Source of the DNA: Patescibacteria group bacterium
GTDB lineage: Bacteria > Patescibacteriota > Patescibacteriia > UBA1558 > GWA2-36-10
Assembly: GCA_041650755.1 (NCBI GenBank)
Contig: JBAZKN010000002.1
Span: 5,030-69,029, forward strand
Length of the DNA stretch: 64,000 nt
Direction: 5' to 3'
How positions within the stretch are numbered: the stretch's first letter is position 1; every line of letters starts with the position of its first letter. Shown here piece after piece: positions 1-64,000 of the stretch. The notes beneath the pieces were generated by a model. That model ran no database searches and was not told the DNA's origin. It saw nothing but the letters and a program-made list of their open reading frames with translations. Made by a program: the position numbers and the translations under genes.

Positions 1-368
1 TTTTTATTTTGTTCATTTTGCAGATCTTGCCAAATACGCCTAGCTCCTTCTCGGGGGTCAACTTTTATATAAATTTTAATAGATTCTGGTATAAAATAAA
101 ATTGAGTGCGTCCCTCGGCAATGACAATATTGTTTACAGCCAAATCACGTGCTTGTTTGGCCGCTGCCTTATCTACGTCGACATCGGTTTCCGGATGATT
201 TAAGGCGTATTCATTTAATTCGGCTAGGCTCATGCCCATATCAAGCGCCAGTTGTCGACGAATGCCACCGACATAGATTCTTTTAGCCAATAGTTTTTCA
301 GCTAAAATTTTGGCAATAGTGCTTTTGCCACTTCCACCGGGCCCAGAGATTGTAATAATTGGGTGCAT
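1..368 (-). CDS. cmk: Cytidylate kinase, N-terminal 122 aa; 3' end runs off the window
   Basis: Minus-strand translation MHPIITISGPGGSGKSTIAKILAEKL (P-loop) ... IVIAEGRTQFYFIPESIKIYIKVDPREGARR matches the Cmk G-R-D/T and lid regions. ATG at 368, 6 nt after the rluD-like stop. Not listed in the ORF track because it has no stop in the window. Confidence 0.75.
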   Translation of the reverse strand, partial: MHPIITISGPGGSGKSTIAKILAEKLLAKRIYVGGIRRQLALDMGMSLAELNEYALNHPETDVDVDKAAAKQARDLAVNNIVIAEGRTQFYFIPESIKIYIKVDPREGARRIWQDLQNEQNK

Positions 369-373
369 AAAAA

Positions 374-1294
374 CTATTTTAACTCTTTTAAAAAATTTTC
401 CATCTCCAGAGGTAATCTCGAGCTGTATTTGTGCCAATGATTTTTGGTATCTTGAAATTTTAATAAGTTGGCATGTAAAAAAATTCTCAAATCAATATTT
501 TTTTTCTTTTTGCGCACATCTCTGGTTTGGTAAAGCTTGTCGCCCACCACCGAGTGTCCGATACTGTAAAGATGAGCCCTGATCTGGTGCATGCGCCCGG
601 TTTTGATCTGGATTTTGAGCAGAGTATAATTGGTATAACGCCTGACGACCTCATAAATAGTGTGGGCCGGCAAACCTGGGCTTTCGGTGTGGACTTTCAT
701 CAGACCAGTTTTGTGGTCACGCTCTAGGGGTGTAATAATTTCACCATTATCATTGAGCAAGCGGCCATGGACTAGAGCGATATATTCTTTAATAATGGTG
801 CGCTCTTGAAATTGTTTTTTTAAAGTTTGAAAAAAATCTTGGTTTAAAGCAACCACCATCAGACCAGACACCTCTCTATCAAGACGGTGGACTATGCCGG
901 GGCGCGTTGTGTCGTCACCCACATTTTTTACTTGGGGGAATTTTTTTAGTAGCCAGGCAGTCAGTGTATCTGGTTCTTGTTTTTCTGTGGGGTGAACCAG
1001 TAAACCACTGGGTTTATTCAGCACTACATAGTCTGTAGTTTTTTTGACAATTTTTGGTGTGGGCTTTTTAGTAAATTTTACTGGGGTGACTTGGGTAGCC
1101 GTTTTTTTGTCTGGCTCAAAAATAATCACATCGCCGCTTTTTAGCCAAAAATGCACCGGTGCCTCATGTTGGTTGACGGTCACTTGGTTATTGACGATCA
1201 TTTTTTGGATTTGGCTGCGGCTTAAGCTAGGATTTTGCTCATGCAAGAATTTATCTAAACGCGCCTTGTCTTTTCCCTGATATATAAATTGCAT
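374..1294 (-). CDS. RluA-family 23S rRNA pseudouridine synthase with N-terminal S4 domain (RluD-like)
   Basis: 306 aa. S4-like N-terminus (LDKFLHEQNPSLSRSQIQKMI) and the catalytic HRLDREVSGLMVVALN motif. Confidence 0.85.
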   Translation of the reverse strand: MQFIYQGKDKARLDKFLHEQNPSLSRSQIQKMIVNNQVTVNQHEAPVHFWLKSGDVIIFEPDKKTATQVTPVKFTKKPTPKIVKKTTDYVVLNKPSGLLVHPTEKQEPDTLTAWLLKKFPQVKNVGDDTTRPGIVHRLDREVSGLMVVALNQDFFQTLKKQFQERTIIKEYIALVHGRLLNDNGEIITPLERDHKTGLMKVHTESPGLPAHTIYEVVRRYTNYTLLKIQIKTGRMHQIRAHLYSIGHSVVGDKLYQTRDVRKKKKNIDLRIFLHANLLKFQDTKNHWHKYSSRLPLEMENFLKELK

Positions 1295-1382
1295 AGCTTT
1301 AATTTACCAGAAATTCATCTGAAAAGAAAGAGCGGCGCGCGCTGGGCGCGTGCCGCTGTCTAGTATCTCAAGGTCCATCTAG

Positions 1383-2126
1383 CTAGGAGCGCTGGAAGGC
1401 TTCAATGGGCGGATTACCGCCGAGCCCTGCACCCAAAGAGTAGATAGCCCGAGTAGCTCTATCAGCAATGGCCCGTTTGACTGTTCGTGGGTCTGTTTGG
1501 TCGGCATTGGCGATAAGGTCGCTATAGTCGACCGGCTGTCCGAAAGCAATCAGAATGTCTTTTCCGTTGTGGAAACGCTCCTCTCCCAAGGGGAAGACCT
1601 TTTCCATACCATCGATCCAGACCGGGACAATGGTAGCCCCAGTTTCATAGGCCACGTGGCCTATGCCGATACGCGGCGTGATTGGTTTGTTTGGACGCTC
1701 TCTGGTGCCGCCCGGAAATACAAAGAGTCGGCCATATCTGGCTAGCCGGCTCATGGCTCGCAAGGCACCAGGATCAATCCGGCTATGGGCGATGGGCTGG
1801 ATTTTCATGCACCAGCCCCAGATAGCCATCAATCTAGTCTTCATGTAGTTGGCCTTGTCTGCCGTGTGCCACGGTAGCAGCCACGGGCAGAAGAAGTCCC
1901 TTAGCCGCATAGCTGCTAGGGTCACCGGGAAGGAGTCTACTAACGTAAGGTGCCGACAGGCATAGATCACATTGCGGCCATGGGGTACGTGATGACGGCC
2001 AATGACCCGAGTGCGGTTGAATATGAAGAAGATGACGAAGGTCGCCGATCCAAATAGCGCTAGGATCGGCCAGCGCACCAGGTCAGCCAAGTACATCTTG
2101 GTGACCCTCCACCCAGAGATCTTCAT
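1383..2126 (-). CDS. Lysophospholipid (1-acyl-sn-glycerol-3-phosphate) acyltransferase-like protein (high-GC cassette A)
   Basis: The FPGGTRER acyltransferase motif and an N-terminal TM segment. Local GC about 56% against a backbone below 40%. Strong SD GAAAGGAG 7 nt before the ATG at 2126 (MKISGWRV). GC-rich terminator hairpin downstream (1330-1360). Confidence 0.55.
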   Translation of the reverse strand: MKISGWRVTKMYLADLVRWPILALFGSATFVIFFIFNRTRVIGRHHVPHGRNVIYACRHLTLVDSFPVTLAAMRLRDFFCPWLLPWHTADKANYMKTRLMAIWGWCMKIQPIAHSRIDPGALRAMSRLARYGRLFVFPGGTRERPNKPITPRIGIGHVAYETGATIVPVWIDGMEKVFPLGEERFHNGKDILIAFGQPVDYSDLIANADQTDPRTVKRAIADRATRAIYSLGAGLGGNPPIEAFQRS

Positions 2127-2287
2127 CGCGAGCTCCTTTCTATGCACCCGCCGGGTGCTTTTATTTGAACCATTTGGTGGCTCTTTATGAACCTGAGTTT
2201 TAGAAAGAGGTGATAAGAACGAGATAGATTACCTTATCATATTAACCAAAAAAAGCAATCTGGTAAAGGATTATAATTAATAAAAAA

Positions 2288-2312
2288 ACAACCCGTCGGG
2301 TTGAAATTTTAG
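2288..2312. terminator. Bidirectional intrinsic terminator
   Basis: aaaaaaacaacccgtcgggttgaaatttt: stem aacccg/cgggtt flanked by A and T runs. Confidence 0.6.
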
Positions 2313-2320
2313 GATTCATT

Positions 2321-2848
2321 CTAAAGCGTCTGATTGATCTTTTTGCCTATATTTTTTGGGGTAATAGCAAAAACAAAAAGAATCATTGCGACTGCCAGAA
2401 AAACTAATTCTTTTTCTGTGCCACAGACCTTTGCCCAGCCGCCCAACGGGTCGTCCGTGTTATAGATTATCGTACATTTAAAAACTTCTATTTTCAAGAA
2501 AAATTGTTGCAAGATTAGTGTTAAGATAAGACCAGTAATGGTTTTTATGCCAGTATTCTTAAGACCATGCAGATATTCGCTGAGAGACCGTGATACTTTT
2601 TTACTGGTATTAGATATATTTTTGCCTCGCTGGCCAATCAGATCAGCGATTAAGGTGATAAGGCTAGTCACGATCAAAATAATTCCTAAAATTAAAATAT
2701 ATGTTGCGTTGGATGCTTGAGCGCTATCGCTCATACCAAAAAAATTGGCTACCCACTGGTAATCAATAACATTAATTGCGCCAACAGAACTTAATAAAAA
2801 GAAAAGTGAAAGTAAGATCAAAATTATTTTTCTGGTGATAACACTCAT
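2321..2848 (-). CDS. Hypothetical multi-pass membrane protein
   Basis: 175-aa ORF with AT-rich host-like codon usage and 4-5 hydrophobic segments. Confidence 0.5.
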   Translation of the reverse strand: MSVITRKIILILLSLFFLLSSVGAINVIDYQWVANFFGMSDSAQASNATYILILGIILIVTSLITLIADLIGQRGKNISNTSKKVSRSLSEYLHGLKNTGIKTITGLILTLILQQFFLKIEVFKCTIIYNTDDPLGGWAKVCGTEKELVFLAVAMILFVFAITPKNIGKKINQTL

Positions 2849-2872
2849 GGTAATGCGTGTCTATTTTTATTT

Positions 2873-2955
2873 TGGTGCCCCCAGGAGGACTCGAGCCTCC
2901 AACCGTTTGCTTAAGAGTCCGCCAGCTGGCGATCTATCAACTGAGCTATGAGCGC
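2873..2955 (-). pseudogene. tRNA-Lys(CTT)-like gene disrupted by a palindromic insert; probable pseudo-tRNA
   Basis: Reverse complement GCGCTCATAGCTCAGTTGATAGATCGCCAGCTGGCGGACTCTTAAGCAAACGGTTGGAGGCTCGAGTCCTCCTGGGGGCACCA. Its acceptor, D, T arms and 3' anticodon half are near-identical to the intact tRNA-Lys at 3373-3449. The 5' anticodon stem is replaced by TCGCCAGCTGGCGGA (a 14-nt perfect palindrome), so the anticodon helix cannot form. Confidence 0.5.
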
Positions 2956-3116
2956 ATCAATAAATTGCTAATTGTTAATTGATAATAGTTAATTGTTTTT
3001 GGTACTCCCTGAAGAGCGGCAATTATTAAATTAGCAATTAACTATTTACAATTAAATAGTAGTGCGGCCGGTAGGAGTCGCCGCGCCCGCTGCCTAGTGG
3101 CAGCTTAGGCGGCCAG

Positions 3117-3150
3117 GGAACCCACAATCCCTTGGTCCGAAGCCAAGTGC
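3117..3150 (-). repeat. Partial duplicate of the tRNA-Arg(TCG) anticodon arm plus variable/T region (tRNA fragment)
   Basis: cttggtccgaagccaag (17/17) recurs 70 bp from the same sequence inside tRNA-Arg, followed by a GGGTTC T-arm remnant. Embedded in a GC-rich 120-bp non-coding stretch (3061-3168). Confidence 0.5.
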
Positions 3151-3168
3151 TCCCCGCCTGCCATAACC

Positions 3169-3243
3169 TGGTGCCCTCGTCAGGAGTCGAACCCGAAATT
3201 CTTGGTCCGAAGCCAAGCGTGATATCCATTTCACTACGAGGGC
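3169..3243 (-). tRNA. tRNA-Arg (anticodon TCG)
   Basis: Reverse complement GCCCTCGTAGTGAAATGGATATCACGCTTGGCTTCGGACCAAGAATTTCGGGTTCGACTCCTGACGAGGGCACCA. Cloverleaf with anticodon loop CTTCGGA. CCA is encoded. Confidence 0.85.
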
Positions 3244-3372
3244 CTAGGATAATGAATTTTGATGCCCCTCGACTTCGCTCAGGGCACTCGATTTATAATA
3301 CGCAATGGTCGTAGGTGCTAATAGCACTGAAGACCACGAGTGAGACTTTTGCGAAGCGAAAGGCGAATCGAG

Positions 3373-3449
3373 TGGTGCCCCCAGTAGGATTCGAACCTAC
3401 GACCGTTTGCTTAAGAGGCAACTGCTCTACCAACTGAGCTATAGGGGCA
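3373..3449 (-). tRNA. tRNA-Lys (anticodon CTT)
   Basis: Reverse complement TGCCCCTATAGCTCAGTTGGTAGAGCAGTTGCCTCTTAAGCAAACGGTCGTAGGTTCGAATCCTACTGGGGGCACCA. Anticodon loop CTCTTAA. Confidence 0.85.
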
Positions 3450-3526
3450 AATGCGATAGAAAAATATAGCTTATTATAAGCTATACGGCAAGTAGTTTAC
3501 TATAAAATTTATGAAAAATCAAGGCC

Positions 3527-4480
3527 TTAGGCCAAAGGGTCAATATAAGCCTTTTTTAAATCAGCTGTTGCCTCTTCCAAACCTATTAGTCGGCTATGTT
3601 GGATAATAGCAGCTAGCTGGGCAGCTACCGCCTCCAGTAATATTTGATTGTTGGCGCTATATTCCTGACCGTAGCGTTTATTTTTCAGCACAATAAAACC
3701 AATGGCTTTTTGTGTGAGGCAAATAGGGGCAATGATCATGGTCGACTTAGTTTGTCCTGGCCAAAGTAAATTTTTGCTAGGCCAATCATTTGGTCCCAAA
3801 ATAAGTGTGCGCGGATGGCGAACCAAGTCTTGAAAGATTGGGAAAGCAGCCGCAGGATAATAGGCGCGATCTTTGATGTCTTTAAAATTAAGACTTCGAT
3901 AGACATGGAGTTTGTCGGTGGTTTGGGAATAGGTCATAAAAATAGCTGCTTGGGACGGGATGACGTTTAGAATAATATCCAAGACAAAGCCGGCAATATT
4001 GTTGAGATTTGATTGTCGGCTGATAGCTTGGCTGATGGCGAACAAGGCGGTTAATTTATTATCAGCATGCTCCAAGCGTTGATATAATATGCCAGCTGTA
4101 TTTTTATAGATTTTCTCCGCTATTTTGGGAGCCTGTTTTATGATCTTGGGCCAGTGGCGTTGGGACAGCTCCAAGGTAGTCAAAGCCTTCAGGGCTTTGA
4201 GGCTGTGCCGGTGGTATAAAATATTGTTTAACAGGGAATTTTCTCCAATAAATTCACACTTGTTGAACAAGGCAATGATTTGTTTTTCTGAACCAACTTG
4301 GGCTTCTAGACCGGCTTGGCCGCTAGCGACAATTATCAGGCGATCGGCGGCTTTTTGATCTTGATAAAGATAGACATCAGCCGGATACTTTTTTTCTATC
4401 AGAAAATTGCCCAGCAGAGCTGTCTCTGACTTGGCTAAACCAGCCAACAAAGGAATTTTTTCTAAAGATATTTTAGCCAT
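3527..4480 (-). CDS. cNMP-binding (Crp-like) domain plus GAF domain protein, probably co-transcribed with pilT
   Basis: N-terminal cyclic-nucleotide-binding signature (FNKCEFIGENSLLNN) and a C-terminal GAF-like region. The stop lies 15 bp downstream of pilT's stop on the minus strand... more precisely the gene starts 15 bp after the pilT stop in the direction of transcription. Confidence 0.55.
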   Translation of the reverse strand: MAKISLEKIPLLAGLAKSETALLGNFLIEKKYPADVYLYQDQKAADRLIIVASGQAGLEAQVGSEKQIIALFNKCEFIGENSLLNNILYHRHSLKALKALTTLELSQRHWPKIIKQAPKIAEKIYKNTAGILYQRLEHADNKLTALFAISQAISRQSNLNNIAGFVLDIILNVIPSQAAIFMTYSQTTDKLHVYRSLNFKDIKDRAYYPAAAFPIFQDLVRHPRTLILGPNDWPSKNLLWPGQTKSTMIIAPICLTQKAIGFIVLKNKRYGQEYSANNQILLEAVAAQLAAIIQHSRLIGLEEATADLKKAYIDPLA

Positions 4481-4494
4481 GCAGTTTTGGCTTT

Positions 4495-5529
4495 TTAGGA
4501 AGTGTGGTTGAGATAAGCTAGAGCGGTAGCTTCATCGATAATATTATTCTCCAAAAGTTCTTTGATGTTTTGCTCCAAGCTAAACATGCCTTCATCGGCG
4601 CTGGTTTGGATGACGCTTTTAATCTGGGGTATTTTATTTTCTCGGATGATGTTGGCAATTGCCGGAGTGTTGACCAATATTTCTCGCACAGCCACGCGGC
4701 CGCCGTTTATTTTTGGCACTAATTGTTGGGAGATAATGCCGCTTAAGGAGATGGACAGCTGCAGGCGGACCTGAGCCTGCTGATGAGGCGGAAAAACATC
4801 GATAATACGATCAATAGTCTGGGCGGCGCTATGAGTGTGCAGGGTAGCCAGCACCAAGTGGCCGGTTTCTGCCAGAGTGATGGTAGTGGCGATAGTTTCT
4901 AGATCACGCATTTCGCCGACCATGATGACATTTGGGTCTTGACGCAGGACATGTTTTAAGGCTCCATCAAAACTCAGCATGTCGGTGCCTAGTTGGCGCT
5001 GCTTGATAATGCTTTTTTTTGGTTGATGGATAAATTCTATTGGGTCTTCGAGAGTAACAATATGAGCAGTACGGCTTTGGTTTATTTTTTCTATCATGGC
5101 AGCTAGAGTAGTAGACTTACCGCAGCCGGTCGGACCAGTGACCAGGATCAATCCGCTGGTGCGGGCAATCAGCTGCAGGACAATTTCTGGCAGGCCAATA
5201 TCTTCTATCGAGGGTATTTCACCAGAAATGACCCTGGCGACTAAACCGGGGTTATCTTTTTCCCAGTGGAGATTGACGCGGTAGCGGGAGTATTCGGCTA
5301 TTTCATAAGAAATATCCAGCTCTCTTTCTTCGGTGTATTTTTTTTGCTGTCGTTCAGTCAAAATACCAAAGATCATTTTTTCCGCTATTTCTCTAGTGAC
5401 CACTTCGGTGTCAGGCATGAGTTTCAGTTCGCCATCAATACGCAAGATGGGTGGCTTGCCAACAATGATGTGCAGATCAGAAGCTTTGTTTTTGGTGGCG
5501 ATTTTGAAAAGGTTGTTGATGTTAAGCAT
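4495..5529 (-). CDS. pilT: Type IV pilus retraction ATPase PilT
   Basis: 344 aa. Walker A GPTGCGKSTT, Asp box and His box. The length and motifs are typical of PilT rather than PilB. Confidence 0.85.
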   Translation of the reverse strand: MLNINNLFKIATKNKASDLHIIVGKPPILRIDGELKLMPDTEVVTREIAEKMIFGILTERQQKKYTEERELDISYEIAEYSRYRVNLHWEKDNPGLVARVISGEIPSIEDIGLPEIVLQLIARTSGLILVTGPTGCGKSTTLAAMIEKINQSRTAHIVTLEDPIEFIHQPKKSIIKQRQLGTDMLSFDGALKHVLRQDPNVIMVGEMRDLETIATTITLAETGHLVLATLHTHSAAQTIDRIIDVFPPHQQAQVRLQLSISLSGIISQQLVPKINGGRVAVREILVNTPAIANIIRENKIPQIKSVIQTSADEGMFSLEQNIKELLENNIIDEATALAYLNHTS

Positions 5530-5607
5530 TTTTTTGCTTGCTTTTTATTTATATAATTTGAATGTATTTATTATATCATATTTGTCAATGGTAAGGTATA
5601 TCTCAAA

Positions 5608-5652
5608 TGTCAACAACAAAAAAATCCGCCCAGCCCTTGGTGAAGGGCTGGG
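5608..5652 (-). terminator. Intrinsic terminator for the 5670-6194 gene
   Basis: 11-bp stem ccgcccagccc/gggctgggcgg followed on the minus strand by a T-run. Confidence 0.7.
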
Positions 5653-5669
5653 CGGGACAGGTTTTAAAA

Positions 5670-6194
5670 TTATTTATTAGTAGCCAGCTGTCTGTTTTTG
5701 ATGGTAGTCATGATTTTTACTGGGGCAAACAGTAGTCCGGTGTATAAGATATTACTAAGCAAGGTATTAAAGAAAAATGGTATAGCCAAAGTAAAACAAA
5801 GCATTAAGCCAGTCAGACTATGAGCATACCAGTGGCTAAATTGCCAGACAGCTAGATTGGTGATCAGAAAGAAAGTTAGAGCTGAAAGCAGCGTGGCAGA
5901 GCCGACATTTATCCAGTGGCCATGCTTTTTTAAGTAAAGTCCAAATAATAAGTTGAGAGCCAGACTGCCATAGATCGTTAGCATCAGCTGCCAAGCATAG
6001 AGGCCGAGCGCCAGATCGGATAATATGAGCGCCAAAAATGGCAGGATCCAATATTTCCGCTGGCTGGCATAAGCGCCGGCAAATAGCAGCAGGCTAGCCA
6101 GTGGAGAAAAATTTGGCAGATGCCAGATCAGCCTGGCCAGCAGCGCCAAAACACTTAAGATTATGAAGAGGTAGAGATTATCTTTTTTCATCAA
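5670..6194 (-). CDS. Small polytopic membrane protein (possible ECF-type S component)
   Basis: 174 aa with 5-6 TM helices. Adjacent to DUF4430 and CobO genes. Function inferred from context only. Confidence 0.45.
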   Translation of the reverse strand: MMKKDNLYLFIILSVLALLARLIWHLPNFSPLASLLLFAGAYASQRKYWILPFLALILSDLALGLYAWQLMLTIYGSLALNLLFGLYLKKHGHWINVGSATLLSALTFFLITNLAVWQFSHWYAHSLTGLMLCFTLAIPFFFNTLLSNILYTGLLFAPVKIMTTIKNRQLATNK

Positions 6195-6214
6195 ATTAAA
6201 ATTATTTATTAAAT

Positions 6215-6658
6215 TTAGAAATTAGCAGTTTCAAAACGCCATTCAATCTGGTCGCCCACTTTTGGCATGTATTGGCTGGCGCCCACTTGGCCCAAAATGT
6301 CGTTGATATAATATTGCCAGTATTTATTATCCCGGCCGTTGATTTTGTCATTAATCTGAGTAATTAGTCTGCCCATAGTGCTATAATCTGCATAGTTAAA
6401 AGTCCAAGCCTGTTTAGCCGCGACACTTTCCGTGATAGTAAAAAGGTTAGTGCTCAATTGGTCGGAGTAAGGATAAGCTAAGCTGATTTTTTTATCATCA
6501 CCGAAATTAAATATTATGGATATTTGCCCTTGCTCTTGGCCGGTAAGCTGCCCTATGGTTTCATTTTGATTTTTAATTGTTCGTGGCACTTGCCAGAAGA
6601 TCAGGGCTACTATTAATAACAGTGCCAGAAAAATAATAAGCTTAAGATTTTTTCGCAT
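6215..6658 (-). CDS. DUF4430-like secreted/anchored protein
   Basis: N-terminal signal/TM segment. C-terminal KYWQYYINDILGQVGASQYMPKVGDQIEWRFE resembles the DUF4430 consensus. Confidence 0.5.
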   Translation of the reverse strand: MRKNLKLIIFLALLLIVALIFWQVPRTIKNQNETIGQLTGQEQGQISIIFNFGDDKKISLAYPYSDQLSTNLFTITESVAAKQAWTFNYADYSTMGRLITQINDKINGRDNKYWQYYINDILGQVGASQYMPKVGDQIEWRFETANF

Positions 6659-6693
6659 ATATTTTATTTTGACAATTAGATGAATTAAAAATA

Positions 6694-7239
6694 TTAGTAG
6701 TCAATACCCGGTCTGGCAATCAAGCCCTGGCTGATGTAGTGTTTTTTGGCATTCATTTCGGTCACCAAATCCGCCAGATCCACGATTTCTTGGGGGCAAT
6801 AGCGCCCTGTCAAAATCAGCTCCAAGTTTTTTGGTTTTTGCTTGATCAAGATAAGGATATCGTCGCAATTTAGCAGGCCAGTTTTTACCGTGGTATTTAT
6901 TTCATCCAGTATCAGTAAATCAAAATTTTTTTTGAACCATAGTTTTGCCTGTTTGATGGCCGCAGCTGCTCCTTTGATGTCGCCAACCTGATTTTTGAAA
7001 CGGAAGCCCTTATTTTTTGACAGGCGCGGTAGACCGAAAGCGCAATAATCTATGTTTAGGTGCTTTATCTTGTCCAGGATTTTTCTTTCACTATAATAAT
7101 CGCCGCCTTTATCAAAATATATGATGCCCACCTTTAGTCCTTGTCCTAAGGCGCGGATAGCCAATCCTAAAGCAGCTGTGGTTTTACCTTTGCCGTGGCC
7201 AGTATAGACATGGATTTTTCCTAATTTATTATTTGACAT
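6694..7239 (-). CDS. cobO: Cob(I)alamin adenosyltransferase (CobA/CobO/BtuR family)
   Basis: P-loop VYTGHGKGKTTAALGLAIRALGQG is typical of BtuR/CobO. Start taken at MSNNK (7239). The 17 upstream codons in the ORF track are GC-rich sequence belonging to the adjacent island. Confidence 0.8.
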   Translation of the reverse strand: MSNNKLGKIHVYTGHGKGKTTAALGLAIRALGQGLKVGIIYFDKGGDYYSERKILDKIKHLNIDYCAFGLPRLSKNKGFRFKNQVGDIKGAAAAIKQAKLWFKKNFDLLILDEINTTVKTGLLNCDDILILIKQKPKNLELILTGRYCPQEIVDLADLVTEMNAKKHYISQGLIARPGIDY

Positions 7240-7304
7240 AAAGTCAGCATTTGTGTTTAAATTTTGAGGTCCCCCGGCTGTTCTTTTCATCAGGGAGGGC
7301 AGCC

Positions 7305-7475
7305 ATGCATTGGTGGCAGACTCGGCCTTTTTGGGTCACATTCTGTGTGGCCATCGGCGCGGTCATGATCTGGCGTATCCAGCATCACGTCTTTGACGTC
7401 ATCGGCGGTTTGTTTATCGCCCTTGGCATAACCATTGCCCTAATCAAGGACAAGGAAGGGAGAAGATGGAGATGA
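7305..7475 (+). CDS. Small membrane protein (56 aa), high-GC cassette C gene 1
   Basis: SD AGGGAGGG 5 nt before the ATG at 7305. Two hydrophobic segments. GC about 60%. Overlaps the next ORF by 10 nt (ATGGAGATGA). Confidence 0.5.
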   Translation: MHWWQTRPFWVTFCVAIGAVMIWRIQHHVFDVIGGLFIALGITIALIKDKEGRRWR

Positions 7476-7834
7476 ACGAAGGCGGCGCGTATCGCTACTT
7501 TTGGCCACTAATGGTCACACTGACGGGCGCGATCATTGTCCTATTCTCGGTTGGCGAGTCGAACCTCGTCTGTTTCATCGGCGCGCTGGTGGCTATCTCG
7601 GGCCTGATCTTCTTTCTGGCCAGGTCTCGCCTGTCCGCCACCCGGACCGTGATTCCAATCAACTGGTTTGCACTAGCGACAATGCTGGCGCTCTATCTCT
7701 GGACCCACGGTGGCCTGGAGGTTTCAACCGGCGATTGGCTGGTCAGCCTCTTGTTGGCTTTGGTGGGTACAGCTGTGCTCTGCTTTTTGCTATTGCTGAC
7801 CGGTTTTTGGATCGCGATCAGCCGTCGTCTATGA
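7466..7834 (+). CDS. Membrane protein (122 aa, 4 TM), cassette C gene 2
   Basis: SD AAGGAAGGGAG upstream. GC3-rich codons. Four hydrophobic helices. Confidence 0.55.
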   Translation: MEMNEGGAYRYFWPLMVTLTGAIIVLFSVGESNLVCFIGALVAISGLIFFLARSRLSATRTVIPINWFALATMLALYLWTHGGLEVSTGDWLVSLLLALVGTAVLCFLLLLTGFWIAISRRL

Positions 7835-7857
7835 TCCGAGTAGACGGAGGTGTGGAT

Positions 7858-7992
7858 ATGCTACAGGAGTTTTTGAAGCAATTGACCCAGTTGCGGTCAG
7901 TCTACATCGTGATGGCCGCGACAATCCTGCTCTTGTTCGCAATCTGGGCAGGGTGTGATTATCTGCCTCGCATTAGGGCGCGGCGACGCTAG
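7858..7992 (+). CDS. Small single-TM protein (44 aa), cassette C gene 3
   Basis: SD GGAGG 7 nt before the ATG at 7858 (MLQEFLKQLTQLRSVYIVMAATILLLFAIW...). Confidence 0.45.
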   Translation: MLQEFLKQLTQLRSVYIVMAATILLLFAIWAGCDYLPRIRARRR

Positions 7993-8039
7993 CCCCGCCC
8001 ATCCATCCCGAAGGGCAGACATGGTTCCGTGTACCTGAC

Positions 8040-8072
8040 CCGTCGAGCCGAGCTCGACGGTTTTTTATTTTT
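8040..8072 (+). terminator. Intrinsic terminator ending cassette C
   Basis: ccgtcgagc cga gctcgacgg followed by ttttttattttt. Confidence 0.8.
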
Positions 8073-8108
8073 AATCAAGACACCTTTTTAAATTTAGTCA
8101 TGATTAAT

Positions 8109-8717
8109 TTATATTAAAAATTTTCTGGTTAGATTATCAATATTTTTATTTTTTAAATATCTATCAATATTTTTTATAGCTTTAGCATGAAAATTATCTC
8201 TATAATATTTTGGCGTCAGCTGAATTTTTGGTTTTAAATAAGAGAGTATTGACTTGGTCCAAGCTCGTATGGGGAATGGTCTACCGTCGTGTAATAGATG
8301 ATATTCTCTTTCTATTTTTTTGCTGGCTGCTAAAAAGTTTTTATAACTTTCAGTAAACGATGATAAGTCGGCAGCTCGTAATATTTTTTGCTCAGTGGTT
8401 TTTAGGGGGTAGCCAGCTTTGGTCGCCATAATTGTTTGTTGGACTTGCTTAACAGCCCCAGTTGGGTATTTTAAAGTTTTTAATTCTCGAGCGGTAATTT
8501 TGCCAGCTAGTTCTTCTTTGTTATTTTTAACTTTATCATAGCCAGCATCATGAAATAGGGCGGCTATTTCTACTATCTCCCGATTGACTGGCACCTTGTA
8601 TTTTTTGCAGCGGTGGATAAATTTTAAAGCTACTCGCCTGACCTTGAGAGCATGAGCAAAATTGTGATAGGGAAGTTTGCCATAATGTTTTCTGGCAATA
8701 GTTTCAATTTTAGTCAT
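8109..8717 (-). CDS. HD-domain phosphohydrolase
   Basis: HNFAHALKV ... LFHDAGY, the H..HD metal-binding motif. Confidence 0.7.
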   Translation of the reverse strand: MTKIETIARKHYGKLPYHNFAHALKVRRVALKFIHRCKKYKVPVNREIVEIAALFHDAGYDKVKNNKEELAGKITARELKTLKYPTGAVKQVQQTIMATKAGYPLKTTEQKILRAADLSSFTESYKNFLAASKKIEREYHLLHDGRPFPIRAWTKSILSYLKPKIQLTPKYYRDNFHAKAIKNIDRYLKNKNIDNLTRKFLI

Positions 8718-8767
8718 TAGTTTTTATTTTATTTAAACTTGTCAAATAAATGCAGGTTTTGGCATTA

Positions 8768-8796
8768 TTGACATTTTTGTGCCATCAGTATAAAGT
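8768..8796 (+). promoter_or_regulatory. sigma70-like promoter (TTGACA ... TATAAA/TAAAGT) in AT-rich DNA, just before the high-GC cassette D
   Basis: ttgaca tttttgtgccatcag tataaagt. The GC-rich ORF starts 80 bp downstream. Confidence 0.4.
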
Positions 8797-8877
8797 AATA
8801 CGTCGTATAGTCAGGAAACTTTGCCAGTGGCTACAAGTGTTCGTTCTGGCCATGTACACACGAGACAAGGAGGCACC

Positions 8878-9210
8878 ATGAAGAAGAAGTCTGCTTTGCT
8901 TGCCATGACCACGGATCACCCCGAATGGGGCAAGTTCATGGCCCGCCTGCATGGTCCAAGGGGGTGCAATGCTCGTCAGAAGAAGGGCGTGGGGACCATC
9001 TACACCTGTGGGCATGAGTCTGATCGTCCTCGCATCAGGGCAATTCTCCAGGAGATGGGGGATGTCGATATCCCTCATACGATGGGGTGCTTCACGAAGC
9101 GGGGCCTCATGTGCGACTGCGCGGTCGCCCGCAGCGGCATCGCGCCCGCGCCGAAGCGGGTGCTGCCAGAGCAGCGTTCGTGGTGGGAGATCATGATGTC
9201 GCGACCGTAG
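8878..9210 (+). CDS. Cys/His-rich small protein (110 aa), cassette D gene 1
   Basis: Perfect SD caAGGAGGcacc before the ATG at 8878. Strong GC3 periodicity. Motifs GCNAR..., CGHESD, HTMGC, LMCDC suggest metal binding. Terminator-like hairpin downstream. Confidence 0.6.
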   Translation: MKKKSALLAMTTDHPEWGKFMARLHGPRGCNARQKKGVGTIYTCGHESDRPRIRAILQEMGDVDIPHTMGCFTKRGLMCDCAVARSGIAPAPKRVLPEQRSWWEIMMSRP

Positions 9211-9527
9211 GCTTGCCTTTAGCCGTCCACTGGGACCCTTCGAGGGTTCTGTGGGCGGTGTTTTTTTATTTTTCAATTATTTTTTTCTTGCCACCTTTTT
9301 ACCCTTCAACTCCCCCTCGACTTGGTTCGACTACGCTCACCACAAGTCGCTCGGGGTCAGACAACACGGTTTTTTAACGTGGCTAGTCGCTGCCAAATTT
9401 TAAGTTTTTCTAAGGGCGGGGTCGTTTGATTTATTTTTTAATCAAATTTTCTAAGTATAATTATTATAGAAAACATCCTGAGAGGGGGCGGGGATGCGTC
9501 GGGTGCATCCCCGAGAAGACTGGTGAT

Positions 9528-9713
9528 TCAGTACTTGCGATAAGGGTGCTCAGGCCCAGGGCCGCCGTGCTTGATCGGCTCGCCGTTCATTGGCCAGCGG
9601 CATCGTGGGCACTTGCGGAATGGAGGAGGATTGTTCACATCCTCGTGGCTGGTGTCGGTGTATAGACATCCAACGTTAGAGCACGCCCAAGTGTAATTTG
9701 GCGGAGGGAACAT
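9528..9713 (-). CDS. Zinc-ribbon-like mini-protein (61 aa), cassette D gene 2, convergent with gene 1
   Basis: SD aAAGGAGaaagacc before the ATG. CxxxxC ... CPRC spacing. An 8-bp perfect hairpin GGGGATGC/GCATCCCC lies just past the stop. Confidence 0.55.
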   Translation of the reverse strand: MFPPPNYTWACSNVGCLYTDTSHEDVNNPPPFRKCPRCRWPMNGEPIKHGGPGPEHPYRKY

Positions 9714-9865
9714 GGTCTTTCTCCTTTGGGGGATGTGGTTCTTTGGCCTCTTCTCAAGATGTTTTAAAGAGCGAGATTATGTAATTAATTTTATTTATTT
9801 TGTAATATAAATGGGAAATGTATTTCACTACACTAAACCCCTACCTTTTTGGCAGGGGTTTATAA

Positions 9866-12814
9866 TTATTTCATATCACATGCCCCTTTGAATCCACACT
9901 GCTTTGAACATTCCGTGCAACCGCCCATTTTGACCATAATGCCTTGCTTGCAGTTGGGGCAGATTTTACCGACCTCTGTGCCATAGCGATCATCTAGCTC
10001 TTCTTGCAGTACTTCTTTGGCAATTTCCAAGTGCTTTAAGGGGTTTTGGATTTCCGGCATTTCTACCGTATCTGGCGTGGGGGCAATGGCCACCTTAAGA
10101 GTTTTCTGCTCGGTTTCTTTTTTGCCGTTGTAAGCCAGATTTTTCTTTTCGGTTTCTTTATCTAGAGACAATACCTGTTCTTGCCGGCTGGCATCACGAT
10201 AAATAGTCACACCTTTACAACCTAGCTCGTAAGCTTGTTCATAGAGAACAGTAGTTTGTTCGACGCTGAAGTCAGCTGGAGCATTAGCCGTTTTGCTGAT
10301 AGAAGAGTCTGTCCAGCGTTGGACAGCTGCCTGCACCTTGATGTGATCGAGAGGAGACAGGTCCATGGCTGATACAAAGAAATCAGGCAGGTGACCATTG
10401 TGTTTGTAGAGATCAGCTAGCGGTATATAGACTTCGTGAAAACCAAGTCTGGATTGGCGGTAAAATTTGAAAGCATAATATGGCTCGATGCCGGTAGACG
10501 TCCCCAACATTGATCCGACTGTGCCGGTTGGCGCTTGCGTAGTCAGCGTGACATTGCGCAGGCCCTGCTCGCGGATCATGCCTCTCACATCTTCGGGCAA
10601 AGTTTTGACAAATCCGGTTTCTAAGAATTTTTCTGATTCAAACTTCGGGAATGAGCCTTTTTCTTTGGCCAGCCGAGATGATTCACGGTACATCTCGATT
10701 GTAATAGTCTGGAAAAGGCGGTCAATAAGTGGGGCTGCTTCACTGGAGCCATATTTGAGGCGCAGTTTTATTAATAATTCGCCCAAGCCCAAAGTGCCGC
10801 CACCGATGCGGCGCTCATTTTTTTGATTCAGCTCATTTTCTTTGAAGTGATAGGGCGTAAGGTCAATGACATTATCCAAAAATCTGGTCAAAACTCTGGC
10901 AGATTTTTTCAGGCCCTCCCAATCAAGCTCATACAATGGCCCTAGTTCGTCTTCACCCACCTGTCTGGCAAAAGAAGCCAAGTAAAGATGTCCTAAGTTG
11001 CAGACGCCCCAGGGCGGTAAGCCTTGCTCGCCGCAGGGATTGGTGGACACTAGCTTGTTGTAGTAGCTGGAATTGCTCAGTTTGTTGTAGCGCTCCATAA
11101 ATACTACGCCCGGTTCAGCACTGGCATGGGCCGAAGCAATGATTTTGTTCCATAGATCCCGCGCCTTGATGGTCTTGTATATTTTTACCGGATAGCCGGC
11201 GGCTTTCCAGGCATGCAGGTCGCCATCCCAGATATTGTCATAGATATCTTTATAGGCCGGGTTTTCATAGTCGGGGAACTCCAGATTCCAATATTCGTCA
11301 TTTTTGACGGCCTTCATAAAGGCATCAGATACCATGACGGAAATATTAGCATTTTCTATTTGGCCGGCTTTGGTTTTGGAGCTGATAAATTCTAAAATAT
11401 CCGGATGCCAGTCCCATTGCATCAGCATCAGGGCTCCTCGGCGCGAACCGCCTTGTTCTATCAGCCCGGTAGCATAAGAAAATAATCCCCCCCAAGAAAC
11501 AGAGCCAGAAGATTTGCCGTGCACGCCTTTGACGTAGGCATATCTGGGGCGCAAGGCAGATAGCGACATGCCCACGCCGCCACCGCGAGAAAAAACTTCG
11601 GTCATATGATAGAGCGTGTCAGCAATGATGGCTTTGCGGGAGTCGCGCGGTCCGGGCAAGACATAGCAATTGAATAGTGTCAGGTTGGAGGTGTAGTTGC
11701 CGTGGGTGTCGACGTTGGCGCCGGTCATGATGCGGCCGCCTGGCTGGATATGCTTGTCGTGCAATTCTTCAAAAAATATTTCAAAATATTTTTCTTTATT
11801 TTCCGGGCTAGTTTCCACTGAAGCCACAGCCTTGGCAATCCGGCGGTGAGCATCCTCTATGGATTCTCGCGGCTTGTCGCATTTATATAGGTCTTGCTCA
11901 AATTCAAAATTATTGGCCGGATCAGCAAAAGCGCCAGTCAGCATATGCAGGATAGTTTTGTCATCGGGCAAAATGTGCTTGATGATGCCCAAGTCTTTTT
12001 TGGGATATTTGCGGTCTTCTTTGGAGATGACAATTACCAGATCACCTAGCTCTATATCCTCCCTTTTATCTTTGATAGAGTAGCGATCAAGAAAAATGAT
12101 CCGACCCAGCTCATCAAAGCCAACAGAGTTATTTAGAATATGCTTAGCCTGCTTGCTGAGATTGATGCCTTTGGCCTCCAGAGCCTTTACTTCCGGCGAA
12201 GTGACTTCCTTACCCAGTTCGAGGCGGATTTTTTTGCGCTGTTCGCGGTAGAGGATAAAGGCTTTGGCGGTTTTGGCCCAATTTGACTGGATCAAGATGA
12301 TTTCTATGATATCTTGGATTTGTTCGACGTTTGGTATGGTGTGGCCGTCATACTTATGCTCTAGTATGGAGATGGTAATATCCGCCAGTTTTTTGGCTTC
12401 CAGCTCATCAAACTCCTGGGTAGCATTGCCGGCCTTAAGAATCGCCATAAAGACCTTGTTTTTATCAAAGTCAACAATGGTGCCGTCCCGTTTGCGTATT
12501 TTAGTGATATTAGAAAAAATTTTTTGCTGGGCGTCAGCCTTAGCATTTCTAGTTTTAAAGTAAGCCTTGGCTACTTGGGGCAGATTGTTTTCCAATAATA
12601 CTATATTTACAGCACTGCGGATGTCGTCGCTGGTAATCAATTCTTCGTCTGAATAGATATTTTCGATATATTTGACCACTTGTTGGGCGAATTTATCAGT
12701 TAAAGGGTTGTCTTGCAGGCCGGCACTCAAAAGGGCGCCTTTTAGAGAAGCGGCGATTTTGTCTTGGTCAAAATCTTCGGTGTTACCGGAGCGTTTTTTC
12801 ACTTGGCGAGCCAT
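9866..12814 (-). CDS. nrdJ: Class II (adenosylcobalamin-dependent) ribonucleotide reductase with N-terminal ATP-cone and C-terminal Zn ribbon
   Basis: ATP-cone (VKKRSGNTEDFDQDKIAASL), the catalytic NPCGEQ motif and a C-terminal CPNCKQG...CTECSKQC. Start taken at MARQVKK (12814). The 28 extra N-terminal residues of the ORF-track model (ATG at 12898) would overlap the upstream palindromes. Confidence 0.85.
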   Translation of the reverse strand: MARQVKKRSGNTEDFDQDKIAASLKGALLSAGLQDNPLTDKFAQQVVKYIENIYSDEELITSDDIRSAVNIVLLENNLPQVAKAYFKTRNAKADAQQKIFSNITKIRKRDGTIVDFDKNKVFMAILKAGNATQEFDELEAKKLADITISILEHKYDGHTIPNVEQIQDIIEIILIQSNWAKTAKAFILYREQRKKIRLELGKEVTSPEVKALEAKGINLSKQAKHILNNSVGFDELGRIIFLDRYSIKDKREDIELGDLVIVISKEDRKYPKKDLGIIKHILPDDKTILHMLTGAFADPANNFEFEQDLYKCDKPRESIEDAHRRIAKAVASVETSPENKEKYFEIFFEELHDKHIQPGGRIMTGANVDTHGNYTSNLTLFNCYVLPGPRDSRKAIIADTLYHMTEVFSRGGGVGMSLSALRPRYAYVKGVHGKSSGSVSWGGLFSYATGLIEQGGSRRGALMLMQWDWHPDILEFISSKTKAGQIENANISVMVSDAFMKAVKNDEYWNLEFPDYENPAYKDIYDNIWDGDLHAWKAAGYPVKIYKTIKARDLWNKIIASAHASAEPGVVFMERYNKLSNSSYYNKLVSTNPCGEQGLPPWGVCNLGHLYLASFARQVGEDELGPLYELDWEGLKKSARVLTRFLDNVIDLTPYHFKENELNQKNERRIGGGTLGLGELLIKLRLKYGSSEAAPLIDRLFQTITIEMYRESSRLAKEKGSFPKFESEKFLETGFVKTLPEDVRGMIREQGLRNVTLTTQAPTGTVGSMLGTSTGIEPYYAFKFYRQSRLGFHEVYIPLADLYKHNGHLPDFFVSAMDLSPLDHIKVQAAVQRWTDSSISKTANAPADFSVEQTTVLYEQAYELGCKGVTIYRDASRQEQVLSLDKETEKKNLAYNGKKETEQKTLKVAIAPTPDTVEMPEIQNPLKHLEIAKEVLQEELDDRYGTEVGKICPNCKQGIMVKMGGCTECSKQCGFKGACDMK

Positions 12815-12894
12815 AAATTTGCTTTTATTTAAGGATTTTTTATTAGTTTTATTGGCCGATAAAAAAATGGCCAAAGGACATTTTACGCTGTAAA

Positions 12895-12910
12895 ACACAA
12901 CATATTGTGT
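12895..12910. promoter_or_regulatory. NrdR-box-like 16-bp palindrome upstream of nrdJ
   Basis: acacaacatattgtgt, immediately preceded by a second palindrome ttttacgctgtaaaa (12880-12894). It resembles the NrdR operator consensus. No nrdR gene lies in the window. Confidence 0.3.
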
Positions 12911-13024
12911 TCAAAATCATTATAGCATACAAGATATAGGTTTAGCAATTTTGTTAGTTTGTGGCTATTTTTAGCCAAAATATTATAACCCAAAGATTTT
13001 AAAAATCCAAGCTGTGCATAACTT

Positions 13025-13080
13025 GCCCTCCTTTGCGGGAAAACAGGGATTAAATTATTAGAAAATGGGCAAAGGAGGGC
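13025..13080. repeat. 12-bp perfect inverted repeat (gccctcctttgc / gcaaaggagggc) with a 32-nt loop in the nrdJ upstream region
   Basis: Read directly from the sequence. Followed by a second GC-rich hairpin, ccccgc...gcgggg (13083-13108). Confidence 0.5.
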
Positions 13081-13138
13081 ACCCCGCGGAGCTTCAGCGG
13101 AGCGGGGTTTGCTCCAAGACGGCAAAGTCTTACTAAAG

Positions 13139-13167
13139 TTGGCAAAAATTTACCTTTCTGCTATTAT
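13139..13167 (+). promoter_or_regulatory. sigma70-like promoter TTGGCA-N17-TATTAT
   Basis: Positioned 17 nt upstream of the ATG at 13184 (short or absent leader). Confidence 0.35.
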
Positions 13168-13183
13168 TGCTTTAACTATACAT

Positions 13184-13399
13184 ATGGCCAGTATTTTTAA
13201 GAAAAAGAAGAATTATAGAAAAGAAGGCCCAAAAAATAGGCCTCGCCTTGAGCGGCATAGACCGCGCACCTCTGATAAGGACCTGGTTGACCCGGTTGCT
13301 TATTGCGGAGATTTGGATTTGGGTAAATATCCTGTTTTGCCGCCCACCAAAAAAGAAGAACAGGAGTTTGACGTAGAAAATCCATTGAATAAGAGATAA
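13184..13399 (+). CDS. Small basic hypothetical protein (71 aa)
   Basis: ORF MASIFKKKKNYRKEGPKNRPRLERHRPR... No SD, which is consistent with host genes. Followed by a bidirectional terminator. Confidence 0.35.
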   Translation: MASIFKKKKNYRKEGPKNRPRLERHRPRTSDKDLVDPVAYCGDLDLGKYPVLPPTKKEEQEFDVENPLNKR

Positions 13400-13403
13400 A
13401 TAT

Positions 13404-13444
13404 AAAAAACGCGCTAGTTTTTCATTGAATCGGCGCGTTTTTTT
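13404..13444. terminator. Bidirectional intrinsic terminator between convergent genes
   Basis: aaaaaacgcgc ... gcgcgttttttt. Confidence 0.6.
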
Positions 13445-14801
13445 AATTTAAAACAATACTTTCCTTTATTTTTATAGCCTGGACCGCAAAACCCAGATCT
13501 TTTTGGATTTTGTCAGCCAAAATTTGAGTTGCAGTCGGATCACCATGCACCAAAAACACCTTTGGTTTATTTTTAAAAGCTTCCAGCCACTTTAGTAGGC
13601 CAGCTTGATCAGCGTGGGCTGAAAAACCATCGATTTTTTCTACCCCGGCCCGGATTGGTATTTTGTGCCCGCCGTAGCGGAAATCAAAAGCGCCATTAAC
13701 GAGAGCATGGCCTAGGGTGCCAGGCACTTGATAGCCCATAAACAGAATGTGATTTTTTTCTTGGCTGGCATAAACAGCCAGATGGTGGATGATGCGGCCG
13801 CCATCGGCCATACCAGCTCCGGCCAAGATGATTTTCGGAGCAGGAGCCAGATTTATTTGTTTTGACTGGGCGGCAGTGTTGGTGATCTTGAGATGCGGAA
13901 AACTAAAGATATCATGATCATGCTCTAAGGCGCCTTGGGCGGCTACGTTTAAATCCTGGACATTTTGTTTGTATATCTTGGTAGCTTCATAGGCCATAGG
14001 ACTGTCCAAATATACCGGCACTCTAAAGTCCAGATGTTTTTCATAATAATCATTGAGGACTTTTAGGATATCTTGAGCACGCTCAATAGCAAAGACAGCA
14101 ATAATCAAAGTAGAGCTATGGCGGGTGACTCTTTGCACAGCTTCTAGGAGTTTGGCGTTGCGATTTTTGATCTGTTCATGCAGCCGGTCGCCATAAGTGC
14201 TTTCCATGATGACAAAGTCAGCTTTAGATAAATATTCAATATTTTTCACCAAAGGCATATTTTCTCCGCCAATGTCACCGGTGAAAACAATAGTTTTTGG
14301 TCCGGCTTTTATTTCCACCAGGCTGGCGCCCAAAATATGGCCAGAATTGTAGAGGGTAAAACTTAATTCAGAATTCAGCTGATTATTTTTGTGGTAGTTT
14401 ACTAGAGTCCAGTGCTTATTCAATTCGTCTAAATCAGTTTGAGCATATAGCCAGCTCAGAGAATGCTCAGCCACCCTTTCCTGCATTACTTTGAAGCTGT
14501 CGGCTAGGATAATGTCAGCTAGCTGCCGGGTTGCTTTGGTAGCAAATACAGGCCCGCGGAAGCCTCTTTTAAAAAGCAGGGGCAATCGGCCGCAGTGGTC
14601 AAGATGGGCGTGGGTCAAAATCACAGCATCAATGCTTTTGGCATCAAAATCAAATTCCGACCAATTTTTCAGATAATTTTCATCACCGCCTTGCCAAAAG
14701 CCGCAATCAATTAAAACCCTAAAATCGTCCACTTTGAGCAAGTGGCAGGAGCCGGTGACTTCTTGCGTGGCACCATAGGATGTTAGGGTGATTTTTGGCA
14801 T
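13443..14801 (-). CDS. MBL-fold beta-CASP ribonuclease (RNase J/CPSF73-like)
   Basis: The HAHLDHCG (HxHxDH) motif, a beta-CASP region, and a length of 452 aa. Confidence 0.7.
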   Translation of the reverse strand: MPKITLTSYGATQEVTGSCHLLKVDDFRVLIDCGFWQGGDENYLKNWSEFDFDAKSIDAVILTHAHLDHCGRLPLLFKRGFRGPVFATKATRQLADIILADSFKVMQERVAEHSLSWLYAQTDLDELNKHWTLVNYHKNNQLNSELSFTLYNSGHILGASLVEIKAGPKTIVFTGDIGGENMPLVKNIEYLSKADFVIMESTYGDRLHEQIKNRNAKLLEAVQRVTRHSSTLIIAVFAIERAQDILKVLNDYYEKHLDFRVPVYLDSPMAYEATKIYKQNVQDLNVAAQGALEHDHDIFSFPHLKITNTAAQSKQINLAPAPKIILAGAGMADGGRIIHHLAVYASQEKNHILFMGYQVPGTLGHALVNGAFDFRYGGHKIPIRAGVEKIDGFSAHADQAGLLKWLEAFKNKPKVFLVHGDPTATQILADKIQKDLGFAVQAIKIKESIVLN

Positions 14802-14802
14802 T

Positions 14803-15465
14803 TTATCCGCAATTTATGCAGTCATAGCTTTGCAATTCTTGATAAAATGGTTTTAATTTCAAAATATCAATAACCTTTACCGTATTTTTCAATTGCCACT
14901 GTTTGCAACTGGCATTGGCGGTATTCTTTTGGATGCACTGAAAACCAATTTGCTTAAATGTCGTTTGCAGATCGGTAGACGGATTATTATTCAATGATAT
15001 ATTCGCTCCGAGCGTATAATTTTCTCCACTAACGCCGAAGATTTTACTTAGGCGATCGGCGTCACCACAGTCGGAAGCAGTGAATAGTTCTCCTAGATGC
15101 CTCAGGGATTCATACTTTGTGTCTATTGGGTATATGTTGTAGCCAGCTTCTGTTGGCGTTGGCGCGGCAGTGCATAAGTTATTTATTGTTTGGTTTTTTT
15201 CTAATTCAGTTAATTTATTTTCATTCTCCGATAATTTGTTTGTTAGTTTTGTAATTTGATTTTCCGCAGCATTAAGCTTGTTTTGCATTTCAGTGCGTAT
15301 TTTTTCTTCATTAGCTTTGATTAATTTCCTGGCTTCCATATTTTGCCAATAATATACTCCACCACCAACCAGCAGAGCAACGATGATGGCAATCAATACT
15401 ATTGGACCAGAAGAGCTACTTTTTGGCGGCGTGGAACTTACATAAATAGGTTTTTTGTCGGGCAT
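14803..15465 (-). CDS. Membrane-anchored coiled-coil protein with C-terminal Cys-containing domain
   Basis: N-terminal TM segment, heptad-rich segment (KLTNKLSENENKLTELEKN) and 6 Cys residues in the C-terminal half. Confidence 0.5.
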   Translation of the reverse strand: MPDKKPIYVSSTPPKSSSSGPIVLIAIIVALLVGGGVYYWQNMEARKLIKANEEKIRTEMQNKLNAAENQITKLTNKLSENENKLTELEKNQTINNLCTAAPTPTEAGYNIYPIDTKYESLRHLGELFTASDCGDADRLSKIFGVSGENYTLGANISLNNNPSTDLQTTFKQIGFQCIQKNTANASCKQWQLKNTVKVIDILKLKPFYQELQSYDCINCG

Positions 15466-15470
15466 AGTTT

Positions 15471-16052
15471 TTATTTTTTTAAAAATGGGTTAGGCATATT
15501 AAATATTATTTTTGGTGTGTGATTATTTATTCTATCCAGAGATATTTTGTATTTTTTGGCGTAGATGATGTCGGCAGCACCAAAAATAGCTTTTTTGTAA
15601 TCCAAACTAAGCCGCCGGCAAATATTTTTGACCTTTTTTTCTGAACAATCTTCGATTTCTAGATATGGGTCTAGGAAGGGCCAATGGTCGATTGTTATTT
15701 CGGCGCCATTTAGTTTCCACAATTCCCGCCAGTTTTCTTGATAGGCTTTTTGTTCGCAGCCCAAGCACAGTAATAATTGTCTAGCTGTTTCCAGGTTGTC
15801 TATTTTTAAGCAAATTTCTTTTTGGTCGGTGATTTTTGAGCCGCGGACCACTTTTAGACTCATGGTAATTTTGTCTTTTTCCTGGCGCAGTCTTAGCCAT
15901 GATCCTTTTTTGTTTTTAGGTAAATTAAAAATGTACCGTTTTTGCAAAAAAGAGGAGTAGATTTTTTTGGCGCCAATTTTTTTAAGTTGTCTTCGGATTG
16001 CCGAGACATTAATATCCAAAAAAGTGGCCTCGTATTCTATGGGTAAACGCAT
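15471..16052 (-). CDS. CYTH-domain protein (CyaB/thiamine-triphosphatase-like)
   Basis: N-terminal EYEATF motif region, 193 aa. Family call is moderate. Confidence 0.45.
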   Translation of the reverse strand: MRLPIEYEATFLDINVSAIRRQLKKIGAKKIYSSFLQKRYIFNLPKNKKGSWLRLRQEKDKITMSLKVVRGSKITDQKEICLKIDNLETARQLLLCLGCEQKAYQENWRELWKLNGAEITIDHWPFLDPYLEIEDCSEKKVKNICRRLSLDYKKAIFGAADIIYAKKYKISLDRINNHTPKIIFNMPNPFLKK

Positions 16053-16095
16053 ATAGGCAATTATACCATATTTTTTTGTGTTTAGGGGGCGTGTA

Positions 16096-16124
16096 TTGAC
16101 AATTTTATTATATTTTGCTATAAT
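16096..16124 (+). promoter_or_regulatory. Perfect-consensus sigma70 promoter TTGACA-N17-TATAAT preceding cassette E
   Basis: ttgaca attttattatattttgc tataat. A roughly 120-nt leader follows, with a hairpin (cagtc...ggcctttgtgaaacaggcc...gactg), then the SD AAAGGAGG. Confidence 0.55.
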
Positions 16125-16248
16125 ATTTTGATACAGTCAAAAGTTGGCCTTTGTGAAACAGGCCCTAGACTGTTACTTTGAACCTTCAATTATTCTCCCA
16201 AGTACTATGCTATAACAAAACGCCTAACGGCAGGCAAAAGGAGGCCTC

Positions 16249-16968
16249 ATGGACAAAGCGTTGTTGGAACAGGTGGCCGGGCGACTAGACGAGAAAGTCG
16301 CCGTGGCCCAACTACTGGTGGTGCACATGCTCGCTTCTGACCCTCCTTCATCCGAGGTTGATATGCTGGCCATTCACGGACTCTCGGCCGGCATGTACCA
16401 GAGCGGGAATCTCCTGGAGTGCGCTGCCGAGCTCTGGCGTTCAGGGCTTGCCAGCCACATGGCAGTGGTCGGCGGTGACGGCAGTCCGACGGGCCAGTCG
16501 GCTCCGGGAGCATCCTGGGTCGGGTCCAGCTTTCTGATCGAAGAGCTGGCCAAGCGCGAAGTCCCCCAAGACCAGATCATCGTGATGGATCCCATCACCC
16601 ACACCAAGGAGGAGGCTTACGCCATCGTCCGGGCGGCCATGAAGCACGGGTACCGGAGCGTGATGAGCGTAACGGTGCCTTACCATGGCCCCAGAGTGCT
16701 CTCCTGCCTGGTCGCGGTGATGAAAGAGTTGGGCTACTGGATCGAGTGGCACATGATGGTGCCGCCCAAGGTCAACTGGACCCTGGAGATGGTCGCTTCC
16801 CAGGGCAAGGGCACGACCAACTCCCTGTTCGCGGCCATGGACGATGCCGCCAAGGTCCAGAAGTACGTGGACAACAGTTTCGGTGCTTCCTACCCGGAGG
16901 TGATCTACTACCTGCTCAATCGTGCTCGGATCGTCGAGCACCAGCAGTGGGATTTCCCTGGGGCGTAA
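16249..16968 (+). CDS. DUF218 (YdcF/ElyC/SanA)-like protein, high-GC cassette E
   Basis: SD aAAGGAGGcctc ATG. GC about 62%. Motifs VVGGDGS, THTKEEAYAI and TVPYHGPRV align with the DUF218 GG, NTxENA and TSxxHMxRA boxes. Confidence 0.5.
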   Translation: MDKALLEQVAGRLDEKVAVAQLLVVHMLASDPPSSEVDMLAIHGLSAGMYQSGNLLECAAELWRSGLASHMAVVGGDGSPTGQSAPGASWVGSSFLIEELAKREVPQDQIIVMDPITHTKEEAYAIVRAAMKHGYRSVMSVTVPYHGPRVLSCLVAVMKELGYWIEWHMMVPPKVNWTLEMVASQGKGTTNSLFAAMDDAAKVQKYVDNSFGASYPEVIYYLLNRARIVEHQQWDFPGA

Positions 16969-17070
16969 CCCAGCAGATGAGCATAGAGCCGGCCGCGTCG
17001 TCGTTTATCAAGCGATGGCGCGGCTTTTATTTTTATATGAGTAATACCATTTTTTTAGGGTCTATGATAG

Positions 17071-17136
17071 AATTTACCCTGTTAAATAACTCCGCTTAGC
17101 GGAGTTGCCGCGCGGCGGCATTTAACAGGGTAAATT
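17071..17136 (+). repeat. Structured 66-bp element, copy 1
   Basis: 17-bp perfect outer inverted repeat aatttaccctGTTAAAT / ATTTAACagggtaaatt enclosing hairpins aactccgc-ttag-gcggagtt and gccgc-gcg-gcggc. Ends 21 nt before the DUF2207 ATG. Confidence 0.7.
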
Positions 17137-17157
17137 TGTAAGATTAATAAAGTATTT

Positions 17158-18915
17158 ATGAAAAAACATTGGAAACTATTTTTATCCGCGTTTATCTTGA
17201 GCTTATTTTGGTTTAGGCCAGCCTTGGCTCTAGAAAAGATAAATAATTATCAAGCAATAGTCCAACTGAATGCCGATAATACTATGACGGTGACCGAGCG
17301 GATCGATTATGATTTTGGTGATGCCCAAAGACATGGTATTTACCGCAATATACCCTATTTATATAATAATTTTTTATGGAGTCGAGCTGCCGAAATTAGC
17401 CAGATATCCGTGGCCGATGAAAATGGCCAGGCTTACAATTTTGTGGTCAGTAATCACAATAAAGATAAGCAGATAAAAATAGGCAAAGCCGATGTTTATG
17501 TGACTGGTCAAAAAATATATGTTATTAAATATAAAGTTTCTGATCCATATCTTTTTCGTCAGGACAGCGACCAATTTTATTGGGATATTATAGGTGGTGG
17601 CTGGCAGGTACCCATTAGCCAAAGCACGGTGACAATTTGGTTGCCCCAAAGTATTTCAACTGGCGATTTAGAAGCAGATTGCTATGCCGGCAACTATGGC
17701 AGTAATTCGTCTTGTAATTCGATCAAGTATTTGTATGCTGATGACGGTAGTACCTTAGTGAGTGGCCTGGTTCTCAAGCAAGATGATTTATCGGCCGGCG
17801 GCATTTTGACGGTTTTGATAGGCTTGCCAAAAGGCGCGATCATGGAGCCGGGTTTTTGGCATAAAACTTGGCAGATTTTCAAATATAACGGCATAATATT
17901 TTTGCCGCTCTTAGCTTTTATTATCGCCTTTATCCTTTGGTTTAAACGCGGCCGTGATCCAAAAGGCCGGGGCAATATTATTGCCGAGTATGATGTGCCG
18001 GATAAGCTGTCGCCGGGTGAAGTAGCGGTAGTAGTTAATGAGAAAATTTCCAATCAAGACATTTCTGCCGAGGTCATATATTTAGCCATCAATGGCTACT
18101 TGAAAATTACCAGACTAGAAAAATCGGGCCTTATTAAAAAGTCAAGCGATTATCTGCTGGAAAAATTCAAAGATGAAAAAGATTTGCCCAATGAATTTCA
18201 AAAAGATCTGCTGGCCAATTTATTCCACCGAGCCAGCTCTCCCGATAAACTAAAGGGTTATCAGCTTGATCCTCGGACCACAGTGGCGGTTTTGTTGTCA
18301 GATCTGGATAAAGCTTATGAATGGCGCCCAATTGTTGATAACAAACTCCTTCAGTCAGTAGCTGATAAGGGATATTTTATCAAAAATCCAAATAAAATCA
18401 GAGGCATATATATTACCGTATTTTTGCTTTGCCTCCTGCCGATTGTCATTGTTTTGGGTCTGCTGGGAATTTTTACTCCTTTGGCACGCATAGCCCTGGC
18501 CTTGAGCATGATAATATTGATTATCTTTGGCTGGCAAATGCCAAAGAAGACCCCAAAAGGCGCATTGACCAAAGAATATATTCTGGGGCTAAAAGAGTAT
18601 TTGCGAGTAGCGGAAAAAGACAGAATAAAATTTCATAATGCTCCGGAAAAAAATCCACAGCACTTCGAGGCTTTATTGCCCTATGCCATGGTGCTGGGCG
18701 TAGAGAAAGAATGGGCCAAACAGTTTGAGGGCATATACAGAGAAAATCCGAGTTGGTGCGCTGGTTTTTATGTGGGTACTTTCAGCAGTGCAGATTTTTC
18801 TCATAGTCTAGAAAATTTTGGCGCCCAAGCCAAAGCTACTTTTGCCACTCCTAGCTCTAGTGGTGGTGGTTTTGCCGGCGGTGGCGGCGGTGGCGGCGGT
18901 GGCGGCAGCTGGTAA
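17158..18915 (+). CDS. DUF2207 family membrane protein
   Basis: Signal peptide, mid-protein TM segments, and the diagnostic C-terminal Gly tail SSSGGGFAGGGGGGGGGGSW. Confidence 0.8.
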   Translation: MKKHWKLFLSAFILSLFWFRPALALEKINNYQAIVQLNADNTMTVTERIDYDFGDAQRHGIYRNIPYLYNNFLWSRAAEISQISVADENGQAYNFVVSNHNKDKQIKIGKADVYVTGQKIYVIKYKVSDPYLFRQDSDQFYWDIIGGGWQVPISQSTVTIWLPQSISTGDLEADCYAGNYGSNSSCNSIKYLYADDGSTLVSGLVLKQDDLSAGGILTVLIGLPKGAIMEPGFWHKTWQIFKYNGIIFLPLLAFIIAFILWFKRGRDPKGRGNIIAEYDVPDKLSPGEVAVVVNEKISNQDISAEVIYLAINGYLKITRLEKSGLIKKSSDYLLEKFKDEKDLPNEFQKDLLANLFHRASSPDKLKGYQLDPRTTVAVLLSDLDKAYEWRPIVDNKLLQSVADKGYFIKNPNKIRGIYITVFLLCLLPIVIVLGLLGIFTPLARIALALSMIILIIFGWQMPKKTPKGALTKEYILGLKEYLRVAEKDRIKFHNAPEKNPQHFEALLPYAMVLGVEKEWAKQFEGIYRENPSWCAGFYVGTFSSADFSHSLENFGAQAKATFATPSSSGGGFAGGGGGGGGGGSW

Positions 18916-18925
18916 TTTTATATGA

Positions 18926-18950
18926 GAAAAAAGAGTCCGTTGCCGGACTC
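18926..18950 (-). terminator. Intrinsic terminator for the minus-strand small ORF
   Basis: gagtccg ttgc cggactc with a T-run on the minus strand. Confidence 0.6.
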
Positions 18951-18975
18951 TCAAGGCAGAGGCCCCTAGTCGTTA

Positions 18976-19131
18976 TTAGTGACTCACGCTCATGGCATCG
19001 TTGATGCCATAGCCCAGCAGACATATTCCCGATATGATGATTATCACTAGCACTAGGACGATTCCGATCTTGCTAGAGCGGGACTCACTCCGCCAAAACG
19101 CGTTGAGTAGGATTTCTGATTTTTTAGGCAT
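18976..19131 (-). CDS. 51-aa hydrophobic peptide (type I toxin-like) with strong SD; moderately GC-rich micro-cassette F
   Basis: ggaAAGGAGGgcc ATG, then MPKKSEILLNAFWRSESRSSKIGIVLVLVIIIISGICLLGYGINDAMSVSH. Not in the ORF track (below 60 aa). Followed by the terminator above. Confidence 0.4.
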   Translation of the reverse strand: MPKKSEILLNAFWRSESRSSKIGIVLVLVIIIISGICLLGYGINDAMSVSH

Positions 19132-19250
19132 GGCCCTCCTTTCCTTTTATCAGGCTATGTATGAGGGAAGGAACGTTGGTAAATATTTTTTTAACATATA
19201 TATTGCATCTTGTCAACTATATAATTAAGTAATAGAATTTTAGGAAAACA

Positions 19251-19366
19251 AAAACCGCCGATATTTTGTTGTTATGGCGAGAGCTTTGGCCCGAAGCAAC
19301 CTATAAGCTGGTAGATTGCCACGCCCTTTGCACTTGCAATAACAATGTAGAACGCTCGGCGGTTTT
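19251..19366. repeat. Long imperfect hairpin closed by a 10-bp perfect stem (aaaaccgccg ... cggcggtttt), downstream of the peroxiredoxin gene
   Basis: A- and T-runs flank a roughly 95-nt interior containing sub-hairpins (ttgcacttgcaa). Candidate structured RNA or an unusually large terminator. Confidence 0.4.
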
Positions 19367-19373
19367 ATAAGTA

Positions 19374-20018
19374 TTATATTTTACCCACCAAGTCCATTCC
19401 TGGCCTTAAAGTTTTTTCGCCCGGCTCCCAGTTGGCTGGGCAAGCCTGGTCGCCATACTTGGAGACAAATTGCGCAGCTTGTAGTTTGCGCATGAGCTCT
19501 TTGCTGCTGCGGCCGATCCCATTGGCATGAATTTCCATAGTTTTTAAGTTGCCATCGGGGTCAATAATGAAAGTGCCACGTAGGGCCAAGCCCTCATCTT
19601 TTATATAGACGCCGTAGGCGCGGCTGATATTACCAGTCGGATCAGCCAACATTGGGAAATTTATTTTTTTAATCGCGTCCGATGTATCATGCCAGGCCTT
19701 GTGTACATAGACAGTGTCGGTAGAGACTGACAGTATCTCGGCATTCAGTTTTTTTAATTCCTCATAGTGATGAGCCAGATCTTCGAGCTCGGTTGGGCAG
19801 ACGAAAGTGAAGTCAGCCGGATAAAAGAATAGTATGACCCAGCGGCCTTTATAATCAGACAATTTTATCTTTTTTTCCTCATCGTGATGATAGGCAGTGG
19901 CGGTAAAATTTGGTGCAGGAGCATTTATTTGGGGAGTGCTGATCTTGCAACACGAGCAGTCGCAGATATTGTGGCAGCAATAGTCAGTATTGCATTGGCA
20001 AATATTTTTTTCTTGCAT
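19374..20018 (-). CDS. 2-Cys peroxiredoxin (AhpC/Prx1 family) with a Cys-rich N-terminal extension
   Basis: FTFVCPTE peroxidatic Cys and ACPANW resolving Cys. The first 25 aa, MQEKNICQCNTDYCCHNICDCSCCK, carry 9 Cys. Confidence 0.8.
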   Translation of the reverse strand: MQEKNICQCNTDYCCHNICDCSCCKISTPQINAPAPNFTATAYHHDEEKKIKLSDYKGRWVILFFYPADFTFVCPTELEDLAHHYEELKKLNAEILSVSTDTVYVHKAWHDTSDAIKKINFPMLADPTGNISRAYGVYIKDEGLALRGTFIIDPDGNLKTMEIHANGIGRSSKELMRKLQAAQFVSKYGDQACPANWEPGEKTLRPGMDLVGKI

Positions 20019-20028
20019 ATATCTTAAG

Positions 20029-20928
20029 TTAATTATTATCCAAATTAGATTTTAATTTTTTTAATATATCTTTACCCTTGGTCTGGCCATATTGATACGA
20101 TCTCAGGGCCCTTTCTTTGTCTACGCGTAATTTGTAGTTTTTAGTATCGTCAAAGAGCAAGTGGACATGAGGATATTTACGTAGATTGTGTGCATAGGGA
20201 TAGTTCATGATATTGCGCAAATGTTTGCGGCCATACTTGATGCCAAAATATCTGGTTTTCATGGCAATATCCAGTAGATCATACCACAAAGATCTAGCTA
20301 CAGAAAATTTTGTCTTTTTTTCATTGAGGATGTAGACGATTTGTTTGTCAAGATTTTTTTCCACAACATTTTTGATGAAATCATCAGTCGGCATAATGCC
20401 GCCGTCCACATACATATCTTTTTGGTGCAAGGAGCTGGCATAAAGCGGCATGTTTGATGATTGGATGATGCGCTCAATGGTATTTTCTCTGGCATCCAGG
20501 TATTTTATCTGCAAAGATTTTGGGTCTAGAACTTTGACATAAAAATTTATCGGTGAGGATTTTATTTTTTCTATATTAAGGGGGAAGATTTTGGTTTCAA
20601 TATCTTCTAGATAGGTCAAATCCATAACGTCAAAATTGCGCTTAAAAAGTATCATCATGAAGAATTGCTTGGCCATCCTAAAAAAAGACAGGTTGCGCAA
20701 AAAAATATCTTTGCGGCCCAAATAATCCAAATATACTATCAAGCCCTTATCGGTTTCTTCTGATAAAAAATAGGCGGCGTTGTGTGAGCCGCAAGATACA
20801 GCATAGATGGAGTGAATGCGGGGGTAGAGATTAGCTGCCTGAAAAGCCGAAAATACTCCAGCGCTAAATACACCGCGGATTGATCCGCCCTCAACGATGA
20901 TAATAATGTCCCGTTGGTCTTGCCCCAT
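20029..20928 (-). CDS. Patatin-like phospholipase with a non-canonical nucleophile motif
   Basis: GGSIRG oxyanion motif and a DGG catalytic Asp are present, but VSCGS replaces the usual G-x-S-x-G. Confidence 0.6.
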   Translation of the reverse strand: MGQDQRDIIIIVEGGSIRGVFSAGVFSAFQAANLYPRIHSIYAVSCGSHNAAYFLSEETDKGLIVYLDYLGRKDIFLRNLSFFRMAKQFFMMILFKRNFDVMDLTYLEDIETKIFPLNIEKIKSSPINFYVKVLDPKSLQIKYLDARENTIERIIQSSNMPLYASSLHQKDMYVDGGIMPTDDFIKNVVEKNLDKQIVYILNEKKTKFSVARSLWYDLLDIAMKTRYFGIKYGRKHLRNIMNYPYAHNLRKYPHVHLLFDDTKNYKLRVDKERALRSYQYGQTKGKDILKKLKSNLDNN

Positions 20929-20931
20929 GGA

Positions 20932-21552
20932 TTATTTTTTGGCCGCCATAAATTTTTTAGCTACCACTGACCAGTTTATCACTGACCAGAAGTTTTGGAT
21001 ATATTCTGCTCGGCGATTCTGGTATTTTAGATAATAGGCATGTTCCCATACGTCGATGCCCAATAAGGGTGTGTGCCCGAGAGAATAAGGGCTGTCTTGG
21101 TTGGCGGTTTTTTCAATAATCAATTTATTATCATTGAGTGACAGCCAAGCCCAGCCTGAGCCAAAGACAGTGCTGGCGGCGTTGTTGAATTCTTCTTTGA
21201 ATTTATCCAAACTGCCGAAATGCTTGTTAATGGTTGCCAGTAATTCATCTTTAGGGTGTGTGTTTTCGTCAGCTGGGCCCATGATCTGCCAGAGTATATT
21301 GTGGTGCAAGTGCCCGCCGCCATGATTTTTAACCGTTAGTCTGATATCTTCGGGTATTAGGTTGAGATTACTTAGAATATCTTCAATAGTTTTGTCAAAA
21401 AAATCAGGGTATTTCTCCAAAGCCTTGTTTAGGTTGGTAGTATATGTAGCGTGATGCTTGTCGTGGTGAACTCGCATTGTCGCTTCATCAATATATGGCT
21501 CGAGCGCATTATAACCATAAGGCAGCTCGGGCGTAATAAATTGTTTGCTCAT
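20932..21552 (-). CDS. sodA: Fe/Mn superoxide dismutase
   Basis: HHDKHH and DVWEHAYYL motifs. 206 aa. Confidence 0.9.
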   Translation of the reverse strand: MSKQFITPELPYGYNALEPYIDEATMRVHHDKHHATYTTNLNKALEKYPDFFDKTIEDILSNLNLIPEDIRLTVKNHGGGHLHHNILWQIMGPADENTHPKDELLATINKHFGSLDKFKEEFNNAASTVFGSGWAWLSLNDNKLIIEKTANQDSPYSLGHTPLLGIDVWEHAYYLKYQNRRAEYIQNFWSVINWSVVAKKFMAAKK

Positions 21553-21570
21553 ATGTTTTTATTTAATTGA

Positions 21571-22248
21571 TTAGCCAAAATATTTTTCTTTATAAAATCT
21601 GATTAGTTGTTCCACTTCTGGTATGACTATGGGGTTACCTATACCAACTTTGGTTTTTTTCTGCACAGCTTCTAGGGTTGTGGCGCCCTCCAAAACAGCT
21701 TCTTCTATATCGTGGTCGCTGACTCCTGACACTTTATCAATCAGGCGGGCGCTTTCTTCAACAATGCGTTGTTTCTGGTCAGAACGCAAAAAATAATTAT
21801 TGATGGCGCTGCGCAGGGCTTTGTCGCCCAAGACCGAGCAATGGATTTTGCGAATCGGCAAGCCGCCTAAGCGATTAGTGATGTCCTGGGCCTGGATTTT
21901 TAGAGCTTGATCAATTTTCATGCCACCCTTTTCCGTGGCCATGACCGATAGCATTGAGGTGGCGCCGATAGCTGAAGCACAACCAAAGGTTTGCCACTTT
22001 AGCTTTCTTATGCGGTCAGTTTTTTTATTAACCCAGATCCACATTTTCATCATGTCGCCACAAGCCGGTGAGCCAATCATGCCCACGCCATCATAATTTT
22101 TTATTTTATTGGCATCCATGATGAGATTTTTGGGATGGAAAAAATGTTCCTTGACGATGTCGGTATATAGCCAGGTATCTTCCTGGCCGGTCGGCAAGAC
22201 ATCGATACTTGATAAGATCGATTTTTTATTTTTTTTATATGTAGGCAT
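21571..22248 (-). CDS. NifU/IscU-like Fe-S scaffold protein with C-terminal extension
   Basis: GSPACGD and GCASAI scaffold cysteines. 225 aa. Confidence 0.75.
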   Translation of the reverse strand: MPTYKKNKKSILSSIDVLPTGQEDTWLYTDIVKEHFFHPKNLIMDANKIKNYDGVGMIGSPACGDMMKMWIWVNKKTDRIRKLKWQTFGCASAIGATSMLSVMATEKGGMKIDQALKIQAQDITNRLGGLPIRKIHCSVLGDKALRSAINNYFLRSDQKQRIVEESARLIDKVSGVSDHDIEEAVLEGATTLEAVQKKTKVGIGNPIVIPEVEQLIRFYKEKYFG

Positions 22249-22253
22249 TTTAT

Positions 22254-23516
22254 TTAACAGGGCAAATTAATTATTTTTTTAGGTGCCAAGCGTATGCTTT
22301 TTTCCAAGCTCGCCATATCTACTCTGACTGGCGACCCTTTGCGTAAATAGTCAACTATATCAGGCAGCTTAGTCATCAGATATTCTAGATCTTTTTTGGT
22401 GGTGTATTTACCCAAAGTAAAGCGTAGTGAGCCGTGGGCGGCTTCATAAGGCCTGCCCAAAGCGCGGATGACGTGGGATGGCTCTAGGGTAGTAGAGGTA
22501 CAGGCCGAGCCAGTAGATGCCTGAACGCCAACTTCATCTAAGTACAATAACAAGGCTTCACCTTCTATGTCCAGTATAGAAATATTTATATTGTTGGGCA
22601 GCCTTTTTTCTGCGTGGCCGTTGAGTATAGTTTTGGGGATTTTTTTGAGGATAGATTTTATCAGCCAATCTCGTAAAATAATTAAGCGTCGATTTTCTTT
22701 TTCTCTATTTTTTTGAGCTAATTTTAAAGCTGCGGCCAGGCCGATGATGCCAGGTACATTTTCTGTTCCTGAACGCAGATTTTTTTCTTGACCGCCACCA
22801 TCTATCAGCGGCGCTAAAGGTGTGCCGCGTCGCGCATAGAGCAAACCAACTCCTTTGGGACCATAGATTTTACTGCCGTTAATGGTCAGCAAATCAACGT
22901 GCATTTTTTGGACATCAAGCGGCAGGGCTCCGGCTGCTTGGCAAGCATCAGTGTGAAAATAAATCTTATTGAGCCCGCTTTTTTGTCTAGCCATATTGAC
23001 CCTAGTAAGATTAGCGCCAATTTTTTGGATGGGTTGGAGCGTGCCAATCTCATTGTTGGCAGTCATGATGCTCACCAGCATTGTATTTGGCCTAATAGCT
23101 CGATTGAGCAGCGGCTCCATGATAATGCCGTCATCGTCAACTGGTACAATGGATACGGTGAAGCCCTGTTTGGCCAGATGTTCGGCTGTATGCAGGACAG
23201 CATGATGCTCGATGGCTGAAATTATCAGGTGCGGTTTATTTTTTTCTGTCAAAAAATTATAAGTCAAGCCCTTGATAGCCAGAGCAATGCTTTCAGTACC
23301 GCCGCTGGTAAAGATTATTTCTTCAGCTTGGCAATTTAGAATTTGAGCAAGATCAGTCCGAGCATTTTCAACAGCTTGTTTAGCCATTAAACCAAGAGAG
23401 TAGAGGCTGGATGGATTGCCAAATTTATCCGACCAATATGGCGCCATAGCCCGAAGCACGACCGGGTCGACGGGAGTGGTGGCCGCGTAGTCCAAATAAA
23501 TATTTTTTCTAGGCAT
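22254..23516 (-). CDS. Cysteine desulfurase (NifS/IscS class V aminotransferase)
   Basis: HTDACQAAG, PLP-lysine region INGSKIYGPKG. 420 aa. Confidence 0.85.
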   Translation of the reverse strand: MPRKNIYLDYAATTPVDPVVLRAMAPYWSDKFGNPSSLYSLGLMAKQAVENARTDLAQILNCQAEEIIFTSGGTESIALAIKGLTYNFLTEKNKPHLIISAIEHHAVLHTAEHLAKQGFTVSIVPVDDDGIIMEPLLNRAIRPNTMLVSIMTANNEIGTLQPIQKIGANLTRVNMARQKSGLNKIYFHTDACQAAGALPLDVQKMHVDLLTINGSKIYGPKGVGLLYARRGTPLAPLIDGGGQEKNLRSGTENVPGIIGLAAALKLAQKNREKENRRLIILRDWLIKSILKKIPKTILNGHAEKRLPNNINISILDIEGEALLLYLDEVGVQASTGSACTSTTLEPSHVIRALGRPYEAAHGSLRFTLGKYTTKKDLEYLMTKLPDIVDYLRKGSPVRVDMASLEKSIRLAPKKIINLPC

Positions 23517-23746
23517 TATTTTTGGGGAGGATGAAGTTGCTGTCCATTATCGTCAAAAATGCGGATAGCATTGACCGGGCAGCTTTGAGCAGCCTGTAAA
23601 ATAGTTTTGGCATCGTCGCCAGTCGGATTTTTGATGATGGCAATACCCTTGTCATCCAATACAAAAGTATTTGGGGCGACCGCCACGCAAGAAGCTACAC
23701 TAATGCAGGCTTCTCGATCGATTTCTATTTTCATATATAAGTGCAA
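23516..23746 (-). CDS. Small ferredoxin-like protein (4 Cys)
   Basis: CISVASC ... SCP spacing, 72-76 aa. Lies directly upstream of nifS in the same orientation. Confidence 0.55.
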   Translation of the reverse strand: MHLYMKIEIDREACISVASCVAVAPNTFVLDDKGIAIIKNPTGDDAKTILQAAQSCPVNAIRIFDDNGQQLHPPQK

Positions 23747-23824
23747 GTTAATATTTAGCTTTTATAGTATTAATAATAATGAAAATAGATAAAACAGTCA
23801 ATTTTTGAGTAAAATATATGAATA

Positions 23825-23853
23825 TTGACAATTTTTTCTATATATGATATAAT
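23825..23853 (+). promoter_or_regulatory. Perfect-consensus sigma70 promoter TTGACA-N17-TATAAT preceding cassette G
   Basis: ttgaca attttttctatatatga tataat. A 70-nt leader with the hairpin tggcc-tttt-ggcca follows, then the SD AAGGGAG. Confidence 0.55.
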
Positions 23854-23924
23854 ATAATGTTAAGTCGTACATAGACAACTATTCTGTAGCTTTTCTTGGC
23901 CTTTTGGCCAGAAGGGAGACCATA

Positions 23925-24959
23925 ATGAGCGGGACAGTTCGTCTAGTCAAGAAAATCGTGACTCATGTCAAGCCCCATCTGGATGAGCTGGTGGCCATTT
24001 GGCTGCTCGTCCGGTGGGGGGAGAAACACTTCCCCGGCATCAACACTGTGCCAGTAGAGGTCTGGCGCAAGGGGTTGGAGTCCGCCGACGGCCGCTCCTT
24101 TGAGGAGCATGAGGACGAAGGCACGATGTTCATCGGGATTGGCGGCGGCCAGTTCGATGAGCACCCGACCAACGGCACTGACGATCTGTCTGGTGAGTGC
24201 GCGGCCACTCTGGTCGCCAAGCGTCTGGGCATCCAAGACGACCCGGCTCTCGAAAGGATTCTGGACTTCGTTCGTCGGATTGACACCAAAGGTGGCGCCA
24301 ATCCTTGGGACATCTCGGCTGTCGTTAAGGCGGCCAACGAAGTCGGCAAAGGTCTGCCGGAGCTGCTCACCTGGGTGTTCTTGGCGCTTGATGCCAAGTA
24401 TGAACAGCAGGTCAAGTTCCTCGAGGCAGAGGCCGATGCCAACATCGCCCAATGGGATACGGTCGGCTCTGTGCGGGTAGCTACCGCAGAATCTGACAAC
24501 CAGCAGGTCTACAAGGTGCTTTTCACTAGGGGTGCGGCGGTGGCGATTGTTCGCCGGCGTCAGGATGGCCGAGTGGCCATCTTCACGCAGAAGCGTGACA
24601 ACATCAGGCTCACTGACGCTGTCAGGATCATCCGCCGCTTGGAGCAGAAGGCTCGCGGCGATGTCAGGACTACCAACTGGAAGGAGCTGGCAGCGCCTGG
24701 TTCCATCGACGCTGTGGCGCGCTGGTACTATCTTAAGGAGGGTGAAATGCTGCTGAACGGCAGCGATACCCACCCCGATACGCCGGCTACCGGTCTGTCC
24801 CTTTCCACCATCCGTCAGGCGGTCATCTTGGCCCTTTCTGGCGAGATGATCTGCTCGCAGGCCAATGTCTGCGACGGGAAGTCCTGCAAGTGGTATCAGC
24901 TCGGCCTGAGCCGGTGCCAGACAATTCGCTACAGAATGTCGAGTGGCCAATCGCAGTAG
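23925..24959 (+). CDS. MYG1/UPF0160-like metal-dependent hydrolase, high-GC cassette G
   Basis: N-terminal KKIVTHVKPHLDELVAIWLL fits the MYG1 T-H-x-x-x-H-x-D-E signature. GC about 60%. SD present. Terminator downstream. Confidence 0.45.
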   Translation: MSGTVRLVKKIVTHVKPHLDELVAIWLLVRWGEKHFPGINTVPVEVWRKGLESADGRSFEEHEDEGTMFIGIGGGQFDEHPTNGTDDLSGECAATLVAKRLGIQDDPALERILDFVRRIDTKGGANPWDISAVVKAANEVGKGLPELLTWVFLALDAKYEQQVKFLEAEADANIAQWDTVGSVRVATAESDNQQVYKVLFTRGAAVAIVRRRQDGRVAIFTQKRDNIRLTDAVRIIRRLEQKARGDVRTTNWKELAAPGSIDAVARWYYLKEGEMLLNGSDTHPDTPATGLSLSTIRQAVILALSGEMICSQANVCDGKSCKWYQLGLSRCQTIRYRMSSGQSQ

Positions 24960-24983
24960 GTCGCACTACTGATTGGGCACACG

Positions 24984-25030
24984 AAGAGCTCGGAGCGGCG
25001 TCAGCCGACACCCCGAGCTCTTTTCTTTTT
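24984..25030 (+). terminator. Intrinsic terminator ending cassette G
   Basis: aagagctcgg ... ccgagctctt ttctttttat (10-bp stem). Confidence 0.75.
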
Positions 25031-25087
25031 ATAAATTTTTTACAAAAGCGTATTCGAAACCAGCAAAGCAACCTGAGCTAAGATAAA

Positions 25088-25140
25088 TTTTGAGGTTGCG
25101 AAGCAAGTTGAGCGCAGGCGAGCTGAGTTCGCCGAAGTCG
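25088..25140 (+). promoter_or_regulatory. Three to four degenerate ~17-18-bp direct repeats (gcRaagcaaSYtgagc-like) immediately upstream of a promoter
   Basis: gcaaagcaacctgagc / gcgaagcaagttgagc / gcaggcgagctgagttc / gccgaagtcgaaacttgac. Candidate binding array for a transcription factor. Confidence 0.35.
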
Positions 25141-25144
25141 AAAC

Positions 25145-25173
25145 TTGACAAAACCATTTTTTTGTGCTATCAT
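25145..25173 (+). promoter_or_regulatory. sigma70-like promoter TTGACA-N17-TATCAT
   Basis: ttgaca aaaccatttttttgtgc tatcat. Confidence 0.5.
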
Positions 25174-25188
25174 TACTATGTAGTTTGA

Positions 25189-25230
25189 AATTGGCTTTGA
25201 GCCCCAGTAGAAGGGGCGGCCAATTTTTTT
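25189..25230 (+). terminator. Attenuator-like intrinsic terminator between the promoter and the first small ORF (or 3' end of a ~45-nt sRNA)
   Basis: aattggc tttga gcccc agtagaa ggggc g gccaatt ttttttt. Confidence 0.5.
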
Positions 25231-25243
25231 ATTATAAAAATAT

Positions 25244-25402
25244 ATGATTACTAATGCTCTTCAAACCCCAAAATTACAGTCATTTAAAATGGTAATAAAG
25301 CCCGGCGATAGCAAATTACGTTCGGGCGATTATTGGGCAATTTTGGTTTTGTGCTTGGTTGGCTCTATTACCTTAATTGTGATGATGACTCAGGCCATTT
25401 AA
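25244..25402 (+). CDS. Small single-TM peptide 1 (52 aa)
   Basis: MITNALQTPKLQSFKMVIKPGDSKLRSGDYWAILVLCLVGSITLIVMMTQAI. Paralogous C-terminal half with peptide 2 (xWAIxxLxxL...VLM). Confidence 0.3.
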   Translation: MITNALQTPKLQSFKMVIKPGDSKLRSGDYWAILVLCLVGSITLIVMMTQAI

Positions 25403-25426
25403 AATTAATAATTAAATATAAAATTT

Positions 25427-25573
25427 ATGACTCCAGAAGGACCAATGTGCCAAGTAAAGTCTTGGAAGAGAGCTGGCTTTTATTGTAGCCCAGAAGTAGC
25501 CAGCCATGAAAATTGGGCAATTTTCAGCTTGGTAGTTTTGAGCTACTTTGTGTTAATGAGCACCATAGTATAA
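25427..25573 (+). CDS. Small single-TM peptide 2 (48 aa)
   Basis: MTPEGPMCQVKSWKRAGFYCSPEVASHENWAIFSLVVLSYFVLMSTIV. Confidence 0.3.
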   Translation: MTPEGPMCQVKSWKRAGFYCSPEVASHENWAIFSLVVLSYFVLMSTIV

Positions 25574-25586
25574 AGATTTAAAATAT

Positions 25587-25664
25587 ATGTGGTCAAAAAC
25601 ACAGCTCTTGGGCCCCCTGATATTATTATTATTTACCTGGGCCCCCTATGCTCTTTATTGTTAA
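25587..25664 (+). CDS. Small hydrophobic peptide 3 (25 aa)
   Basis: MWSKTQLLGPLILLLFTWAPYALYC. Speculative. Confidence 0.2.
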   Translation: MWSKTQLLGPLILLLFTWAPYALYC

Positions 25665-25718
25665 AAAATAAACAATATGTCACCATGATTTTTTAAGGTT
25701 CGCTCTAAGGCCTACCTG

Positions 25719-25753
25719 CCCACCCTGTACCATATGGTATGGGGTGGGTTTTG
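25719..25753 (+). terminator. Intrinsic terminator ending the small-peptide unit
   Basis: cccaccctgtaccata/tggtatggggtggg followed by tttt. Confidence 0.65.
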
Positions 25754-25813
25754 ATTAGAAAATAATCAGTATTTTTGTTATAATACCATTAGCTTAGAAA
25801 ATTAAACATTATT

Positions 25814-27550
25814 ATGGAGAACAGAAATAATTTGAGTTGGAAAATCGGTGGTGAGGCCGGTTTTGGCATAAAGTCGGCCGGCATAAGCCTTGGCAAAATT
25901 TTCATGAAAGCCGGTTATGAAGTTTTCGACTATACCGAATATCCATCTTTGATAAGGGGCGGGCACAATACTTACCAATTGATGATAGATAGTCAAAAGG
26001 TGAACGGCGTCAGTTTGGCGATAGATGTCCTGGTGGCCCTCAATCAGGAGACTATTACCAAGCATGCTGGTGAACTGGTAGACCAGGGCGTGATAATTTT
26101 TGATCACGAAAATATTGAGGCCAAAAATTTGAAATTAGACAAAAAAATAAACCTTTTGGGCGTGCCTTTGTCTGTTCTGGCAAATCAAGCTGGTGGCGAG
26201 TTGATGCGCAACGTAGTGGCTATGGGCGCCACCTTGGCTTTGGTTGGGCAGGATTTAGCGATTGCTAACCGAGTCATCAAAGACACTTTTCAGAGTAAGG
26301 GAGAGGGGGTTGTCAAAAATAATTTACAGGCGCTGTCTTTGGGTTTTGAATATGTCAAAAAGAATTACAGGCAAAAATTCATTTGTCATCTACCCACTAA
26401 GACTGATCACCATAATATCTTACTGGCTGCCAACGAAGCCATGGCCTTGGGGGCTTTGGCCGGCGGTTTAAATTTTTATGCTGGCTATCCCATGACGCCA
26501 TCTTCTTCAATTCTGCACTATTTGGCTGGTGTAGCCGAGTCAGCCAGTATAGTGGTGCGTCATGCGGAAGATGAAATATCAGTAATTAATATGGCTTTGG
26601 GGGCTGCTCATGTTGGCGCTCGGGCTATGATAGCTACTTCGGGCGGCGGTTTTGCCTTGATGGTAGAGGCTTTGGGTTTGGCTGGTATGACTGAGACTCC
26701 TCTGGTGATTATCAATGTTATGCGGCCTGGTCCAGCTACTGGTCTTCCTACCTGGACTGAGCAGGGTGATTTACAATTTGTCCTGCGGGCAGCTCAGGGA
26801 GATTTTCCCAGGATAATTTTGGCGCCTGGCGATGCAGAGGAGGCTTTTTATTTGACAGCCGAAGCCCTGAATTTAGCTGAAGTTTACCAGACGCCGGTGA
26901 TAATTTTATCGGACAAATTTATCGGTGAAGGTAATAGCACCGTGCCTAAATTTGACACCAAAAAAATTAAAATTGACAGAGGCAAATTATTGACCGAAGA
27001 GCAGCTCAAGAAGATCAAAGATTACCAGCGTTATCAGGTGACCAGTGACGGCATTTCTTCGCGCGCCTTGCCGGGCATGATAGGCGGCTTGTTTGTGGCC
27101 AATAGCGATGAGCATGATGTCTATGGCTTCGTGTCAGAAACATCGTCTGATCGCAAGCAGCAAGTAGACAAACGGCAGCGCAAATTGGAAACTATGGCCA
27201 AGAATTTGCCCGAGCCACCGGTACACGGTAATCTAAAAGGGCCAAAAACCATTGTTTTGTGGGGTTCGACCAAGGGCCCGGTTTTGGATGTATACAATTC
27301 TTTGCCGGCAGAGAAAAAAGCCGAGATCAAGATTTTGCAGCTTCAATATTTGTGGCCATTTCCGGTAGATTTTGTGGCAGAAATTTTGCGGAAGTCCAGC
27401 AAAGTTTTGTTAATAGAAAATAATAATAATGCTCAAGCCGGTCAATTAATTGCCCAAGAAACGGGGATCATTATTAAAGATAAATTATTAAAATATGATG
27501 GCCGCCCGTTTTTCAGGGAAGACTTGGTTGCGGCTTTAAATAAATTATAA
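25814..27550 (+). CDS. 2-oxoacid:ferredoxin oxidoreductase alpha subunit with fused N-terminal gamma domain
   Basis: The N-terminal 180 aa resemble the POR/KOR gamma subunit (GGEAGFGIKSAG), followed by the alpha domains. 578 aa. An extended -10 (tgttataat) lies upstream. Confidence 0.8.
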   Translation: MENRNNLSWKIGGEAGFGIKSAGISLGKIFMKAGYEVFDYTEYPSLIRGGHNTYQLMIDSQKVNGVSLAIDVLVALNQETITKHAGELVDQGVIIFDHENIEAKNLKLDKKINLLGVPLSVLANQAGGELMRNVVAMGATLALVGQDLAIANRVIKDTFQSKGEGVVKNNLQALSLGFEYVKKNYRQKFICHLPTKTDHHNILLAANEAMALGALAGGLNFYAGYPMTPSSSILHYLAGVAESASIVVRHAEDEISVINMALGAAHVGARAMIATSGGGFALMVEALGLAGMTETPLVIINVMRPGPATGLPTWTEQGDLQFVLRAAQGDFPRIILAPGDAEEAFYLTAEALNLAEVYQTPVIILSDKFIGEGNSTVPKFDTKKIKIDRGKLLTEEQLKKIKDYQRYQVTSDGISSRALPGMIGGLFVANSDEHDVYGFVSETSSDRKQQVDKRQRKLETMAKNLPEPPVHGNLKGPKTIVLWGSTKGPVLDVYNSLPAEKKAEIKILQLQYLWPFPVDFVAEILRKSSKVLLIENNNNAQAGQLIAQETGIIIKDKLLKYDGRPFFREDLVAALNKL

Positions 27551-27554
27551 AAAT

Positions 27555-28415
27555 ATGTTGACCGAAAAAGATTTTTTGACCCCAAATCGTCCGACTTGGT
27601 GCCCGGGCTGCGGTAATTATGCGATTTGGCTAGCACTGCGTCAGGCTCTGGCTGAACTAAATTTAGCCCCACACAATGTTTTGTTGGTTTTTGGCATTGG
27701 CTGTTCTGGCAATGGCTATAATTTTACTAAAGCTTATGCTTGGCACTCTTTGCATGGTCGCAGCGTGCCCACGGCCGTAGGCGCAAAACTGGCTAATAAA
27801 GATTTGACCGTGATTGCGCTGGCTGGCGACGGTGATGGCTATGGCGAGGGTTTAAATCATTTATTGCAAGCTATCCGCGGCAATGTTGATATTACTTATA
27901 TTGTGCATGATAACAAAGTTTATGGCCTGACTACCGGCCAAGCTTCGCCGACTTCAGATCAGGGCTTTGAGACAAAGTCTTCACCTCAAGGTACGACCGA
28001 CGAGGCCCTCAATCCTATTGCTCTATCTTTGGCTGGCGGCGCTAGCTTTGTAGCCAGAGGATTTTCCGGCCAAGCCCAGCATTTAAAAGAACTATTTAAA
28101 GCGGCTATTACTCACAAAGGTTTTTCTTTGGTTGATGTTTTCCAGCCCTGCGTGACTTTTAATAAGGTAAATACTTTTAAATGGTTTTTTGATCGATTAT
28201 ACAATTTGGATACGCAAGCCGCTTATGATAAGAAAAATTTAGGCAGCGCTCTAGAACAAAGCCTGATTTGGGGGGATAAAATTCCTTACGGCATTTTTTA
28301 TCAGAAAGATAAAAGAGAATTGACTGCTAGTCTACCGGTTTTATCTGGTGCAGCTTTAGCCAAGCGCCCGATGAATATACGAAATTTAGATAAGTGGCTG
28401 GCTGAATTTAGCTAA
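27555..28415 (+). CDS. 2-oxoacid:ferredoxin oxidoreductase beta subunit (TPP-binding)
   Basis: CPGCGNYAIW and GDGDGYGEG TPP motifs. Confidence 0.85.
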   Translation: MLTEKDFLTPNRPTWCPGCGNYAIWLALRQALAELNLAPHNVLLVFGIGCSGNGYNFTKAYAWHSLHGRSVPTAVGAKLANKDLTVIALAGDGDGYGEGLNHLLQAIRGNVDITYIVHDNKVYGLTTGQASPTSDQGFETKSSPQGTTDEALNPIALSLAGGASFVARGFSGQAQHLKELFKAAITHKGFSLVDVFQPCVTFNKVNTFKWFFDRLYNLDTQAAYDKKNLGSALEQSLIWGDKIPYGIFYQKDKRELTASLPVLSGAALAKRPMNIRNLDKWLAEFS

Positions 28416-28416
28416 T

Positions 28417-29223
28417 ATGAAAAATATTTTTTTTAGTAGACAGAACGGTGGGTTTTCTCTGGCAGAAATAGTGATAGTAGTGGCTATTTTGGCGATTTTG
28501 GGAGCAGTTATATTTTATTGGGTTGATCCAGCTGCCAAAGTGGGTACTGCTAGAGATAAAAAGCGCCAGCATGATGTTTTGGTGATTAGTGGCGCATTGT
28601 CTGATTATGTGCAGAAACATAAAGGAGCTCTGCCAGTTTTGGGCGCAGTGACCACCAATAAAAAAGTGCTTTGCTCCAGCCAAAGCGGCAGCAATCTGAC
28701 TTGCGATGGTACCTCACAGCTTTGTTTAGTAGTTGATGACCAAAACTTTTATGATAAATATTTGTCGGCCTTGCCGGTAGATCCGGAAAAAACCGATACC
28801 ACTGATACAGGGTATTATCTCCAGAAAGATTCAGATGGAAATTTGGTGGTTGGCGCTTGTACTTATACTGATTCAGCTATCAGCACCAAGCCGGGCATCA
28901 GGGTCAGCTGCACAGCTTATGCCGGCGGTCACTGCTGGTATGCGGGCATAGCTGGGCAGACTTGTGATACGGTTTGTGCTGCTCAAAGCCTGGTTTGTTC
29001 CTCGGGTGCGACCTATGGTCCCGATGTTTATACCGGCAATCATCCATTCTGCGTTTTAAATAAAGCCTTGGGGGCTACCTGCGGCACCAATTGTCAGGCT
29101 GGCACCAGTGATTACCCGCCTTCTTATACCAGTGACGGCTTGAGTTGTTGGACGCAAAGCAGTGCTATTGCCTGCGATAGTATTCGCGATGCGGGCGACA
29201 TCAACGCTTGCCCGTGCGAATAA
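28417..29223 (+). CDS. Type IV pilin/pseudopilin with prepilin N-terminal methylation motif and Cys-rich C-terminal domain
   Basis: GFSLAEIVIVVAILAILG class III signal. About 20 Cys in the C-terminal 150 aa. Confidence 0.75.
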   Translation: MKNIFFSRQNGGFSLAEIVIVVAILAILGAVIFYWVDPAAKVGTARDKKRQHDVLVISGALSDYVQKHKGALPVLGAVTTNKKVLCSSQSGSNLTCDGTSQLCLVVDDQNFYDKYLSALPVDPEKTDTTDTGYYLQKDSDGNLVVGACTYTDSAISTKPGIRVSCTAYAGGHCWYAGIAGQTCDTVCAAQSLVCSSGATYGPDVYTGNHPFCVLNKALGATCGTNCQAGTSDYPPSYTSDGLSCWTQSSAIACDSIRDAGDINACPCE

Positions 29224-29234
29224 TTTTAGAGTAA

Positions 29235-29262
29235 AACTTCAAGCCAAACTTGAAGTTTTTTG
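29235..29262 (+). terminator. Intrinsic terminator after the pilin gene
   Basis: aacttcaag ccaa acttgaagtt tttt. Confidence 0.7.
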
Positions 29263-29309
29263 TTGTATTTTTTTGTGTTATAATAAAGCCATTATTTGAT
29301 TAAAATCTT

Positions 29310-31970
29310 ATGTTTTGGAAAAAAGTTTATCATCACGCCAGTTTTATATTTTTAGCTATTTTGCTTTTTGCCCAATGCTTGGTTTTGGTGGCCACTCAAG
29401 CCCGGCCAAAAGCCAGCTATGATTTGGCGGCTATTTTTATTGAGCCAATGCCTTATACCAGCTTGGCAATCGGCGATTCCGTCAGTCTACAGGCCAGATT
29501 ATCCAGTAAAGCGGCTAACAATTTTTCTTCGGTATATTTTATTGTTGCCAATGCTGATAAAAACATTAGTTTAAATTTTGAAGCAAGTAAGCAAGTTGAT
29601 GGCTCGTGGCTGGCTGACAGCACCTGGCAGACCACTGATTGGCCCGGAGCGATTTATCAAATTTCAGTCACAGCCAACATCACAGATGCCAATGGTCAGC
29701 TGATTGATAGCTTGAATTCTGCTCCGCAACTTGTTCAACTGGTGGATATGGGTACTGGAGAAAGTGTTTTGCCAGCAAAAACCAGTAGCGTTTCGACTAG
29801 CACCCAGGCAGCCGCTGATGAGTCCATGCCCCTCCCCACAAAGACAAACCAAACTACTTCTACGCCGCCGGATACTAGTTCGGATAATAGCCCCTCTAGT
29901 GATGCCAGCACACCGACCAGCACCAGTCCCACCAGTACTACCACCCCCAGTGATTCAGATAAAAACATAATTTTATTATCGCCGGCTAGCGGTAGTATTA
30001 TTAGTGATTCACAACTATCGGTGAAACTAACCACTAATTTTGAGGCTGACGTCGTCAGTGTGGAATTAATAAATACAAATAATGCAGCTATCAGTACCGG
30101 TAGTATAGATATAAATAAGGTGGATGGTTTGAGTTGGGACAAAACTCTCACCTTGGGCAACACTTTTATAGATGGCGACTATAAACTATTGGTATCGGCC
30201 GATCCAAAAGATGATATGGCAAGCATTGAAAAGGCGTTTGATTTTATGTTGGCTCTGACTGGCGCTGATACTGAAAATCAAGATTTAGCAATATCTTTGC
30301 TTAATATTGGTTCTAATTTATCTGGTTCAGTGACTTTGAGGGCTATGGCGACGGCTAATGCCAATAGCGCGGGATTTTTAATCACAAATTCTTTGACTGA
30401 TGCGGAAGTTTTACTGGCAGCTGGAGTCCGCAAGGCAAGTACTGCTAGTACAAGCAGTGAATATTTATATATTTGGGACACGAAAACCGCAGCTAATGGT
30501 AATTATTTTATCCAAGCTCTAGCCTATGCTGGCGGGAACACAGTCAAAAGCGAGAAAAAATTGATCAGTGTTTTTAATGAAACCACCGGCAATGAAGAAA
30601 TTGTCAGCTCCACCCAAGAAATAGAAGGCGAACCTACCGATATTCCAACCCCAGAGGAGCCAATTTCAGAACCGAGTGATAGTGGGCTAGATTGCGCAAA
30701 GTCAGGCATCGCCGATCAAATAGCCTGTGCTAAATTTATGGCTGAGTTGAGTGGAGTTTTCCCCAGTGCCTGCCTTAAGGCTGGCGTGTATGATGCTGAA
30801 GCCTGTGAACAATTTTTGAACCAAAGCCTTTCAGTAGAATGCCAGGAGCAGGGCATTACTGACGCTGAAAAGTGCAAGGATTATTTGATGCAAAAATATG
30901 CCAGCCAAGTAGTTTGTCAGCTGACAGCTACTAGCACTTGTGCTGATTTATTACGCGACGATTATTTGAATCGCCTAGCAGCCATTATCAAACAGCGAGA
31001 TTTTTTATCAAGCGCTACCGCGGCAGTATTAAATCAGACTTTATCAGTCACCGACCTTAATCAAAAATTAAAGGAAAGCGGCTTGTCAGAAGATCTGTCT
31101 ACTTTAGCCACCCCAGAATTGAAGGTTATGGTAGTCAAGGCTCAGGCAGAGACGATTTTGGCTGCAGATGATAAACTCGAAATTACGCCACCGGCCATTC
31201 TTTTGCCGGATAACGACAGTGATATGCTACCTAATGATTTGGAAAAATATTATGGCACTGATTTGAATAATGCTGACACTGACAATGATGGCTACAAAGA
31301 TGGAGAGGAAGTCAAAAATGCCTATAACCCCTTAGGCCAAGGCAAATTAGCTACTGTTAGGACAGTTTTAGACCAAATTATTTTAAGCAACTTGAGCCTA
31401 GAACAACCAAAAAGCTCTTCTGGACTGCTTTTGGATACCAACTGGCAAGTGATGGCGGCCGATTCTCAAAATGGCAACTTGGCTTTGAGCGGTCAAGCTG
31501 ATCCCGAAACTTGGGTCAATATTTATTTATATAGCGGCTTGCCCATATTGTTGACAACTAGAACTGATGCTAGCGGCAAGTGGACTTATGATTTGCCGGC
31601 TAATTTGAGTGAGGGTGTGCACCAAGCTTATGTAGCCATTAATGATGCTAGCGGCAAGATCATTAAGCAATCAGCCGCTTTGATATTTTCTGTGACAAAT
31701 TTATCCGCCCCAGCAGCCAGCGCCCAAGTCACTTTTACGGATGAATCTCCCGTCAAACCTAGTTTTCAATTTGTTTGGTGGTATTTTATTTTAGCCGGTG
31801 TAGCGGTCTTGATCGTGGCCTTAGTTATTATTTCGGTAGCTCGCCATCGTCGCCAAGAAGCGTTCCTATCGAGTAGTCAGCCTATCGCCGGAGCAGTTGA
31901 TAGCCGGGTCAATACCCAGACCATGCCCAGTACGCCTCCTAGTGATACGCCAACCGGTTTTCCTCAATAG
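29310..31970 (+). CDS. Large secreted/cell-surface protein (886 aa) with Ser/Thr-rich linker, thrombospondin-type-3-like Ca-binding motif and C-terminal TM anchor
   Basis: Signal peptide. STSTQAAADESMPLPTKTNQTTSTPPDTSSDNSPSSDASTPTSTSPTSTTTP linker. DNDGYKDGEE motif. TM segment FQFVWWYFILAGVAVLIVALVII near the C-terminus. Confidence 0.7.
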   Translation: MFWKKVYHHASFIFLAILLFAQCLVLVATQARPKASYDLAAIFIEPMPYTSLAIGDSVSLQARLSSKAANNFSSVYFIVANADKNISLNFEASKQVDGSWLADSTWQTTDWPGAIYQISVTANITDANGQLIDSLNSAPQLVQLVDMGTGESVLPAKTSSVSTSTQAAADESMPLPTKTNQTTSTPPDTSSDNSPSSDASTPTSTSPTSTTTPSDSDKNIILLSPASGSIISDSQLSVKLTTNFEADVVSVELINTNNAAISTGSIDINKVDGLSWDKTLTLGNTFIDGDYKLLVSADPKDDMASIEKAFDFMLALTGADTENQDLAISLLNIGSNLSGSVTLRAMATANANSAGFLITNSLTDAEVLLAAGVRKASTASTSSEYLYIWDTKTAANGNYFIQALAYAGGNTVKSEKKLISVFNETTGNEEIVSSTQEIEGEPTDIPTPEEPISEPSDSGLDCAKSGIADQIACAKFMAELSGVFPSACLKAGVYDAEACEQFLNQSLSVECQEQGITDAEKCKDYLMQKYASQVVCQLTATSTCADLLRDDYLNRLAAIIKQRDFLSSATAAVLNQTLSVTDLNQKLKESGLSEDLSTLATPELKVMVVKAQAETILAADDKLEITPPAILLPDNDSDMLPNDLEKYYGTDLNNADTDNDGYKDGEEVKNAYNPLGQGKLATVRTVLDQIILSNLSLEQPKSSSGLLLDTNWQVMAADSQNGNLALSGQADPETWVNIYLYSGLPILLTTRTDASGKWTYDLPANLSEGVHQAYVAINDASGKIIKQSAALIFSVTNLSAPAASAQVTFTDESPVKPSFQFVWWYFILAGVAVLIVALVIISVARHRRQEAFLSSSQPIAGAVDSRVNTQTMPSTPPSDTPTGFPQ

Positions 31971-31974
31971 ATTT

Positions 31975-32009
31975 TAAAAAAGCCCCGCATTATTTGGTGG
32001 GGCTTTTTA
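31975..32009. terminator. Bidirectional terminator between the surface-protein gene and rpe
   Basis: aaaaaagccccgc attatttggt ggggcttttt. Confidence 0.65.
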
Positions 32010-32643
32010 TTTTACGTAAAGCTTTTCTAATATCTGGGGCAGTCTGCAGATACTTACCTATGACGGCCATATCGGCGCCGGCATTTTTTATGCGCAGAAA
32101 ATTTTTGTCACTGATGCCGCCATCAACGGAGATTTTTTGCCGGGGGAATTTTTTTCTCAATTTTTTTATTTTCAAAATAGCCTTAGCGTGGAAGGCGCGG
32201 CCTTGGGCGCCGGATTTTATGCTCATCAGTTGAATGGTGTCAAAATACTTGGCTATTTTGGCGATTTTTTCTACCGGAGTGGTCAAATTTAGGCAAAGAC
32301 CGGTCTTTATTTTTTTCTTTTTTAGATAATCATTGAGGCAGAGGATGACGGCCAGATTTTTCTTAGCTTCGTAGTGCCAGATTATTTTTTTGACATTAGA
32401 TAATTTTTCCCAGAGATTTATATACTTAGCCACATCTCTGACCATGAGATGTATTTCTAGTTGATGCTGGCGGGTGATTTTTTTGACTGTAGCGGGGCGG
32501 AATTTAGTCTGGCCGCTGACAAATTTGCCATCCATGATGTCTAGTTGGATATAAGAAAAAAAAGGAGCAACTTTGCGCCATTGTCGGTAAAATTCTCTTT
32601 TGTTTTTGGCAAGGATTGCCGGAACAATTTTTATTTGCCTCAT
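31990..32643 (-). CDS. rpe: Ribulose-phosphate 3-epimerase
   Basis: PAILAKN ... LDIMDGKFV ... HLMV ... DGGI motifs. Confidence 0.8.
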   Translation of the reverse strand: MRQIKIVPAILAKNKREFYRQWRKVAPFFSYIQLDIMDGKFVSGQTKFRPATVKKITRQHQLEIHLMVRDVAKYINLWEKLSNVKKIIWHYEAKKNLAVILCLNDYLKKKKIKTGLCLNLTTPVEKIAKIAKYFDTIQLMSIKSGAQGRAFHAKAILKIKKLRKKFPRQKISVDGGISDKNFLRIKNAGADMAVIGKYLQTAPDIRKALRKIKSPTK

Positions 32644-33083
32644 CCGATTTTTTTTATGCGTCGGGCATGCCTTTCTTCTCCGGGAAAATCTGTTTTAAGA
32701 AAAGTCTCGACTAAGTGTACGCCTTGAGTAGTACTTAAGAAGCGGCCGGCCAAACAGAGGACATTGCTGTCGTTGTGCTCGCGTCCGACCATGACAGCGC
32801 TGACCGAGTAGCCTAAGATAGCCCGGACTTTTTTGAAGCGATTGGCGGCAATGCACATGCCGTGCCCGCTGCCGCAGATCAGTATGCCGAAATTTTTTGG
32901 CTGGCGGCTGATGGTCTGGGCAACCTTTTTGGCAAAATCAGGATAATCATCATCTGACGTTAGCGTGTCAGCGCCAAAGTCCACATAATTGATTTTGGTT
33001 TCAGATAAATATTGTTTGATAGCATTTTTCAAGCGCAAGCCAGCATGATCGGCCCCCAGATAAACTTTAAATTCTTTTTCCAT
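32640..33083 (-). CDS. rpiB: Ribose-5-phosphate isomerase B
   Basis: GADHAG and GILICGSGHGMCIAANRF motifs. Start at MEKEFKV (33083). Overlaps the rpe start by 4 nt. Confidence 0.8.
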   Translation of the reverse strand: MEKEFKVYLGADHAGLRLKNAIKQYLSETKINYVDFGADTLTSDDDYPDFAKKVAQTISRQPKNFGILICGSGHGMCIAANRFKKVRAILGYSVSAVMVGREHNDSNVLCLAGRFLSTTQGVHLVETFLKTDFPGEERHARRIKKIG

Positions 33084-33213
33084 AAGAATATTTTTACTTT
33101 TGTTTATATGGTTAAACTTTAGCATACTTTGGATTTTTTTACCATTGACGTAATGGCTGTTTATTGTTATACTTGGCTGTGTTTATTTGAAAAAATGGAC
33201 ATTTTACATATTA

Positions 33214-33250
33214 GCCCCGGTAGTTCAATGGATAGGAACATTAAGATATA
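33214..33250 (+). pseudogene. tRNA 5'-half fragment (acceptor and D arm only)
   Basis: GCCCCGGTAGTTCAATGGATAGGAACATTAAG parallels the 5' half of the adjacent tRNA-Arg(TCT), then diverges. No matching 3' half is found. Confidence 0.45.
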
Positions 33251-33325
33251 AGTGCCTTCCCCCGCAAAATGTATGAGCGAAGCGAATACTATTTTGCGCG
33301 GTCCCGCAACACGAAATTTTTTTAA

Positions 33326-33400
33326 GCCCCTATAGTTCAACGGATAGAACAGCGGCCTTCTAAGCCGTCGATGTAGGTTCGATTCCTACTGGGGGCACCA
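33326..33400 (+). tRNA. tRNA-Arg (anticodon TCT)
   Basis: GCCCCTATAGTTCAACGGATAGAACAGCGGCCTTCTAAGCCGTCGATGTAGGTTCGATTCCTACTGGGGGCACCA. Confidence 0.85.
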
Positions 33401-33514
33401 CCGATAGTTTTTGCGGGACTCCGCCAGTTGGCGGACTCGCAGAGAGAGTAAACCCCTGTGGTAATAGTAGTTATGCACCTTTACATTTTTTACCACAGAT
33501 GTTAATATATCCCC

Positions 33515-33958
33515 ATGACATGGGAATATATAGCAGGTTTTTTTGATGGCGAAGGATCCATAGTTTACAATGGTAGTGGTTTTAGATTAACAATCGCCCA
33601 AACGAACCTTACGGTGTTAGATAGTATAAGTAGGTTTACAAAAATTGGTCAGGTTATAAAGGTCACCAAACGTCAGGTTCACTGGAAAGATAGTTGGGTA
33701 TATTATATAAGCAAACAGGAAGACATTTTATTTTTTGTGAGACATATCCAAAATTTTTCAATAGTTAAAAAACAAAAAATAAATATAGTATTGCCGAGGC
33801 TCATAAAAGCAGTTTCCAATAATAGAGATAGGATTTTAAAGAGACAACTATTGACTAAATCAGCTAAAGCTCTGAGAAAAAATGGTTTAAGTTATAGAGA
33901 AATAGGCAAGAGATTAAATATGGATTTTGGACAAGCGCGTCGTTTGATAAAAAGATAA
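33515..33958 (+). CDS. Free-standing LAGLIDADG homing endonuclease with C-terminal HTH
   Basis: MTWEYIAGFFDGEGSIVYNGSGFRL: single LAGLIDADG motif (IAGFFDGEGS). C-terminal GLSYREIGKRLNMDFGQARRLIKR. 147 aa. No flanking intron or intein context found. Confidence 0.7.
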   Translation: MTWEYIAGFFDGEGSIVYNGSGFRLTIAQTNLTVLDSISRFTKIGQVIKVTKRQVHWKDSWVYYISKQEDILFFVRHIQNFSIVKKQKINIVLPRLIKAVSNNRDRILKRQLLTKSAKALRKNGLSYREIGKRLNMDFGQARRLIKR

Positions 33959-33970
33959 GATTATTTACAT

Positions 33971-34048
33971 GGTGGCAGTAGCTCAGTTGGTTAGAGCATC
34001 GGGTTGTGGTCCCGGCGGTCGTGGGTTCGAGACCCATCTGCCACCCCA
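33971..34048 (+). tRNA. tRNA-His (anticodon GTG) with encoded G-1 and CCA
   Basis: G-GTGGCAGTAGCTCAGTTGGTTAGAGCATCGGGTTGTGGTCCCGGCGGTCGTGGGTTCGAGACCCATCTGCCAC-C-CCA. Confidence 0.85.
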
Positions 34049-34086
34049 TCGAAGATCCTGAGCGAACGTAGTGAGTCGAAGGATCA
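34043..34086 (+). repeat. 44-bp direct repeat, left copy (overlaps the last 6 nt of tRNA-His); attL-like
   Basis: accccatcgaagatcctgagcgaacgtagtgagtcgaaggatca, identical to 35761-35804. Each copy is followed by a similar hairpin plus T-run. Confidence 0.85.
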
Positions 34087-34350
34087 AAAAACACCCAATT
34101 TTCTTTGAGTGTTTTTTGTTCGTTATAATTTGACTAAATATATAATAATTGCTATAGTATCTTGTTGTTTTTCATATATTTCGTAGTCTGCTTTTTGTTT
34201 ATTTATATGAGTAAAAAGCAGGCTAAGAAAACGCTTAGTCTTTGTTCCGTTAAATAATTTTTTGTGTACGAAGGGGGGTGAACCAGACCGTTGTTCTGTC
34301 GGCAATCTCGTGTGCTAGGGTTCTGGATTCATTCAAGGAGGTATGGGAGG

Positions 34351-35613
34351 ATGTCGACCATGCTGCAATCCCAGGTCATCGAAAGGCTTCTGAAGTACGC
34401 GCGGGTCAACACCCGTTCGCTTCAGGCCATGCCGGGCGAGGAGCTCCCTCACCCAAGCAGTCCGGAGCAGGTGGTCTTGATCGACCTGTTGCTCTCCGAG
34501 CTGTCCGACATGGGGGTGCCGTCCAACTGGACCAGGAAGCTCGAAGACGCTTCGTTCCTGATCGAGATCCCCGCGACCGAGGGCCACGAGAACGCCCCGC
34601 ACGTCGTTCTGGCTGCGCACGTGGACACCTACTTCGGCTGTCCCGGCGGGGCCAACCCGATCATCCACGAGTACCAGGGCGGCGACATCGCGCTCCCGAA
34701 CGACAACGTGGTCATCCCGGCCTCGGACCTTGCCGGTCTCGAGGGCAAGGGGATCATCACCGCTGACGGCACCACGCTGCTCGGTGGCGACGACAAGTGC
34801 GGAGTCGCGGCCATCATGACCTTCATCGAGAGCATGCTGGCTCACAATCTGCCGCACGGTCCGCTGACCATCTGGATCTGTACCGACGAGGAGGTCGGCG
34901 AGGTCGGCGTGAAGTTCCTGCCTTCGGGCACGGCGGAGAAGTGGGACTTCTTCTGGACCGTGGACGGGGAGCGTCTCGAAGTCGTGGACATTGGCTGTTT
35001 CTACGGCTCCTCGGTCGACGTCGAGTTCATCGGCAACGATTCCCATCCGGGTGTCTCCGGCCACTCGCTCAAGCCCGCCCACTACGCCGCCTGTCGCTTC
35101 GTGGATCAGCTCGGCCTGGCGCCGACGCCCTGGCGGACCAGCGGCGAGGAGTCGTTCATCTACGTGCCCTCTCTGCCCGCCTGCACGGCCGGCAAGTCGA
35201 CGATCAAGGTCTTCCCGCGTACCTTCCGCCAGGAAGAGATCCCTGAGATGCGGGAGACGATCCGGCTCGTGGCCGAGGAGGCGGCTTCGCACTACGGCGT
35301 CCAGGCCGTGGTCAGTGAGGCCAAGATCCTCTACGTCTCCACCGAGGTCGCGATCGACCAGAACCGCCACCTGTTGCAGCCGGGTCTGGACGCGATCCGG
35401 AAGTTCTGGGTCGAGCCCAAGCTGCATCGCGTGCGCGCTGGCACCGACGGCGCCATGCTGAACATGACGTACCCGAAGATCCCGTCGCCGAACATGGGAG
35501 CCGGGGCCCGCAACTTGCACGGCGTTCGCGAGTTCGTCGTGCGGGAAGAGCTCCAGCTCGTCCCGGAGATCATCTCCGAGATGATCGGAATCTACGCGAC
35601 CATGTCGCGCTGA
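34351..35613 (+). CDS. M20-family peptidase (peptidase T/PepT-like tripeptidase), high-GC cassette H cargo
   Basis: HVDT, GGDDKCGVAAIM, TDEEVGE, GTDGA and NLHGVREF motifs of M20B. GC about 62%. SD AAGGAGG 9 nt before the ATG at 34351. Confidence 0.75.
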   Translation: MSTMLQSQVIERLLKYARVNTRSLQAMPGEELPHPSSPEQVVLIDLLLSELSDMGVPSNWTRKLEDASFLIEIPATEGHENAPHVVLAAHVDTYFGCPGGANPIIHEYQGGDIALPNDNVVIPASDLAGLEGKGIITADGTTLLGGDDKCGVAAIMTFIESMLAHNLPHGPLTIWICTDEEVGEVGVKFLPSGTAEKWDFFWTVDGERLEVVDIGCFYGSSVDVEFIGNDSHPGVSGHSLKPAHYAACRFVDQLGLAPTPWRTSGEESFIYVPSLPACTAGKSTIKVFPRTFRQEEIPEMRETIRLVAEEAASHYGVQAVVSEAKILYVSTEVAIDQNRHLLQPGLDAIRKFWVEPKLHRVRAGTDGAMLNMTYPKIPSPNMGAGARNLHGVREFVVREELQLVPEIISEMIGIYATMSR

Positions 35614-35760
35614 TCCGCCATCGTGAGAGGTTCGCAACCCAAACTGCCGTCTCAACAATCCTTGCAGGTGAGAGATGGCGTTTTCATTTATTTAAAATTG
35701 TAGATAGGGTATATGATAAGTATTTGAAATTAGTATAGTCCCGATACGTTTTACGACGCG

Positions 35761-35804
35761 ACCCCATCGAAGATCCTGAGCGAACGTAGTGAGTCGAAGG
35801 ATCA
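35761..35804 (+). repeat. 44-bp direct repeat, right copy; attR-like
   Basis: Perfect match to 34043-34086. Followed by tcaccc..gggtgg ttttttg terminator-like hairpin. Confidence 0.85.
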
Positions 35805-35868
35805 CAAAATCACCCTGAGCGTAGTCGAATGGGTGGTTTTTTGATATAATGGAGAAAATAAATTCACC

Positions 35869-36105
35869 ATGAAATACTTTGTGATAATTGCTATAAGTAT
35901 GATTTGGGCTGGCGTTATTGCCTTTTATTTTATAATGAAGAAATATTCAACTAAAGAGGAATTGGCTAATTGGAAATATGTGCCTATTTTAAATCTTTGG
36001 TCTACAAACTGGGGTTTTGTTAAAAGGTATTGGAAAACTTTTATTATTGCATGGTTCATAGTATTGATAGTTGCGTTATGGTGGTCATTAACTAAAAATT
36101 CATAA
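35869..36105 (+). CDS. Small membrane protein (78 aa)
   Basis: Two hydrophobic helices. AT-rich host-like codons. Confidence 0.45.
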   Translation: MKYFVIIAISMIWAGVIAFYFIMKKYSTKEELANWKYVPILNLWSTNWGFVKRYWKTFIIAWFIVLIVALWWSLTKNS

Positions 36106-36142
36106 TATTAATTTATAATCATTATTTTTATTGGGTCTTATT

Positions 36143-36172
36143 AAAAAACCCTCAGGTGACGCGAGGGTTTTT
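36143..36172. terminator. Bidirectional terminator
   Basis: aaaaaaccctc aggtgacgc gagggttttt. Confidence 0.7.
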
Positions 36173-36178
36173 ATAAAA

Positions 36179-36448
36179 TTATATATTATCCTGTTTGTCT
36201 TTTTGGCTGTTAGCCTTAATTATCGGCAAAAAATACATGATCAATCCAGATATAGCCATGCCCAACAATAATATACCAAAGATAATGCTCATCTGGTTGT
36301 GCAGATATTGAGCTAAGCTAAAATTTAAAAAATCAAACAAGTGGGGGTATTTTAGGATTAGGCCAGTAATCATCATGATTAGGCCTGAGCAGGCCGTGAC
36401 CAGAGTCAGATAGCGGTGAACCTTTCTAGATATTAGATAGATATTCAT
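36179..36448 (-). CDS. Small membrane protein (89 aa)
   Basis: Three hydrophobic segments. Confidence 0.45.
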   Translation of the reverse strand: MNIYLISRKVHRYLTLVTACSGLIMMITGLILKYPHLFDFLNFSLAQYLHNQMSIIFGILLLGMAISGLIMYFLPIIKANSQKDKQDNI

Positions 36449-36457
36449 AGAAATAAA

Positions 36458-36868
36458 TTATGGAGTGTATTGATCACCTATTTGGCCAATGAATAATTGT
36501 CCGAGAGCATTGATAGCTTTACTGCTCTGATGTTTTTCCTGGCTGGAAAATTGTCCGCTTACGTCTTGGCCGCAATATGGCACGATCAATTGATCGGGTC
36601 GGGGGTGTTGGTCTAAATAATTGGTAGCGTCATAAACTTTATTATTGATAATCAGCCAGCAGTCGTTGCTAGTGTCGTGCTTAGCCACTTCAGCGGCAGA
36701 TAGGGTGCTTTGGCTGCCTGGGTTAATGTTGTTTACCTGATTGTTGTTGGTTAAATTAAAATTCGGCAAATTTTTGCCAGCTTGATTTTTGTAGTGCACA
36801 GCCATGGCTATTGCAAATATTACTACAGCCACGGTTATTAATACGCCAATAATCAGTTCTTTTTTCAT
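36458..36868 (-). CDS. Membrane-anchored cytochrome b5-like heme-binding domain protein
   Basis: KVYDATNYLDQHP resembles the cyt-b5 VYDVTxFxxxHPGG motif. Start at MKKELIIGVL (36868). Confidence 0.45.
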   Translation of the reverse strand: MKKELIIGVLITVAVVIFAIAMAVHYKNQAGKNLPNFNLTNNNQVNNINPGSQSTLSAAEVAKHDTSNDCWLIINNKVYDATNYLDQHPRPDQLIVPYCGQDVSGQFSSQEKHQSSKAINALGQLFIGQIGDQYTP

Positions 36869-36982
36869 AATAAAATTTAATCTTAGCTTTATTATATAAT
36901 ACGCCGGGGTAATAGACAATATTTCATGCGCCGCTTACCTTTACCATGGTTTTTTGCTATACTTAATCAATAAAATATAAAC

Positions 36983-37588
36983 ATGAAAAAATCCATCTTA
37001 TTAGTTTTAGCGCCGGTTATTATTTCTGGCTGCACATTGATTCCCAAAGGGATTGAGCGCCCAAATAACGCGAATACGTCAGCGGAAGTAAATGCGAAAT
37101 GTAAAGAAGAGTGCCTTGCTAGTACAGCCGATAACCGTTGCCGTTTTGGCACGCCCACCGGCGGCGAATTTATCAACGGGGAGTGTAAGTGTCATTGCTA
37201 TGAAACGCCGCCGCCAACCAATCAGCCAAATGCCGGCACAAATAATCCGGCTTCAGTAAATTGCCTTCAAAAAGGTGGCCGGGTAGAAATTAGGCAAGCC
37301 AAGAATGGTCAGTATGGTGTTTGTCTTTTTGACGATAATCGTCAATGCGAAGAATGGGCTCTCTTACGGGGCGAATGTCCGGCAGGCGGCCTAAAGATTA
37401 CTGGTTATGAAAATGAAGCTGAAATTTATTGCGCGATTACAGGTGGCGAGGTTCAGGGTGTGGGCACGGCCACTCCGATGTGCAAGCGTATTGATGGTAC
37501 ACTTTGTAATGCTCAGGCTAATATGGATGGCGATTGCCCAAATCCGTATGATCCTAATCCAAGTGCCGGAAATATCGAAACCCCATAA
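36983..37588 (+). CDS. Lipoprotein with two DUF333 (COG3042 putative hemolysin-like) domains
   Basis: Lipobox IISGC. NPASVNCLQKGGRVEIR ... CLFDDNRQCEEWALLRGEC, with a second repeat CAITGGEVQG ... CNAQANMDGDCPNP. Confidence 0.6.
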   Translation: MKKSILLVLAPVIISGCTLIPKGIERPNNANTSAEVNAKCKEECLASTADNRCRFGTPTGGEFINGECKCHCYETPPPTNQPNAGTNNPASVNCLQKGGRVEIRQAKNGQYGVCLFDDNRQCEEWALLRGECPAGGLKITGYENEAEIYCAITGGEVQGVGTATPMCKRIDGTLCNAQANMDGDCPNPYDPNPSAGNIETP

Positions 37589-37792
37589 AATTATTAATTA
37601 TAAATTATATGAATAAAAACAGCGGAGTATCAGGGGGCATTTATGGTTTAGCTTTTATTGGCGCCTTGATTTATAACATTCAACATTCCAATACTTTCTG
37701 GTTGGGGGTGCTGGGATTTCTTAAGGCCCTAGTCTGGCCAGCTTTTCTGGTCTATAAATTAATGGGTTTTTTAGGTATGTAGATTTAACAAA

Positions 37793-37826
37793 AAAACACC
37801 CCGCATTTGATGCGGGATGTTTTTTA
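37793..37826. terminator. Bidirectional terminator
   Basis: aaaaaacaccccgcatttgatgcgggatgtttttt. Confidence 0.7.
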
Positions 37827-37836
37827 TTTCAAAGAT

Positions 37837-38949
37837 TTATTTATTGTGTCCTTTACCATTGCCAGATGATTGTTTTGGCATAGCTTGTTTTAAGTTGCCA
37901 TTGAACTTAGCCATTTTTTGTTGTAGTCTATTTTTTAGAATATGGATTGGGTTGCGATCATTTTCACGATTTTTTTCACACCAATCATCGCACTTGCATT
38001 CACATTGGCATCTTTGATTGTTGTTTCTACCCAACGTGGTTACTGAAATAATACTAGAGTTTGGGGAGACATTGCCAGCCGCATCATAGGCTTTGACAAA
38101 GTAAGAGTAGGTGGTAGATGCAGTTAGACGGATGTCGTTATAATGGGGATTTTTAACTTGAGCAATTTGGATTCCATCTCTAAATACTTTATAGCCAACC
38201 ACAGCTAGATCATCGGTTGAAGTTGACCATTTTAGATTGACGTGCTGGAAAGAGACCACATGGGCGACTAAATTAGTTGGTGCATTAGGTATAGTCGTGT
38301 CAGTGGGGTTTGCCAAGGTTATAGCCGAGACAGTATTGGAGGCAGTTGATATGTTGCCAGCCGCATCATAGGTTTTTACAAAAAAGCTATAGGTAGTAGA
38401 AGCAGTTAGACCAGTGTTATTGAAAGTAGTATCGGTTGATGTGGCAATTTGTATATTATTTCTAAATATTTTATAGCCAGCTACTCCAATATTATCAGTA
38501 GCAGCGGTCCAGCTCAAATTTATTTGGGAAGAAGACACTGTGTTGGCGACTAGGTTAGTTGGCGCACTGGGCACAGTCAAATCAACGGGCATAGCCAGAG
38601 TCGTAGTTGATACTGGATTAGAAAAATCCGATTTATTACCAGCCACATCATAGGCCTTAATAGCATAGGTATAAGTAGTAGAGGCTGTCAGTCCCAAGTC
38701 GTTGAATGTGGTGGTAGCTACATTGGCGACTCCAAGACCATTTCTAAATATACTATAACCAGCTACTCCAATATTATCAGTAGCAGCGGTCCAGTTCAAA
38801 TTTATTTGGGAGTTTGAAACTGCAGTGGCCGCTAAATTAGTTGGTATAGATGGAGGAGTGGTGTCATCCACAGCTAGAGCGGACTTGATAAGTGTCAAAG
38901 AGGAGTAGGCAGCTACGAGTACGCCCAAGATTAAAAGTATTTTTTTCAT
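37837..38949 (-). CDS. Secreted protein with four fibronectin type III-like repeats and a C-terminal Cys/charged tail
   Basis: Four repeats of about 90 aa (PTNLxAxxVSxxQINLxWTAATDNIGVAGYxIFRNG). Signal peptide. Tail QRCQCECKCDDWCEKNREND. Confidence 0.7.
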   Translation of the reverse strand: MKKILLILGVLVAAYSSLTLIKSALAVDDTTPPSIPTNLAATAVSNSQINLNWTAATDNIGVAGYSIFRNGLGVANVATTTFNDLGLTASTTYTYAIKAYDVAGNKSDFSNPVSTTTLAMPVDLTVPSAPTNLVANTVSSSQINLSWTAATDNIGVAGYKIFRNNIQIATSTDTTFNNTGLTASTTYSFFVKTYDAAGNISTASNTVSAITLANPTDTTIPNAPTNLVAHVVSFQHVNLKWSTSTDDLAVVGYKVFRDGIQIAQVKNPHYNDIRLTASTTYSYFVKAYDAAGNVSPNSSIISVTTLGRNNNQRCQCECKCDDWCEKNRENDRNPIHILKNRLQQKMAKFNGNLKQAMPKQSSGNGKGHNK

Positions 38950-39161
38950 AAGTTTTATTTAATTATTATAGGAGAAAGTATTATCCTTTCATGAAATTAA
39001 TACAAAATAACCCCCTTTTTGTTACAAGTAGGGTTTGGGGTATTATAATGAGAAATATTTAATATTTTAGCTAATTTTAGTCAAAATATTATTAAAATTA
39101 GACAAGGAAAAATATTCTGCTATATTAGATATATTAGACACGCAACAAAAAGGCGATTTAT

Positions 39162-39668
39162 TTGTATATTATTATGGGATTTAGTCAGGACAATTTTATA
39201 GCCCATTACGAAAAATACAAAGATAAAATATATGTATATTTTTTGTATCGAGTCGGCTTTAATAGGGAAACAGCCGAGGACCTGACCTCCGAAGTGTTTT
39301 TGAAAGCTCTCAAGAGTTTTTCGACCTTTGACCAAAATAGATCTTTTCAGTCATGGATTTATGCCATTGCTCATAATCATTTGGTTAATCATTATCGAGT
39401 AGCTAATCGCGAAGTGGAGCTGACGGAAAATGTTTCCATCACCCAAAGCGACCACAAAAAAATAGAGCTAGGATATGAGCTAGAGTTGATTTTAAAAGAA
39501 ATAAATAAAATGGAAGCCAACGACAGAGATATTTTATTGCTGCGCTTTGTGGATCAGCTGGATAATTCTGAAATAGCCGAGCTTTTGGGCAAAGAAGAAG
39601 GAGCAGTCCGCACCAAAATTAGTCGCAGCTTGGCAAAGTTAAGAGAAAAATTAGACGGACATGGATAA
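39162..39668 (+). CDS. ECF-type sigma-70 factor
   Basis: Region 2 (ETAEDLTSEVFLKALKSFSTFD...SWIYAIAHNHLVNHYR) and region 4 HTH (DNSEIAELLGKEEGAVRTKISRSLAKLRE). Confidence 0.8.
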   Translation: MYIIMGFSQDNFIAHYEKYKDKIYVYFLYRVGFNRETAEDLTSEVFLKALKSFSTFDQNRSFQSWIYAIAHNHLVNHYRVANREVELTENVSITQSDHKKIELGYELELILKEINKMEANDRDILLLRFVDQLDNSEIAELLGKEEGAVRTKISRSLAKLREKLDGHG

Positions 39669-40524
39669 TTTAGAAAAAAATTTATTAAACCTACCCAAAC
39701 CCAACTTAGGTAGAAACACGGATTTAAAAATCAGATCAAAAATCCGCTGGTTTGTTTTTTTCAAGAATTTGCGGGTAGCCCTTGATCTGCCGATACCCAA
39801 GACCCCGATTTTACGACCAATATTTTTGAGCTTGCTAATCGTGGCTGTTATTTTTGGCTCAACGGCGGCTTATGCATATGCTAATGATAGCGTAACCATA
39901 GGTAGCGCCCTGTATCCGCTCAAGAAGGCAGTCGAAAACGTCCAGCAGAATTTGTCCTTGACCAAAAATTCAAAAGTTGATACTTTAAATAATTTTTCAG
40001 AAAGAAGGCTAAAAGAGGCGGTGAATTTAGTTGAAGAAAACCAGCAAAATGATAGAATTGATCAGCAAGCGGTAGCCAGTAATAATATTCAAGCAACCAT
40101 TGATGAAGCCGTTAATAATATTGATTCAGCTGTCAAAACTTCCCAAGAAATAGTTGATGTCAAGGCTGCGCAAAGAGCCAAGGATAAGATCAAGAAAAAG
40201 AATGAGGCCATTGTTCAATACTTGGATAATATTGAAAAAATTGCCGATATCAATCAAAACAAAGAAGTTATCAATAAAGTAAATGAGGCCAAAAGGGCCA
40301 TTGATAAATACAACGCAGTGTTGGATAAAGGCAATAAACACAAAAAGTCCGACAATGGAACTTCGGGCAGGGATAATGATTCTGTCCAGAATCCAGTCCC
40401 ACAAAACCTTAATACGCAAAGTGATTTTCCCAAGCGTGATACGGGCAGCCAAAACAAATCGGCTGATAAGCTGGAAAGAAATATAAACATGAGTGAGAGG
40501 GACTATTCTCATTTACCAAGATAA
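39661..40524 (+). CDS. Single-pass membrane protein with extracytoplasmic coiled-coil region (putative anti-sigma partner)
   Basis: Overlaps the sigma gene stop. TM segment at aa 55-75. Low-complexity Q/N/K-rich extracellular part. Confidence 0.5.
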   Translation: MDNLEKNLLNLPKPNLGRNTDLKIRSKIRWFVFFKNLRVALDLPIPKTPILRPIFLSLLIVAVIFGSTAAYAYANDSVTIGSALYPLKKAVENVQQNLSLTKNSKVDTLNNFSERRLKEAVNLVEENQQNDRIDQQAVASNNIQATIDEAVNNIDSAVKTSQEIVDVKAAQRAKDKIKKKNEAIVQYLDNIEKIADINQNKEVINKVNEAKRAIDKYNAVLDKGNKHKKSDNGTSGRDNDSVQNPVPQNLNTQSDFPKRDTGSQNKSADKLERNINMSERDYSHLPR

Positions 40525-40627
40525 AATAATAAAACATCTAAAACAACTTTGCACCGGACAGTACAGAGTTGTTTTTTTATTGATTTTTTTGTTATACTAG
40601 CTAAGTTGATTATTTGATCGAAAAAAT

Positions 40628-42139
40628 ATGCATCAAGATTTACTAGACAAATTTTTACAAGACAAGCGATGTCTTGCCGTAGTTTGCAACCAGTGGGGTG
40701 ATACTGGCAAGGGCAAGCTGGTGGATCTTTTATCCACTTGGGCTGATATTATTATTCGTGGCACCGGTGGAGCCAACGCCGGACACACCATTGTAGTGGG
40801 CAACCAGAAACACATTTTTCATCTTTTGCCTTCAGGGATTTTGCACGATCTGGCTGGCAAAATAAACGTGATTGGCCGCGGCGTGGCTTTTGATCCGCAA
40901 GCCGTGATAGATGAGCTAAATATTTTGCAGACCGCCGGCAGTGATGTGAAAAATTTAAAGATCAGCCATCAGGCGCCGCTTATTTTGCCCTATCATATTT
41001 TGGTAGATAGGATTGGCGATAAAGAGCAAAAGATCGGGACAACCGGCAGAGGTATTGGGCCGCTCTATACCGACTACGCTGCCCGCCAAACTATTTTTGT
41101 AAACGATATTTTTAATCAGGAAGTTTTTAGAGAAAAATTGACCAAGTATTTAGCCGGTAAACAAAATGTTTTGCTTGGTCTTGATAAAAATATAGCTAAA
41201 GAAGTTTTATCCCATCCGCATTTAGGTGGCGGAATCTATTTTAACAGCGAAACAATTTTGGATATAGAGGCTATTGTAGAAAAATACACCGGAGATTTTG
41301 CCGTCAGGCTAAAGCCATATATTATTGATTTAGAAAATTTCGTCCGAAAGGCTTTGGCTGACAATAAAAAGATTCTTCTGGAAGGCGCCCAGGGCGCATT
41401 ATTAAGTGTTGATCATGGCACTACCAAATACCAGACTTCTTCAGACTGCACTATAGCCGGCCTGGCCAAGGGAGCAGCTTTGAGAGAAAATCAAGTTGAC
41501 CATGTTTTTGGTATTGCCAAGGCATTTTATATGACTAGAGTCGGGCACGGGCCATTTCCCAGTGAGTTTGGTGGCCGGGAAAGCGAGGAGTATTGTGAAC
41601 GCGGCATTACTCGAGAGCAGGAAAAAGCTGATCACGCCAATAAAATAGATGAGTATATAAATTCAGGAGACCAACTAAAGACGGGCATAGCAGTGCGTTT
41701 ATTGGGGGATGAATACGGGGCAACTACTGGCCGGACTCGTCGCAATGGCTGGCTAGATTTAGTAGCTCTTAAATATGCCATGGGGTACAATAGCCATAGT
41801 TTAGCCTTGACCAAGGTAGATGTTTTGGATAAATTTAAAAAAATAAAATTATGTATAGCCTATAAATATATCGGCCCAAATATTTTTTATGCTGGTAGAG
41901 AATTAAAGACCGGTCAGCAAATAGATTTTTTTCCGCGTTTTTCAGAAATTTTATATAATTGCGAGCCAGTCTATCAGGAGTTTGACGGCTGGCAGACAGC
42001 TATTTCCAGTATAGAAGATTATGCTACCCTACCCCAAGCCATAAAAACCATAGTGGAATTTATTGAACAATATACTGTCGGTAAAATTAATATTATTTCT
42101 GTGGGGCCAGATAGACAGCAGACCATTTTAAAGATATAA
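40628..42139 (+). CDS. purA: Adenylosuccinate synthetase with a ~50-aa internal insertion
   Basis: QWGDTGKGKLVDLL, GHTIVVG, GTTGRGIGP, and GATTGRTRRNGWLD...SVGPDR. 503 aa against a typical length of about 430. Confidence 0.85.
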   Translation: MHQDLLDKFLQDKRCLAVVCNQWGDTGKGKLVDLLSTWADIIIRGTGGANAGHTIVVGNQKHIFHLLPSGILHDLAGKINVIGRGVAFDPQAVIDELNILQTAGSDVKNLKISHQAPLILPYHILVDRIGDKEQKIGTTGRGIGPLYTDYAARQTIFVNDIFNQEVFREKLTKYLAGKQNVLLGLDKNIAKEVLSHPHLGGGIYFNSETILDIEAIVEKYTGDFAVRLKPYIIDLENFVRKALADNKKILLEGAQGALLSVDHGTTKYQTSSDCTIAGLAKGAALRENQVDHVFGIAKAFYMTRVGHGPFPSEFGGRESEEYCERGITREQEKADHANKIDEYINSGDQLKTGIAVRLLGDEYGATTGRTRRNGWLDLVALKYAMGYNSHSLALTKVDVLDKFKKIKLCIAYKYIGPNIFYAGRELKTGQQIDFFPRFSEILYNCEPVYQEFDGWQTAISSIEDYATLPQAIKTIVEFIEQYTVGKINIISVGPDRQQTILKI

Positions 42140-42163
42140 AGTATTTATTATCACCATCTATGG

Positions 42164-42190
42164 TGAAATAAAAATTTCAGCATTTGCGTA
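42164..42190 (+). promoter_or_regulatory. ECF (sigmaW-like) promoter TGAAAT-N17-CGTATTAA upstream of the ECF sigma gene; transcript effectively leaderless
   Basis: tgaaat aaaaatttcagcatttg cgtattaa. The ATG lies about 9 nt after the -10. The same bipartite motif recurs at 43491 and 44091. Confidence 0.6.
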
Positions 42191-42199
42191 TTAATACAT

Positions 42200-42778
42200 A
42201 TGGTGAGCGAACAGATCGTGGCTGATAAAACCGATATAGAGCTAGTCAGACTGACCTTGGCCAATCAAGAGAATTTTTTGTATTTGGTCAATCGTTATGA
42301 CCAAAAACTCCTAAAGTTTATCAAGAGAATATCTGGTCTAAATAAAGAAGATGCCGAAGATTTATTACAAGAAGTATTTATAAAAGTTTATCAGAATCTA
42401 AATGATTTTGATCAGAACTTAAAATTTTCTTCTTGGCTTTACCGTATAGCGCATAATCAGGTGATCAGTAATTATCGTAAAAATAAAAGCCGGCCAAGAA
42501 TGTCTTTATTTGATTTGGATTTAGAGTCGTGTGAGCAGTTGGTTAGTGATTTTGATATCAATCATAATGTCGATCAGCAAATTTTGCGGGAAAAAATAAC
42601 CACCGTTTTACGGGGCTTAGACTGGAAATATCGTGAGGTGATGATTTTAAAGTACCTAGAAGATAAAAGCTATGAGGAAATTTCCGATATTATCAAAAAA
42701 CCGGCTAGTACGGTCGGTACCCTATTACGACGGGGTAAAAAAATCCTTCGACAAGAGCTAAAAAAAGAAAATATATGA
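42200..42778 (+). CDS. ECF-type sigma-70 factor (second copy)
   Basis: Region 2 DAEDLLQEVFIKVYQNL...SWLYRIAHNQVISNYRKN and region 4 YEEISDIIKKPASTVGTLLRRGKKILRQEL. Confidence 0.8.
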   Translation: MVSEQIVADKTDIELVRLTLANQENFLYLVNRYDQKLLKFIKRISGLNKEDAEDLLQEVFIKVYQNLNDFDQNLKFSSWLYRIAHNQVISNYRKNKSRPRMSLFDLDLESCEQLVSDFDINHNVDQQILREKITTVLRGLDWKYREVMILKYLEDKSYEEISDIIKKPASTVGTLLRRGKKILRQELKKENI

Positions 42779-43485
42779 ATAATTTTGGTCAACAAATTTT
42801 GACGGAAATAAAAGAGCATAATATTCAGCCCAAAAAACGCTGGGAGTTTTTGTTTAAGAATATTATTCTTTGGGTCATCTTGATTTCGGCTATTTTTTTA
42901 GCCAGTCTAGCTAGTTCGGTCACGATTTTTATGCTCAAGCATGCAGTGGGATCTACTTATATACCAGATTTTCATCCACTCAAAAGATTATTGCTAGATT
43001 TGCCATTTTTTTGGCTAGTCAGCCTGGCATTATTTTCTTTGCTGGCCTGGTATGATTTTAAAAACACCAAGCGCGGCTACAAATACCATACTTGGGTGAT
43101 AGTGATCGGCAGCTTGCTGGTGAGCATTGTTTTGGGTGCTGTTATTTATCAGGCCGGCGTGGGTGAAAGGCTAGAGGATGTATTTTTTAGGCGCGTGCCT
43201 TTTTATAAAGAGATGTTTAGAAGGGGTGGCAGGATTTTAGTCGAGCCAGATAAAGGGCATTTGGCTGGAGTAGTAAGATCAGTGGCGTCCGATGCTATTA
43301 CCGTGGAGGATTTTAAAGGAGATGTCTGGGTTATCAACACTAGTACTAGCCAGTTTCGTGTTGGCCAGAGAGTGATGTTGATCGGCAAAATAGGAGATGA
43401 CGATAGGTTTGTTTGCGAGAGCATTAAGCCTTGGCTTAAACCGCAGGGTCATGTGGCCCCACCACCAATGTTTCCGCGGCCATAA
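42775..43485 (+). CDS. Polytopic membrane protein overlapping the sigma gene stop (putative anti-sigma factor)
   Basis: 4-nt overlap (ATGA). Short cytoplasmic N-terminus, four TM segments and a C-terminal soluble domain. Confidence 0.5.
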   Translation: MNNFGQQILTEIKEHNIQPKKRWEFLFKNIILWVILISAIFLASLASSVTIFMLKHAVGSTYIPDFHPLKRLLLDLPFFWLVSLALFSLLAWYDFKNTKRGYKYHTWVIVIGSLLVSIVLGAVIYQAGVGERLEDVFFRRVPFYKEMFRRGGRILVEPDKGHLAGVVRSVASDAITVEDFKGDVWVINTSTSQFRVGQRVMLIGKIGDDDRFVCESIKPWLKPQGHVAPPPMFPRP

Positions 43486-43490
43486 TTATT

Positions 43491-43517
43491 TGAAATAATT
43501 TTTATTTGTTTGGCGTA
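43491..43517 (+). promoter_or_regulatory. ECF (sigmaW-like) promoter TGAAAT-N17-CGTATAAT
   Basis: tgaaat aatttttatttgtttgg cgtataat. Confidence 0.6.
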
Positions 43518-43573
43518 TAATCTAGTGTCGAAGGAATTTGGCCAATTCCTATTAACTATTAATCAAATAAATT

Positions 43574-44023
43574 ATGGACAAAAAAAGATATTTACTAGTA
43601 GCATTTTTGGGGCTATTGATCACTACGGTAGCGGTCGGGGCAACCACTTTAGCTTTTGGTGGCCGAGCTAACCTTGGCGCCAATGGAAATAGCCAGACAT
43701 GGCCAGCTAAAGAGCAGCGACAAGCCCCCGCGAACATGCAAGCTATCACCAATAATGATTATAATTCTTGGGCAGCGTCTATGACGACTCGAGTGGCTGA
43801 AATGCGCCAGCAAGCTAGTGATTTGGAAGCCAAAATAAATCAGGAGACTTTCAACAAACTAGTGCAGGCTCATGAGCTTATGCAAGCCGGCAAGCAAGAT
43901 GAGGCTAAAGCTATCTTTGACGAATTGGGCATGTTCGGCCCATTTGGCGGGCGCATGGGAGATAAGGGCATGGGCCACGGACCAAATGCAGCTAGTACAA
44001 ATACTGGGCAAACAACTGAATAA
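43574..44023 (+). CDS. Secreted low-complexity protein (149 aa)
   Basis: Signal peptide followed by a Q/A/G/N-rich sequence. Under the ECF-type promoter. Confidence 0.5.
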   Translation: MDKKRYLLVAFLGLLITTVAVGATTLAFGGRANLGANGNSQTWPAKEQRQAPANMQAITNNDYNSWAASMTTRVAEMRQQASDLEAKINQETFNKLVQAHELMQAGKQDEAKAIFDELGMFGPFGGRMGDKGMGHGPNAASTNTGQTTE

Positions 44024-44047
44024 TTTTTTAGCAAAAAACTCACCTCT

Positions 44048-44086
44048 AAAATCCAGCCCCGAGTAACTCATAAGGGCTGGATTTTA
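44048..44086 (+). terminator. Intrinsic terminator (12-bp stem aaaatccagccc / gggctggatttt)
   Basis: Read directly from the sequence. Overlaps the next promoter's -35 region. Confidence 0.75.
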
Positions 44087-44090
44087 GGTT

Positions 44091-44117
44091 TGAAATAAAT
44101 TGAGTCAGTTTGGCGTA
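44091..44117 (+). promoter_or_regulatory. ECF (sigmaW-like) promoter TGAAAT-N17-CGTATTAT for the efflux operon
   Basis: tgaaat aaattgagtcagtttgg cgtattat. Confidence 0.6.
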
Positions 44118-44165
44118 TTATATAAAAGATGCTCTGGTTTATTGGTTAGTTATTATTTATAAATT

Positions 44166-45935
44166 ATGTCTAAAAAACGTAAATTATGGGGAGCGATTAT
44201 TTTAGCCTTTGTGCTGGTAGTCGGGTATTTTGTTTGGCAAAATATGGCCAACAAAAAAGTAGAAACCAAGTATGTTTTAGCCAAAGTAGAAAAAGGAGAC
44301 CTGATCAAAAATATTTCCGGCAGCGGTCAGGTGTCAGTATCCAATCAAGTAGATGTTAAGCCGAAAGTCTCCGGCGATGTCATCAGTGTTGCAGTCAGCG
44401 TTGGCCAATCAGTTAAGGCTGGAGATATTATAGCACAGATCAATGCTAGAGACGCTTACAAAGCAGTCAGAGATGCCCAGGCTAATTTAGCCAGCGCTAA
44501 ATTGTCTTTAACAAAACTTCAACAGCCAGCTGATGATCTAAGTATCTTGCAAGCAGAAAATTCTTTGGCTCAAGCCCAAGAATCAAAACAAAGCAGCCAA
44601 GAAGACCTGCAAAAAGCCTATGACGATGGTTTTAATGACGTGGCTAATGCTTTTTTGGATTTGCCGAACATAATTTCAGGAATTTATACTATGCTTTATG
44701 GTAGTGCTATCAATATTAGTCAGAGCAATATGGATTATTATACTGACAGCGCTAGTCAGTATGACTTGAAAGCCCTGAGTTATCGCGACGATGTTACGGC
44801 TGCCTATAATACAGCCCGCAGTTCTTATGATAAAAATTTTAGTGATTATAAGGTAACGGACAGATTTTCTAACATCAGCACCATTGAAGCATTGATTAAC
44901 GAAACTTATGGTGCCAGTAAAAACATTGCCCAATTAGTCAAAAGCGCTAACAATTTAATTCAGTTTTATGAAGACCAACTATCCAAACATGATTTGAAAC
45001 CGCTGGCAACTGCCGATACTTACCTGAGCAGTCTAAATACTTATACCGGAAAGATTAATAATCATATTGCTAGCTTGCTATCTATCAAACAGACAATTCA
45101 AAAAAACGAACAGGCGATTATTGACGCTGATCGTACTATTGCAGAAAAGACAGCCAGTTTGAGCGATCTAAAGGCTGGTACAGACCTCCTAGATTTACAA
45201 GCGCAGCAATTGGTGGTGCAGCAACGGCAGAATGCCCTGCTTGATGCTCAACAAGAACTAGCCGACTATGTGATCAAGGCGCCATTTGATGGCGTGATTG
45301 CTGCTTTGGATGTCAAAAAAGGAGATATAGTTTCATCAGCTACGGCTATAGCCACTTTGATTACTAAGCAACAGATGGCGGAGATTTCCCTAAATGAAGT
45401 AGACGCAGCTACAGTAAGGCCGGGGCAAAAGGCTGTTCTAACTTTTGATGCTGTTTCCGATCTGACTATTTCGGGGGAAGTGGGAGAAGTTGATACTCTA
45501 GGAACCGTCAGTCAGGGAGTAGTGACTTATGGCGTCAAGATTGTTTTTGATATTCAAGATGAAAGAGTGAGGCCTGGTATGAGCGCTAGTGTTTCCATTA
45601 TCACTGATCTCAAGCAGGGGGTTTTATTGCTTGCCACTGCGGCCGTCAAATCAAGTGGGGAAAATTATTATGTTGAAGTGCCAAACGAAGAGCTGGATAG
45701 CGCTGCGGCCACAGCTAGTACTGGCGTGGTTTTGCAGAATCAACTAAAACAGCAAGCGGTGCAGATAGGCATAGCCAACGATTCTTTGACAGAAATAAGT
45801 AGCGGTTTATCTGAAGGTGATCTGGTAATTTTGCGATCCATAAGTTCCGGCAGCTCCACCAATAATACAAATTCTTCTTCCCAGGGGAAGAGCATTTTCC
45901 AAATGACTGGTGGTGGACCGCAAGGCAGACCATAA
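44166..45935 (+). CDS. HlyD/MacA-family periplasmic adaptor (membrane fusion) protein
   Basis: N-terminal TM segment, long coiled-coil region and C-terminal beta-barrel region. 589 aa. Confidence 0.7.
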   Translation: MSKKRKLWGAIILAFVLVVGYFVWQNMANKKVETKYVLAKVEKGDLIKNISGSGQVSVSNQVDVKPKVSGDVISVAVSVGQSVKAGDIIAQINARDAYKAVRDAQANLASAKLSLTKLQQPADDLSILQAENSLAQAQESKQSSQEDLQKAYDDGFNDVANAFLDLPNIISGIYTMLYGSAINISQSNMDYYTDSASQYDLKALSYRDDVTAAYNTARSSYDKNFSDYKVTDRFSNISTIEALINETYGASKNIAQLVKSANNLIQFYEDQLSKHDLKPLATADTYLSSLNTYTGKINNHIASLLSIKQTIQKNEQAIIDADRTIAEKTASLSDLKAGTDLLDLQAQQLVVQQRQNALLDAQQELADYVIKAPFDGVIAALDVKKGDIVSSATAIATLITKQQMAEISLNEVDAATVRPGQKAVLTFDAVSDLTISGEVGEVDTLGTVSQGVVTYGVKIVFDIQDERVRPGMSASVSIITDLKQGVLLLATAAVKSSGENYYVEVPNEELDSAAATASTGVVLQNQLKQQAVQIGIANDSLTEISSGLSEGDLVILRSISSGSSTNNTNSSSQGKSIFQMTGGGPQGRP

Positions 45936-45945
45936 TTTAGCATCC

Positions 45946-46629
45946 ATGGTAGAATGTAAGGACATCATTAAGGTTTACCAGAGCGGTGAAGCCGAGGCAA
46001 AAGTCTTGAAAGGCATATCTTTTGTGATTGAAGACGGAGAATTTGTGGCTATCATGGGCCCATCCGGCTCAGGTAAATCCACCCTGATGCATATTATTGG
46101 CGCTTTGGATACGCCTACCAGTGGCCAGTATTTTTTTGATGGCAAAGATACGTCAGAGCTAGCCGATGATGAGCTGGCTGATATTAGAAGAAAAAAAATT
46201 GGTTTTGTTTTTCAGAGCTTTAATCTTTTATCTAGGGCCACAGTTTTGAGGAATGTAGTTTTACCCTTGGTTTATACCGGTATAGACAAGAGTAAAAGAG
46301 AAAAGCTAGCCAAGGCCGCCTTGATAAACGCTGGCTTAGATGAAGCGCATTTTCACCATCTATCCAATCGGCTATCTGGTGGCCAGATGCAGCGAGTGGC
46401 GATAGCCAGGGCTTTAGTTAATGATCCTAGCTTGATTTTGGCTGATGAGCCGACAGGTAACCTAGACACCAAGACTGGCTTAATTGTTTTGGATACATTC
46501 CGTAGGCTTAATACTCAAGATCATCGCACCATTGTTTTAATTACTCACGAGCACGATGTTGCCCAGCATGCAGACAGAATTATTACCATTAGAGATGGTT
46601 TGATTGTTGGAGACACAAGGCATCGTTAA
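45946..46629 (+). CDS. ABC transporter ATP-binding protein (MacB/LolD-type)
   Basis: Walker [10 protein letters not shown], signature [15 protein letters not shown] and Walker [12 protein letters not shown]. Confidence 0.85.
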
Positions 46630-46638
46630 AATAATAAT

Positions 46639-47862
46639 ATGCGAAGTTCAGATATATTCGAGGAAACATATTTGGCCCTGCTGGCCAATAAAGTCAGATC
46701 GGTCTTGACCATACTTGGTATTGTCATTGGTATTGCTTCGGTGATTGCCATGATAGCTATTGGCCAGGGATCGCAGGGGACAATTCAATCCAGCATTCAA
46801 TCTCTGGGGTCCAATTTGATTCTGGTAATGCCGGGCATGCAGAGAGGGGTGGGCACGCAAATAAGTCAGGGGCGAGGCTCAGCTCAGACGCTTACCCTGG
46901 AGGATGCTTATGCTATTAGAGATGAGGTTGATAGTGTTGAGGCAGTAGCCCCGGAATTATCTGGTCGTTATCAAGTGACTGCCAAAGGCACCAACACTAA
47001 TACTTCTATAGTCGGCACTACGTCCAGTTATCCCAGCATTAGAAATGTAGAGATTGATAGTGGTTTATTTATATCAGATCAAAATGTTGGCAGTATGTCC
47101 AAGGTGGCTGTCCTGGGGCCGACTACTAGGGATGATGTTTTTGGTGAGGGGGTAGATCCGGTGGGACAGACCATTCGTATTAATCAGATAGATTTTAAAG
47201 TGATTGGCATCACCAAGGTCAAAGGCGGTAGCGGTTTTAGTAATCAAGATGATATGATTTTTGTGCCGATTACGACAGCTCAACAATTTTTAGCGGGTAA
47301 TGATAGGGTTAGCACTATCAGCGTGCAGGCCACCGATCAATCAGTTATGATGCAGATGCAATCGGATATTACCTCCCTATTATTAAGTCGACACAATATT
47401 TCTGATTCTACTTTGGCTGATTTTAGCACCTTGAATCAGACTGATATAGTAGCCGCCGCTACTTCTGTGGCCGACACTTTTACCACATTATTGGCTTCAG
47501 TAGCCGCCATTTCACTTTTGGTGGGTGGTATAGGTATTATGAATATGATGTTGACCACTGTGACAGAGCGGACTAAAGAAATTGGTTTACGAAAAGCTAT
47601 TGGCGCCAAGCGCAGGGATATTAGTTCCCAGTTTTTAGCAGAAGCTGTGGCTCTGACTTTTATTGGCGGCTTTATTGGTATAATTTTAGGTTGGTTAGTG
47701 TCTTGGGGCGTGCATAAATTTGGTAATATTGCTACTCAAGTATCGTTATCGTCTATTATTTTGGCTTTTTGTGTTTCAGCTGGCATCGGCATTATCTTTG
47801 GCTATTATCCAGCTCGCCGGGCGGCTCGTCTCAATCCGATCGATGCTTTGCGTTTTGAATAA
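46639..47862 (+). CDS. ABC transporter permease, FtsX/MacB family
   Basis: N-terminal TM segment, a periplasmic domain of about 220 aa and C-terminal three TM segments. 407 aa. Confidence 0.8.
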   Translation: MRSSDIFEETYLALLANKVRSVLTILGIVIGIASVIAMIAIGQGSQGTIQSSIQSLGSNLILVMPGMQRGVGTQISQGRGSAQTLTLEDAYAIRDEVDSVEAVAPELSGRYQVTAKGTNTNTSIVGTTSSYPSIRNVEIDSGLFISDQNVGSMSKVAVLGPTTRDDVFGEGVDPVGQTIRINQIDFKVIGITKVKGGSGFSNQDDMIFVPITTAQQFLAGNDRVSTISVQATDQSVMMQMQSDITSLLLSRHNISDSTLADFSTLNQTDIVAAATSVADTFTTLLASVAAISLLVGGIGIMNMMLTTVTERTKEIGLRKAIGAKRRDISSQFLAEAVALTFIGGFIGIILGWLVSWGVHKFGNIATQVSLSSIILAFCVSAGIGIIFGYYPARRAARLNPIDALRFE

Positions 47863-47885
47863 AAATAATTAATTATATAAAAAAC

Positions 47886-48326
47886 ATGAAGAAATTTTTA
47901 CCAATCATGATTATTCTGGCAGTCATAATAGCGGGAGGAGCTTTCTATGGCGGCATAGTTTATCAAAGGTCAAAGATGAGTCAAAAAAATATGGCCAATT
48001 TTCCTAACGCTGGGCAAATGAATGGCACCAACCGAGCGATCAATAATCGCTCTGGCATGGATTTTGTGAGTGGGGAGGTTCTAAAGCAAGATGTTGCTAG
48101 TTTGACTATTAAGTTGAAAGACGGTGGCTCTAGGATTATTTTGTATGCCAGTTCTACGCCAATCATGAAATCTACTATTGGTTCTGTTGGTGATTTGCAG
48201 ATCGGCCAAAGTGTCAGTGCCAATGGCACAACTAATTCTGACGGTAGTCTTAGTGCTCAAGCAATACAGATTAGGTCGGAGATGCCGGTTGGGGCCGAGC
48301 CTGCTCCGGGGCCAGTCGGGGGATAG
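47886..48326 (+). CDS. Secreted/anchored small protein (146 aa)
   Basis: N-terminal TM/signal segment. Last gene of the efflux operon. Confidence 0.5.
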   Translation: MKKFLPIMIILAVIIAGGAFYGGIVYQRSKMSQKNMANFPNAGQMNGTNRAINNRSGMDFVSGEVLKQDVASLTIKLKDGGSRIILYASSTPIMKSTIGSVGDLQIGQSVSANGTTNSDGSLSAQAIQIRSEMPVGAEPAPGPVGG

Positions 48327-48370
48327 CTGTTTTTGAGAATTAGTTTTAGCTACGATTTTAAATATTCCCC

Positions 48371-48432
48371 AATAAAATTTTCTGGTTATTAACTGCTTTA
48401 CAGATGAGGAGTTAGAGCCAGAAAATTTTATT
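48371..48432. repeat. 15-bp perfect inverted repeat (aataaaattttctgg / ccagaaaattttatt) with a 32-nt spacer, in the 5' region of the M23 peptidase gene
   Basis: Read directly from the sequence. A T-run follows the 3' arm. Confidence 0.5.
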
Positions 48433-48453
48433 TTTAGCCCTCAGATAGTTTTT

Positions 48454-49149
48454 TTGCTATACTTAAAATATATGAAAAAATATATATCGTTGGTTTTAAT
48501 AATTTTTGTTTTAAGCGGGCTGATTTATTGCTTGCGTTTTTATACCTTGCAAAGATCGCGGGGTGTGGGCACGAATCTACCGGTAAGTAACGAGGCACAG
48601 AAAGACGTTTTATCTACTAATAGTATTGATATTGCAGATCAAGATCAGTCAGTCATAGGTGAGCCAATTAGCGATGCTTTATCCCGCATCACTAAAAAAC
48701 CGTTTGGTATAAAAATTTCGCCAAAAGACTCACCAATTCAGCCGGAAAAATTTTCCGGTTATCACACTGGCATTGATTTTGAGACGACCAGCATTGAACA
48801 AAATATAGATATACCAATTTATGCCGTTTGTTCTGGGCCACTGATCTTGCAAAAGCGGGCCGGCGGTTATGGCGGGGTGGCTGTGCAGAGTTGCACGATA
48901 GATAAACAGGCGGTAACAGTTGTTTATGGCCATTTGCGTCTTGCCAGCATCACGGCAAAAATTGGGCAGGAGCTAAATCGTGGAGAACAGATTGGTTTTT
49001 TGGGTAGCGGATTTAGCGTCGAGACTGATGGTGAGAGAAAGCATTTACATTTAAGCATACACAAAGGCACCGGCGTCAATATTTTGGGTTATGTACAGAA
49101 GCCGGAACATTTAAGCGCTTGGATAAATCCGGCAGATTTATTAAAATAA
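48454..49149 (+). CDS. M23 (LytM-type) metallopeptidase
   Basis: YHTGIDF (HxxxD) and HLHLSIH (HxH) motifs. N-terminal TM anchor. Confidence 0.75.
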   Translation: MLYLKYMKKYISLVLIIFVLSGLIYCLRFYTLQRSRGVGTNLPVSNEAQKDVLSTNSIDIADQDQSVIGEPISDALSRITKKPFGIKISPKDSPIQPEKFSGYHTGIDFETTSIEQNIDIPIYAVCSGPLILQKRAGGYGGVAVQSCTIDKQAVTVVYGHLRLASITAKIGQELNRGEQIGFLGSGFSVETDGERKHLHLSIHKGTGVNILGYVQKPEHLSAWINPADLLK

Positions 49150-49166
49150 TAATTAATTACAATATT

Positions 49167-49478
49167 ATGTCCAAAAAAATTATTAAGTATTGCCTTATTG
49201 AAGCTGGGGCAGCGATTATTTACGTGGGCTTGGTGGTCGGGCTGATGAATAATTCTGAGAAAATTTTTGATCAGCATAGCGATGTCTGGGCCGGGGTAGC
49301 CATGTTACTGTTGCTGGTTTTTTCGGTAGCGGTCATGGGCCTGACTATTTTTGGCCGCTCAATCATCTGGTATGTGGATGGCCAAAAAAAAGAAGCGCTT
49401 AGGCTGATATTTTGTAAATTAGCCTTTTTGCTGATTATAATATTATTGGTTTTTCTGGGGCTGGTGATTATCAAATGA
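49167..49478 (+). CDS. Small membrane protein (103 aa, 3 TM)
   Basis: ORF beginning MSKKIIKYCLIEAGAAIIYVGLVVG. Confidence 0.45.
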   Translation: MSKKIIKYCLIEAGAAIIYVGLVVGLMNNSEKIFDQHSDVWAGVAMLLLLVFSVAVMGLTIFGRSIIWYVDGQKKEALRLIFCKLAFLLIIILLVFLGLVIIK

Positions 49479-49544
49479 TCAAATTAAACCATTGCCAGCC
49501 AGCCTTATTTTGGCTATACTTTCTATATAATTTAACAAGAATTT

Positions 49545-51005
49545 ATGGCTAAAAAAGCAAAAAAAGGATCCGAACTAAGTATTACTAAGCGAACCGACGA
49601 TTATTCCCAGTGGTATCTGGACGTAGTTGCCGCGGCTGATTTAGCGGAGAATTCACCGGTCAGGGGTTGTATGGTTATTAAACCCTATGGCTATGCCTTG
49701 TGGGAGAATATTCAAATAGAGATAAACAGAAGGTTTAAAGAGCACGATATACAAAATGCTTATTTTCCGATTTTTATTCCAGAAAGTTTTATCAAAAAAG
49801 AAGCCGAACATATCGAGGGTTTTGCCCCAGAGTTAGCCGTTGTCACCCAAGCTGGTGGCAAAAAATTGGAAGAGCCACTAGTTGTCCGACCGACTTCCGA
49901 AACTATTATAAACAAGTCTTTTAGTAAATGGATAGAATCATATCGCGATTTGCCATATATAATCAATCAATGGGCTAATGTTGTCCGTTGGGAGATGCGA
50001 CCTCGATTGTTTTTGCGTAGTTCCGAGTTTTTGTGGCAAGAGGGGCATACTGCGCATGCTACTCCAGAGGAGGCGCGCGACTATGCCTTGATGATTTTAC
50101 AAAAAATATATCAGCCGTTTGTGGAAGAGTTTTTGGCTATGCCGGTTTTGGCTGGCATCAAGTCAAGATCCGAGCGTTTTGCCGGGGCTAAAGATACTTA
50201 TGGCATAGAAGCCTTAATGCAGGACGGCAAATCTTTGCAGGCCGGCACCTCGCATGATTTATCCGATCATTTTGCCAAGTCTTTTGATATAAAATATTTG
50301 GACAAGGACGGCAAATTGCAATATGTCTATCAAACTAGCTGGGGAGTGAGTACCAGACTGATTGGTGGCTTGATCATGATGCACGGTGATGACAATGGTC
50401 TGATCTTGCCGCCTAAAATAGCCCCTCATCAAGTAGTTATTATTCCCATTGCTCAAGCTGCTAGCGATCCTGTGGCCAAGCAGTCAGTCAATTTAAAGAG
50501 AAAATTAGAAAGGAAATACAGGGTGCATCTGGATAAGCGCTACAATCTTCGTCCTGGTGAAAAATACTACGAGTGGGAAAAGAAGGGCGTACCGGTCAGA
50601 GTAGAGATTGGTCCGCGCGATTTAGAATCCAAAGCGGCAATCCTGGTACGTCGTGATACCGGTGAAAAGATGACGGTAAAATTAGTTGATTTAGAAAAAA
50701 AAATTAGTCAGGCTTTGGTGGAAATACAAAAAAATCTATATCAGCAAGCCTTGAATCGTCGAGAAGACTCAACTCATAGGGTAGATACTTGGCCAGAGTT
50801 TGCCAAAGCCCTAGAGAAAGGCGGCTATGTCTTGGCTCATTGGTGCGAATCCGAGGAGTGCGAAGCTGACATCAAAGCCAAAGTAAAGGCCGTCAGTCGT
50901 TGCTTGACTTTTGATGCCAAAAAAGAAACGGGGGAGCATAAGTGCATTGCTTGCGGTAAAAAATCTCCTAGCAATAAGCGTTGGGTATTTGCTAAAGCTT
51001 ATTAA
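49545..51005 (+). CDS. proS: Prolyl-tRNA synthetase (archaeal/eukaryotic-type, with C-terminal Zn-binding domain)
   Basis: Class II aaRS motifs (FLRSSEF, GTSHDLSDHFAK). C-terminal CESEECEADIK...CIACGKK. 486 aa. Confidence 0.85.
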   Translation: MAKKAKKGSELSITKRTDDYSQWYLDVVAAADLAENSPVRGCMVIKPYGYALWENIQIEINRRFKEHDIQNAYFPIFIPESFIKKEAEHIEGFAPELAVVTQAGGKKLEEPLVVRPTSETIINKSFSKWIESYRDLPYIINQWANVVRWEMRPRLFLRSSEFLWQEGHTAHATPEEARDYALMILQKIYQPFVEEFLAMPVLAGIKSRSERFAGAKDTYGIEALMQDGKSLQAGTSHDLSDHFAKSFDIKYLDKDGKLQYVYQTSWGVSTRLIGGLIMMHGDDNGLILPPKIAPHQVVIIPIAQAASDPVAKQSVNLKRKLERKYRVHLDKRYNLRPGEKYYEWEKKGVPVRVEIGPRDLESKAAILVRRDTGEKMTVKLVDLEKKISQALVEIQKNLYQQALNRREDSTHRVDTWPEFAKALEKGGYVLAHWCESEECEADIKAKVKAVSRCLTFDAKKETGEHKCIACGKKSPSNKRWVFAKAY

Positions 51006-51007
51006 AT

Positions 51008-51040
51008 AAAAAGGCCCTTATTATGGGGCTTTTTTATTTA
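51008..51040 (+). terminator. Intrinsic terminator after proS
   Basis: aaaaaggccc ttattatg gggctttttt. Confidence 0.6.
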
Positions 51041-51106
51041 CACTTGACAGCATTTTATTTTTGTTATATATATTTAGACATATATCTAAATATCTAATTA
51101 ATTCCC

Positions 51107-51391
51107 ATGTCTTTAACAGAAACATTTGCCGCCCTTTCCGAGCCAAATAGGCAAAAAATCTTAGATTTATTGAAAAAAGGTGAATTGTCAGTCAATGAGA
51201 TCGCCAAGAATTTAGACATTACTTTGGCCACCCTATCTCATCACTTGGATATCCTCAAGCGAGCTGACCTGATTTCCAGTCGTCGTAAGGGGCAGCAGAT
51301 TATTTATTCTTTAAATTTTAGCATTTTAGAGGAGGTCGCCGAAAAAATCGCTAAATTTTTAGCCGTAAAAAAATATAAAAATAATAATTAA
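51107..51391 (+). CDS. ArsR/SmtB-family transcriptional regulator (SdpR-like)
   Basis: Winged HTH LSVNEIAKNLDITLATLSHHLDILKRADLI. A TTGACA-N17-TATATA promoter and a near-palindrome tagacatatatcta lie upstream. Confidence 0.75.
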   Translation: MSLTETFAALSEPNRQKILDLLKKGELSVNEIAKNLDITLATLSHHLDILKRADLISSRRKGQQIIYSLNFSILEEVAEKIAKFLAVKKYKNNN

Positions 51392-51399
51392 TAATCATT

Positions 51400-52065
51400 A
51401 TGAAATCACCAATTAAGTTAACTTGGAAAAGCGAAATTTGGGCGATACTTTTGGTCATCGCCGTTATCGTATTAAGCTTTTATTTTTATGCTCATTTTCC
51501 CGAGCGGGCAGTCACCCATTGGGATTTTAGAGGCGTGCCCAATGGCTGGTCAGGTCGAGCGGGGGCGGCCTTTGGTGTAATGGCTATCATACCTGGTCTA
51601 TATCTGATGTTTTTATTGCTACCACTTGTCGATCCTAAAAAAGAGCGCTATGCCGAATTTGCCAAAGTCTTTCAGGCCTTTAAAAATATTTTGTTAACCT
51701 TATTTTTCATTATTTATATCGTAGCCGGTCTATATAATATGGGCATACCAGTCAGAGTGGAATTTTGGATACCATGGTTGATAGGTCTGTTGATGATTTT
51801 TATCGGTAACTACCTGGGTAAGATCAAGCGCAATTGGTTTATGGGCATTCGTACCCCTTGGACTTTGTCTTCGGAAAATGTTTGGAACAAGACGCATCGA
51901 GTTGGCGGTTGGGCGTTCATTTTATTTGGTGTTTGCATTATTATTTCGCCAAACTTATCACCGTTTTGGGGCGCTGTCATATTTTTTGCAGGCGTTTTGT
52001 TGGCGGTTGTTGGCACCATACTTTATTCTTATATTATTTTTCGTCAGGAGCAAAAGAATAAATAA
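51400..52065 (+). CDS. SdpI/YhfL-family membrane protein (DUF1648 plus SdpI domain)
   Basis: AVTHWDFRGVPNGWSGRAGA (DUF1648 box) and NWFMGIRTPWTLSSENVWNKTHRVGG (SdpI box). Six TM segments. Confidence 0.75.
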   Translation: MKSPIKLTWKSEIWAILLVIAVIVLSFYFYAHFPERAVTHWDFRGVPNGWSGRAGAAFGVMAIIPGLYLMFLLLPLVDPKKERYAEFAKVFQAFKNILLTLFFIIYIVAGLYNMGIPVRVEFWIPWLIGLLMIFIGNYLGKIKRNWFMGIRTPWTLSSENVWNKTHRVGGWAFILFGVCIIISPNLSPFWGAVIFFAGVLLAVVGTILYSYIIFRQEQKNK

Positions 52066-52077
52066 CTTTTTATAAAA

Positions 52078-52116
52078 AATAGATCAGCCTCGGGAAATCC
52101 CGGGGCTGATTTTAAT
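52078..52116. terminator. Bidirectional terminator between the sdpI-like gene and mgtA
   Basis: atcagcctcggg aaat cccggggctgat flanked by A and T runs. Confidence 0.7.
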
Positions 52117-54718
52117 TTATATGCATTTTTTTGAGCAGCCAATTTTTAGCTATCTGTGTGCTGGTGAAATATAGCAGTAAGATGATTGCTAGATATAGCC
52201 AATAGCGAGGCGGCGGCATTACTAGACCAAGATAGTTGGCTAGAGGCGAAAAAGGCAGATAGATGCCTATCGCAGATATAGCTAAAGTGGTGATAATCAA
52301 TGGCCAGCTGGCGCGGCTTTGAATAAAAGGCAGGCGGCGGGTGCGAATAACGTGAATGATTAGAGTTTGGCTCAAGAGAGATTCTATGAACCAGCCAGTA
52401 TGGAAAAGGGCCGGGTTGAACCAACAGTTGAAAGCTAAAATCATAGTAAAATAGGTGATATAGTCAAAGATGGAGCTGATTGGCCCGATTGATAAAATAA
52501 ATTTTTTGATGTGCTCGGTACTTAGAGTTTCTTGCCGCTTAAGCTGTTCTTTGTCAACATTGTCGGTGGGGATAGTAGTTTGGGAAATGTCATAAAGCAA
52601 ATTGTTGAGTAAGATCTGTAGAGGCAGCATAGGCAAAAATGGCAAGAAAATACTGCTGCCGACTACGCTTAGCATATTGCCAAAATTTGAGCTGGCCGCC
52701 ATGCGTATGTATTTTATAATATTAGAAAAAATGCGGCGTCCTTCCAAGACTCCATCTTTGAGGACGAGCAAATTTTTCTCCAGCAGGATAATGTCAGATG
52801 ACTCCTTGGCAATATTGGCTCCACCATCTACTGATATACCGACATCGGCTGCCCGTAAAGCCGGGGCGTCGTTGATGCCATCGCCCAAGTAGCCGACTGT
52901 ATGTTGGTTTTGTCGTAAGGCGCGGATAACCCTTTCTTTGTGCAGAGGAGAAAGTCGAGCAAAAATATTATTTTCTTCAACTAATTTACTTAAAAGTTGA
53001 TCGCTGGCTGATTCGATTTCTTGGTCGGTCACTATGCCCTTTATTTTAAAGTCCACTTGTTGGCAGACTTGTTGGGTAATCAGGTGATTGTCGCCGGTCA
53101 ATATTTTTATATCAACGCCCAGTTCGGCCAATTCTTTTATGGTATTTTTGGTGCTGGGTTTCGGTGGGTCCAAAAAAGCTAAGTAGCCTAAAAAAGTCAA
53201 CTCTTTTTCATCGTGATGGGTGTATTTTTTTTCACGGACAGCAGTTTTTTTTATGGCCAAGCCCAAAACTCTAAAACCATCGTTGCTCAACTGTTCAAAA
53301 TCTTTTTTTAAGCGAATAAAAATTTGTTTATTGACGTGATGGCTTTGGCCAGCCAGCTCATAGGAGTCGCAGCGGGCAAAAATTTCTTCAGCTGCACCTT
53401 TGGCAATTAAATAATGGTGTTCCCGGTCTTTGACTACTATAGACATTAACTTGCGTTCAAAATCAAAAGGTATTTCAGCCACCTTTTTGTATTGAGAAAT
53501 AGGGACATCCTCATAGTGCAATATAGCCTGATCTAGTATATTTTTTAATCCAGTCTGAAAATAGCTGTTTAAATAAGCATATTTGAGAACGGTCGGGCTT
53601 TCTTGGTGATTAATATCACAATGTTTTTCCAAAATAATTCTATTGAGGGTCAGAGTGCCGGTTTTATCGGTGCACAAGATATCCATGGCCCCAAAATTTT
53701 GAATGGCGCTTAGGTGTTTGATGACCACTTTTTTCTTGGCCATGCGCAGAGCACCGTTGGATAAGTTGACAGTCACTATCATGGGCAGCATTTCTGGGGC
53801 CAGCCCCACGGCTACAGCCAGAGCAAACAAAAAGGATTGCCAAAAGTCACCCTTGGTCAAAAGATTTATCAAAAATACGGCTGGCACCATGATCAATACA
53901 AATCGCATGATCAACTTGGTGAAATTCTTTATCCATTTATCAAAGTTGGTCAGCTCTCGATCAGCTAAAATCGTCTTGACCATTGACCCAAAATAAGTTT
54001 CTTGGCCGGTGGCCACCACCACAGCCTTGCCAATGCCGCTATCTACATTGGTGCCCATAAAGCATATGTTGGAAAAATAAAGCGGGTTTTTGAGGTCTTG
54101 CTGCTCTAGGTCTTCGGTTTTTATTACCGGTAGCGATTCGCCAGTCAACATTGATTGGTCAATCAAAAGATTTTGTGATTCGATCAACCTGATGTCAGCC
54201 GGTATCATGTCGCCGGCTGTTAAAGATATGATATCGCCTGGCACTAGTCGGGGTAAGGATATTTTTTTAGTTTCACCGTCACGGATGACCGTGGCCTGGC
54301 TCTTGATGATTTTTTCTAATTTATCGGCAGCTAGTTGGGCCCTAGTTTCCTGCCAAAATTTTATTACAGCGCTTATCAGCACCATGACTAGAATCATGAC
54401 CACAGAGGCTGGGTTATTGGTCAAAAGTGATATGAAAGCTAAGGCCAGTAATAAGATAGCCAAGGGGTCCTTGAAAGCCAAAATCAACCTCAGGGTTATT
54501 GGTTTGGGTTTTTGTTGAGTGGTGATATTTAGCCCATATTTTATTAGGCGATGTTTTACCTCATTTTTATCTAGGCCGCCTAGCTTGCTGTTGAGATTAT
54601 GTAAAACCTGCTTATAATTCTGATAGGCGGCCTGTTTTAAGGATAATAAAATTTTTTCACCTGGCTGGTGGGCGGTGGTCTTATCAGAGTGTCTTAAAAC
54701 TAAGCGCAGTGAGTTCAT
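52112..54718 (-). CDS. mgtA: Magnesium-translocating P-type ATPase
   Basis: DKTGTLT phosphorylation site, TGESLP, and the GDGINDAPALRAADVGI hinge. 868 aa with MgtA-like topology. Confidence 0.85.
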   Translation of the reverse strand: MNSLRLVLRHSDKTTAHQPGEKILLSLKQAAYQNYKQVLHNLNSKLGGLDKNEVKHRLIKYGLNITTQQKPKPITLRLILAFKDPLAILLLALAFISLLTNNPASVVMILVMVLISAVIKFWQETRAQLAADKLEKIIKSQATVIRDGETKKISLPRLVPGDIISLTAGDMIPADIRLIESQNLLIDQSMLTGESLPVIKTEDLEQQDLKNPLYFSNICFMGTNVDSGIGKAVVVATGQETYFGSMVKTILADRELTNFDKWIKNFTKLIMRFVLIMVPAVFLINLLTKGDFWQSFLFALAVAVGLAPEMLPMIVTVNLSNGALRMAKKKVVIKHLSAIQNFGAMDILCTDKTGTLTLNRIILEKHCDINHQESPTVLKYAYLNSYFQTGLKNILDQAILHYEDVPISQYKKVAEIPFDFERKLMSIVVKDREHHYLIAKGAAEEIFARCDSYELAGQSHHVNKQIFIRLKKDFEQLSNDGFRVLGLAIKKTAVREKKYTHHDEKELTFLGYLAFLDPPKPSTKNTIKELAELGVDIKILTGDNHLITQQVCQQVDFKIKGIVTDQEIESASDQLLSKLVEENNIFARLSPLHKERVIRALRQNQHTVGYLGDGINDAPALRAADVGISVDGGANIAKESSDIILLEKNLLVLKDGVLEGRRIFSNIIKYIRMAASSNFGNMLSVVGSSIFLPFLPMLPLQILLNNLLYDISQTTIPTDNVDKEQLKRQETLSTEHIKKFILSIGPISSIFDYITYFTMILAFNCWFNPALFHTGWFIESLLSQTLIIHVIRTRRLPFIQSRASWPLIITTLAISAIGIYLPFSPLANYLGLVMPPPRYWLYLAIILLLYFTSTQIAKNWLLKKMHIN

Positions 54719-54839
54719 TTTTTGTTTTTGCTTTGATTAAATATATTATAACACAAATCGCGATTTTTGGGGGATAAACTATTTTATTTTTAAATCAAAG
54801 TGGTATAATAAATTTGCCTTTAATTTTAAATTTAAATTC

Positions 54840-56129
54840 ATGGGAAAGAAATTTTTATTTATTAGTATTGAGGGTTTGCTTTGCGATATTGCTTGGATTA
54901 TTTCCAAGGAGGGCAACGAAGTAAAATTTTATATTAGAGATGCCAGCGCTAACGACATTGGTCTTGGCTTTGTGGAGCGAGTCGATAATTGGGAAAATTG
55001 GGTTGACTGGGCAGACGTCATTGTCTTTGATGATGTTTTGGGGCATGGTGCTATGGCTGAAGATTTGCGCAAACAGGGCAAGCTGGTCATAGGCGGTACC
55101 AGGTATACCGATCGTCTGGAAGATGACAGGAGTTTTGGCCAGGAGGAGATGAAAAAACACGGCATTTCCATTATTCCTTATCAAATTTTTACCTCCTTTG
55201 ATGAGGCCGTTGAGTTTGTCAAAAAAAATCCCTCCCGTTATGTTATTAAATCAAGCGGCGAATCACACGTTTCTAAGGCTTTTTTATTTATTGGCGAAGA
55301 GGATGACGGTCAGGATGTCTTGCATATTTTGGAGGCCTATAAAAAAGTTTTTGCTGATCAGGTCAAAGAGCTCCAGCTGCAAAAGAGGGTAGTCGGCGTT
55401 GAGGTGGCAGTGGGAGCATTTTTTAATGGGCATATTTTTTTGAATCCGATCAATGTAAATTTTGAACATAAAAAATTATTCCCCGGCAACATCGGCCCCT
55501 CGACCGGTGAAATGGGCACCAGCATGTTTTGGAGTATGCCCAATAAGATATTTAATGCCACTTTAAAAAAATTGGAAGAAAAATTACGCGAAGAGCATTT
55601 TGTCGGCTATATTGATATTAATTGCATAGTCAACGGTAACGGCATTTATCCCCTGGAATTTACTTCCCGCTTTGGTTATCCGACTATTTTTATTCAACAA
55701 GAGGGCATAGCTATGCCGATGGGAGAATTCTTTTACAAAATGGCAGCCGGCGAAGATTTTGCCATCAAGACCAAAAAGGGTTTTCAAATAGGTGTCAGGA
55801 TTATAGTGCCGCCCTATCCATTTGATGACCCAGCCACCTTTGATTCTTTTTCTAAAAATGCCGTGATTTTGTTCAGAAAGCCAAATTATGATGGTGTGCA
55901 TTTTGAAGATGCCAAGCAAGATAAGGGCGAATGGCTGGTAGCCGGCGATGCCGGCGTAGTGCTGACTGTCACCGGCAGTGGATTGACCATGAAACAGGCC
56001 CAACGGCATGTGTATAATCGGGTGAGTAACATCATGATACCTAACATGTATTATCGTACGGATATTGGCGATCGCTGGTATGAAGATAGCGATAAGTTAA
56101 ATACCTGGGGCTATTTAAGAGACTCATAA
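54840..56129 (+). CDS. Phosphoribosylamine--glycine ligase (PurD)-like ATP-grasp enzyme, divergent
   Basis: VIKSSGESHVSKAF compared with PurD VIKADGLAAGKGV. GNIGPSTGEMG compared with GPNTGGMG. EFTSRFGYPT compared with EFNCRFGDPE. 429 aa. Confidence 0.6.
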   Translation: MGKKFLFISIEGLLCDIAWIISKEGNEVKFYIRDASANDIGLGFVERVDNWENWVDWADVIVFDDVLGHGAMAEDLRKQGKLVIGGTRYTDRLEDDRSFGQEEMKKHGISIIPYQIFTSFDEAVEFVKKNPSRYVIKSSGESHVSKAFLFIGEEDDGQDVLHILEAYKKVFADQVKELQLQKRVVGVEVAVGAFFNGHIFLNPINVNFEHKKLFPGNIGPSTGEMGTSMFWSMPNKIFNATLKKLEEKLREEHFVGYIDINCIVNGNGIYPLEFTSRFGYPTIFIQQEGIAMPMGEFFYKMAAGEDFAIKTKKGFQIGVRIIVPPYPFDDPATFDSFSKNAVILFRKPNYDGVHFEDAKQDKGEWLVAGDAGVVLTVTGSGLTMKQAQRHVYNRVSNIMIPNMYYRTDIGDRWYEDSDKLNTWGYLRDS

Positions 56130-56131
56130 AT

Positions 56132-56914
56132 ATGGCAAAAATAGGTTTAGTGTTGAGCGGCGGTGGGACAAGGGGCCTAGCCCATATCGGTGCTTTAAAA
56201 ATTTTACAGGCTTTGGGCATAAAATTTGATTATGTGGCTGGTTGTAGCATCGGTGCCATCATCGGTGCTTTTTATGCGGCCGGCAAGAGCGCCAAAGAGA
56301 TGGAGGATTTTATTTTATTAAACAAGGTTTATAAATTATTAAATTTTTCCTTATCATCGCTGGGCATAAACAAGACAAGTAATTTAGAGAAGGCCATTTT
56401 TGATGTTATCAAAGTAAAAAAATTTGAAGAATTAAAATTGCCGCTTTTTATCAATGCTACCAACTTGAGCCAAGGCCAGGAAGTTATTTTTAAATCGGGT
56501 GATTTATTTGCCGCCATTAGGGCCAGCATTGCCGTGCCGGGAGTATTTGCTCCGGCAAAAATAAAGGGGGACTTTTATGTTGATGGCGGAGTCTTAAACC
56601 AAAATCCATTTGCCATTTTGCCCAAAGATACCAGTCATTATATCATTATTAATGCTTCACCTTTTGAAAAAATGGGGTATAAGAAAAAATTAAATTTAGT
56701 AGATATTTTGGCAGCCAGTATAAAAATGATGCAAAACGAGATTAGTTATTTGAAGCTTTCCCAAGTGCCAGACGACAAGGTAGTATTGATTGAGCCAGAT
56801 TTGGAGGGGCGCAGTCTTTTGCAGGGCACTAAACATTTTCATGATTTGATAAGAAAGGGAGAACAGGCAGCCCTAGCTAAGCGGTCAGAAATAAAAAATA
56901 AATTTAATATCTAA
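56132..56914 (+). CDS. Patatin-like phospholipase (canonical)
   Basis: GGGTRG oxyanion box, GCSIG nucleophile elbow and the DGG catalytic Asp. Confidence 0.8.
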   Translation: MAKIGLVLSGGGTRGLAHIGALKILQALGIKFDYVAGCSIGAIIGAFYAAGKSAKEMEDFILLNKVYKLLNFSLSSLGINKTSNLEKAIFDVIKVKKFEELKLPLFINATNLSQGQEVIFKSGDLFAAIRASIAVPGVFAPAKIKGDFYVDGGVLNQNPFAILPKDTSHYIIINASPFEKMGYKKKLNLVDILAASIKMMQNEISYLKLSQVPDDKVVLIEPDLEGRSLLQGTKHFHDLIRKGEQAALAKRSEIKNKFNI

Positions 56915-56924
56915 AAATAAAAAA

Positions 56925-56962
56925 CCGCCCGGACCAAGTTCGGCCAGCGGGCGAGGAGGTGG
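56925..56962 (-). terminator. Intrinsic terminator for the small minus-strand gene
   Basis: ccgcccgctggccgaacttggtccgggcgg followed by tttttattttt on the minus strand. Confidence 0.7.
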
Positions 56963-56969
56963 GGTGAAA

Positions 56970-57182
56970 CTATCTTGCCAGACGGGCGCGGATCGGACCG
57001 CGAGGATAGCGGCGTGGATTGCGGCGGCGCAAGCCTTCTCCCAAGCCCTCGGCTTGGGTTTTGGATCTTGCCCATAAGTTGGCCACAAACACTTCTTGGC
57101 CTTGGGCGTCTACATAGACATTGTAATACTGCTTTTTGTTCTTGTCTGGAGAAGGACGGCTGGTGTTGGAGCATCTAGACAT
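56970..57182 (-). CDS. Small basic protein (70 aa), high-GC micro-cassette I
   Basis: SD GGGGAGG 8 nt before the ATG. MSRCSNTSRPSPDKNKKQYYNVYVDAQGQEVFVANLWAR... GC about 58%. Has its own terminator. Confidence 0.45.
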   Translation of the reverse strand: MSRCSNTSRPSPDKNKKQYYNVYVDAQGQEVFVANLWARSKTQAEGLGEGLRRRNPRRYPRGPIRARLAR

Positions 57183-57367
57183 CTTGTTGGCCTCCCCAAA
57201 GAGCAGAAGGAACAGATGGTAGCAAAAGCAATCCTAGTTTCAATTTTAAATATTGTCAAGCTCGTGCTATATTGATTATATATGGCCGATAGGACATATC
57301 ATATTATTGGCTGATTGTGGTAGTAGCTTAAGCATAGGTTCAATCAGGCCCTAAGATTGATAACACC

Positions 57368-57814
57368 ATGCAGATTATTAGTTCAAAATTTGCCAATCAA
57401 CAAATCATACCTAGTGACTATACTTGCGATGGCCGCGACGTTAATCCGCCACTGGAGTTTAAAGAGGTACCAGAAAATACCAAAAGTTTGGTGTTGATCA
57501 TGGACGACCCTGATGCTATGAAGCCGGCCGGTAAGGTTTGGGATCATTGGATAATTTTTAATATTCCGCCGGACATCAGAACAATAAGAGAAGGCGAGGA
57601 ACCGCTTGGTGTTCATGGCTTAGGTACCAGTAACAACTTAAAATATCATGGGCCTTGCCCACCAGACGGTCAGCATCGTTATATTTTTAAGTTGTACGCC
57701 TTGGACACCAGTTTAGATTTGCCCCAGTCTAGTACCAAGGGCCAATTAGAGCAGGCGGTGTCCGGGCACATTCTGGCCCAGGCGGAACTAGTTGGTTTGT
57801 ATCAGAGAAGATGA
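57368..57814 (+). CDS. YbhB/YbcL-family PEBP (Raf kinase inhibitor-like) protein
   Basis: DGRDVNPPLEF ... DDPDA ... GKVWDHWIIFNIPPD ... HRYIFKLYALD. Confidence 0.8.
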   Translation: MQIISSKFANQQIIPSDYTCDGRDVNPPLEFKEVPENTKSLVLIMDDPDAMKPAGKVWDHWIIFNIPPDIRTIREGEEPLGVHGLGTSNNLKYHGPCPPDGQHRYIFKLYALDTSLDLPQSSTKGQLEQAVSGHILAQAELVGLYQRR

Positions 57815-58452
57815 TTTTTTAGTAATTCAATAACTTCTTGATCGGTCGTTTGCTCAAATTCCTCATAAAAATTTCCCACAGCGCCAAAGTAGTCTGGCGC
57901 CTCCAGATAAACCAATTTATCAACTAATTTTTTTATTGTTTGAGCTGTGTCGCGGGCAATCACCGGCACGGCTACAATTATTTTTTTTGGTTTTTGTGGG
58001 CCGACAGCCAAAAGGGAGGCTCGCATAGTAGCCCCGGTAGCTATACCATCATCTACTAAAATAGCGGTTTTATTTTTTAGTATCAGCGGCGGCCGATTGG
58101 CTCGGTATATTTTTTGGCGTCGCGCGGCTTCTTGCTTGGCGGCGGCTATGCTTTGCTCAAGATAAACATCAGATATGCCGTAAGCAACGATTGAACCATG
58201 ATCCAGGAAAGCTTCTCCGGCCAGAGTGACAGCACCAATAGCAAATTCTGGGTTTTGCGGGGCACTGATTTTTCTGGGTACGATGATATCGAGCGGTAAA
58301 GCTAATTTTTTGGCAACTGCCGCGGCGACTACTACACCGCCACGCGGCAAACCTAAGATGATTGCCTGCCGGTCGTTTTGGCAGGCCTTTAATTTGTCAG
58401 CTAAGTGCCGGCCAGCCGTTTGGCGATTGGTAAATATCATAATTTTTGCCAA
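57802..58452 (-). CDS. Type I phosphoribosyltransferase-family protein
   Basis: PRPP-binding loop ILVDDGIATGATM. 216 aa. Confidence 0.65.
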   Translation of the reverse strand: MAKIMIFTNRQTAGRHLADKLKACQNDRQAIILGLPRGGVVVAAAVAKKLALPLDIIVPRKISAPQNPEFAIGAVTLAGEAFLDHGSIVAYGISDVYLEQSIAAAKQEAARRQKIYRANRPPLILKNKTAILVDDGIATGATMRASLLAVGPQKPKKIIVAVPVIARDTAQTIKKLVDKLVYLEAPDYFGAVGNFYEEFEQTTDQEVIELLKNHLL

Positions 58453-59225
58453 TATTTTTGAGTGGCACGGGGATTTTGTAAGTGGAGACCAGATTGGACA
58501 TCTCTACCCAAGCCACCTTGACGCTTTATTTGGTGGGCTAGAGTATGGCGGAGGATTTGCGGGGTAATGATAAGCGGCGGCCTTAGTCGGCGGGCATATT
58601 TATCAATAATCCTTTCTACTGATCTAACCGACAGATGATTGACGACTGGATTTTTTTGCGCCCGATCAAAGTTTATAAATAACCAGGGGCTATTGTCGTG
58701 CCGCCAAGCTAAATATTTTTCCAAGTCCGCCCAAGTGAGAGGATCCAAATGAATGCTTTGCCCGTTGATAAATATTTCTTGTTTAATAGTATCGATATCG
58801 TGGCGTTTTAATTTGATTAGTTGGCTGACTTTTAAGCCGCTGTAGTAGAGTATTTCCAGCATAGCTTTATCGCGCCGGCCGATCAGGCTTGTTTGATCAG
58901 AATCAGCAGCCAAAAAAGCAGTCAGCTGTTTTTGGCTTAGCACTTTGACGGCCGGCGCTTGATAGGAAAGCAAGGCAAACTTAAATTTGACCTGTAAAAA
59001 CTCCAGATAGTCGTTGATGATAATAAAATGCAGGTTGAGGCTGCCGACATTTTGGCGCGAGCGTAATAATCGCTCTTGATATTTTTTTAGATTAGCAGTG
59101 TTTATTTTTTGTTTGCCCAAACTAAGCAGAAATTTATCTATATGCCAGAGATAATTTTTAATGGTCAAAGGTTTTAGGCCACGTTTTTTGAGCAGATTTT
59201 GGTATTTGTTTATATTTTTTTCCAT
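58437..59225 (-). CDS. Tyrosine site-specific recombinase (XerC/XerD-like, short form)
   Basis: N-terminal core-binding-like LKPLTIKNYLWHIDKFL, R...HxxR box (ILRHTLAHQ), and C-terminal GGLGRDVQSGLHLQNPRATQKY with the catalytic Tyr. The start codon is 2 nt from structured-element copy 2. Confidence 0.75.
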   Translation of the reverse strand: MEKNINKYQNLLKKRGLKPLTIKNYLWHIDKFLLSLGKQKINTANLKKYQERLLRSRQNVGSLNLHFIIINDYLEFLQVKFKFALLSYQAPAVKVLSQKQLTAFLAADSDQTSLIGRRDKAMLEILYYSGLKVSQLIKLKRHDIDTIKQEIFINGQSIHLDPLTWADLEKYLAWRHDNSPWLFINFDRAQKNPVVNHLSVRSVERIIDKYARRLRPPLIITPQILRHTLAHQIKRQGGLGRDVQSGLHLQNPRATQKYWQKL

Positions 59226-59226
59226 A

Positions 59227-59292
59227 AATTTACCTTGTTAAATAGTTCCGCAAGGCGGAACTGCCGCTTTGTGGCATTTAACAGAGTAAATT
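59227..59292 (+). repeat. Structured 66-bp element, copy 2
   Basis: aatttaccttGTTAAAT ag ttccgc-aag-gcggaa ct gccgc-ttt-gtggc ATTTAACagagtaaatt. Same architecture as copy 1, with compensatory changes in the inner stems. Confidence 0.7.
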
Positions 59293-59388
59293 TTATCATA
59301 AAACGACACAAAAAGAAAAACTCGCCGCGTGAGTCCACCTGATGGTGGCGCAGCGAGCTTGAGGGAGAGGGGGGGGTGGGCGGGGTGC

Positions 59389-59868
59389 TTATGTCGAAGG
59401 AGGGTCGACAGCCCTGGTAAGGAAGATGAGGTTTCCCATTCGCCCGTTAAGTCGAGCGATTACAGAGATCGAGACGTCGCGCAGGCAATAGCCCTGGTCG
59501 AGCTTGTGCAGCATGAAATCGTCGATGCGGCCATAGACGCTGGTCGGCAGGATGGTCGTGTTGCCCCTAGTGACCACTGTGTCATCCGGGCTGTAGCAAT
59601 CACCAGTGATGTTGTAGCTGATTTCAATCAGGCCAACTCGCGTCTTGATCTGCTCTTGGTGTGCGTTGCAGTAGTTGACTGTGGCATTCAGACCTTGGTC
59701 GTAGTAGACCATCAAGGCCGCATTCATCATCTGCGCGGCGGAATCTTGGATGGCGGCGATCTCGTCTTTGTTGGGTCCGGTGTGGTGGGCGATTGCGATG
59801 ATGATCACAACCAAGAGTAGTAGGGAGGCAATCGCTGCCGACATATTGTTTCGGTTCATGGGAGTCAC
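59389..59868 (-). CDS. Secreted/membrane-anchored Cys-containing protein (159 aa), high-GC cassette J
   Basis: SD gAAAGGTGactcc ATG. Signal/anchor AAIASLLLLVVIIIAIAHH. Five Cys. GC about 58%. Terminator hairpin after the stop (about 59330-59385). Confidence 0.55.
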   Translation of the reverse strand: MTPMNRNNMSAAIASLLLLVVIIIAIAHHTGPNKDEIAAIQDSAAQMMNAALMVYYDQGLNATVNYCNAHQEQIKTRVGLIEISYNITGDCYSPDDTVVTRGNTTILPTSVYGRIDDFMLHKLDQGYCLRDVSISVIARLNGRMGNLIFLTRAVDPPST

Positions 59869-59939
59869 CTTTCAAATGAATGAACATTACCCCACATTCC
59901 CTGGGGCAGGGGTTTATGGCTATTTGCCAACAACTTTAT

Positions 59940-59968
59940 ATAATAACATATATTTAATTATTTGTCAA
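59940..59968 (-). promoter_or_regulatory. Near-consensus sigma70 promoter TTGACA-N17-TATTAT driving cassette J
   Basis: Minus strand: ttgaca aataattaaatatatgt tattat. A roughly 70-nt leader with the hairpin cccctgcccc/gggg follows. Confidence 0.5.
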
Positions 59969-60105
59969 TAATGTTAAAAAAAATTGACTTTTTACCTGCA
60001 AAATGTTAGTCTATGATTACTTTTAATCATAGAACCCTATGCTTGGTTTGGCCCGACTTAGCTAACTTGAGGTCAGGCTCGGCTTTTGGGAGAAAGGTAA
60101 ATATT

Positions 60106-60468
60106 ATGTTAGACAAGAAGAAAAAGATTAAAATCATCGAAAAGTTCAAAACCCACAAAAATGACACCGGTTCTCCGGAGGTGCAAATTGCTATTTTGAC
60201 AGAAGAGATCAAAGAACTGACCAAGCATTTGCGGGAAAATAAAAAAGACTTTTCTTCTCGCCGCGGCCTACTGGCCAAGGTATCTTTGCGCCATCGTCTC
60301 TTGCGCTATTTGGAGCGGGAAGACGAAAAGCGTTTTGTTAAACTCATCAAGGCTTTGGGTTTAAAGTTTGCCAAAAAGGAAAAACAGGATATTTTGGGAG
60401 ACGAGATGATCTTGGGTGCTCCAGAAGAAGCCGAGACCAGCGAAGACAGCAAAGAAATAAAAGAATAA
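60106..60468 (+). CDS. rpsO: Ribosomal protein S15 with ~30-aa acidic C-terminal extension
   Basis: TGSPEVQIAILTEEIKELTKHL ... SRRGLLAKVSLRHRLLRYL. Extension KFAKKEKQDILGDEMILGAPEEAETSEDSKEIKE. A 90-nt structured leader lies upstream. Confidence 0.85.
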   Translation: MLDKKKKIKIIEKFKTHKNDTGSPEVQIAILTEEIKELTKHLRENKKDFSSRRGLLAKVSLRHRLLRYLEREDEKRFVKLIKALGLKFAKKEKQDILGDEMILGAPEEAETSEDSKEIKE

Positions 60469-60477
60469 TTTTTATGA

Positions 60478-60515
60478 AACCCCAAGGCCGTAAAAACCTT
60501 AGGGTTTTATAAAAT
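60478..60515 (+). terminator. rpsO-pnp intergenic hairpin/terminator
   Basis: ccccaagg ccgtaaaaa ccttaggg tttt. Confidence 0.55.
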
Positions 60516-60651
60516 AAATATATTAACAATTAAGGCAAAATAGCGGAGCTTTAGTAGTTGGTAGGCAGATTTTAGATCATGGACAGTGATCTGGAATTTG
60601 TCATATCAACTATAGAACCGACATTTTGCCTATAGGAAAGTATCAAAAAAT

Positions 60652-62877
60652 ATGTCGGTACGACAATTTAAGACCGAGGTAGCCGGAAAAGAGCTTACAG
60701 TAGAGATCGGTAAGCTGGCTCAACAAGCTCATGGCTCTTGCACTGTCATTTATGGTGAGACAGTAGTTTTAGCAACTGCTGTGACTAGCTCAACCCAGCG
60801 CGAGGGCATAGATTATTTCCCTTTGCTGGTTGATTATGAAGAAAGGCTTTATGCTGCCGGTAAAATAAAGGGTTCGCGCTTTATCAAGCGTGAAGGCCGG
60901 GCTACCGATGAAGCAATTCTCACCTCTCGTTTGATTGATCGGTCCATCAGGCCATTGTTTAAAGAATCAGAACGGAATGACGTGCAGGTAGTGGTGACAG
61001 TTTTATCTTATGACGGCATCAATGAGCCTGATTTTCCCAGCCTGATAGCCACTTCTATAGCCTTGGGCATTTCACCGATTGTCTGGGGTGGGCCACTGGC
61101 CGGCATTAAGCTTGGTAAAATCGGCGAGGAGTGGGTAATAAACCCCAGCGTCGAGGCTAAACAAAAAAGCGAGTTTGATTTACTGGTTGCCGGCACAGCT
61201 GATCAAGTGGTAATGATTGAAGCCGGAGCCAAACAAGTCCCAGAAGACACCATGATAGCTGCTATTGAATTTGCCGGTAAGCATATTCAGCGTCTGATGC
61301 CCTTTATTGAGGGCGTTATTCGGGATGCTGGCTTACCCAAAATTCAGCCCAAGGTAGATGGAGATGCCGAAGCAGCTCAGCAGATGATTCATGATAAGGT
61401 TTTGGCATTTTTGCAAAGCAAAGATTTATTAGCTTGTTTTCAGCCCGATAAATCAAAGATGAAAACAGCCATTGAGGACATTAAAGCTGAGCTTGATCAG
61501 GTATTAAAAGTTGATAATGAAGTTTCTAAAGATGCTCGAGCCATGGGGGTAGCCATGCTCGATTCTATGTTAGAGAAATCTTTCAAATCTTTGGTTTTGG
61601 ATAAAAAACAGCGTCCAGATGGCCGCGCTTTTGATGAAATCAGACCACTATCTGCTGAAGTGGGGATTTTGCCCCGCACTCATGGCAGTGGTTTATTTGC
61701 TAGGGGCGAAACCCAGGTTTTGTCTATAGTGACTTTGGGTGCGCCGGGAGATCAGCAGCTGCTTGATTCAATGGAAGAATCTGGTTCCAAGCGCTATATG
61801 CATCATTATAATTTTCCGGGGTTTTCTACGGGTGAAGTAAAGCCTTTGCGCGGTCCGGGTCGTCGGGAGATCGGCCACGGCGCCTTAGCTGAAAAAGCCC
61901 TAGTGCCAGTTTTGCCGGATGAGGAGAGCTTTCCCTATACTATCCGGGTTGTTTCTGAAGTATTGAGCTCAAACGGTTCATCTTCACAAGCCTCTATCTG
62001 TGGTTCCACCTTATCCTTGATGGACGCTGGTGTGCCAATTATTGCGCCGGTAGCTGGTATTGCCATGGGTTTGGTAGTTGATGATAATGACCCCAAAAGA
62101 TATGAGATTCTGACAGATATCCAGGGCATTGAAGATCATTCTGGCCATATGGATTTTAAAGTAGCGGGCACCGAAGCTGGCATTACCGCCATTCAATTGG
62201 ATATAAAATTGGGCGGCATTAGCTATCAGGTTGTCAAAGAGACCATTCAGCGGGCCCGTGAAGCTAGAATGAAGGTTTTGTCGGTCATGAAGCAGGCAAT
62301 TGCCGCTCCGAGAGCGGAACTTTCTCCTTATGCGCCGCGGATTATTACTTTGCGCATTGATCCGGATAAAATTCGGGAAGTTATTGGTACTGGTGGTAAA
62401 ATCATCAATGAAATTATTGATAAATGTAATGTCCAGATCGACATTGAGCAGGATGGTTTGGTATTAATTACTTCTACCGACCAAGTTGGCGCTCAAAAGG
62501 CCAAGCAGTGGATAGAAAACATTGTCAAAGATATTACGGTGGGTGAAATTTATGAAGGTAAAGTCACCCAAATAATCAAAGACAAAAATAATGGCAATGA
62601 AATAGGCGCTATTGTAGAATTGTTGCCAGGTAAAGATGGTATGGTTCATATTTCCCAAATTTCTCACTCAAGAATTGCCAAGATCACTGACGTGGTAAAT
62701 ATTGGCGACACAGTCAGAGTCAAGGTAATGGATGTGGATACTGCCAATAATCGCATTAGTTTATCCATGAAAGAGCTTGTGCCCCGTCCAGCCGGCTTGC
62801 CGGAGCATGACACCAGAGATTTTCGGCCTCGTCGTCCCGGCGGTCCAGCCAAAAAGCCATTTTTTAAGCGCTCATAA
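60652..62877 (+). CDS. pnp: Polynucleotide phosphorylase
   Basis: Two RNase PH domains, KH and S1 domains (GEIYEGKVTQIIK...), and a basic C-terminal tail. 741 aa. Classical rpsO-pnp synteny. Confidence 0.9.
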   Translation: MSVRQFKTEVAGKELTVEIGKLAQQAHGSCTVIYGETVVLATAVTSSTQREGIDYFPLLVDYEERLYAAGKIKGSRFIKREGRATDEAILTSRLIDRSIRPLFKESERNDVQVVVTVLSYDGINEPDFPSLIATSIALGISPIVWGGPLAGIKLGKIGEEWVINPSVEAKQKSEFDLLVAGTADQVVMIEAGAKQVPEDTMIAAIEFAGKHIQRLMPFIEGVIRDAGLPKIQPKVDGDAEAAQQMIHDKVLAFLQSKDLLACFQPDKSKMKTAIEDIKAELDQVLKVDNEVSKDARAMGVAMLDSMLEKSFKSLVLDKKQRPDGRAFDEIRPLSAEVGILPRTHGSGLFARGETQVLSIVTLGAPGDQQLLDSMEESGSKRYMHHYNFPGFSTGEVKPLRGPGRREIGHGALAEKALVPVLPDEESFPYTIRVVSEVLSSNGSSSQASICGSTLSLMDAGVPIIAPVAGIAMGLVVDDNDPKRYEILTDIQGIEDHSGHMDFKVAGTEAGITAIQLDIKLGGISYQVVKETIQRAREARMKVLSVMKQAIAAPRAELSPYAPRIITLRIDPDKIREVIGTGGKIINEIIDKCNVQIDIEQDGLVLITSTDQVGAQKAKQWIENIVKDITVGEIYEGKVTQIIKDKNNGNEIGAIVELLPGKDGMVHISQISHSRIAKITDVVNIGDTVRVKVMDVDTANNRISLSMKELVPRPAGLPEHDTRDFRPRRPGGPAKKPFFKRS

Positions 62878-62902
62878 TCAAAAAATTTGCGACTTTAGTC
62901 CC

Positions 62903-64000
62903 GTGCCTATCAAAGAATCGCTAAAAAATAAAGCAGCCTTTTTAAAAATAAAATTTATTTGGTTTATTTTGGCGTTAGTATTTATTTTTATAGTGGCCAT
63001 GCTGTGGACGCCAAAACATTCCTTGCCAGCCATTAGCTATTTGCCCCAAGATACTGTTTTTTATTATCAATGGTCCAATCAAGAAACATTTAATCAGCAG
63101 GTTTTGGCTAAATTACCAATTATTGATGCCAGTATCCCCCAAGAGCAGCTTAGCAAATTGCAGCAGATACTTTTGGATGGTTTTGGCCAAGCCAAAGAGA
63201 TTGTTTGGTTCAAAGTAAAGGACGATAGTGACGATCACTATTTGGTTCGTTTCGATAAATCTAGGTCCATTCTCAAGTGGCTGCAAGAATATCAGATTGA
63301 TTACCTTTTTGTTGAGCCAGGTAAAAATGTTATTTTGATTTCCCATTCAGCTAGTCTTGTAGCTTCGGCGGATAGCGGAGCGCACTTTGATGTTTCAGAG
63401 AACGATTTGGGTCAGGGCGTGAATATATATTGGTCCACCCAGGACTCTCCGCAATTTTTAAAAAATTTATCTGCTTGGCTGAAAATTTCTACTGATAATC
63501 CCCATGTCTATACCAATATCAAGCTGCTGGATTCTGGTAAAACATCCTTTAATCTTTGGCAAGATAAACTACGCAAAGTGATAAACTCCACTTCTACAGT
63601 TACGTGGCCCAATGACGCCCAAATTCCTTATAACATTGATTTGGCCCTAGGTTTTTCTAGCGGTTTAAATCAAGAGGAGCAGGGTTTGATAAAAAGTTAT
63701 ATTTTGCAGCCGCTATTTGCCGACTTACCATATTATAAATTGGGAGAAAAAGATATGGCCAGGCTAATGCAGGGTAATTTTATCCTAAAAAATAGTGACG
63801 GTTGGCTGATGATGAGTCGATTAGATTGGCAGAGCCAAGCAGCTGCTTTACTGCCCAGTTTTGATTTAACTGAAGTTAAAAAAGTTCTGCCTGATGGCAC
63901 GGCCTATATAGAGTATTTAGCCAGCTCTACTCAAGCCATCAATAGCCAGGATAAGAATAACCAGAATGTCAAACAATACGATTATCGGAGCCATGTCTAT
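62903..64000 (+). CDS. Hypothetical membrane-anchored protein, 3'-partial (runs off the window); not in the supplied ORF track
   Basis: Open frame from GTG 62903 (alternative ATG at 62999) to the window end, over 360 codons. N-terminal TM segment FIWFILALVFIFIVAML. AT-rich host-like codons. Confidence 0.5.
   Translation, partial: MPIKESLKNKAAFLKIKFIWFILALVFIFIVAMLWTPKHSLPAISYLPQDTVFYYQWSNQETFNQQVLAKLPIIDASIPQEQLSKLQQILLDGFGQAKEIVWFKVKDDSDDHYLVRFDKSRSILKWLQEYQIDYLFVEPGKNVILISHSASLVASADSGAHFDVSENDLGQGVNIYWSTQDSPQFLKNLSAWLKISTDNPHVYTNIKLLDSGKTSFNLWQDKLRKVINSTSTVTWPNDAQIPYNIDLALGFSSGLNQEEQGLIKSYILQPLFADLPYYKLGEKDMARLMQGNFILKNSDGWLMMSRLDWQSQAAALLPSFDLTEVKKVLPDGTAYIEYLASSTQAINSQDKNNQNVKQYDYRSHVY

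Follow-up and report, generated by a model that had tools for sequence, protein, structure and literature searches.

The window, as we call the whole 64,000-nt stretch of DNA analysed here, carries short GC-rich cassettes led by strong Shine-Dalgarno (SD) sequences, and our analysis confirms that these are real. The description that fits the ten units best is that of moron-like genomic islets. They are probably accessory genes of GC-richer, SD-using Patescibacteria that moved singly into an AT-rich lineage at a few hot spots. The piecemeal horizontal acquisition proposed in the preliminary description is supported by empty sites for cassette E, a variable Fer4/PFOR site, incongruence between cassette G and NifS, and a repeat at tRNA-His beside cassette H.

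Composition and expression signals

A two-state model with states set at 0.40 and 0.60 GC recovered the discrete high-GC segments reported earlier: 1330-2158 (GC 0.57), 3062-3195 (0.68), 7266-8060 (0.57), 8823-9258 (0.61), 9477-9658 (0.63), 16221-17024 (0.62), 23972-25018 (0.61), 34269-35680 (0.64), 56925-57058 (0.69) and 59321-59840 (0.57). The backbone had been put below 40% GC but measures 0.41, giving the cassettes a shift of +0.15 to +0.24. GC3 is 0.58-0.89 in the cassette ORFs against 0.43 for the pooled backbone (single genes 0.26-0.53), and the cassette proteins have more Gly, Ala, Arg and Pro and less Lys, Asn and Ile. A further two stretches of high GC, 11401-11747 and 28881-29218, fall within backbone genes. 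The units, a tRNA remnant and a recombinase gene are given below, with energies of SD pairing to the anti-SD in kcal/mol.

1321-2267, minus strand: cassette A, PlsC-type acyltransferase (CDS 1383-2126; PF01553, 1e-11); SD AAAGGAG (-8.2), promoter-like site 2239-2267, leader hairpin 2144-2158, terminator 1321-1360; GC 0.56, GC3 0.65
3062-3168, minus strand: degraded partial copy of tRNA-Arg(TCG), GC-rich and non-coding, retaining the anticodon arm and some of the T arm
7233-8072, plus strand: cassette C, three coupled small membrane ORFs without a match in family searches, C1 7305-7475, C2 7466-7834 and C3 7858-7992 (SD -11.4, -8.7 and -13.3; GC3 0.65-0.71); promoter-like site 7233-7262, overlapping the cobO start codon (7237-7239), terminator 8040-8072
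8768-9273, plus strand: cassette D1, 110-aa Cys-containing protein (CDS 8878-9210); SD AAGGAGG (-11.2), promoter 8768-8796, terminator 9223-9273; GC 0.61, GC3 0.77
9490-9817, minus strand: cassette D2, convergent with D1, 61-aa CxxxxC...CxxC mini-protein (CDS 9528-9713); SD AAAGGAG (-8.9), promoter-like site 9788-9817, terminator 9490-9512
16063-17060, plus strand: cassette E with its direct repeats, DUF218/ElyC-SanA-YdcF family (CDS 16249-16968); SD AAAGGAGG (-11.8), promoter 16096-16124 (a perfect TTGACA-N17-TATAAT), 124-nt leader, terminator 16991-17034; GC3 0.80
18924-19216, minus strand: cassette F, a weak member, 51-aa membrane peptide (CDS 18976-19131); SD AAAGGAGGG (-12.4), promoter-like site 19188-19216, terminator 18924-18952
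23825-25030, plus strand: cassette G, predicted DHH/DHHA1-fold phosphoesterase (CDS 23925-24959); promoter 23825-23853, leader hairpin including the SD 23890-23918, terminator 24983-25030
34040-35809, plus strand: cassette H with its 52-nt direct repeats, PepT-like M20 peptidase (CDS 34351-35613); SD AAGGAGG, promoter-like site 34130-34158, leader of about 190 nt, terminator 35616-35693; GC 0.65, GC3 0.89
56913-57259, minus strand: cassette I, 70-aa basic protein without a match in family searches (CDS 56970-57182); SD GGGGAGG (-10.7), promoter 57231-57259, terminator 56913-56950; GC 0.55
58437-59225, minus strand: Xer/XerA-like tyrosine recombinase gene of the backbone (PF00589, 3e-14), adjoining J
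59310-59968, minus strand: cassette J, 156-aa protein, hydrophobic anchor at the N terminus, four Cys (CDS 59389-59859); SD AAAGGTGA (-6.9), promoter 59940-59968, terminator 59310-59357; GC 0.54, GC3 0.71

F was first listed as a high-GC cassette; its GC, at 0.47, is only mildly elevated, and its GC3 is 0.60. The GC-rich stretch 3040-3168, also counted among the cassettes at first, was rejected as one. Local alignment of 3062-3168 to the adjacent tRNA-Arg scored 43, whereas none of 200 shuffles exceeded 35; this stretch had no Rfam match and a fold z of -1.5. Family searches gave matches for the sense ORFs and none for the long antisense ones (34333-35658, 23943-24950 and others), which had been taken for artefacts.

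The contrast in SD use is as complete as first described. Each of the 12 cassette ORFs has an anti-SD pairing energy between -6.9 and -13.3 kcal/mol, while the backbone, taken as 50 genes of at least 100 aa, averages -0.4 with none reaching -6 (Mann-Whitney p = 9e-8; Fisher, threshold -7, p = 2e-11). Searching for TTGAC[AT]-N16-18-TAnnn[TA] gave 23 matches in the window, seven of which fall within the 230 nt before one of the ten units, against an expectation of about 0.4; near-consensus TTGACA-N17-TATAAT-like promoters precede 7/10 units. The claim that each cassette has its own intrinsic terminator also holds, as a hairpin of -13.8 to -27 kcal/mol and a T-run follow the last ORF of every unit. 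A GC-rich leader hairpin, said to be usual, was found in A (fold z = -3.4) and G; the other leaders fold no better than shuffled sequence. Each unit appears to be self-contained: behind a sigma-70-type promoter and a leader of 40-190 nt come a strong SD and a single ORF (C has three), and an intrinsic terminator closes the unit. The pattern extends to 13 other Patescibacteria loci, in which high-GC ORFs are 12 times likelier to carry a strong SD (p = 2e-6).

The window comes from a short-read metagenome assembly and the GC steps are sharp, as they would be if assembly or binning had spliced high-GC fragments of another organism into a low-GC contig. We find this scarcely credible. Over 9323-18905 (9.6 kb, the E insert included) the window matches a Logan contig of a different run at 100% identity, and over 6249-26968 it matches an ENA MEGAHIT contig (236 kb) at 99.995%. 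The junctions from C to G therefore recur in independent assemblies, with A, H, I and J outside the DNA of the second assembly. Proteins identical to the window's are also found in NCBI and JGI records, the boundaries coincide with promoters and terminators, a separate genome (L140) has an orthologous cassette with its flanks, and more than ten other contigs show cassette-like architecture.

Cassette sites in related genomes

Comparison with related genomes showed that the cassettes are not universal at fixed loci. At the E site L007 and L008 have no cassette, only gaps of 67 bp and 80 bp respectively, and a single copy of the target sequence; in the window some 17-25 nt of it are duplicated (16063-16087 and 17044-17060), and the insert between the copies begins precisely with the promoter and stops with the terminator. 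The syntenic relative L136 has an E homologue (58% amino acid identity) at a different hot spot, between cobO and ribonucleotide reductase, and lacks an A homologue in the interval corresponding to that of A. Across the E family GC3 is 0.80 in the window, 0.67 in L138 and 0.43 in L136, with SD energies of -11.8, -8.0 and -3.5, a spread compatible with decay. Of the smaller units, D2 has a weak homologue in a GC-rich SD-led ORF of L007 and F a 60%-identical peptide adjoining the CYTH gene in L005, while the F site of L007 holds a different GC-rich SD-led small ORF. For A, C, D1, D2, I and J it is composition that suggests acquisition.

The Fer4/PFOR site is variable too. G occupies it in the window and in the sister genome L140, whereas L008 has a distant, 42%-identical G allele there, L010 a GC-rich SD-led cassette of an unrelated kind, and L004 and L007 no cassette. 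L007 and L010 differ in occupancy although their NifS proteins are 95% identical. Window and L008 NifS are 70% identical; the L008 G protein is closer to those of L135 and P0126 (54-55%) than to that of the window. Judged from these sequences, the tree of the G gene conflicts with that of the host (NifS). G had been called MYG1-like. MYG1 is a member of the DHH/DHHA1 superfamily and G has that superfamily's fold, which supports the label at superfamily level only, with no MYG1 structure among the matches.

At least the acquisition of G is not recent, because G is shared with L140 and its regulatory signals are conserved. Promoter, SD hairpin and SD are kept, the terminator is 100% identical, and GC3 is 0.73 against 0.71 despite a fourfold-site divergence (K4) of about 0.9. 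Such retention of a GC3 near 0.72 and of all these signals is not what decaying foreign DNA in an SD-blind host would be expected to show. It would fit a resident, specially regulated gene class whose GC, structured leaders and SDs are kept by selection or by a gene-specific mutation or repair regime. Such genes could form a conditionally translated set in a cell whose ribosomes normally ignore the SD, by analogy with SD-dependent control on anti-SD release in Bacteroidia; anti-SD sequestration has been described in SD-poor Bacteroidetes (PMC7797042). As in the window, G adjoins the NifS operon in L140 and L008, and also in L134, a more distant genome; this could reflect old residence instead of repeated insertion. 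A CU-rich tract can pair with the SD in 5/10 leaders, and gene GC at least equals flank GC in 14/14 sampled E, G and H homologue contexts, a sample of the nearest relatives of GC-rich queries and so biased to GC-rich members. For none of the families did we see a source genome of more than about 0.51 GC, although the GC3 of H is 0.89; this likewise counts against transfer.

We nevertheless think a resident class unlikely. It does not account for presence, absence and allele replacement between close relatives, for the incongruent G tree, or for the backbone-like GC3 and weak SD of the E homologue in L136. The G family has AT-type as well as GC-rich members (ratio of GC-favoured to AT-favoured amino acids, GARP/FYMINK, 0.49-1.85). 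The functions (acyltransferase, peptidase, DHH phosphoesterase, small membrane peptides) are unrelated and suggest no obvious single regulon.

Mobile elements and other known systems

The left 52-nt repeat of H (34040-34091) starts in the 3' end of tRNA-His and the right one lies at 35758-35809, an att-like duplication without an integrase. This would also be expected if the cassettes were remnants of prophages or of integrative islands at tRNA genes, reduced by deletion to a cargo gene, and thus true phage morons. Remnants of tRNA-Arg and tRNA-Lys lie near A, the G homologues of L133, L134 and L135 are directly 3' of tRNA genes, a LAGLIDADG endonuclease ORF adjoins tRNA-His, and the L010 hot spot also has, besides a reverse-transcriptase ORF, what is left of an earlier copy of its cassette gene. 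H matches phrog_1977. However, this was the sole PHROG match. IMG/VR held no relatives of A, G or H, even with a G-family profile, phage records gave only generic PepT at 28-33% identity, and G had no plasmid match. The E insert carries no additional DNA and, among the ORFs scanned, no phage structural or replication genes adjoin the cassettes. We found no link to phages, plasmids or defence systems, and consider deletion remnants distinctly improbable.

The units do resemble phage morons, a concept of Hendrix and Juhala (reviewed in 'The moron comes of age', PMC3594210), as single genes with their own promoter and terminator between the genes of a syntenic backbone, unlike their surroundings in composition and present or absent among relatives. 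They differ in lying in a cellular chromosome that carries housekeeping genes, where morons lie in a prophage, in having no phage relatives that we could find, and in departing from their backbone in the mode of translation initiation as well.

Integron cassettes are likewise single-ORF mobile units, and a tyrosine recombinase gene beside J and a 67-nt imperfect palindrome at the 3' ends of E and J invite comparison. Integron cassettes, however, are promoterless, attC-ended and arrayed at attI beside intI, while the present units are dispersed, have a promoter or promoter-like site and share the palindrome in two cases only. The recombinase (262 aa), the only one among the window ORFs scanned, scores 28.5 bits on an integron-integrase model (cut-off 265) and 112 bits on the NCBIfam XerA-type model (cut-off 220). 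Xer-dependent modules include IMEX elements and the pdif modules of Acinetobacter plasmids. Small modules of this kind could be moved in trans by a host recombinase, the palindrome arm shares TGTTAAAT with the XerD arm of dif, and the H duplication resembles the attL/attR of tRNA-targeting islands. Yet no cassette carries a recombinase, paired Xer sites do not bracket cassettes, and flanking direct repeats are limited to E and H, whose pairs are unrelated to each other.

The SD-led genes of Bacteroidetes are native genes such as rpsU, whereas those found here are GC-rich variable accessory genes. The likeness is that most genes lack an SD and a few have a strong one (PMC7797042). An anti-SD motif is missing from a Parcubacteria subgroup (PMC9297842). 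Chromosomal hot spots and genomic islets (Oliveira et al. 2017, PMC5635113) and single-gene transfers into Patescibacteria, most of them from other Patescibacteria (PMC12455944), share with the cassettes the few intergenic intervals, several tRNA-adjacent, the rapid turnover and, for the latter, the mostly in-phylum donors. The cassettes stand apart as exceptionally small, uniform, complete monocistronic expression units marked by a GC shift and an all-or-none SD contrast, a combination for which we found no description for Patescibacteria in the literature searched.

A proposed route into the AT-rich lineage

The units had been called foreign, and the evidence is that they were acquired, but not from other phyla in the families searched. 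Source names for the E, G and H families are almost exclusively Patescibacteria, as are all labels on the closest named H homologues. These families are confined to Patescibacteria and therefore the donors of these three lie within the phylum; they are probably SD-using, GC-richer lineages. A 75%-identical H homologue lies in a different low-GC context in L131, and L141, where the H homologue has a GC of 0.50 and SD-led neighbours of GC 0.45-0.49, is a plausible donor type.

The host appears to be a Parcubacteria-type Patescibacterium whose own genes would initiate translation without an SD. Which lineages were the donors is inferred, as is that the cassettes are expressed and translated here. 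The cassette genes would be Patescibacteria-specific accessory families with an evolutionary past of higher GC and SD use, which moved across singly and landed in a few intergenic hot spots: beside divergent promoters, in the gap between cobO and ribonucleotide reductase, and at or near tRNA genes. Insertion may have been by site-specific recombination in trans, or by natural transformation and recombination in conserved flanks. It seems likely that purifying selection then keeps the cassettes in the AT-rich lineage, while their composition and SD may slowly decay.

Composition and expression signals of the GC-rich units

The preliminary description had claimed about ten foreign high-GC cassettes in AT-rich DNA poor in Shine-Dalgarno (SD) sequences. 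A 200-bp GC profile and a two-state GC model run on the window gave back nearly the same boundaries, with the following high-GC segments:

1330-2158: unit A, predicted PlsC-type acyltransferase
7266-8060: unit C (ORFs C1-C3), small membrane or anchored proteins
8823-9258: in the D1/D2 stretch
9477-9658: in the D1/D2 stretch
16221-17024: unit E, predicted DUF218 (ElyC/SanA/YdcF) protein
23972-25018: unit G, phosphoesterase-like protein
34269-35680: unit H, predicted PepT-like M20 peptidase
56925-57058: unit I
59321-59840: unit J, small membrane or anchored protein

Segment GC is 0.57-0.69, against 0.41 over the other 57 kb. Unit F, another small membrane or anchored protein, had been counted as a high-GC cassette, but its GC is only mildly elevated. 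The non-coding stretch 3040-3168 does not belong to the set, as 3062-3168 derives from the neighbouring tRNA-Arg gene, of which it is a partial, decayed copy. Two additional GC-rich segments were found within backbone genes. After the start codons of several cassette ORFs had been corrected by eye, GC3 was 0.58-0.89 in the cassette ORFs and 0.43 in the pooled backbone. GC1 and GC2 are also raised, and the cassette proteins are high in Gly, Ala, Arg and Pro and low in Lys, Asn and Ile, so the bias is not only synonymous.

The backbone carries typical CPR housekeeping genes, for ribonucleotide reductase, an RNase J-like beta-CASP nuclease, NifS/NifU, PFOR, SOD, ProRS, adenylosuccinate synthetase, ECF sigma factors and a P-type ATPase, together with four tRNAs. 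The SD contrast between the two gene sets held without exception. Pairing energies with the anti-SD are -6.9 to -13.3 kcal/mol for each of the 12 cassette ORFs, while none of 50 backbone genes reaches -6 kcal/mol (mean -0.4; Mann-Whitney p = 9e-8). Within backbone genes GGAGG has a depletion z of -2.0, inside the spread of control motifs. The SD-less backbone fits the reported absence of the anti-SD motif from a subgroup of Parcubacteria (PMC9297842).

Each unit also appears equipped for its own transcription. A strict promoter pattern, TTGAC[AT]-N16-18-TAnnn[TA], has 23 matches in the window and occurs within 230 nt upstream of seven of the ten units, where about 0.4 would be expected. Every unit has a promoter-like site of its own, judged by sequence match, and that of E is a perfect TTGACA-N17-TATAAT (12/12 consensus positions). 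The terminators described earlier were found in all units, as a hairpin of -13.8 to -27 kcal/mol followed by a T-run 3' of the last ORF. The leader hairpins fared less well, since only those of A and G fold better than shuffled sequence. In 5/10 leaders a CU-rich tract could pair with the SD. Rfam contained no known RNA motif matching the leaders or 3062-3168.

Sharp changes in composition could also come from chimeric assembly. An exact-protein look-up found the window on a 236-kb MEGAHIT contig (ENA ERZ27247363), which differs from it by one base over 6249-26968, and a Logan contig from SRR8542065 covers part of it, with 100% identity over 9323-18905. The junctions from C to G are therefore the same in independent assemblies, and a chimera is ruled out for these units. 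NCBI and JGI also list proteins identical to the window's under the name 'Patescibacteria group bacterium'.

Cassette proteins and the probable source of the genes

The proteins of D1, D2 and I are small, Cys-containing or basic, and match no family. G had no sequence-level match in PDB or Pfam. Its predicted structure (pLDDT 90.5) matched PAP phosphatase, NrN, a RecJ-like protein and NrnA in Foldseek, with probabilities of 0.97-1.00 over six matches with E <= 0.001 and 0.82 for NrnA itself. Residues H14, D20, E21 and H80 are invariant. The model thus places G in the DHH/DHHA1 phosphoesterase superfamily, with a predicted two-domain DHH-type fold and conserved His/Asp motif. No MYG1 structure was among the Foldseek matches. 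MYG1 is a member of this superfamily, and the earlier name 'MYG1-like' can be kept for G at superfamily level only.

A phage, plasmid or defence origin found no support. Ten cassette proteins (all but C3 and F) had no match among PHROG and PADLOC families except a generic PepT PHROG, IMG/VR gave no relatives of A, G or H, also when a G-family profile was used, and plasmids gave no match to G. In a metagenome scan based on the H alignment, the search patterns matched generic PepT only.

The families themselves point to sources within the phylum. The closest named relatives of H (78-40% identity) are all labelled Patescibacteria, after which come Firmicutes PepT proteins at 33-35%. The G family comprises 127 proteins in 5.8 billion, and its named members are nearly all Pacebacteria, Parcubacteria or Patescibacteria. 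Two relatives of E are close and a further 163 representatives are distant; those named are Blackburnbacteria and Paceibacterota. As nearly all named homologues of E, G and H are Patescibacteria, these genes are not imports from another phylum, such as a GC-rich host bacterium. The word 'foreign' therefore stands in the sense of acquired, with donors inside the phylum for the three families searched. A survey of aquifer Patescibacteria likewise found that single-gene transfers came mostly from other Patescibacteria (PMC12455944).

One relative, L141, has the look expected of a donor-type genome. Its H homologue (GC 0.50) lies beside SD-led housekeeping genes of GC 0.45-0.49, and is native-like in an SD-using genome. 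For no family was a genome above ~0.51 GC found, and none at the 0.60-0.65 GC of the cassettes. The G family is not intrinsically GC-rich, because its amino-acid composition runs from AT-type through strongly GC-type. Across three members of the E family, GC3 falls from 0.80 through 0.67 to 0.43 and SD strength from -11.8 through -8.0 to -3.5, differences compatible with decay after transfer.

Gain, replacement and insertion in related genomes

Nine genomes syntenic with the window, with RNase J-like proteins 59-64% identical, formed the comparison set. The description of piecemeal acquisition was borne out by the presence and absence of units. E is absent from L007 and L008, where the CYTH-DUF2207 spacing is 67 and 80 bp. 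A single copy of the motif ATACCAT-T7-(N)-AGGG is present in each of these two genomes, and the window has two, one at either end of a 1-kb insert that extends from the E promoter to the E terminator. In the syntenic L136, an E homologue of 58% identity is found elsewhere, flanked by cobO and the ribonucleotide reductase gene, in the interval that houses C and D in the window. Between cobO and this homologue (L136 5868-7757) are five consecutive ORFs of 65-119 aa, each with a strong SD (-8.4 to -11.6) and mildly raised GC (0.44-0.50), which may be older, partly decayed cassettes.

The Fer4/PFOR site, where G sits by the NifS operon, varies more widely. It holds G in the window and in the sister genome L140, a G allele of only 42% identity in L008, and an unrelated GC-rich (0.59) SD-led gene in L010, and is empty in L004 and L007; NifS is 95% identical between L007 and L010. 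The G of L008 is 54-55% identical to that of L135 and to the G-family protein P0126, nearer than to the window's G, so that the gene tree is incongruent; NifS is 70% identical between the hosts of the window and L008. The L010 hot spot (3100-5720) carries a reverse-transcriptase ORF with a YADD motif besides the cassette. We also observed there a lower-GC remnant of the same cassette gene's 3' end, which suggests replacement of an older allele at the same position. A homologue of H (75% identity) has unrelated neighbours in a 0.34-0.38 GC context. Deviant composition, patchy distribution and an incongruent gene tree, the marks of an islet, are thus found for E, G and partly H. Taken together, the comparisons show that cassettes were gained and replaced at hot spots repeatedly and independently, and the cassettes are unequal in age.

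The same architecture, a consensus-like promoter, a 100-190-nt leader, a strong SD, a GC-elevated ORF and a terminator, surrounds homologues of G in L008, L133, L134, L135 and L140, and homologues of H in L129 and L131. In L133, L134 and L135 it lies directly downstream of a tRNA gene. Over 13 loci beyond the window a strong SD is 12 times likelier in high-GC ORFs (p = 2e-6), which points to a lineage-wide link between GC and SD. The hot spots also hold AT-rich variable genes, because two low-GC ORFs sit there: an HD-domain gene by C and D (8109-8717, minus strand, GC 0.34), which has no counterpart in L136, L007 or L008, and an ORF in the variable zone by H (35869-36105, plus strand), whose GC of 0.29 is well under that of the backbone.

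The 1.7-kb H insert encodes the PepT-like gene alone and is bounded by 52-nt direct repeats, 96% identical (34040-34091 and 35758-35809), the left of which begins inside the 3' end of tRNA-His. In this H, and H only, resembles an integrative island that targets a tRNA gene, but its insert encodes no integrase. Flanking repeats common to all cassettes were not found; E and H have them, and the two are unrelated. No cassette encodes a recombinase. Other features that may bear on insertion are:

58437-59225, minus strand: Xer-like tyrosine recombinase gene, 262 aa, nearest to archaeal XerA-type models (112 bits, cut-off 220)
17071-17137 and 59227-59293: 67-nt palindromic element, two copies, 81% identical, with a half-site at 22251-22266
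2876-2955, minus strand: tRNA-Lys(CTT)-like pseudogene (26.4 bits, tRNA threshold 29)
3062-3168, minus strand: degraded partial copy of tRNA-Arg(TCG), with intact tRNA-Arg and tRNA-Lys genes adjacent

The Xer-like gene is the sole recombinase among the scanned ORFs of the window and adjoins J and a copy of the palindrome. The palindromes lie just 3' of the terminators of E and J, abutting the starts of DUF2207 and of the recombinase gene. Between the two copies, one inner hairpin differs by a double change that is compensatory (AACTCCGC/GCGGAGTT versus AGTTCCGC/GCGGAACT). The element also occurs in L010 (six arms), L004 and L136, and TGTTAAAT is common to its arm and the XerD arm of dif. In the window and its relatives, several start codons have a single arm (ATTTAACAGGGTAAA) 3-25 nt upstream of them, and because of this position the palindrome may be an operator or promoter element. 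Its candidate roles are those of a recombination site of attC-like or Xer type, an operator, or an element acting in translation or as a promoter.

A palindrome beside a recombinase gene recalls integrons. Unlike integron cassettes, however, the units have promoter-like sites, only E and J are followed by the palindrome, and the units are dispersed over 58 kb rather than arrayed beside intI/attI. In the attC motif layout the core elements stand in the opposite order to that of the palindrome (GTTAAAT...ATTTAAC), and the recombinase reaches 28.5 bits with the integron-integrase model, whose cut-off is 265. We therefore reject an integron.

The units might have entered by site-specific recombination in trans, or be what is left of larger, decayed islands. 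Alternatively, DNA uptake might have been followed by recombination in the conserved flanks; Patescibacteria can be naturally competent. The tRNA-like remnants at 2876-2955 and 3062-3168 have the appearance of scars left by earlier recombination at tRNA genes.

Several further elements were seen in the window. A free-standing LAGLIDADG homing-endonuclease-like ORF (33515-33958, plus strand, 147 aa; GC 0.32, below backbone) lies between tRNA-Arg(TCT) and tRNA-His, directly upstream of the site where H is inserted. A hairpin repeat with the core TGAGCGNAGTCGA has four matches (3269-3281, 9327-9339, 25109-25121 and 35816-35828) against 0.16 expected, all on tRNA or cassette 3' flanks, and a variant at 34049-34085. 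The copy after G is within ~88 bp (roughly 25032-25119) missing from L140, and no related locus has an exact match to the repeat. In a fibronectin-type-III/Ig-like domain gene (37837-38949, minus strand) there are three 282-nt tandem repeats, 61-85% identical.

Known systems, maintenance and meaning

Among known systems, the units come closest to phage morons and to the HGT hot spots or islets of chromosomes. Like morons, the units have an upstream promoter-like site and an intrinsic terminator of their own, that of G being 100% conserved in L140, and are inserted in a backbone that is syntenic in relatives, as the empty E site and the variable Fer4/PFOR site show. Unlike morons, they have housekeeping genes as neighbours rather than a phage or prophage, and no viral relatives were found. 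The units thus lack the features that define an integron cassette, and they do not reside in a prophage.

The behaviour of G in L140, whose flanks are 80% identical to the window's in nucleotides, bears on a different reading. The orthologous cassette retains the promoter, the SD-containing hairpin and the SD, and its 48-nt terminator is identical, while the CDS is 71% identical in nucleotides and 64% in amino acids. At fourfold sites G has diverged by 0.91 and the flanks by 0.33-0.73. Despite this divergence GC3 is 0.73 in the window and 0.71 in L140, and a rough relaxation estimate would require an ancestral GC3 near 0.9-1.0. Because G is conserved in this way, donor genomes of matching GC were not found and half of the leaders have a CU-rich tract that could pair with the SD, maintenance of GC and SD has to be considered. 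We think it unlikely, though worth stating, that the GC-rich SD-led cassettes are a distinct, actively maintained expression class in an SD-less Parcubacteria lineage, perhaps one without an anti-SD or hiding it. If so, selection would preserve the SD, the high GC and the leader hairpins that pair with the SD, and the cassettes would be translated only under certain conditions or by ribosomes in a certain state. Two translation-initiation regimes would then stand side by side in one genome, and the gene pool exchanged among Patescibacteria would be 'formatted' for the second.

The window raises the question of how SD-led mRNAs are translated where native genes are SD-less and relatives reportedly lack the anti-SD. 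A functional SD would mean two modes of initiation; a non-functional one would leave the conserved SD of G to be explained in another way.

Patescibacteria have tiny genomes, and their route to new functions is poorly understood. Read as acquisition from within the phylum, the window shows gene gain at its finest grain, with complete one-gene expression units entering at a few hot spots from an in-phylum pool. The all-or-none SD contrast provides a simple marker of acquisition in SD-less lineages, which annotation and HGT pipelines could use.

Follow-up and report, generated by a model that had tools for sequence, protein, structure and literature searches.

Disrupted tRNA genes sharing a palindrome in a Patescibacteria genome: probable remnants of GIY-YIG nuclease cassettes

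The 64-kb stretch of Patescibacteria DNA analyzed here (the window) contains two loci at which working tRNA genes are accompanied by remains of other tRNA genes. At the first, the minus strand carries, in reading direction, a working tRNA-Lys(CTT) (3373-3448), a working tRNA-Arg(TCG) (3169-3243), a GC-rich stretch (3061-3168), an AT-rich spacer (2956-3060) and a tRNA-Lys-like gene (2873-2955, the Lys-like gene), beside which a 175-aa membrane protein is encoded. At the second, the plus strand carries a tRNA 5' half (33214-33250), an insert (33251-33325), a working tRNA-Arg(TCT) (33326-33400) and a hairpin (33408-33447), ahead of a LAGLIDADG gene (33515-33958). At gathering score, Rfam yields nothing but four normal tRNAs in the window. 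Loci fetched from relatives, 104 in all, are designated by L-numbers.

The Lys-like gene is composed of tRNA positions ∼1-24, a palindrome, positions 32-76 and a CCA end, the palindrome standing where the 3' end of the D-stem and the 5' strand of the anticodon stem belong. A first, sequence-only reading of this DNA had claimed that no anticodon helix can form here, and this is borne out: the Rfam tRNA model is unable to place a normal anticodon arm and instead aligns the palindrome as a loop-less "anticodon stem" and the real anticodon loop as an insertion, reaching 26.4 bits against a gathering score of 29. ARAGORN makes no tRNA call in 2873-2955, a 5-bp anticodon stem with a 7-nt loop is lacking, and the sequence folds no better than its shuffles (z = -0.27). 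Further signs of decay are a G.G mismatch in the acceptor stem, a mismatch in the D-stem, the change of the D-loop GG to GA, and that of T54 to C. A tRNA with a non-canonical intron and other known RNA families were considered and rejected, the sub-threshold tRNA being, besides the normal tRNAs, the only credible Rfam match in 2800-3500. The gene aligns column for column with an ORF-less pseudo-tRNA-Lys in L063 and with the leaders of GIY-YIG nuclease genes in L081, L091, L092, L094 and L096, and it occupies the ancestral position of tRNA-Lys, after tRNA-Arg and before RluD. As judged from these sequence comparisons, it is a dead tRNA-Lys(CTT), the former resident, at its original position.

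The GC-rich stretch 3061-3168 (minus strand) is, by its alignment and placement, evidently the dead ancestral tRNA-Arg(TCG), also at its original position, with both its 5' end and its CCA end lost. Positions 1-21 are replaced by a linker GGTTAT and a half palindrome GGCAGGCGGG (3153-3162) that matches CCTGCCYGCCGGCAGGCAGG of the cassette leaders of L001 and L094 (see below). What follows corresponds to positions 22-56 (3118-3152, 97% identity) and 56-74 (3062-3080, 100% identity; BLAST against the tRNA-Arg(TCG) of L001), and in the T-loop, between GGGTTC and GACTCC, a GC-rich hairpin of ∼37 nt (3081-3117) is inserted, which folds at -13.3 kcal/mol. Another GC hairpin, a double one, lies at the same T-loop position in L064. 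The anticodon arm CTTGGCTTCGGACCAAG of tRNA-Arg(TCG) had been reported as duplicated 70 bp away; the repeat exists, 70 nt downstream (3217-3201 and 3147-3131), but it is not an isolated arm, since its flanks match tRNA-Arg(TCG) too. The stretch was also considered as an SRP RNA, 6S RNA or other structured RNA; with no Rfam match and a fold z-score of only -0.9, this was rejected in favor of the dead tRNA-Arg.

Directly abutting the dead copy, the working tRNA-Arg(TCG) (3169-3243, minus strand; ARAGORN, Rfam 63.5 bits) seems to be its replacement and is of a different sequence type (GCCCTCGTAGTGAAATGGATATCAC...). A near-identical tRNA comes after a GIY-YIG cassette in L070 and replaces the other sequence type there. 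The spacer between the two dead tRNAs (2956-3060, minus strand) contains AATTG/CAATT inverted repeats, and a similar AATTG-rich spacer follows tRNA-Arg in L091; with 57% column identity in a weak alignment, homology of the two spacers is suggested at most.

The order tRNA-Arg(TCG), tRNA-Lys(CTT), RluD is ancestral, being found in at least 11 relatives, and the relics in the window keep both order and position. The working tRNA-Lys(CTT) (3373-3448, minus strand; ARAGORN and Rfam) lies directly after a conserved promoter region, at the position held by tRNA-Arg(TCG) in relatives, so that the working order is reversed with respect to the ancestral Arg-then-Lys. This promoter region matches the one upstream of tRNA-Arg in L002, the sequence of which ends within that tRNA. 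The metagenome collection yielded no relatives of the 175-aa membrane protein, and thus no close relative could be recovered for the part of locus 1 downstream of tRNA-Arg. The order of events at locus 1, i.e. whether new tRNAs were gained before or after the old ones died, is one that we infer from relatives that are all at most 90% identical.

The palindrome in the Lys-like gene belongs to a 17-nt motif, CGCCAGYTGGCGGACTC, that occurs exactly twice in the window, both times at a tRNA locus. The two copies had been placed at 2909-2925 and 33413-33429, 6-9 nt away from their true positions at 2915-2931 (minus strand) and 33422-33438 (plus strand). In tRNA-sense orientation, 16 of the 17 nt are identical, and chance recurrence is negligible as claimed, shuffles giving an expectation of 0.01 matches per window. 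The motif consists of a 16-nt palindrome, TCCGCCARYTGGCGGA, plus CTC; the palindrome proposed earlier, TCGCCAGCTGGCGA, is absent as such, the actual sequence being TCGCCAGCTGGCGG. Copy 1 (2915-2932, minus strand) reads T-CGCCAGCTGGCGGA, i.e. the family palindrome TCCGCCAGCTGGCGGA minus one left-arm C (2918-2932), which reduces the DNA hairpin to 4 bp, and its CTC (2915-2917) provides bases 1-3 of the anticodon loop. Copy 2 (TCCGCCAGTTGGCGGA, 33420-33435) is the core of a 16-bp hairpin (33408-33447, plus strand) with a fold z-score of -2.96 (-5.9 kcal/mol and z = -3.0 for the palindrome hairpin), and its surroundings hold no recognizable Lys or Asn fragment except the CTC. Among GC-rich hairpins with arms of 7 bp or more, no further members of this GC palindrome family turned up in the window, and a BLAST of the window against itself returned the tRNA-related repeats and three unrelated repeats only. 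The palindrome resembles a dispersed repeat family in forming a hairpin, in its clean insertion with no target duplication and in its polymorphism, copy 2 being missing in close relatives, but not in number: the 64 kb hold just two copies, each at a tRNA locus.

The tRNA 5' half reported at the second locus is real, 33214-33235 matching positions 1-22 of a relative's tRNA-Arg(TCT) at 95%. This half of the ancestral tRNA-Arg(TCT) (33214-33250, plus strand) comprises the acceptor strand, the D arm and, in degenerate form, the anticodon loop with the 5' strand of its stem. It is cut off by the left part of an insert (33251-33325) that includes a hairpin with a GAGCGAAGCGA loop, and a working tRNA-Arg(TCT) (33326-33400, plus strand; ARAGORN and Rfam), apparently the replacement, sits within the ancestral gene so split. 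In acceptor stem and T arm it is identical to the tRNA-Lys(CTT) at 3373-3448. Its CCA ends at 33400, so that palindrome copy 2 follows after 21 nt and not after 13 as stated before. A single, undisrupted tRNA-Arg(TCT) precedes the LAGLIDADG gene in L007 and L008, and in L003-L006, as in the window, a different tRNA-Arg(TCT) interrupts the ancestral gene at the anticodon loop. In the window, in addition, ∼38-44 nt with the palindrome hairpin replace ∼118 nt, which hold a second hairpin and the ancestral 3' half in close relatives. Copy 2 is absent even from relatives whose LAGLIDADG neighbor protein is 94% identical to that of the window.

Several other accounts of this second locus were examined and rejected. 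The LAGLIDADG gene (33515-33958) is not a recent invader: its pairing with tRNA-His is ancient and near-universal (34 of 36 loci), and it is present both with and without a disrupted tRNA-Arg(TCT). Nor did a tRNA-His 5' fragment ahead of it, in the style of the GIY-YIG cassettes, find general support, z exceeding 4 in only 3 of 38 loci and being -0.7 in the window; earlier BLAST hints of such a fragment were matches to the tRNA-His of other genomes. A split tRNA of the Nanoarchaeum type was dismissed, as the 3' half of tRNA-Arg(TCT) is lost and a complete tRNA with the same anticodon is present; neither a partner of CCGGGGCA in a tRNA-like context nor matching halves were found elsewhere in the window. 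The archaeal splicing endonuclease is not known from bacteria. As for a group I intron, the insert in the split tRNA-Arg(TCT) holds a complete tRNA and has no core match, Intron_gpI giving no match in the whole window at gathering score and none in 2800-3500 at E up to 10. True group I introns in tRNA genes were seen in other loci (L034 and L022).

Among the 104 loci from relatives, the palindrome is carried by 17, and it turns up again, in several other and unrelated assemblies, at 15 loci or more, where it is part of cassettes of one plan: a dead partial tRNA with 7-8 nt swapped for the palindrome, a gene for a GIY-YIG protein of 85-99 aa, and an intact tRNA of the same kind, at -9 to +20 nt from the nuclease stop codon. 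In all 12 family loci, a distance of 27-48 nt separates the palindrome from the ATG of the GIY-YIG gene downstream, and the upstream region matches the downstream tRNA (z-scores 2.6-19). The tRNAs involved are Lys-CTT, Lys-TTT and Asn-GTT: GATCCGCCAACTGGCGGACTCTTAAGCAAA precedes the GIY-YIG genes in L081 and L091-L095, and the same palindrome stands within tRNA-Lys(TTT) and tRNA-Asn(GTT) fragments in L096-L104. Every palindrome copy that is not an orphan lies within 50 nt of a GIY-YIG gene. A full-length pseudo-tRNA-Lys gene with the palindrome and no ORF, like the one in the window, is found in L063/L092. In L070, 5' halves of one tRNA-Arg(TCG) type and GC hairpins lie on either side of the GIY-YIG gene, and after it comes the other type, which is the one now working in the window. 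One and the same site is occupied in L001, L070, L081 and L091-L093 and empty, with clean spacers of 9-30 nt, in L066, L067, L068, L074 and L082, and the same cassette sits in other gene neighborhoods in L094-L104. With this site empty in some relatives and occupied in others, the cassette is evidently mobile. The position of the palindrome varies, tRNA positions ∼25-31 being replaced in Lys and ∼10-17 in Asn, which is not predicted by a single simple insertion model. Other GC hairpins (the T-loop insert, L070, L064, L018, L003-L006) are unrelated in sequence and may have arisen by a different process. A search of viral contigs for the palindrome with Lys-type flanks gave no match, and no paper was found in the literature that describes, for CPR bacteria, GIY-YIG cassettes at tRNA genes.

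These comparisons bear on the first reading, which stood to lose by a true tRNA fold of 2873-2955 and a motif found nowhere else: the Lys-like gene has no such fold, and the motif is present in other genomes. Its general proposal of repeated recombination aimed at tRNA genes thus holds for both loci, and so does that of a palindrome that is part of a mobile element; the palindrome is, however, not peculiar to the source genome but the constant palindrome of Patescibacteria GIY-YIG cassettes before tRNA-Lys and tRNA-Asn genes. They also leave little to the idea that duplicated tRNAs decayed neutrally and acquired GC hairpins by chance, the 17-mer recurring by coincidence or by ectopic gene conversion within the genome. 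Indels do build up in dead DNA, and the other GC hairpins differ in sequence; yet given the chance expectation mentioned above and an identical palindrome beside the same gene in all those unrelated assemblies, we find this scarcely credible.

The cassette nuclease matches the Pfam GIY-YIG family (PF01541) with E = 6e-15, and the catalytic residues Tyr, Tyr, Gly, Arg, His and Glu do not vary among 20 sequences. It has weak matches to homing-endonuclease families and SLX1, and consists of the catalytic domain only, with no obvious DNA-binding domain. Its stop codon falls inside the next tRNA. In the window, which covers 64 kb of a 236-kb contig, a profile search found no GIY-YIG gene (best E = 1.9); both palindrome copies are therefore orphans, and the window holds remnants rather than a member of the cassette family.

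This arrangement raises the possibility that the palindrome-bearing pseudo-tRNA is a working tRNA-like RNA, either a structured leader controlling expression or processing of the nuclease mRNA within a tRNA operon or a decoy, and that the Lys-like gene is still functional. Pseudo-tRNA and palindrome are conserved while the nuclease diverges to ∼51% identity, the pseudo-tRNA always lies 11-32 nt from the ATG, and it is nearly accepted by the Rfam tRNA model, with the palindrome replacing the anticodon arm; moreover, a stop codon inside the next tRNA would couple RNase P processing to the integrity of the mRNA. But the window has no nuclease gene to regulate, its copy has mismatches in the acceptor stem and D-stem, a shortened palindrome arm and a mutated T-loop, and it folds no better than shuffles, while the palindrome arms are identical, with no compensatory changes by which pairing at the RNA level could be demonstrated. 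We therefore regard a functional RNA as quite improbable.

Each dead tRNA gene in the window has a working copy with the same anticodon beside or within it. We consider it probable, at roughly three chances in four, that at both loci tRNA-targeting nuclease cassettes struck the resident tRNA genes and put copies of the same kind in their place, the 17-mer being a leftover. As suggested by the architecture and by analogy with the phage endonuclease SegB (see below), the nuclease would cut the tRNA gene, and repair from a cassette-bearing template would introduce a fresh copy of the tRNA along with the nuclease gene. With homology on both sides provided by the tRNA sequence, the cassette would be able to enter any genome with a similar tRNA. 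What persists of the old tRNA would be a fragment into which the palindrome or another GC hairpin has been patched, uncuttable and forming no tRNA. In the source lineage, the nuclease gene would have been lost later, e.g. by recombination between the duplicated tRNA segments, which would yield a full-length Lys-like gene retaining the palindrome. The relics in the window would now be functionless.

Integration and excision of genomic islands by integrases could also leave tRNA fragments, as scars (att duplications), with the GC hairpins unrelated to them. A 49-nt direct repeat with the 3' end of tRNA-His does bracket a GC-rich island with a single peptidase gene (34043-35809), and in relatives ATAAG is repeated where the insert in the split tRNA-Arg(TCT) begins and where it ends, the 3' halves arranged in tandem in L031 each begin in the anticodon loop, and a large serine recombinase lies beside tRNA-Asn in L097. 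This direct repeat is, however, the sole one of its type in the window and lies at tRNA-His, not at the motif loci, and around 2.8-3.5 kb and 33.1-33.5 kb no integrase-like ORF was noticed in the ORF lists, six ORFs having been covered by a Pfam scan. In addition, what is left at locus 1 and in the cassettes consists of 5' parts or entire genes and not of the displaced 3' parts expected from crossover, the inserts of ∼0.3 kb code for the nuclease alone, and motif and GIY-YIG gene are linked in all 12 family loci. Integrase scars thus seem highly improbable. Integrase-type islands share with the cassettes that tRNA genes are targeted and that fragments remain.

Within the reading of nuclease cassettes that replace tRNAs, the palindrome is most likely a putative cis-acting site of the nuclease, serving in binding, cleavage or immunity. 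The intact tRNA downstream of the nuclease gene should keep any target that lies wholly within the tRNA, which leaves self-immunity unexplained. More tentatively, and with a good deal of doubt, we propose that TCCGCCARYTGGCGGA, perhaps as a cruciform or hairpin, is the cis site of this catalytic-domain-only GIY-YIG nuclease, that the two form a new tiny mobile system killing and replacing resident tRNAs, and that the palindrome can also be moved in trans. If this were true, movement in trans would account for the orphan palindrome copies in the window, and the pair would parallel, with a GIY-YIG enzyme, the partnership of REP sequences and their transposases and would drive the turnover of tRNA genes in the reduced Patescibacteria genomes.

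Alternatively, the 16-nt palindrome could itself be a miniature non-autonomous element, inserted in trans by the GIY-YIG nuclease into tRNA-like DNA, in a manner comparable to the movement of REP sequences by their transposases or the spread of mitochondrial GC hairpin elements, with the copies in the window as independent insertions rather than remains of entire cassettes. This would fit its different positions in Lys and Asn, with tRNA sequence on both sides, its occurrence both before and after the nuclease gene in L097 and L092/L063, the orphan copies in L042 and in the window, and the recent arrival implied by the absence of copy 2 next to the 94% identical LAGLIDADG neighbor. The central 4 nt are AACT, AGTT or AGCT, resembling flip/flop orientations of a hairpin, and clean insertion without target-site duplication is also described for Allomyces hairpin elements (PMC2800124). 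Yet there are just two copies in 64 kb and none outside tRNA loci, all non-orphan copies stay close to a GIY-YIG gene, and no mechanism is known that moves a 16-nt palindrome. Furthermore, both copies in the window have kept the CTC, which the anticodon loop of tRNA-Lys has natively, and this suggests that copy 2 derives from a Lys-type cassette and not from a bare 16-mer, even if the lack of other Lys or Asn sequence around it counts against a cassette origin. On balance, we hold a miniature element to be unlikely and favor the tRNA-replacing cassette.

SegB of T-even phages, a free-standing GIY-YIG homing endonuclease encoded in a phage tRNA gene cluster, is the closest known analogue of the Patescibacteria cassettes. 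In PMC13096335, where Brok-Volchanskaya 2008 is cited, SegB is described as cutting inside tRNA genes, including at a T-loop-like motif RAWTSGAAC, and as driving tandem amplification of tRNA and segB via microhomology that the 5' end of the tRNA shares with the 3' end of segB. In both systems, a GIY-YIG gene stands among tRNA genes and the 3' end of the nuclease gene overlaps or shares microhomology with the 5' end of the next tRNA; SegB recombination yields repeated units of tRNA and nuclease, and in the cassettes pieces of tRNA are duplicated around the gene. The cassettes differ in lying on a bacterial chromosome and not in a phage, and in two features of their own, the conserved 16-nt palindrome in the upstream dead partial tRNA and the like-for-like replacement of the tRNA. 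The enzymes differ as well: the nuclease of 85-99 aa has the catalytic domain only, SegB is about twice this size with a separate DNA-binding region, and to the phage homing endonuclease families there is only weak sequence similarity.

Among the free-standing homing endonuclease genes in mitochondria of fungi, a GIY-YIG element in Allomyces atp6, reportedly the subject of Paquin, Laforest and Lang in 1994, is said to bring a replacement for part of the gene it inserts into and to leave the displaced original as a relic. There, as in the cassettes, a nuclease gene comes with a duplicated part of its target that restores a working gene, the old part becomes a nearby pseudogene, and the duplicate can act as a homology arm. 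In Patescibacteria, however, the target is a tRNA rather than a protein-coding gene, the duplication covers the 5' portion or takes in the entire tRNA, and the relic bears a specific palindrome. Mitochondrial GC hairpins, i.e. the palindromes flanking tRNA genes in Neurospora, the double-hairpin elements of Allomyces and the GC clusters of yeast, offer another comparison: as summarized in PMC2800124, these are short GC-rich inserts in an AT-richer genome, often near or inside tRNA and rRNA genes and suspected to be mobile, those of Allomyces being inserted cleanly without target-site duplications and forming double hairpins as also seen in L070 and L064. Unlike these, the Patescibacteria palindrome has few copies in a given stretch of genome, stays tightly tied to a GIY-YIG gene, occurs in dead tRNA copies only, and is one conserved 16-mer across distant lineages rather than a dispersed family. 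In CPR bacteria, the same bacterial group, GIY-YIG genes also occur inside structural RNA genes, namely in non-intron insertions in rRNA genes, where they are sparse and outside a homing context according to the authors; for these, no association with tRNA, partial duplication of the target or palindrome is reported (PMC11270868).

The genomes of Patescibacteria are tiny, and most of their tRNA genes are presumably single-copy and essential. A selfish cassette that brings its own tRNA copy would explain the tRNA fragments littering their tRNA clusters, the swapping of tRNA sequence types between lineages, and the tRNAs missed or miscalled by gene finders. The link between tRNA genes and GIY-YIG nucleases, which was shown for the phage SegB, would be extended to bacterial chromosomes, with an 88-aa enzyme and the 16-nt palindrome as a concrete candidate pair of nuclease and DNA site. 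The 16-mer is also a handy annotation marker for cassettes and dead tRNA copies, and its read-through by gene callers sometimes adds a spurious PPAGG to proteins.

The motif CGCCAGYTGGCGGACTC occurs twice in the window, at 2915-2931 (-) and 33422-33438 (+), against 0.01 matches expected in shuffled sequence, and chance is thus a poorly supported account of the pattern. The sequence-only reading had correctly seen the recurrence, but placed both copies 6-9 nt too low, and had set the second 13 nt past the CCA of tRNA-Arg(TCT), whereas it starts 21 nt past it. ARAGORN calls four tRNAs in the window: Arg(TCG) (3169-3243, -), Lys(CTT) (3373-3448, -), Arg(TCT) (33326-33400, +) and His(GTG) (33972-34048, +). 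It passes over the Lys-like sequence at 2873-2955 (-), which scores 26.4 bits with the Rfam tRNA model (gathering score 29); this model builds no anticodon arm there, in agreement with the earlier claim that the anticodon helix cannot form. The repeated tRNA-Arg(TCG) anticodon arm and the tRNA 5' half at 33214, both also proposed earlier, are present. The finding is real, and we explain these pieces as nuclease-less remnants of a family of tRNA-targeting GIY-YIG cassettes, together with like-for-like tRNA replacement.

Relatives of the first locus (2873-3448, minus strand) were retrieved via the neighbouring genes for a cNMP-binding protein and RluD. At least 11 of them share the order promoter, tRNA-Arg(TCG), tRNA-Lys(CTT), RluD; in several, the two tRNAs are parted by a clean spacer of 9-30 nt. 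Judged by alignment, the GC-rich stretch at 3061-3168 is the ancestral tRNA-Arg(TCG): 3118-3152 matches positions 22-56 of this tRNA in the syntenic relative L001 (97%) and 3062-3080 matches positions 56-74 (100%), the two matches being parted by a GC hairpin of ∼37 nt that separates GGGTTC from GACTCC in the T-loop. GGTTAT followed by a half palindrome, GGCAGGCGGG, stands in for the missing positions 1-21; this half palindrome matches a second palindrome type found in L001 and in the cassette locus L094. The Lys-like gene occupies the expected place of the ancestral tRNA-Lys. Directly upstream of this dead pair, right behind the conserved promoter region, lie the working tRNA-Lys(CTT) and tRNA-Arg(TCG), in the reverse of the ancestral order, the latter being of another sequence type than the ancestral one. 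Since the copies in ancestral position are defective and working copies with the same anticodons lie directly upstream, both resident tRNA genes are dead, with their replacements adjoining.

At the second locus (33214-33447), the undisturbed state is seen in L008 (from the same assembly as L001) and L007, and consists of a promoter, a single tRNA-Arg(TCT) beginning GTCCCGATAG (L008) or GCCCCGGTAG (L007), a LAGLIDADG gene and tRNA-His. In the close relatives L003-L006, whose LAGLIDADG protein is 94% identical, the ancestral tRNA-Arg(TCT) is split at the anticodon loop into a 5' half, a hairpin, a different intact tRNA-Arg(TCT), a second hairpin and the 3' half, with ATAAG repeated at both junctions. 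The window shares the 5' half and the new tRNA with them, and in place of the ∼118 nt of second hairpin and 3' half it has ∼38-44 nt forming a 16-bp hairpin around the palindrome. The second motif copy therefore arrived after the window's lineage split from L003-L006.

The 16-mer is present in 17 of the 104 fetched loci. In L081, where the gene neighbourhood is that of the window, a leader composed of GCCCTTATAGCTCAGTTGGTAGA, TCCGCCAACTGGCGGA and CTCTTAAGCAAA precedes an 88-aa GIY-YIG gene, whose stop codon lies inside the next intact tRNA-Lys(CTT) and whose product has annotated homologues in Patescibacteria only. Site and leader are the same in L091-L093; L094 and L095 have this leader in a different neighbourhood, with the additional second palindrome CCTGCCCGCCGGCAGGCAGG. 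The palindrome lies inside a tRNA-Lys(TTT) fragment in L096 and inside a tRNA-Asn(GTT) fragment in L097-L104, between TTCCGGGGTA and GGTAGAGCG. Across the 12 family loci, it is found 27-48 nt upstream of the ATG (12/12), the start of the following tRNA lies at -9 to +20 nt relative to the GIY-YIG gene end, and the region upstream of this gene resembles the downstream tRNA (z-scores 2.6-19). The catalytic core is intact (Tyr, Tyr, Gly, Arg, His, Glu), and cassette sites are empty in some genomes and occupied in others. In L070, one tRNA-Arg(TCG) type is represented by 5' halves that, together with GC hairpins, flank a GIY-YIG gene; the other type, the one working today in the window, follows this gene. 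No GIY-YIG gene was found in the 64-kb window with a profile of 25 family sequences (best E = 1.9). The window's Lys-like gene matches column for column the ORF-less, full-length pseudo-tRNA-Lys with palindrome that lies behind an intact tRNA-Lys in L063 and L092.

We propose that the GIY-YIG nuclease would break a tRNA gene, and that repair from a cassette-bearing template, guided on either side by homologous tRNA sequence, would introduce the nuclease gene along with a new tRNA copy. The old copy would survive as a fragment, a short segment having given way to a GC hairpin, either the palindrome or a different one. Were the nuclease gene then lost, possibly by recombination between duplicated CTCTTAAGCAAACGG segments, orphan palindromes like those of the window would remain. 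On this scheme, the intact tRNA behind the nuclease gene would have to escape cutting. At the sequence level, the palindrome is identical in three tRNA contexts while the protein falls to ∼51% identity, which argues for a cis-acting site rather than random filler. Its position within the tRNA differs between cassettes; that it moves independently seems improbable to us. The pseudo-tRNA might possibly be a working tRNA-like leader RNA in complete cassettes, a role that is unlikely for the decayed copy in the window.

Fungal mitochondrial endonuclease genes that carry a replacement piece of their own target offer an analogue of the cassettes. The nearest one is phage SegB, a GIY-YIG enzyme whose cleavage sites lie within tRNA genes and which brings about the duplication of tRNA and segB through microhomology of the tRNA 5' end with the segB 3' end (PMC13096335); mitochondrial GC hairpin elements (PMC2800124) and GIY-YIG-bearing insertions in CPR rRNA genes (PMC11270868) are further analogues. 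Our literature searches turned up no account of either these tRNA cassettes or the palindrome.

Where gene callers overextend the GIY-YIG frame, the palindrome is read as the peptide PPAGG (N-terminus of protein P0134, C-terminus of P0140; L097 1758-1773), an annotation artefact that could possibly serve as a marker of these cassettes. Directly behind the cassette-bearing tRNA-Asn of L097, the opposite strand holds a gene for a large serine recombinase (1880-3300); therefore, two kinds of mobile elements use the same tRNA.

The explanation of the tRNA fragments as integrase scars finds a classic direct-repeat-flanked island after tRNA-His in the window, yet is poorly supported. A 49-nt repeat (34043-34091 and 35761-35809, 98% identical), containing the last tRNA-His bases and a hairpin with a GAGCGAAC loop, encloses a single GC-rich gene (∼55%, versus ∼42% for the genome) encoding an M20-family peptidase (34291-35613). 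This resembles an island of a single gene that has entered at the tRNA-His 3' end; it contains no integrase. Upstream, the product of 33515-33958 (+) is a LAGLIDADG protein of 147 aa, of the single-domain kind and with a helix-turn-helix at its C-terminus; its gene ends 13 nt before tRNA-His. Among L003-L043, from many Patescibacteria classes, tRNA-His starts 10-50 nt past this gene in 34 of 36 loci, protein identity is 40-94%, and tRNA-Arg(TCT) usually lies upstream; the pair looks like an ancient, fixed one rather than a recent invader.

Hairpins with GAGCGAAG(Y)CGA or GAGCGAACG...TCGA loops border the window's tRNA genes as well as the island (∼3262-3290, 3330-3372, 33262-33300, 34050-34086, 35768-35804), and L001 and L003-L006 have similar ones behind tRNAs. 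A role in processing or termination may account for them, or they may form a repeat family; in the reverse direction they encode the 'LRSG' peptides of spurious ORFs. Patescibacteria tRNA clusters commonly hold pieces of dead tRNAs (L018 2200-2300, L031 2300-2420, L036 1990-2490, L016, L021, L028, L064 4290-4350), often with a GC-rich hairpin in a loop or as tandem half-genes: a dead tRNA-Arg(TCT) whose anticodon loop holds a 38-nt hairpin (L018), two 3' halves in tandem (L031), nested partial duplications (L036), and a tRNA-Arg(TCG) fragment with a double hairpin in the T-loop (L064). In two Patescibacteria loci, tRNA-Phe(GAA) is split by a group I intron in its anticodon loop (L034 868-1097 and L022 350-589; 85 and 77 bits with Rfam RF00028); the same tRNA is split in L043 (2160-2463) with no Rfam match at gathering score, and ARAGORN missed all three genes.

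Short patches of 0.51-0.60 GC, against a background of ∼0.42, lie at 1383-2147, ∼7-8 kb, 16-17 kb and 24-25 kb, and may reflect a mosaic in which genes were acquired. An acyltransferase gene that L001 lacks, situated between the first locus and RluD, is one of these patches. Five records (L001, L008, L009, L015, L018) are titled 'uncultured Gammaproteobacteria bacterium', probably mislabels, since their gene order and tRNA-cluster architecture are those of Patescibacteria genomes. Repeat pairs unrelated to the motif were also observed: a 67-nt pair with terminator-like hairpins (17071-17137 and 59227-59293, 81%), and a 72-nt pair 282 nt apart (38458-38529 and 38740-38811, 94%), accompanied at the same 282-nt offset by a weaker one (38072-38129 and 38354-38411).

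Follow-up and report, generated by a model that had tools for sequence, protein, structure and literature searches.

A GC-rich unit of small membrane-protein genes, probably acquired, in the variable nrdJ-cobO gap of a Komeilibacteria-like Parcubacterium

The region at positions 7240-8072 of the window (the whole stretch of 64,000 nucleotides that was analysed, from a host that is an uncultured, ultra-small Komeilibacteria-like Parcubacterium (CPR)) is best explained as a self-contained accessory transcription unit lying between nrdJ and cobO at a hypervariable spot and probably acquired, a reading to which we give a probability of roughly 60%. Its three genes are real or probable and encode small integral membrane proteins with two, four and one TM segments. 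The acquisition would have occurred in the common ancestor of the lineages of the window and of its closest relative (L030), from a GC-rich, SD-using source that was possibly a GC-richer CPR relative, and the cassette would have been partly ameliorated since. Its transcription would depend on a sigma-70-type promoter with a -35 that overlaps the start codon of cobO, a leader hairpin burying the SD would gate ORF1 translation, and translational coupling would keep ORF2 in step with ORF1.

Genes and signals of the unit

All three genes lie on the plus strand. ORF1 (7305-7475, 56 aa) follows the SD GGGAGGG at 7293-7299, and ORF3 (7858-7992, 44 aa), which ends in a poly-Arg C-terminal tail, follows the SD GGAGGTG at 7846-7852. 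ORF2 can be read from 7466 to 7834 (122 aa) or from the ATG at 7472 (7472-7834, 120 aa); with the latter start the SD lies at a 9-nt spacing, as it does in the homologue, and the ORF1 stop is overlapped by 4 nt (ATGA), an overlap through which ORF2 would be translationally coupled to ORF1. The description given in an earlier note, of three ORFs (56, 122 and 44 aa; two, four and one TM segments) with a strong SD each and a terminator, was confirmed, as was its picture of small membrane proteins encoded in a compact operon whose composition differs from that of the surroundings, here in a host whose own genes have no SD. The high GC content that it reported is likewise borne out, since the island at 7261-8095 has a GC of 0.545 vs 0.431 across the window, and GC3 is 0.65 in ORF1 and 0.71 in both ORF2 and ORF3, compared with 0.47 in cobO, 0.27 in the neighbouring HD-domain gene and 0.27-0.51 in the host backbone. 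All of the named frames show a three-base GC periodicity (GC3 > GC1 > GC2).

The topologies of the three proteins, including the two TM segments of ORF1, were predicted by reading the sequences. Hydropathy gives a single clear TM peak in ORF1 and in ORF3 and several in ORF2, for which AlphaFold2 returned four helices (pLDDT 64). The basic residues fall in the predicted cytoplasmic loops and tails, thereby obeying the positive-inside rule, and ORF1 would have both termini in the cytoplasm, a conserved His-His in its outer loop and a conserved Cys. Judging from this topology and from pN < pS, ORF1 and ORF2 are real genes; ORF3, which is not conserved, is the weakest gene call among the three.

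The AT-rich 25 bp adjoining the cobO ATG carry a conserved predicted promoter for the cassette. Its putative -35 hexamer, TTGACA (7233-7238, plus strand), lies inside codons 1-2 of cobO on the opposite strand and is kept in L030, where it overlaps the start codon of pterin-4a. An extended -10, TGnTTAAAT (7254-7262, plus strand), comes 18 nt after the -35 and is missing from the promoter-scan list because it has no A at position 2. The window and L030 share the block TTGTGTTTAAAT without a difference. The TCCCCC motif at 7270-7275 (plus strand) coincides with the predicted 5′ end of the mRNA and with a compositional switch from AT to GC. This motif also stands ahead of the first cassette gene in L030, L018, L019, L006 and L004, and ahead of the window gene p61 described below. 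The idea that it is a genome-wide enriched motif was rejected, with 19 occurrences in the window vs 26.5 expected.

The leader hairpin (7276-7304, plus strand) holds the ORF1 SD in its 3′ arm and ends 1 nt before the ATG. For the two sequences of the window and L030, RNAalifold predicts 11 pairs, of which one is compensatory (GC/AU), one is changed on one side (GU/AU) and none is broken; the single-sequence fold z-scores of the leader, -0.17 and -1.22, are not significant. The leader is like fourU/ROSE-type RNA thermometers or SD-sequestering hairpins in that a U-rich UUCUUU pairs (G-U, A-U) with GGGAGG just before the start, but it matches no Rfam family and is seen in two sequences. At the other end, the intrinsic terminator (8040-8072, plus strand) consists of a 9-bp GC-rich stem with a 3-nt loop at 8040-8060 and a T-run at 8061-8072, with -18.1 kcal/mol and z = -3.39, and none of 200 shuffles folds as well.

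In AT-rich genomes a GC-rich island is often an RNA gene, and the region could be taken for a structured non-coding RNA, or for a cobO 5′ leader on the other strand, instead of protein genes. Read-through from the HD-domain gene into cobO would transcribe the antisense strand, and the terminator, having no U-run on the minus strand, should not halt it. However, a correctly spaced SD precedes each ATG, the three-base GC periodicity goes together with codon-level conservation, and no Rfam match was obtained at the gathering score or, at E <= 5, beyond chance level. Across 7150-9950 the best E-values (0.034-4.3) belong to unrelated families outside the cassette body, and in the window tRNAs alone reach the gathering score, so that an RNA in place of the genes is extremely unlikely.

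The nrdJ-cobO gap and the origin of the unit

The cobO gene (ATP:corrinoid adenosyltransferase; 6694-7239, minus strand; Pfam CobA_CobO_BtuR, 2.8e-52; no SD) belongs to a conserved backbone, nrdJ-cobO-DUF4430-DUF6580, and the order cNMP-T2SSE-DUF6580-DUF4430-cobO is syntenic in all 17 relatives (L003-L019). The earlier note's distance of 65 bp between the cobO ATG (7239) and the ORF1 ATG (7305) is exact, and an extension of cobO to 198 aa, up to 7290, is not adopted by the gene caller. Its claim that the native cobO promoter had been replaced is doubtful: in the relatives nrdJ and cobO are co-oriented at spacings that range from at most 21 bp (L015) up to 6 kb (L013), and since cobO follows nrdJ on the same strand the ancestral state was probably co-transcription, with no dedicated cobO promoter.

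Convergent with the cassette lies the HD-domain gene (8109-8717, minus strand; Pfam HD, 5.3e-7; GC 0.34), which gave no tblastn match in L003-L019 and is absent at the equivalent locus in relatives. A second GC-rich island in the same gap (8794-9765) holds p110 (8878-9210, plus strand) and the Zn-ribbon-like p61 (9528-9713, minus strand), both SD-led, and L009 and L013 have homologues of p61 in their own nrdJ-cobO gaps. In five relatives (L004, L006, L007, L018 and L019) a 3-TM 'NPWTWAV' family fills the same site. Homology of the ORFs to this family was rejected, given that hhalign probabilities of 1.6-7% mark the cassette proteins and the 'NPWTWAV' proteins as different families. In the relatives the nrdJ-cobO gap is a hot spot holding various small, GC-elevated membrane-protein genes. 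An assembly chimera was also rejected, as identical junctions recur in three independent assemblies, from ENA, from Logan and in a third contig.

The cassette itself has no counterpart at the syntenic site of the 17 relatives and is present, in diverged form, in one further relative, the closest one (L030; 62% identity in DUF4430 and 70-72% in cobO). There the homologues, P0003 and an adjacent 49-aa ORF, form a GC-rich island near cobO and pterin-4a, with another island and pterin-4a standing between the cassette and cobO. ORF1 shows 47% identity to the product of L030 2124-2273 (49 aa; pN 0.34 < pS 0.60), and ORF2 shows 38-39% identity to its sole homologue, P0003 (117 aa; E 2.7e-8; pN 0.42 < pS 0.63). 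Both lineages have kept the two genes intact through dS > 1, with a high dN, and the conservation of reading frames, SDs and leader in the second genome, with pN < pS, goes beyond chance. In L030 the third position is taken by a member of a longer family with an EDLEYV..DG..RP motif, to which ORF3 is similar in the TM segment only (E 0.019), and ORF3 may be a shortened form of a longer gene. Since the lone homologous unit is again a GC-rich accessory island, the genes do not turn out to be a conserved housekeeping operon of low-GC relatives, an outcome for which the earlier note had allowed.

Among about 15 billion proteins, searched by word index with single sequences and a profile and with HMMER run in full against 1.84 billion representatives, ORF1 and ORF2 have no homologue beyond the equivalent locus of the closest relative; two further HMMER matches, to eukaryote-like repeat proteins, were discarded as spurious. 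A PDB sequence search was negative for both, and AlphaFold2 models compared by Foldseek gave a best E of 1.2 and TM-scores < 0.5. As these 15 billion proteins hold no donor homologue outside the CPR, the case for a foreign origin is made by composition, by SD usage and by the patchy distribution. The high GC3 in both lineages, despite saturated synonymous sites in the backbone, calls for a source of very high GC, exchange at a later time, or selection.

Frequent HGT has been described in Patescibacteria, mostly from Patescibacteria to Patescibacteria (PMC12455944). The cassette is comparable to ameliorating islets (Lawrence-Ochman model; Patescibacteria HGT islands, PMC12455944) in its deviant GC and GC3, its patchy presence at the syntenic site, its position at a synteny break point and the graded GC3 series among islands. 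It departs from them in that neither a donor lineage nor phylogenetic incongruence was found, the homologues being confined to two CPR genomes, in that no integrase or other recombinase, tRNA target or direct repeat was found at this island, and in that the alien signature includes SD usage within an SD-less host. With integron gene cassettes it shares the stacking of small few-gene units of foreign composition at one variable site; unlike those, it has no attC-like site, its sole 3′ palindrome being the terminator, and every unit comes with a canonical promoter and terminator of its own. Neither intI nor any recombinase occurs within about 10 kb on each side.

Possible functions of the membrane proteins

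The three proteins could form a small hetero-oligomeric complex in the cytoplasmic membrane, as an accessory to the envelope or to niche adaptation, which is a guess that we offer tentatively; a lytic or toxic module is less likely than such an accessory membrane complex. The earlier note had thought of holin/antiholin, abortive-infection or toxin-immunity modules, and this found no support, as the cassette proteins have no significant match in Pfam, PHROGs, PADLOC or NCBIfam profiles and no relatives in phage and plasmid DNA and protein searches or in scans of viral and JGI metagenomes.

Holin classes together with CidA/LrgA cover, in size and TM range, proteins with one, two and four TM segments. 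The compact, coupled genes of the cassette could thus suggest a lysis cassette of the holin/antiholin type or a prophage remnant, with small TM proteins that permeabilise the membrane. The likeness to CidA/LrgA and phage holins in protein size, TM helix number and compact operon is not matched by sequence or profile similarity, by a murein hydrolase or LrgB/CidB partner, or by a phage context: the roughly 10 kb to either side contain cobO, DUF4430, DUF6580, T2SSE, HD, RNR and similar genes, with no endolysin, integrase or any further gene of phage type, and no relatives occur on viral contigs or in phage genomes. The best PHROG hit (E 0.021) is a family of unknown function and is not significant, and no Pfam holin or LrgA match appears at E <= 0.1. 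We therefore see a lytic function as highly improbable.

A membrane toxin-immunity module, a type I toxin-antitoxin-like module or an abortive-infection effector is also quite unlikely. Two features are reminiscent of type I toxin mRNAs, namely ORF3, with 44 aa, one TM segment and a basic tail, and the leader that occludes an SD, and the family is lineage-restricted and fast-evolving; short hydrophobic basic-tailed proteins, SD-hiding leaders and narrow lineage distributions are features of Hok/Sok, TisB/IstR and Fst. In contrast to those systems, which make one small hydrophobic toxin (less than about 60 aa) as their sole protein, the cassette has three co-oriented genes, an atypical arrangement that includes a 122-aa 4-TM protein, and no antisense promoter or RNA is evident: a consensus scan, which is a weak test, predicts no minus-strand promoter in 7240-8070. 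Moreover, the occluded SD is that of ORF1 and not that of the toxin-like ORF3, a different gene takes the place of ORF3 in L030, and neither the three proteins nor P0003 has a PADLOC match at E <= 0.1.

The proximity of the cassette to cobO in both carrier genomes, and the conserved His-His and Cys of ORF1, could point to accessory subunits of B12/cobalt salvage (cobO-DUF4430-DUF6580), e.g. a small metal or corrinoid transporter. However, the 17 relatives with the same B12 cluster lack the cassette, in L030 it is parted from cobO by other genes, and unrelated small genes occupy the same gap in other genomes. Its composition and SD usage are also unlike those of the B12 cluster, and no Pfam or NCBIfam family scores above cut-off, cobalt/B12 transporters (CbiMN, CbtAB, BtuM, ECF S-components) included, which makes such a role very unlikely.

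ORF1 as a PAP2 phosphatase, or a remnant of one, was considered and rejected. The match (E 4e-4), at 20.6 bits, falls short of the 27.2 cut-off and is limited to the final third of the domain. In the L030 homologue, which does not match PAP2 and weakly matches MerC instead, Ser stands in place of the HxxxD Asp. An upstream in-frame extension with 'SSGR' (cf. the PSGH motif) is conserved as DNA in another frame, not as protein.

An SD-less backbone and SD-led islands

The earlier note's reading of the region as an insertion stands insofar as this is a GC-rich alien unit, and fails insofar as the unit is not unique, being one of about 10 GC-rich SD-led islands in the window. An SD of at least 5 nt precedes 0 of about 50 backbone ORFs in the window vs every gene in these islands, and the same split is found in relatives, where other GC-rich window genes are likewise missing at the syntenic sites. 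An SD-less backbone and an SD in every island gene support the acquisition from a GC-rich, SD-using source with partial amelioration. Consistent with a series in amelioration, the GC3 of an M20 peptidase gene is 0.89 here and 0.69 in L032, with 0.25-0.32 for the backbone. The M20 island also carries 52-nt direct repeats beside tRNA-His. A boundary common to mobile cassettes was rejected, as the M20 island shares only the CDS with its relatives in L032-L034, the flanks being different, and the ORF1-3 island has no direct repeats around it.

Could the unit then be decaying foreign DNA, its ORFs being relics that are no longer expressed or selected? The proteins are ORFans, dN is high, the unconserved ORF3 may be truncated, host genes have no SD, and a subgroup of Parcubacteria has no 16S anti-SD (PMC9297842). 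If the host ribosome has no anti-SD either, the SDs and the SD-masking hairpin may be functionless. Nonetheless, ORF1 and ORF2 have remained intact with pN < pS, the SDs are kept together with their spacing and the pairing of the leader, and the predicted topologies follow the positive-inside rule, so we consider a non-functional relic unlikely.

The accessory unit could, still more broadly, be an instance of a clade-wide second gene class in Komeilibacteria-like CPR genomes, a possibility that we advance with considerable doubt. Such genes would be short and GC-rich, with a canonical SD, and would encode mostly tiny membrane proteins; they would have an AT-rich consensus promoter, a compositional switch at the transcription start and often a TCCCCC leader before the first gene. 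They could be a CPR-specific mobile gene pool or, alternatively, mRNAs on a separate SD-dependent translation route, with bulk translation being SD-independent. If so, ORF1 and ORF2 would be founding members of a new membrane-protein family.

Taken alone, the region amounts to an ordinary accessory islet whose membrane proteins are ORFans, and a more interesting lead than the islet is how sharply the SD-less backbone is set apart from the acquired genes, which are SD-led. Should the anti-SD of the host ribosome be missing or hidden, how SD-led GC-rich mRNAs get translated becomes a testable question, and SD together with GC3 would give a simple rule for flagging acquired genes in Parcubacteria MAGs. 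The unit would also be a clean example of how streamlined CPR genomes gain and retain foreign genes at fixed hot spots amid conserved operon genes.

The three-gene cassette and its relatives

The small-gene cassette beside cobO has the anatomy described in the earlier note, whose ORF sizes, Shine-Dalgarno (SD) signals, terminator and spacing all match the sequence. On the plus strand, ORF1 (56 aa, 7305-7475) is preceded by GGGAGGG at 7293-7299, ORF2 (122 aa, 7466-7834) by AAGGAAGGGAG and ORF3 (44 aa, 7858-7992) by GGAGGTG, with a terminator hairpin at 8040-8072 (9-bp GC-rich stem and T-run; z = -3.39 against shuffles, 0 of 200 folding as well), and 65 bp separate the cobO ATG (7239) from that of ORF1. 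The second ATG of ORF2 (7472) has a 9-nt SD spacing, equal to that of its homologue, and overlaps the stop of ORF1 (7473-7475) in a classic ATGA. The GC content of the island (7261-8095) is 0.545 versus 0.431 in the window (200-nt sliding window), and GC3 in the ORF1, ORF2 and ORF3 frames is 0.65, 0.71 and 0.71 (GC2 0.40-0.46), with 0.47 in the neighbouring cobO and 0.27 in the HD-domain gene. This GC periodicity is absent from an alternative 163-aa frame, and it is very improbable, the last of the rival readings, that the cassette is a non-coding RNA. Hydropathy gives clear transmembrane (TM) peaks in all three products, ORF2 has four helices in its AlphaFold2 model, and the predicted topology assigns two TM helices to ORF1, four to ORF2 and one to ORF3, placing basic residues in the loops and tails predicted to be cytoplasmic. 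Since ORF2 also occurs on a 236-kb ENA metagenome contig and an independent Logan contig, and ORF1 in a third assembly, the junctions are not assembly artefacts.

None of the three proteins has an above-threshold family in Pfam, PHROGs, PADLOC or NCBIfam, and word-indexed searches of 5.8 billion clusters returned self-hits only. HMMER over 1.84 billion representatives gave a single true relative, the ORF2 homologue P0003 (117 aa, 39% identity, E 2.7e-8); a two-sequence profile search found nothing beyond it, nor did searches of phage, plasmid, viral-contig, JGI-metagenome and PDB sequences or a Foldseek comparison. Two further HMMER matches, to repeat proteins, were spurious, and a weak PAP2 match of ORF1 was noise. 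The functions suggested earlier (holin/antiholin-like, abortive-infection or toxin-immunity modules) found no support in any membership test run; a toxin-immunity or type I-like module is an unlikely reading, second among the rivals, and a holin-like lysis module a more doubtful one, fourth.

P0003 is encoded both in GCA_964591505.1 (L030), where its contig measures 2.8 kb, and in a Logan contig. L030 is the closest relative by its flanking genes (DUF4430 62% identical versus 44% or less elsewhere; cobO 70-72%), with the order DUF4430, cobO, a GC-rich island of three tiny TM ORFs, AT-rich pterin-4a and a second GC-rich island. The latter holds a 49-aa ORF1 homologue (47%), P0003 (38-39% to ORF2) and a third ORF from a longer single-TM family, also found in L012-L014, which resembles the window's ORF3 only within the TM segment; ORF3 is thus the least certain of the three genes and may derive from a longer one by truncation. 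Against L030, pN is below pS in ORF1 (0.34 and 0.60) and ORF2 (0.42 and 0.63), marking both as real, fast-evolving genes under selection; backbone genes show pN of 0.17-0.21 and saturated pS of 0.73-0.80. A decaying relic heads the rivals and is itself improbable. The reading we favour, with a probability of roughly one in four, is that the cassette proteins form a small hetero-oligomeric membrane complex with a predicted envelope or niche-adaptation role.

Predicted promoter, leader and the nrdJ-cobO gap

The DNA 5' of ORF1 has been kept in the window and L030 despite a different divergent neighbour (cobO versus pterin-4a). Three plus-strand elements are conserved: TTGACA (7233-7238), inside the neighbour's ATG-TCA-A start, TGnTTAAAT (7254-7262) after an 18-nt spacer, and TCCCCC (7270-7275) at about the expected transcription start, where composition changes from AT to GC. 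The leader hairpin that follows (7276-7304, plus strand, 11-12 bp) has the SD as its 3' arm and ends 1 nt before the ORF1 ATG; between the two sequences its pairing differs by a compensatory GC/AU change and a GU/AU change, with 0 pairs broken, a conservation which, with two sequences and unremarkable single-sequence z-scores, is suggestive only. A promoter and terminator scan predicted neither signal on the minus strand inside the cassette, and with no such terminator HD transcripts could run antisense through it into cobO. The motif (A)TCCCCC also lies 15-35 nt 5' of the first start codon in several small-gene cassettes of the nrdJ-cobO gap in different genomes (window 7270-7275 and 9728-9733, the latter on the minus strand; L030 ~2096; leaders of L018, L019, L006 and L004); across the window TCCCCC is not enriched (19 occurrences versus 26.5 expected).

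With CobO as query, species-representative genomes yielded 17 loci (61-71% identity), all in MAGs of Candidatus Komeilibacteria, Parcubacteria or Patescibacteria or in otherwise-labelled MAGs with the same synteny, which in all relatives comprises a cNMP-binding protein, PilT-like ATPase, DUF6580, DUF4430 and cobO. Wherever the contig extends that far, nrdJ (class II ribonucleotide reductase) precedes cobO in the same orientation, at 21 bp or less in L015, about 0.4 kb in L017, 1.8 kb in L014, 2.2 kb in L005, 2.6 kb in the window and 6 kb in L013. This variation marks the gap as a hot spot, and nrdJ and cobO probably shared a transcript in the past; the co-orientation and the close spacing in L015 undercut the earlier proposal that the insertion displaced a dedicated cobO promoter. 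From nrdJ, the window's gap holds p61 (9528-9713, minus strand; 61 aa, Zn-ribbon-like) and p110 (8878-9210, plus strand; 110 aa), both GC-rich and SD-led, then the AT-rich HD-domain gene and the cassette. Other relatives carry different small GC-elevated genes there, mostly for membrane proteins and all directed away from cobO. A 3-TM 'NPWTWAV' family occupies the gap in five genomes and was rejected as a relative of ORF1 or ORF2, being unrelated on comparison.

An AT-rich ~95-aa gene (MD..KKKIKDFLNSPDTDLL...YDTPNADLAKWTLNYRLYDNM..., with a C-terminal TM helix) is conserved upstream of cobO, about 0.2-1 kb away on the same strand, in six relatives (L003, L004, L005, L008, L010, L018). Another hot spot separates DUF6580 from the PilT-like ATPase and holds a GC-rich 170-aa family (GC3 about 0.7) in three relatives (L009 4538-5242; L012 3447-4081; L013 9630-10270). 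The B12-dependent nrdJ, cobO, DUF4430 and DUF6580 (5670-12898) form a conserved cluster in Komeilibacteria-like genomes, probably a corrinoid salvage/use module serving the reductase in a streamlined CPR genome. That the cassette itself is a B12/cobalt accessory is doubtful and ranks third among the rivals.

GC-rich islands and two gene classes

About ten GC-rich islands lie in the window; besides the cassette, p110 and p61, their SD-led genes include an acyltransferase (1383-2126, minus), a DUF218 gene (16249-16968, plus), a 51-aa TM gene (18976-19131, minus), a 344-aa gene (23925-24959, plus), an M20 peptidase (34351-35613, plus), a 70-aa gene (56970-57182, minus) and a gene at 59389-59859 (minus). 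A strong SD (AAGGAGG-type) precedes every island gene, and 0 of about 50 AT-rich backbone ORFs in the window have an SD core of at least 5 nt at their first start. The relatives (L003-L019, L030) show the same split: about 25 GC-elevated small genes have AAGGAGG-type SDs, and cobO, DUF4430 and pterin-4a have none. An AT-rich consensus promoter lies upstream of most islands, and syntenic positions in relatives lack the window's GC-rich genes. Loss of the 16S anti-SD motif has been described in one Parcubacteria subgroup (PMC9297842).

The M20 homologues on contigs L032-L034 (75-83% identity) again lie in GC-rich islands of low-GC contigs and have only the CDS in common with the window's island. 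M20 GC3 is 0.89 in the window and 0.69 elsewhere, on a backbone of 0.25-0.32; the lower value is what a longer residence time would give. The window's M20 island (GC 0.62) is flanked by 52-nt direct repeats, 96% identical (34040-34091 and 35758-35809), with no integrase between them, the first starting within the final 9 nt of tRNA-His (33972-34048). A 67-nt palindromic repeat (AATTTACCCTGTTAAAT...ATTTAACAGGGTAAATTT) borders two islands (17071-17137 and 59227-59293, 81% identical; half-site 22251-22269), and a similar palindrome at L030 1667-1719 overlaps the pterin-4a 3' end and adjoins another island; the repeat may be REP-like or serve as a bidirectional terminator. Directly 5' of the DUF218 (16094-16133) and 344-aa-gene (23823-23862) islands stand two consensus promoters of 40 nt (TATTGACAATTTT...TATAATAT, 73% identical). 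A 45-nt copy of the tRNA-Lys 3' half (2873-2917 versus 3373-3417, 89% identical), 456 bp from the intact gene with tRNA-Arg between, may be an old integration scar. A 370-aa ORF (37837-38949, minus strand) has three tandem 282-nt repeats (38031-38844, 61-85% identical); its predicted product has three repeat domains of 94 aa.

The view of the cassette as a foreign insertion gains support from these data, and the homologue searches found no donor. HGT is frequent in Patescibacteria, chiefly among Patescibacteria themselves (PMC12455944). Komeilibacteria span ~36-53% GC by their MAG names (NCBI taxonomy), if the first number in a name is GC%, so a GC-richer CPR donor is conceivable. The best-supported reading is that the cassette would be an acquired, partly ameliorated accessory operon, placed in a flexible hot spot and inherited by two sister lineages, which would yield a pair of small membrane proteins made together and, with less certainty, a third. 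An acquired genomic islet is of a familiar kind; what is new is the ORFan membrane-protein operon, and the two-class architecture of SD-led GC-rich and SD-less AT-rich genes is a lead worth following.
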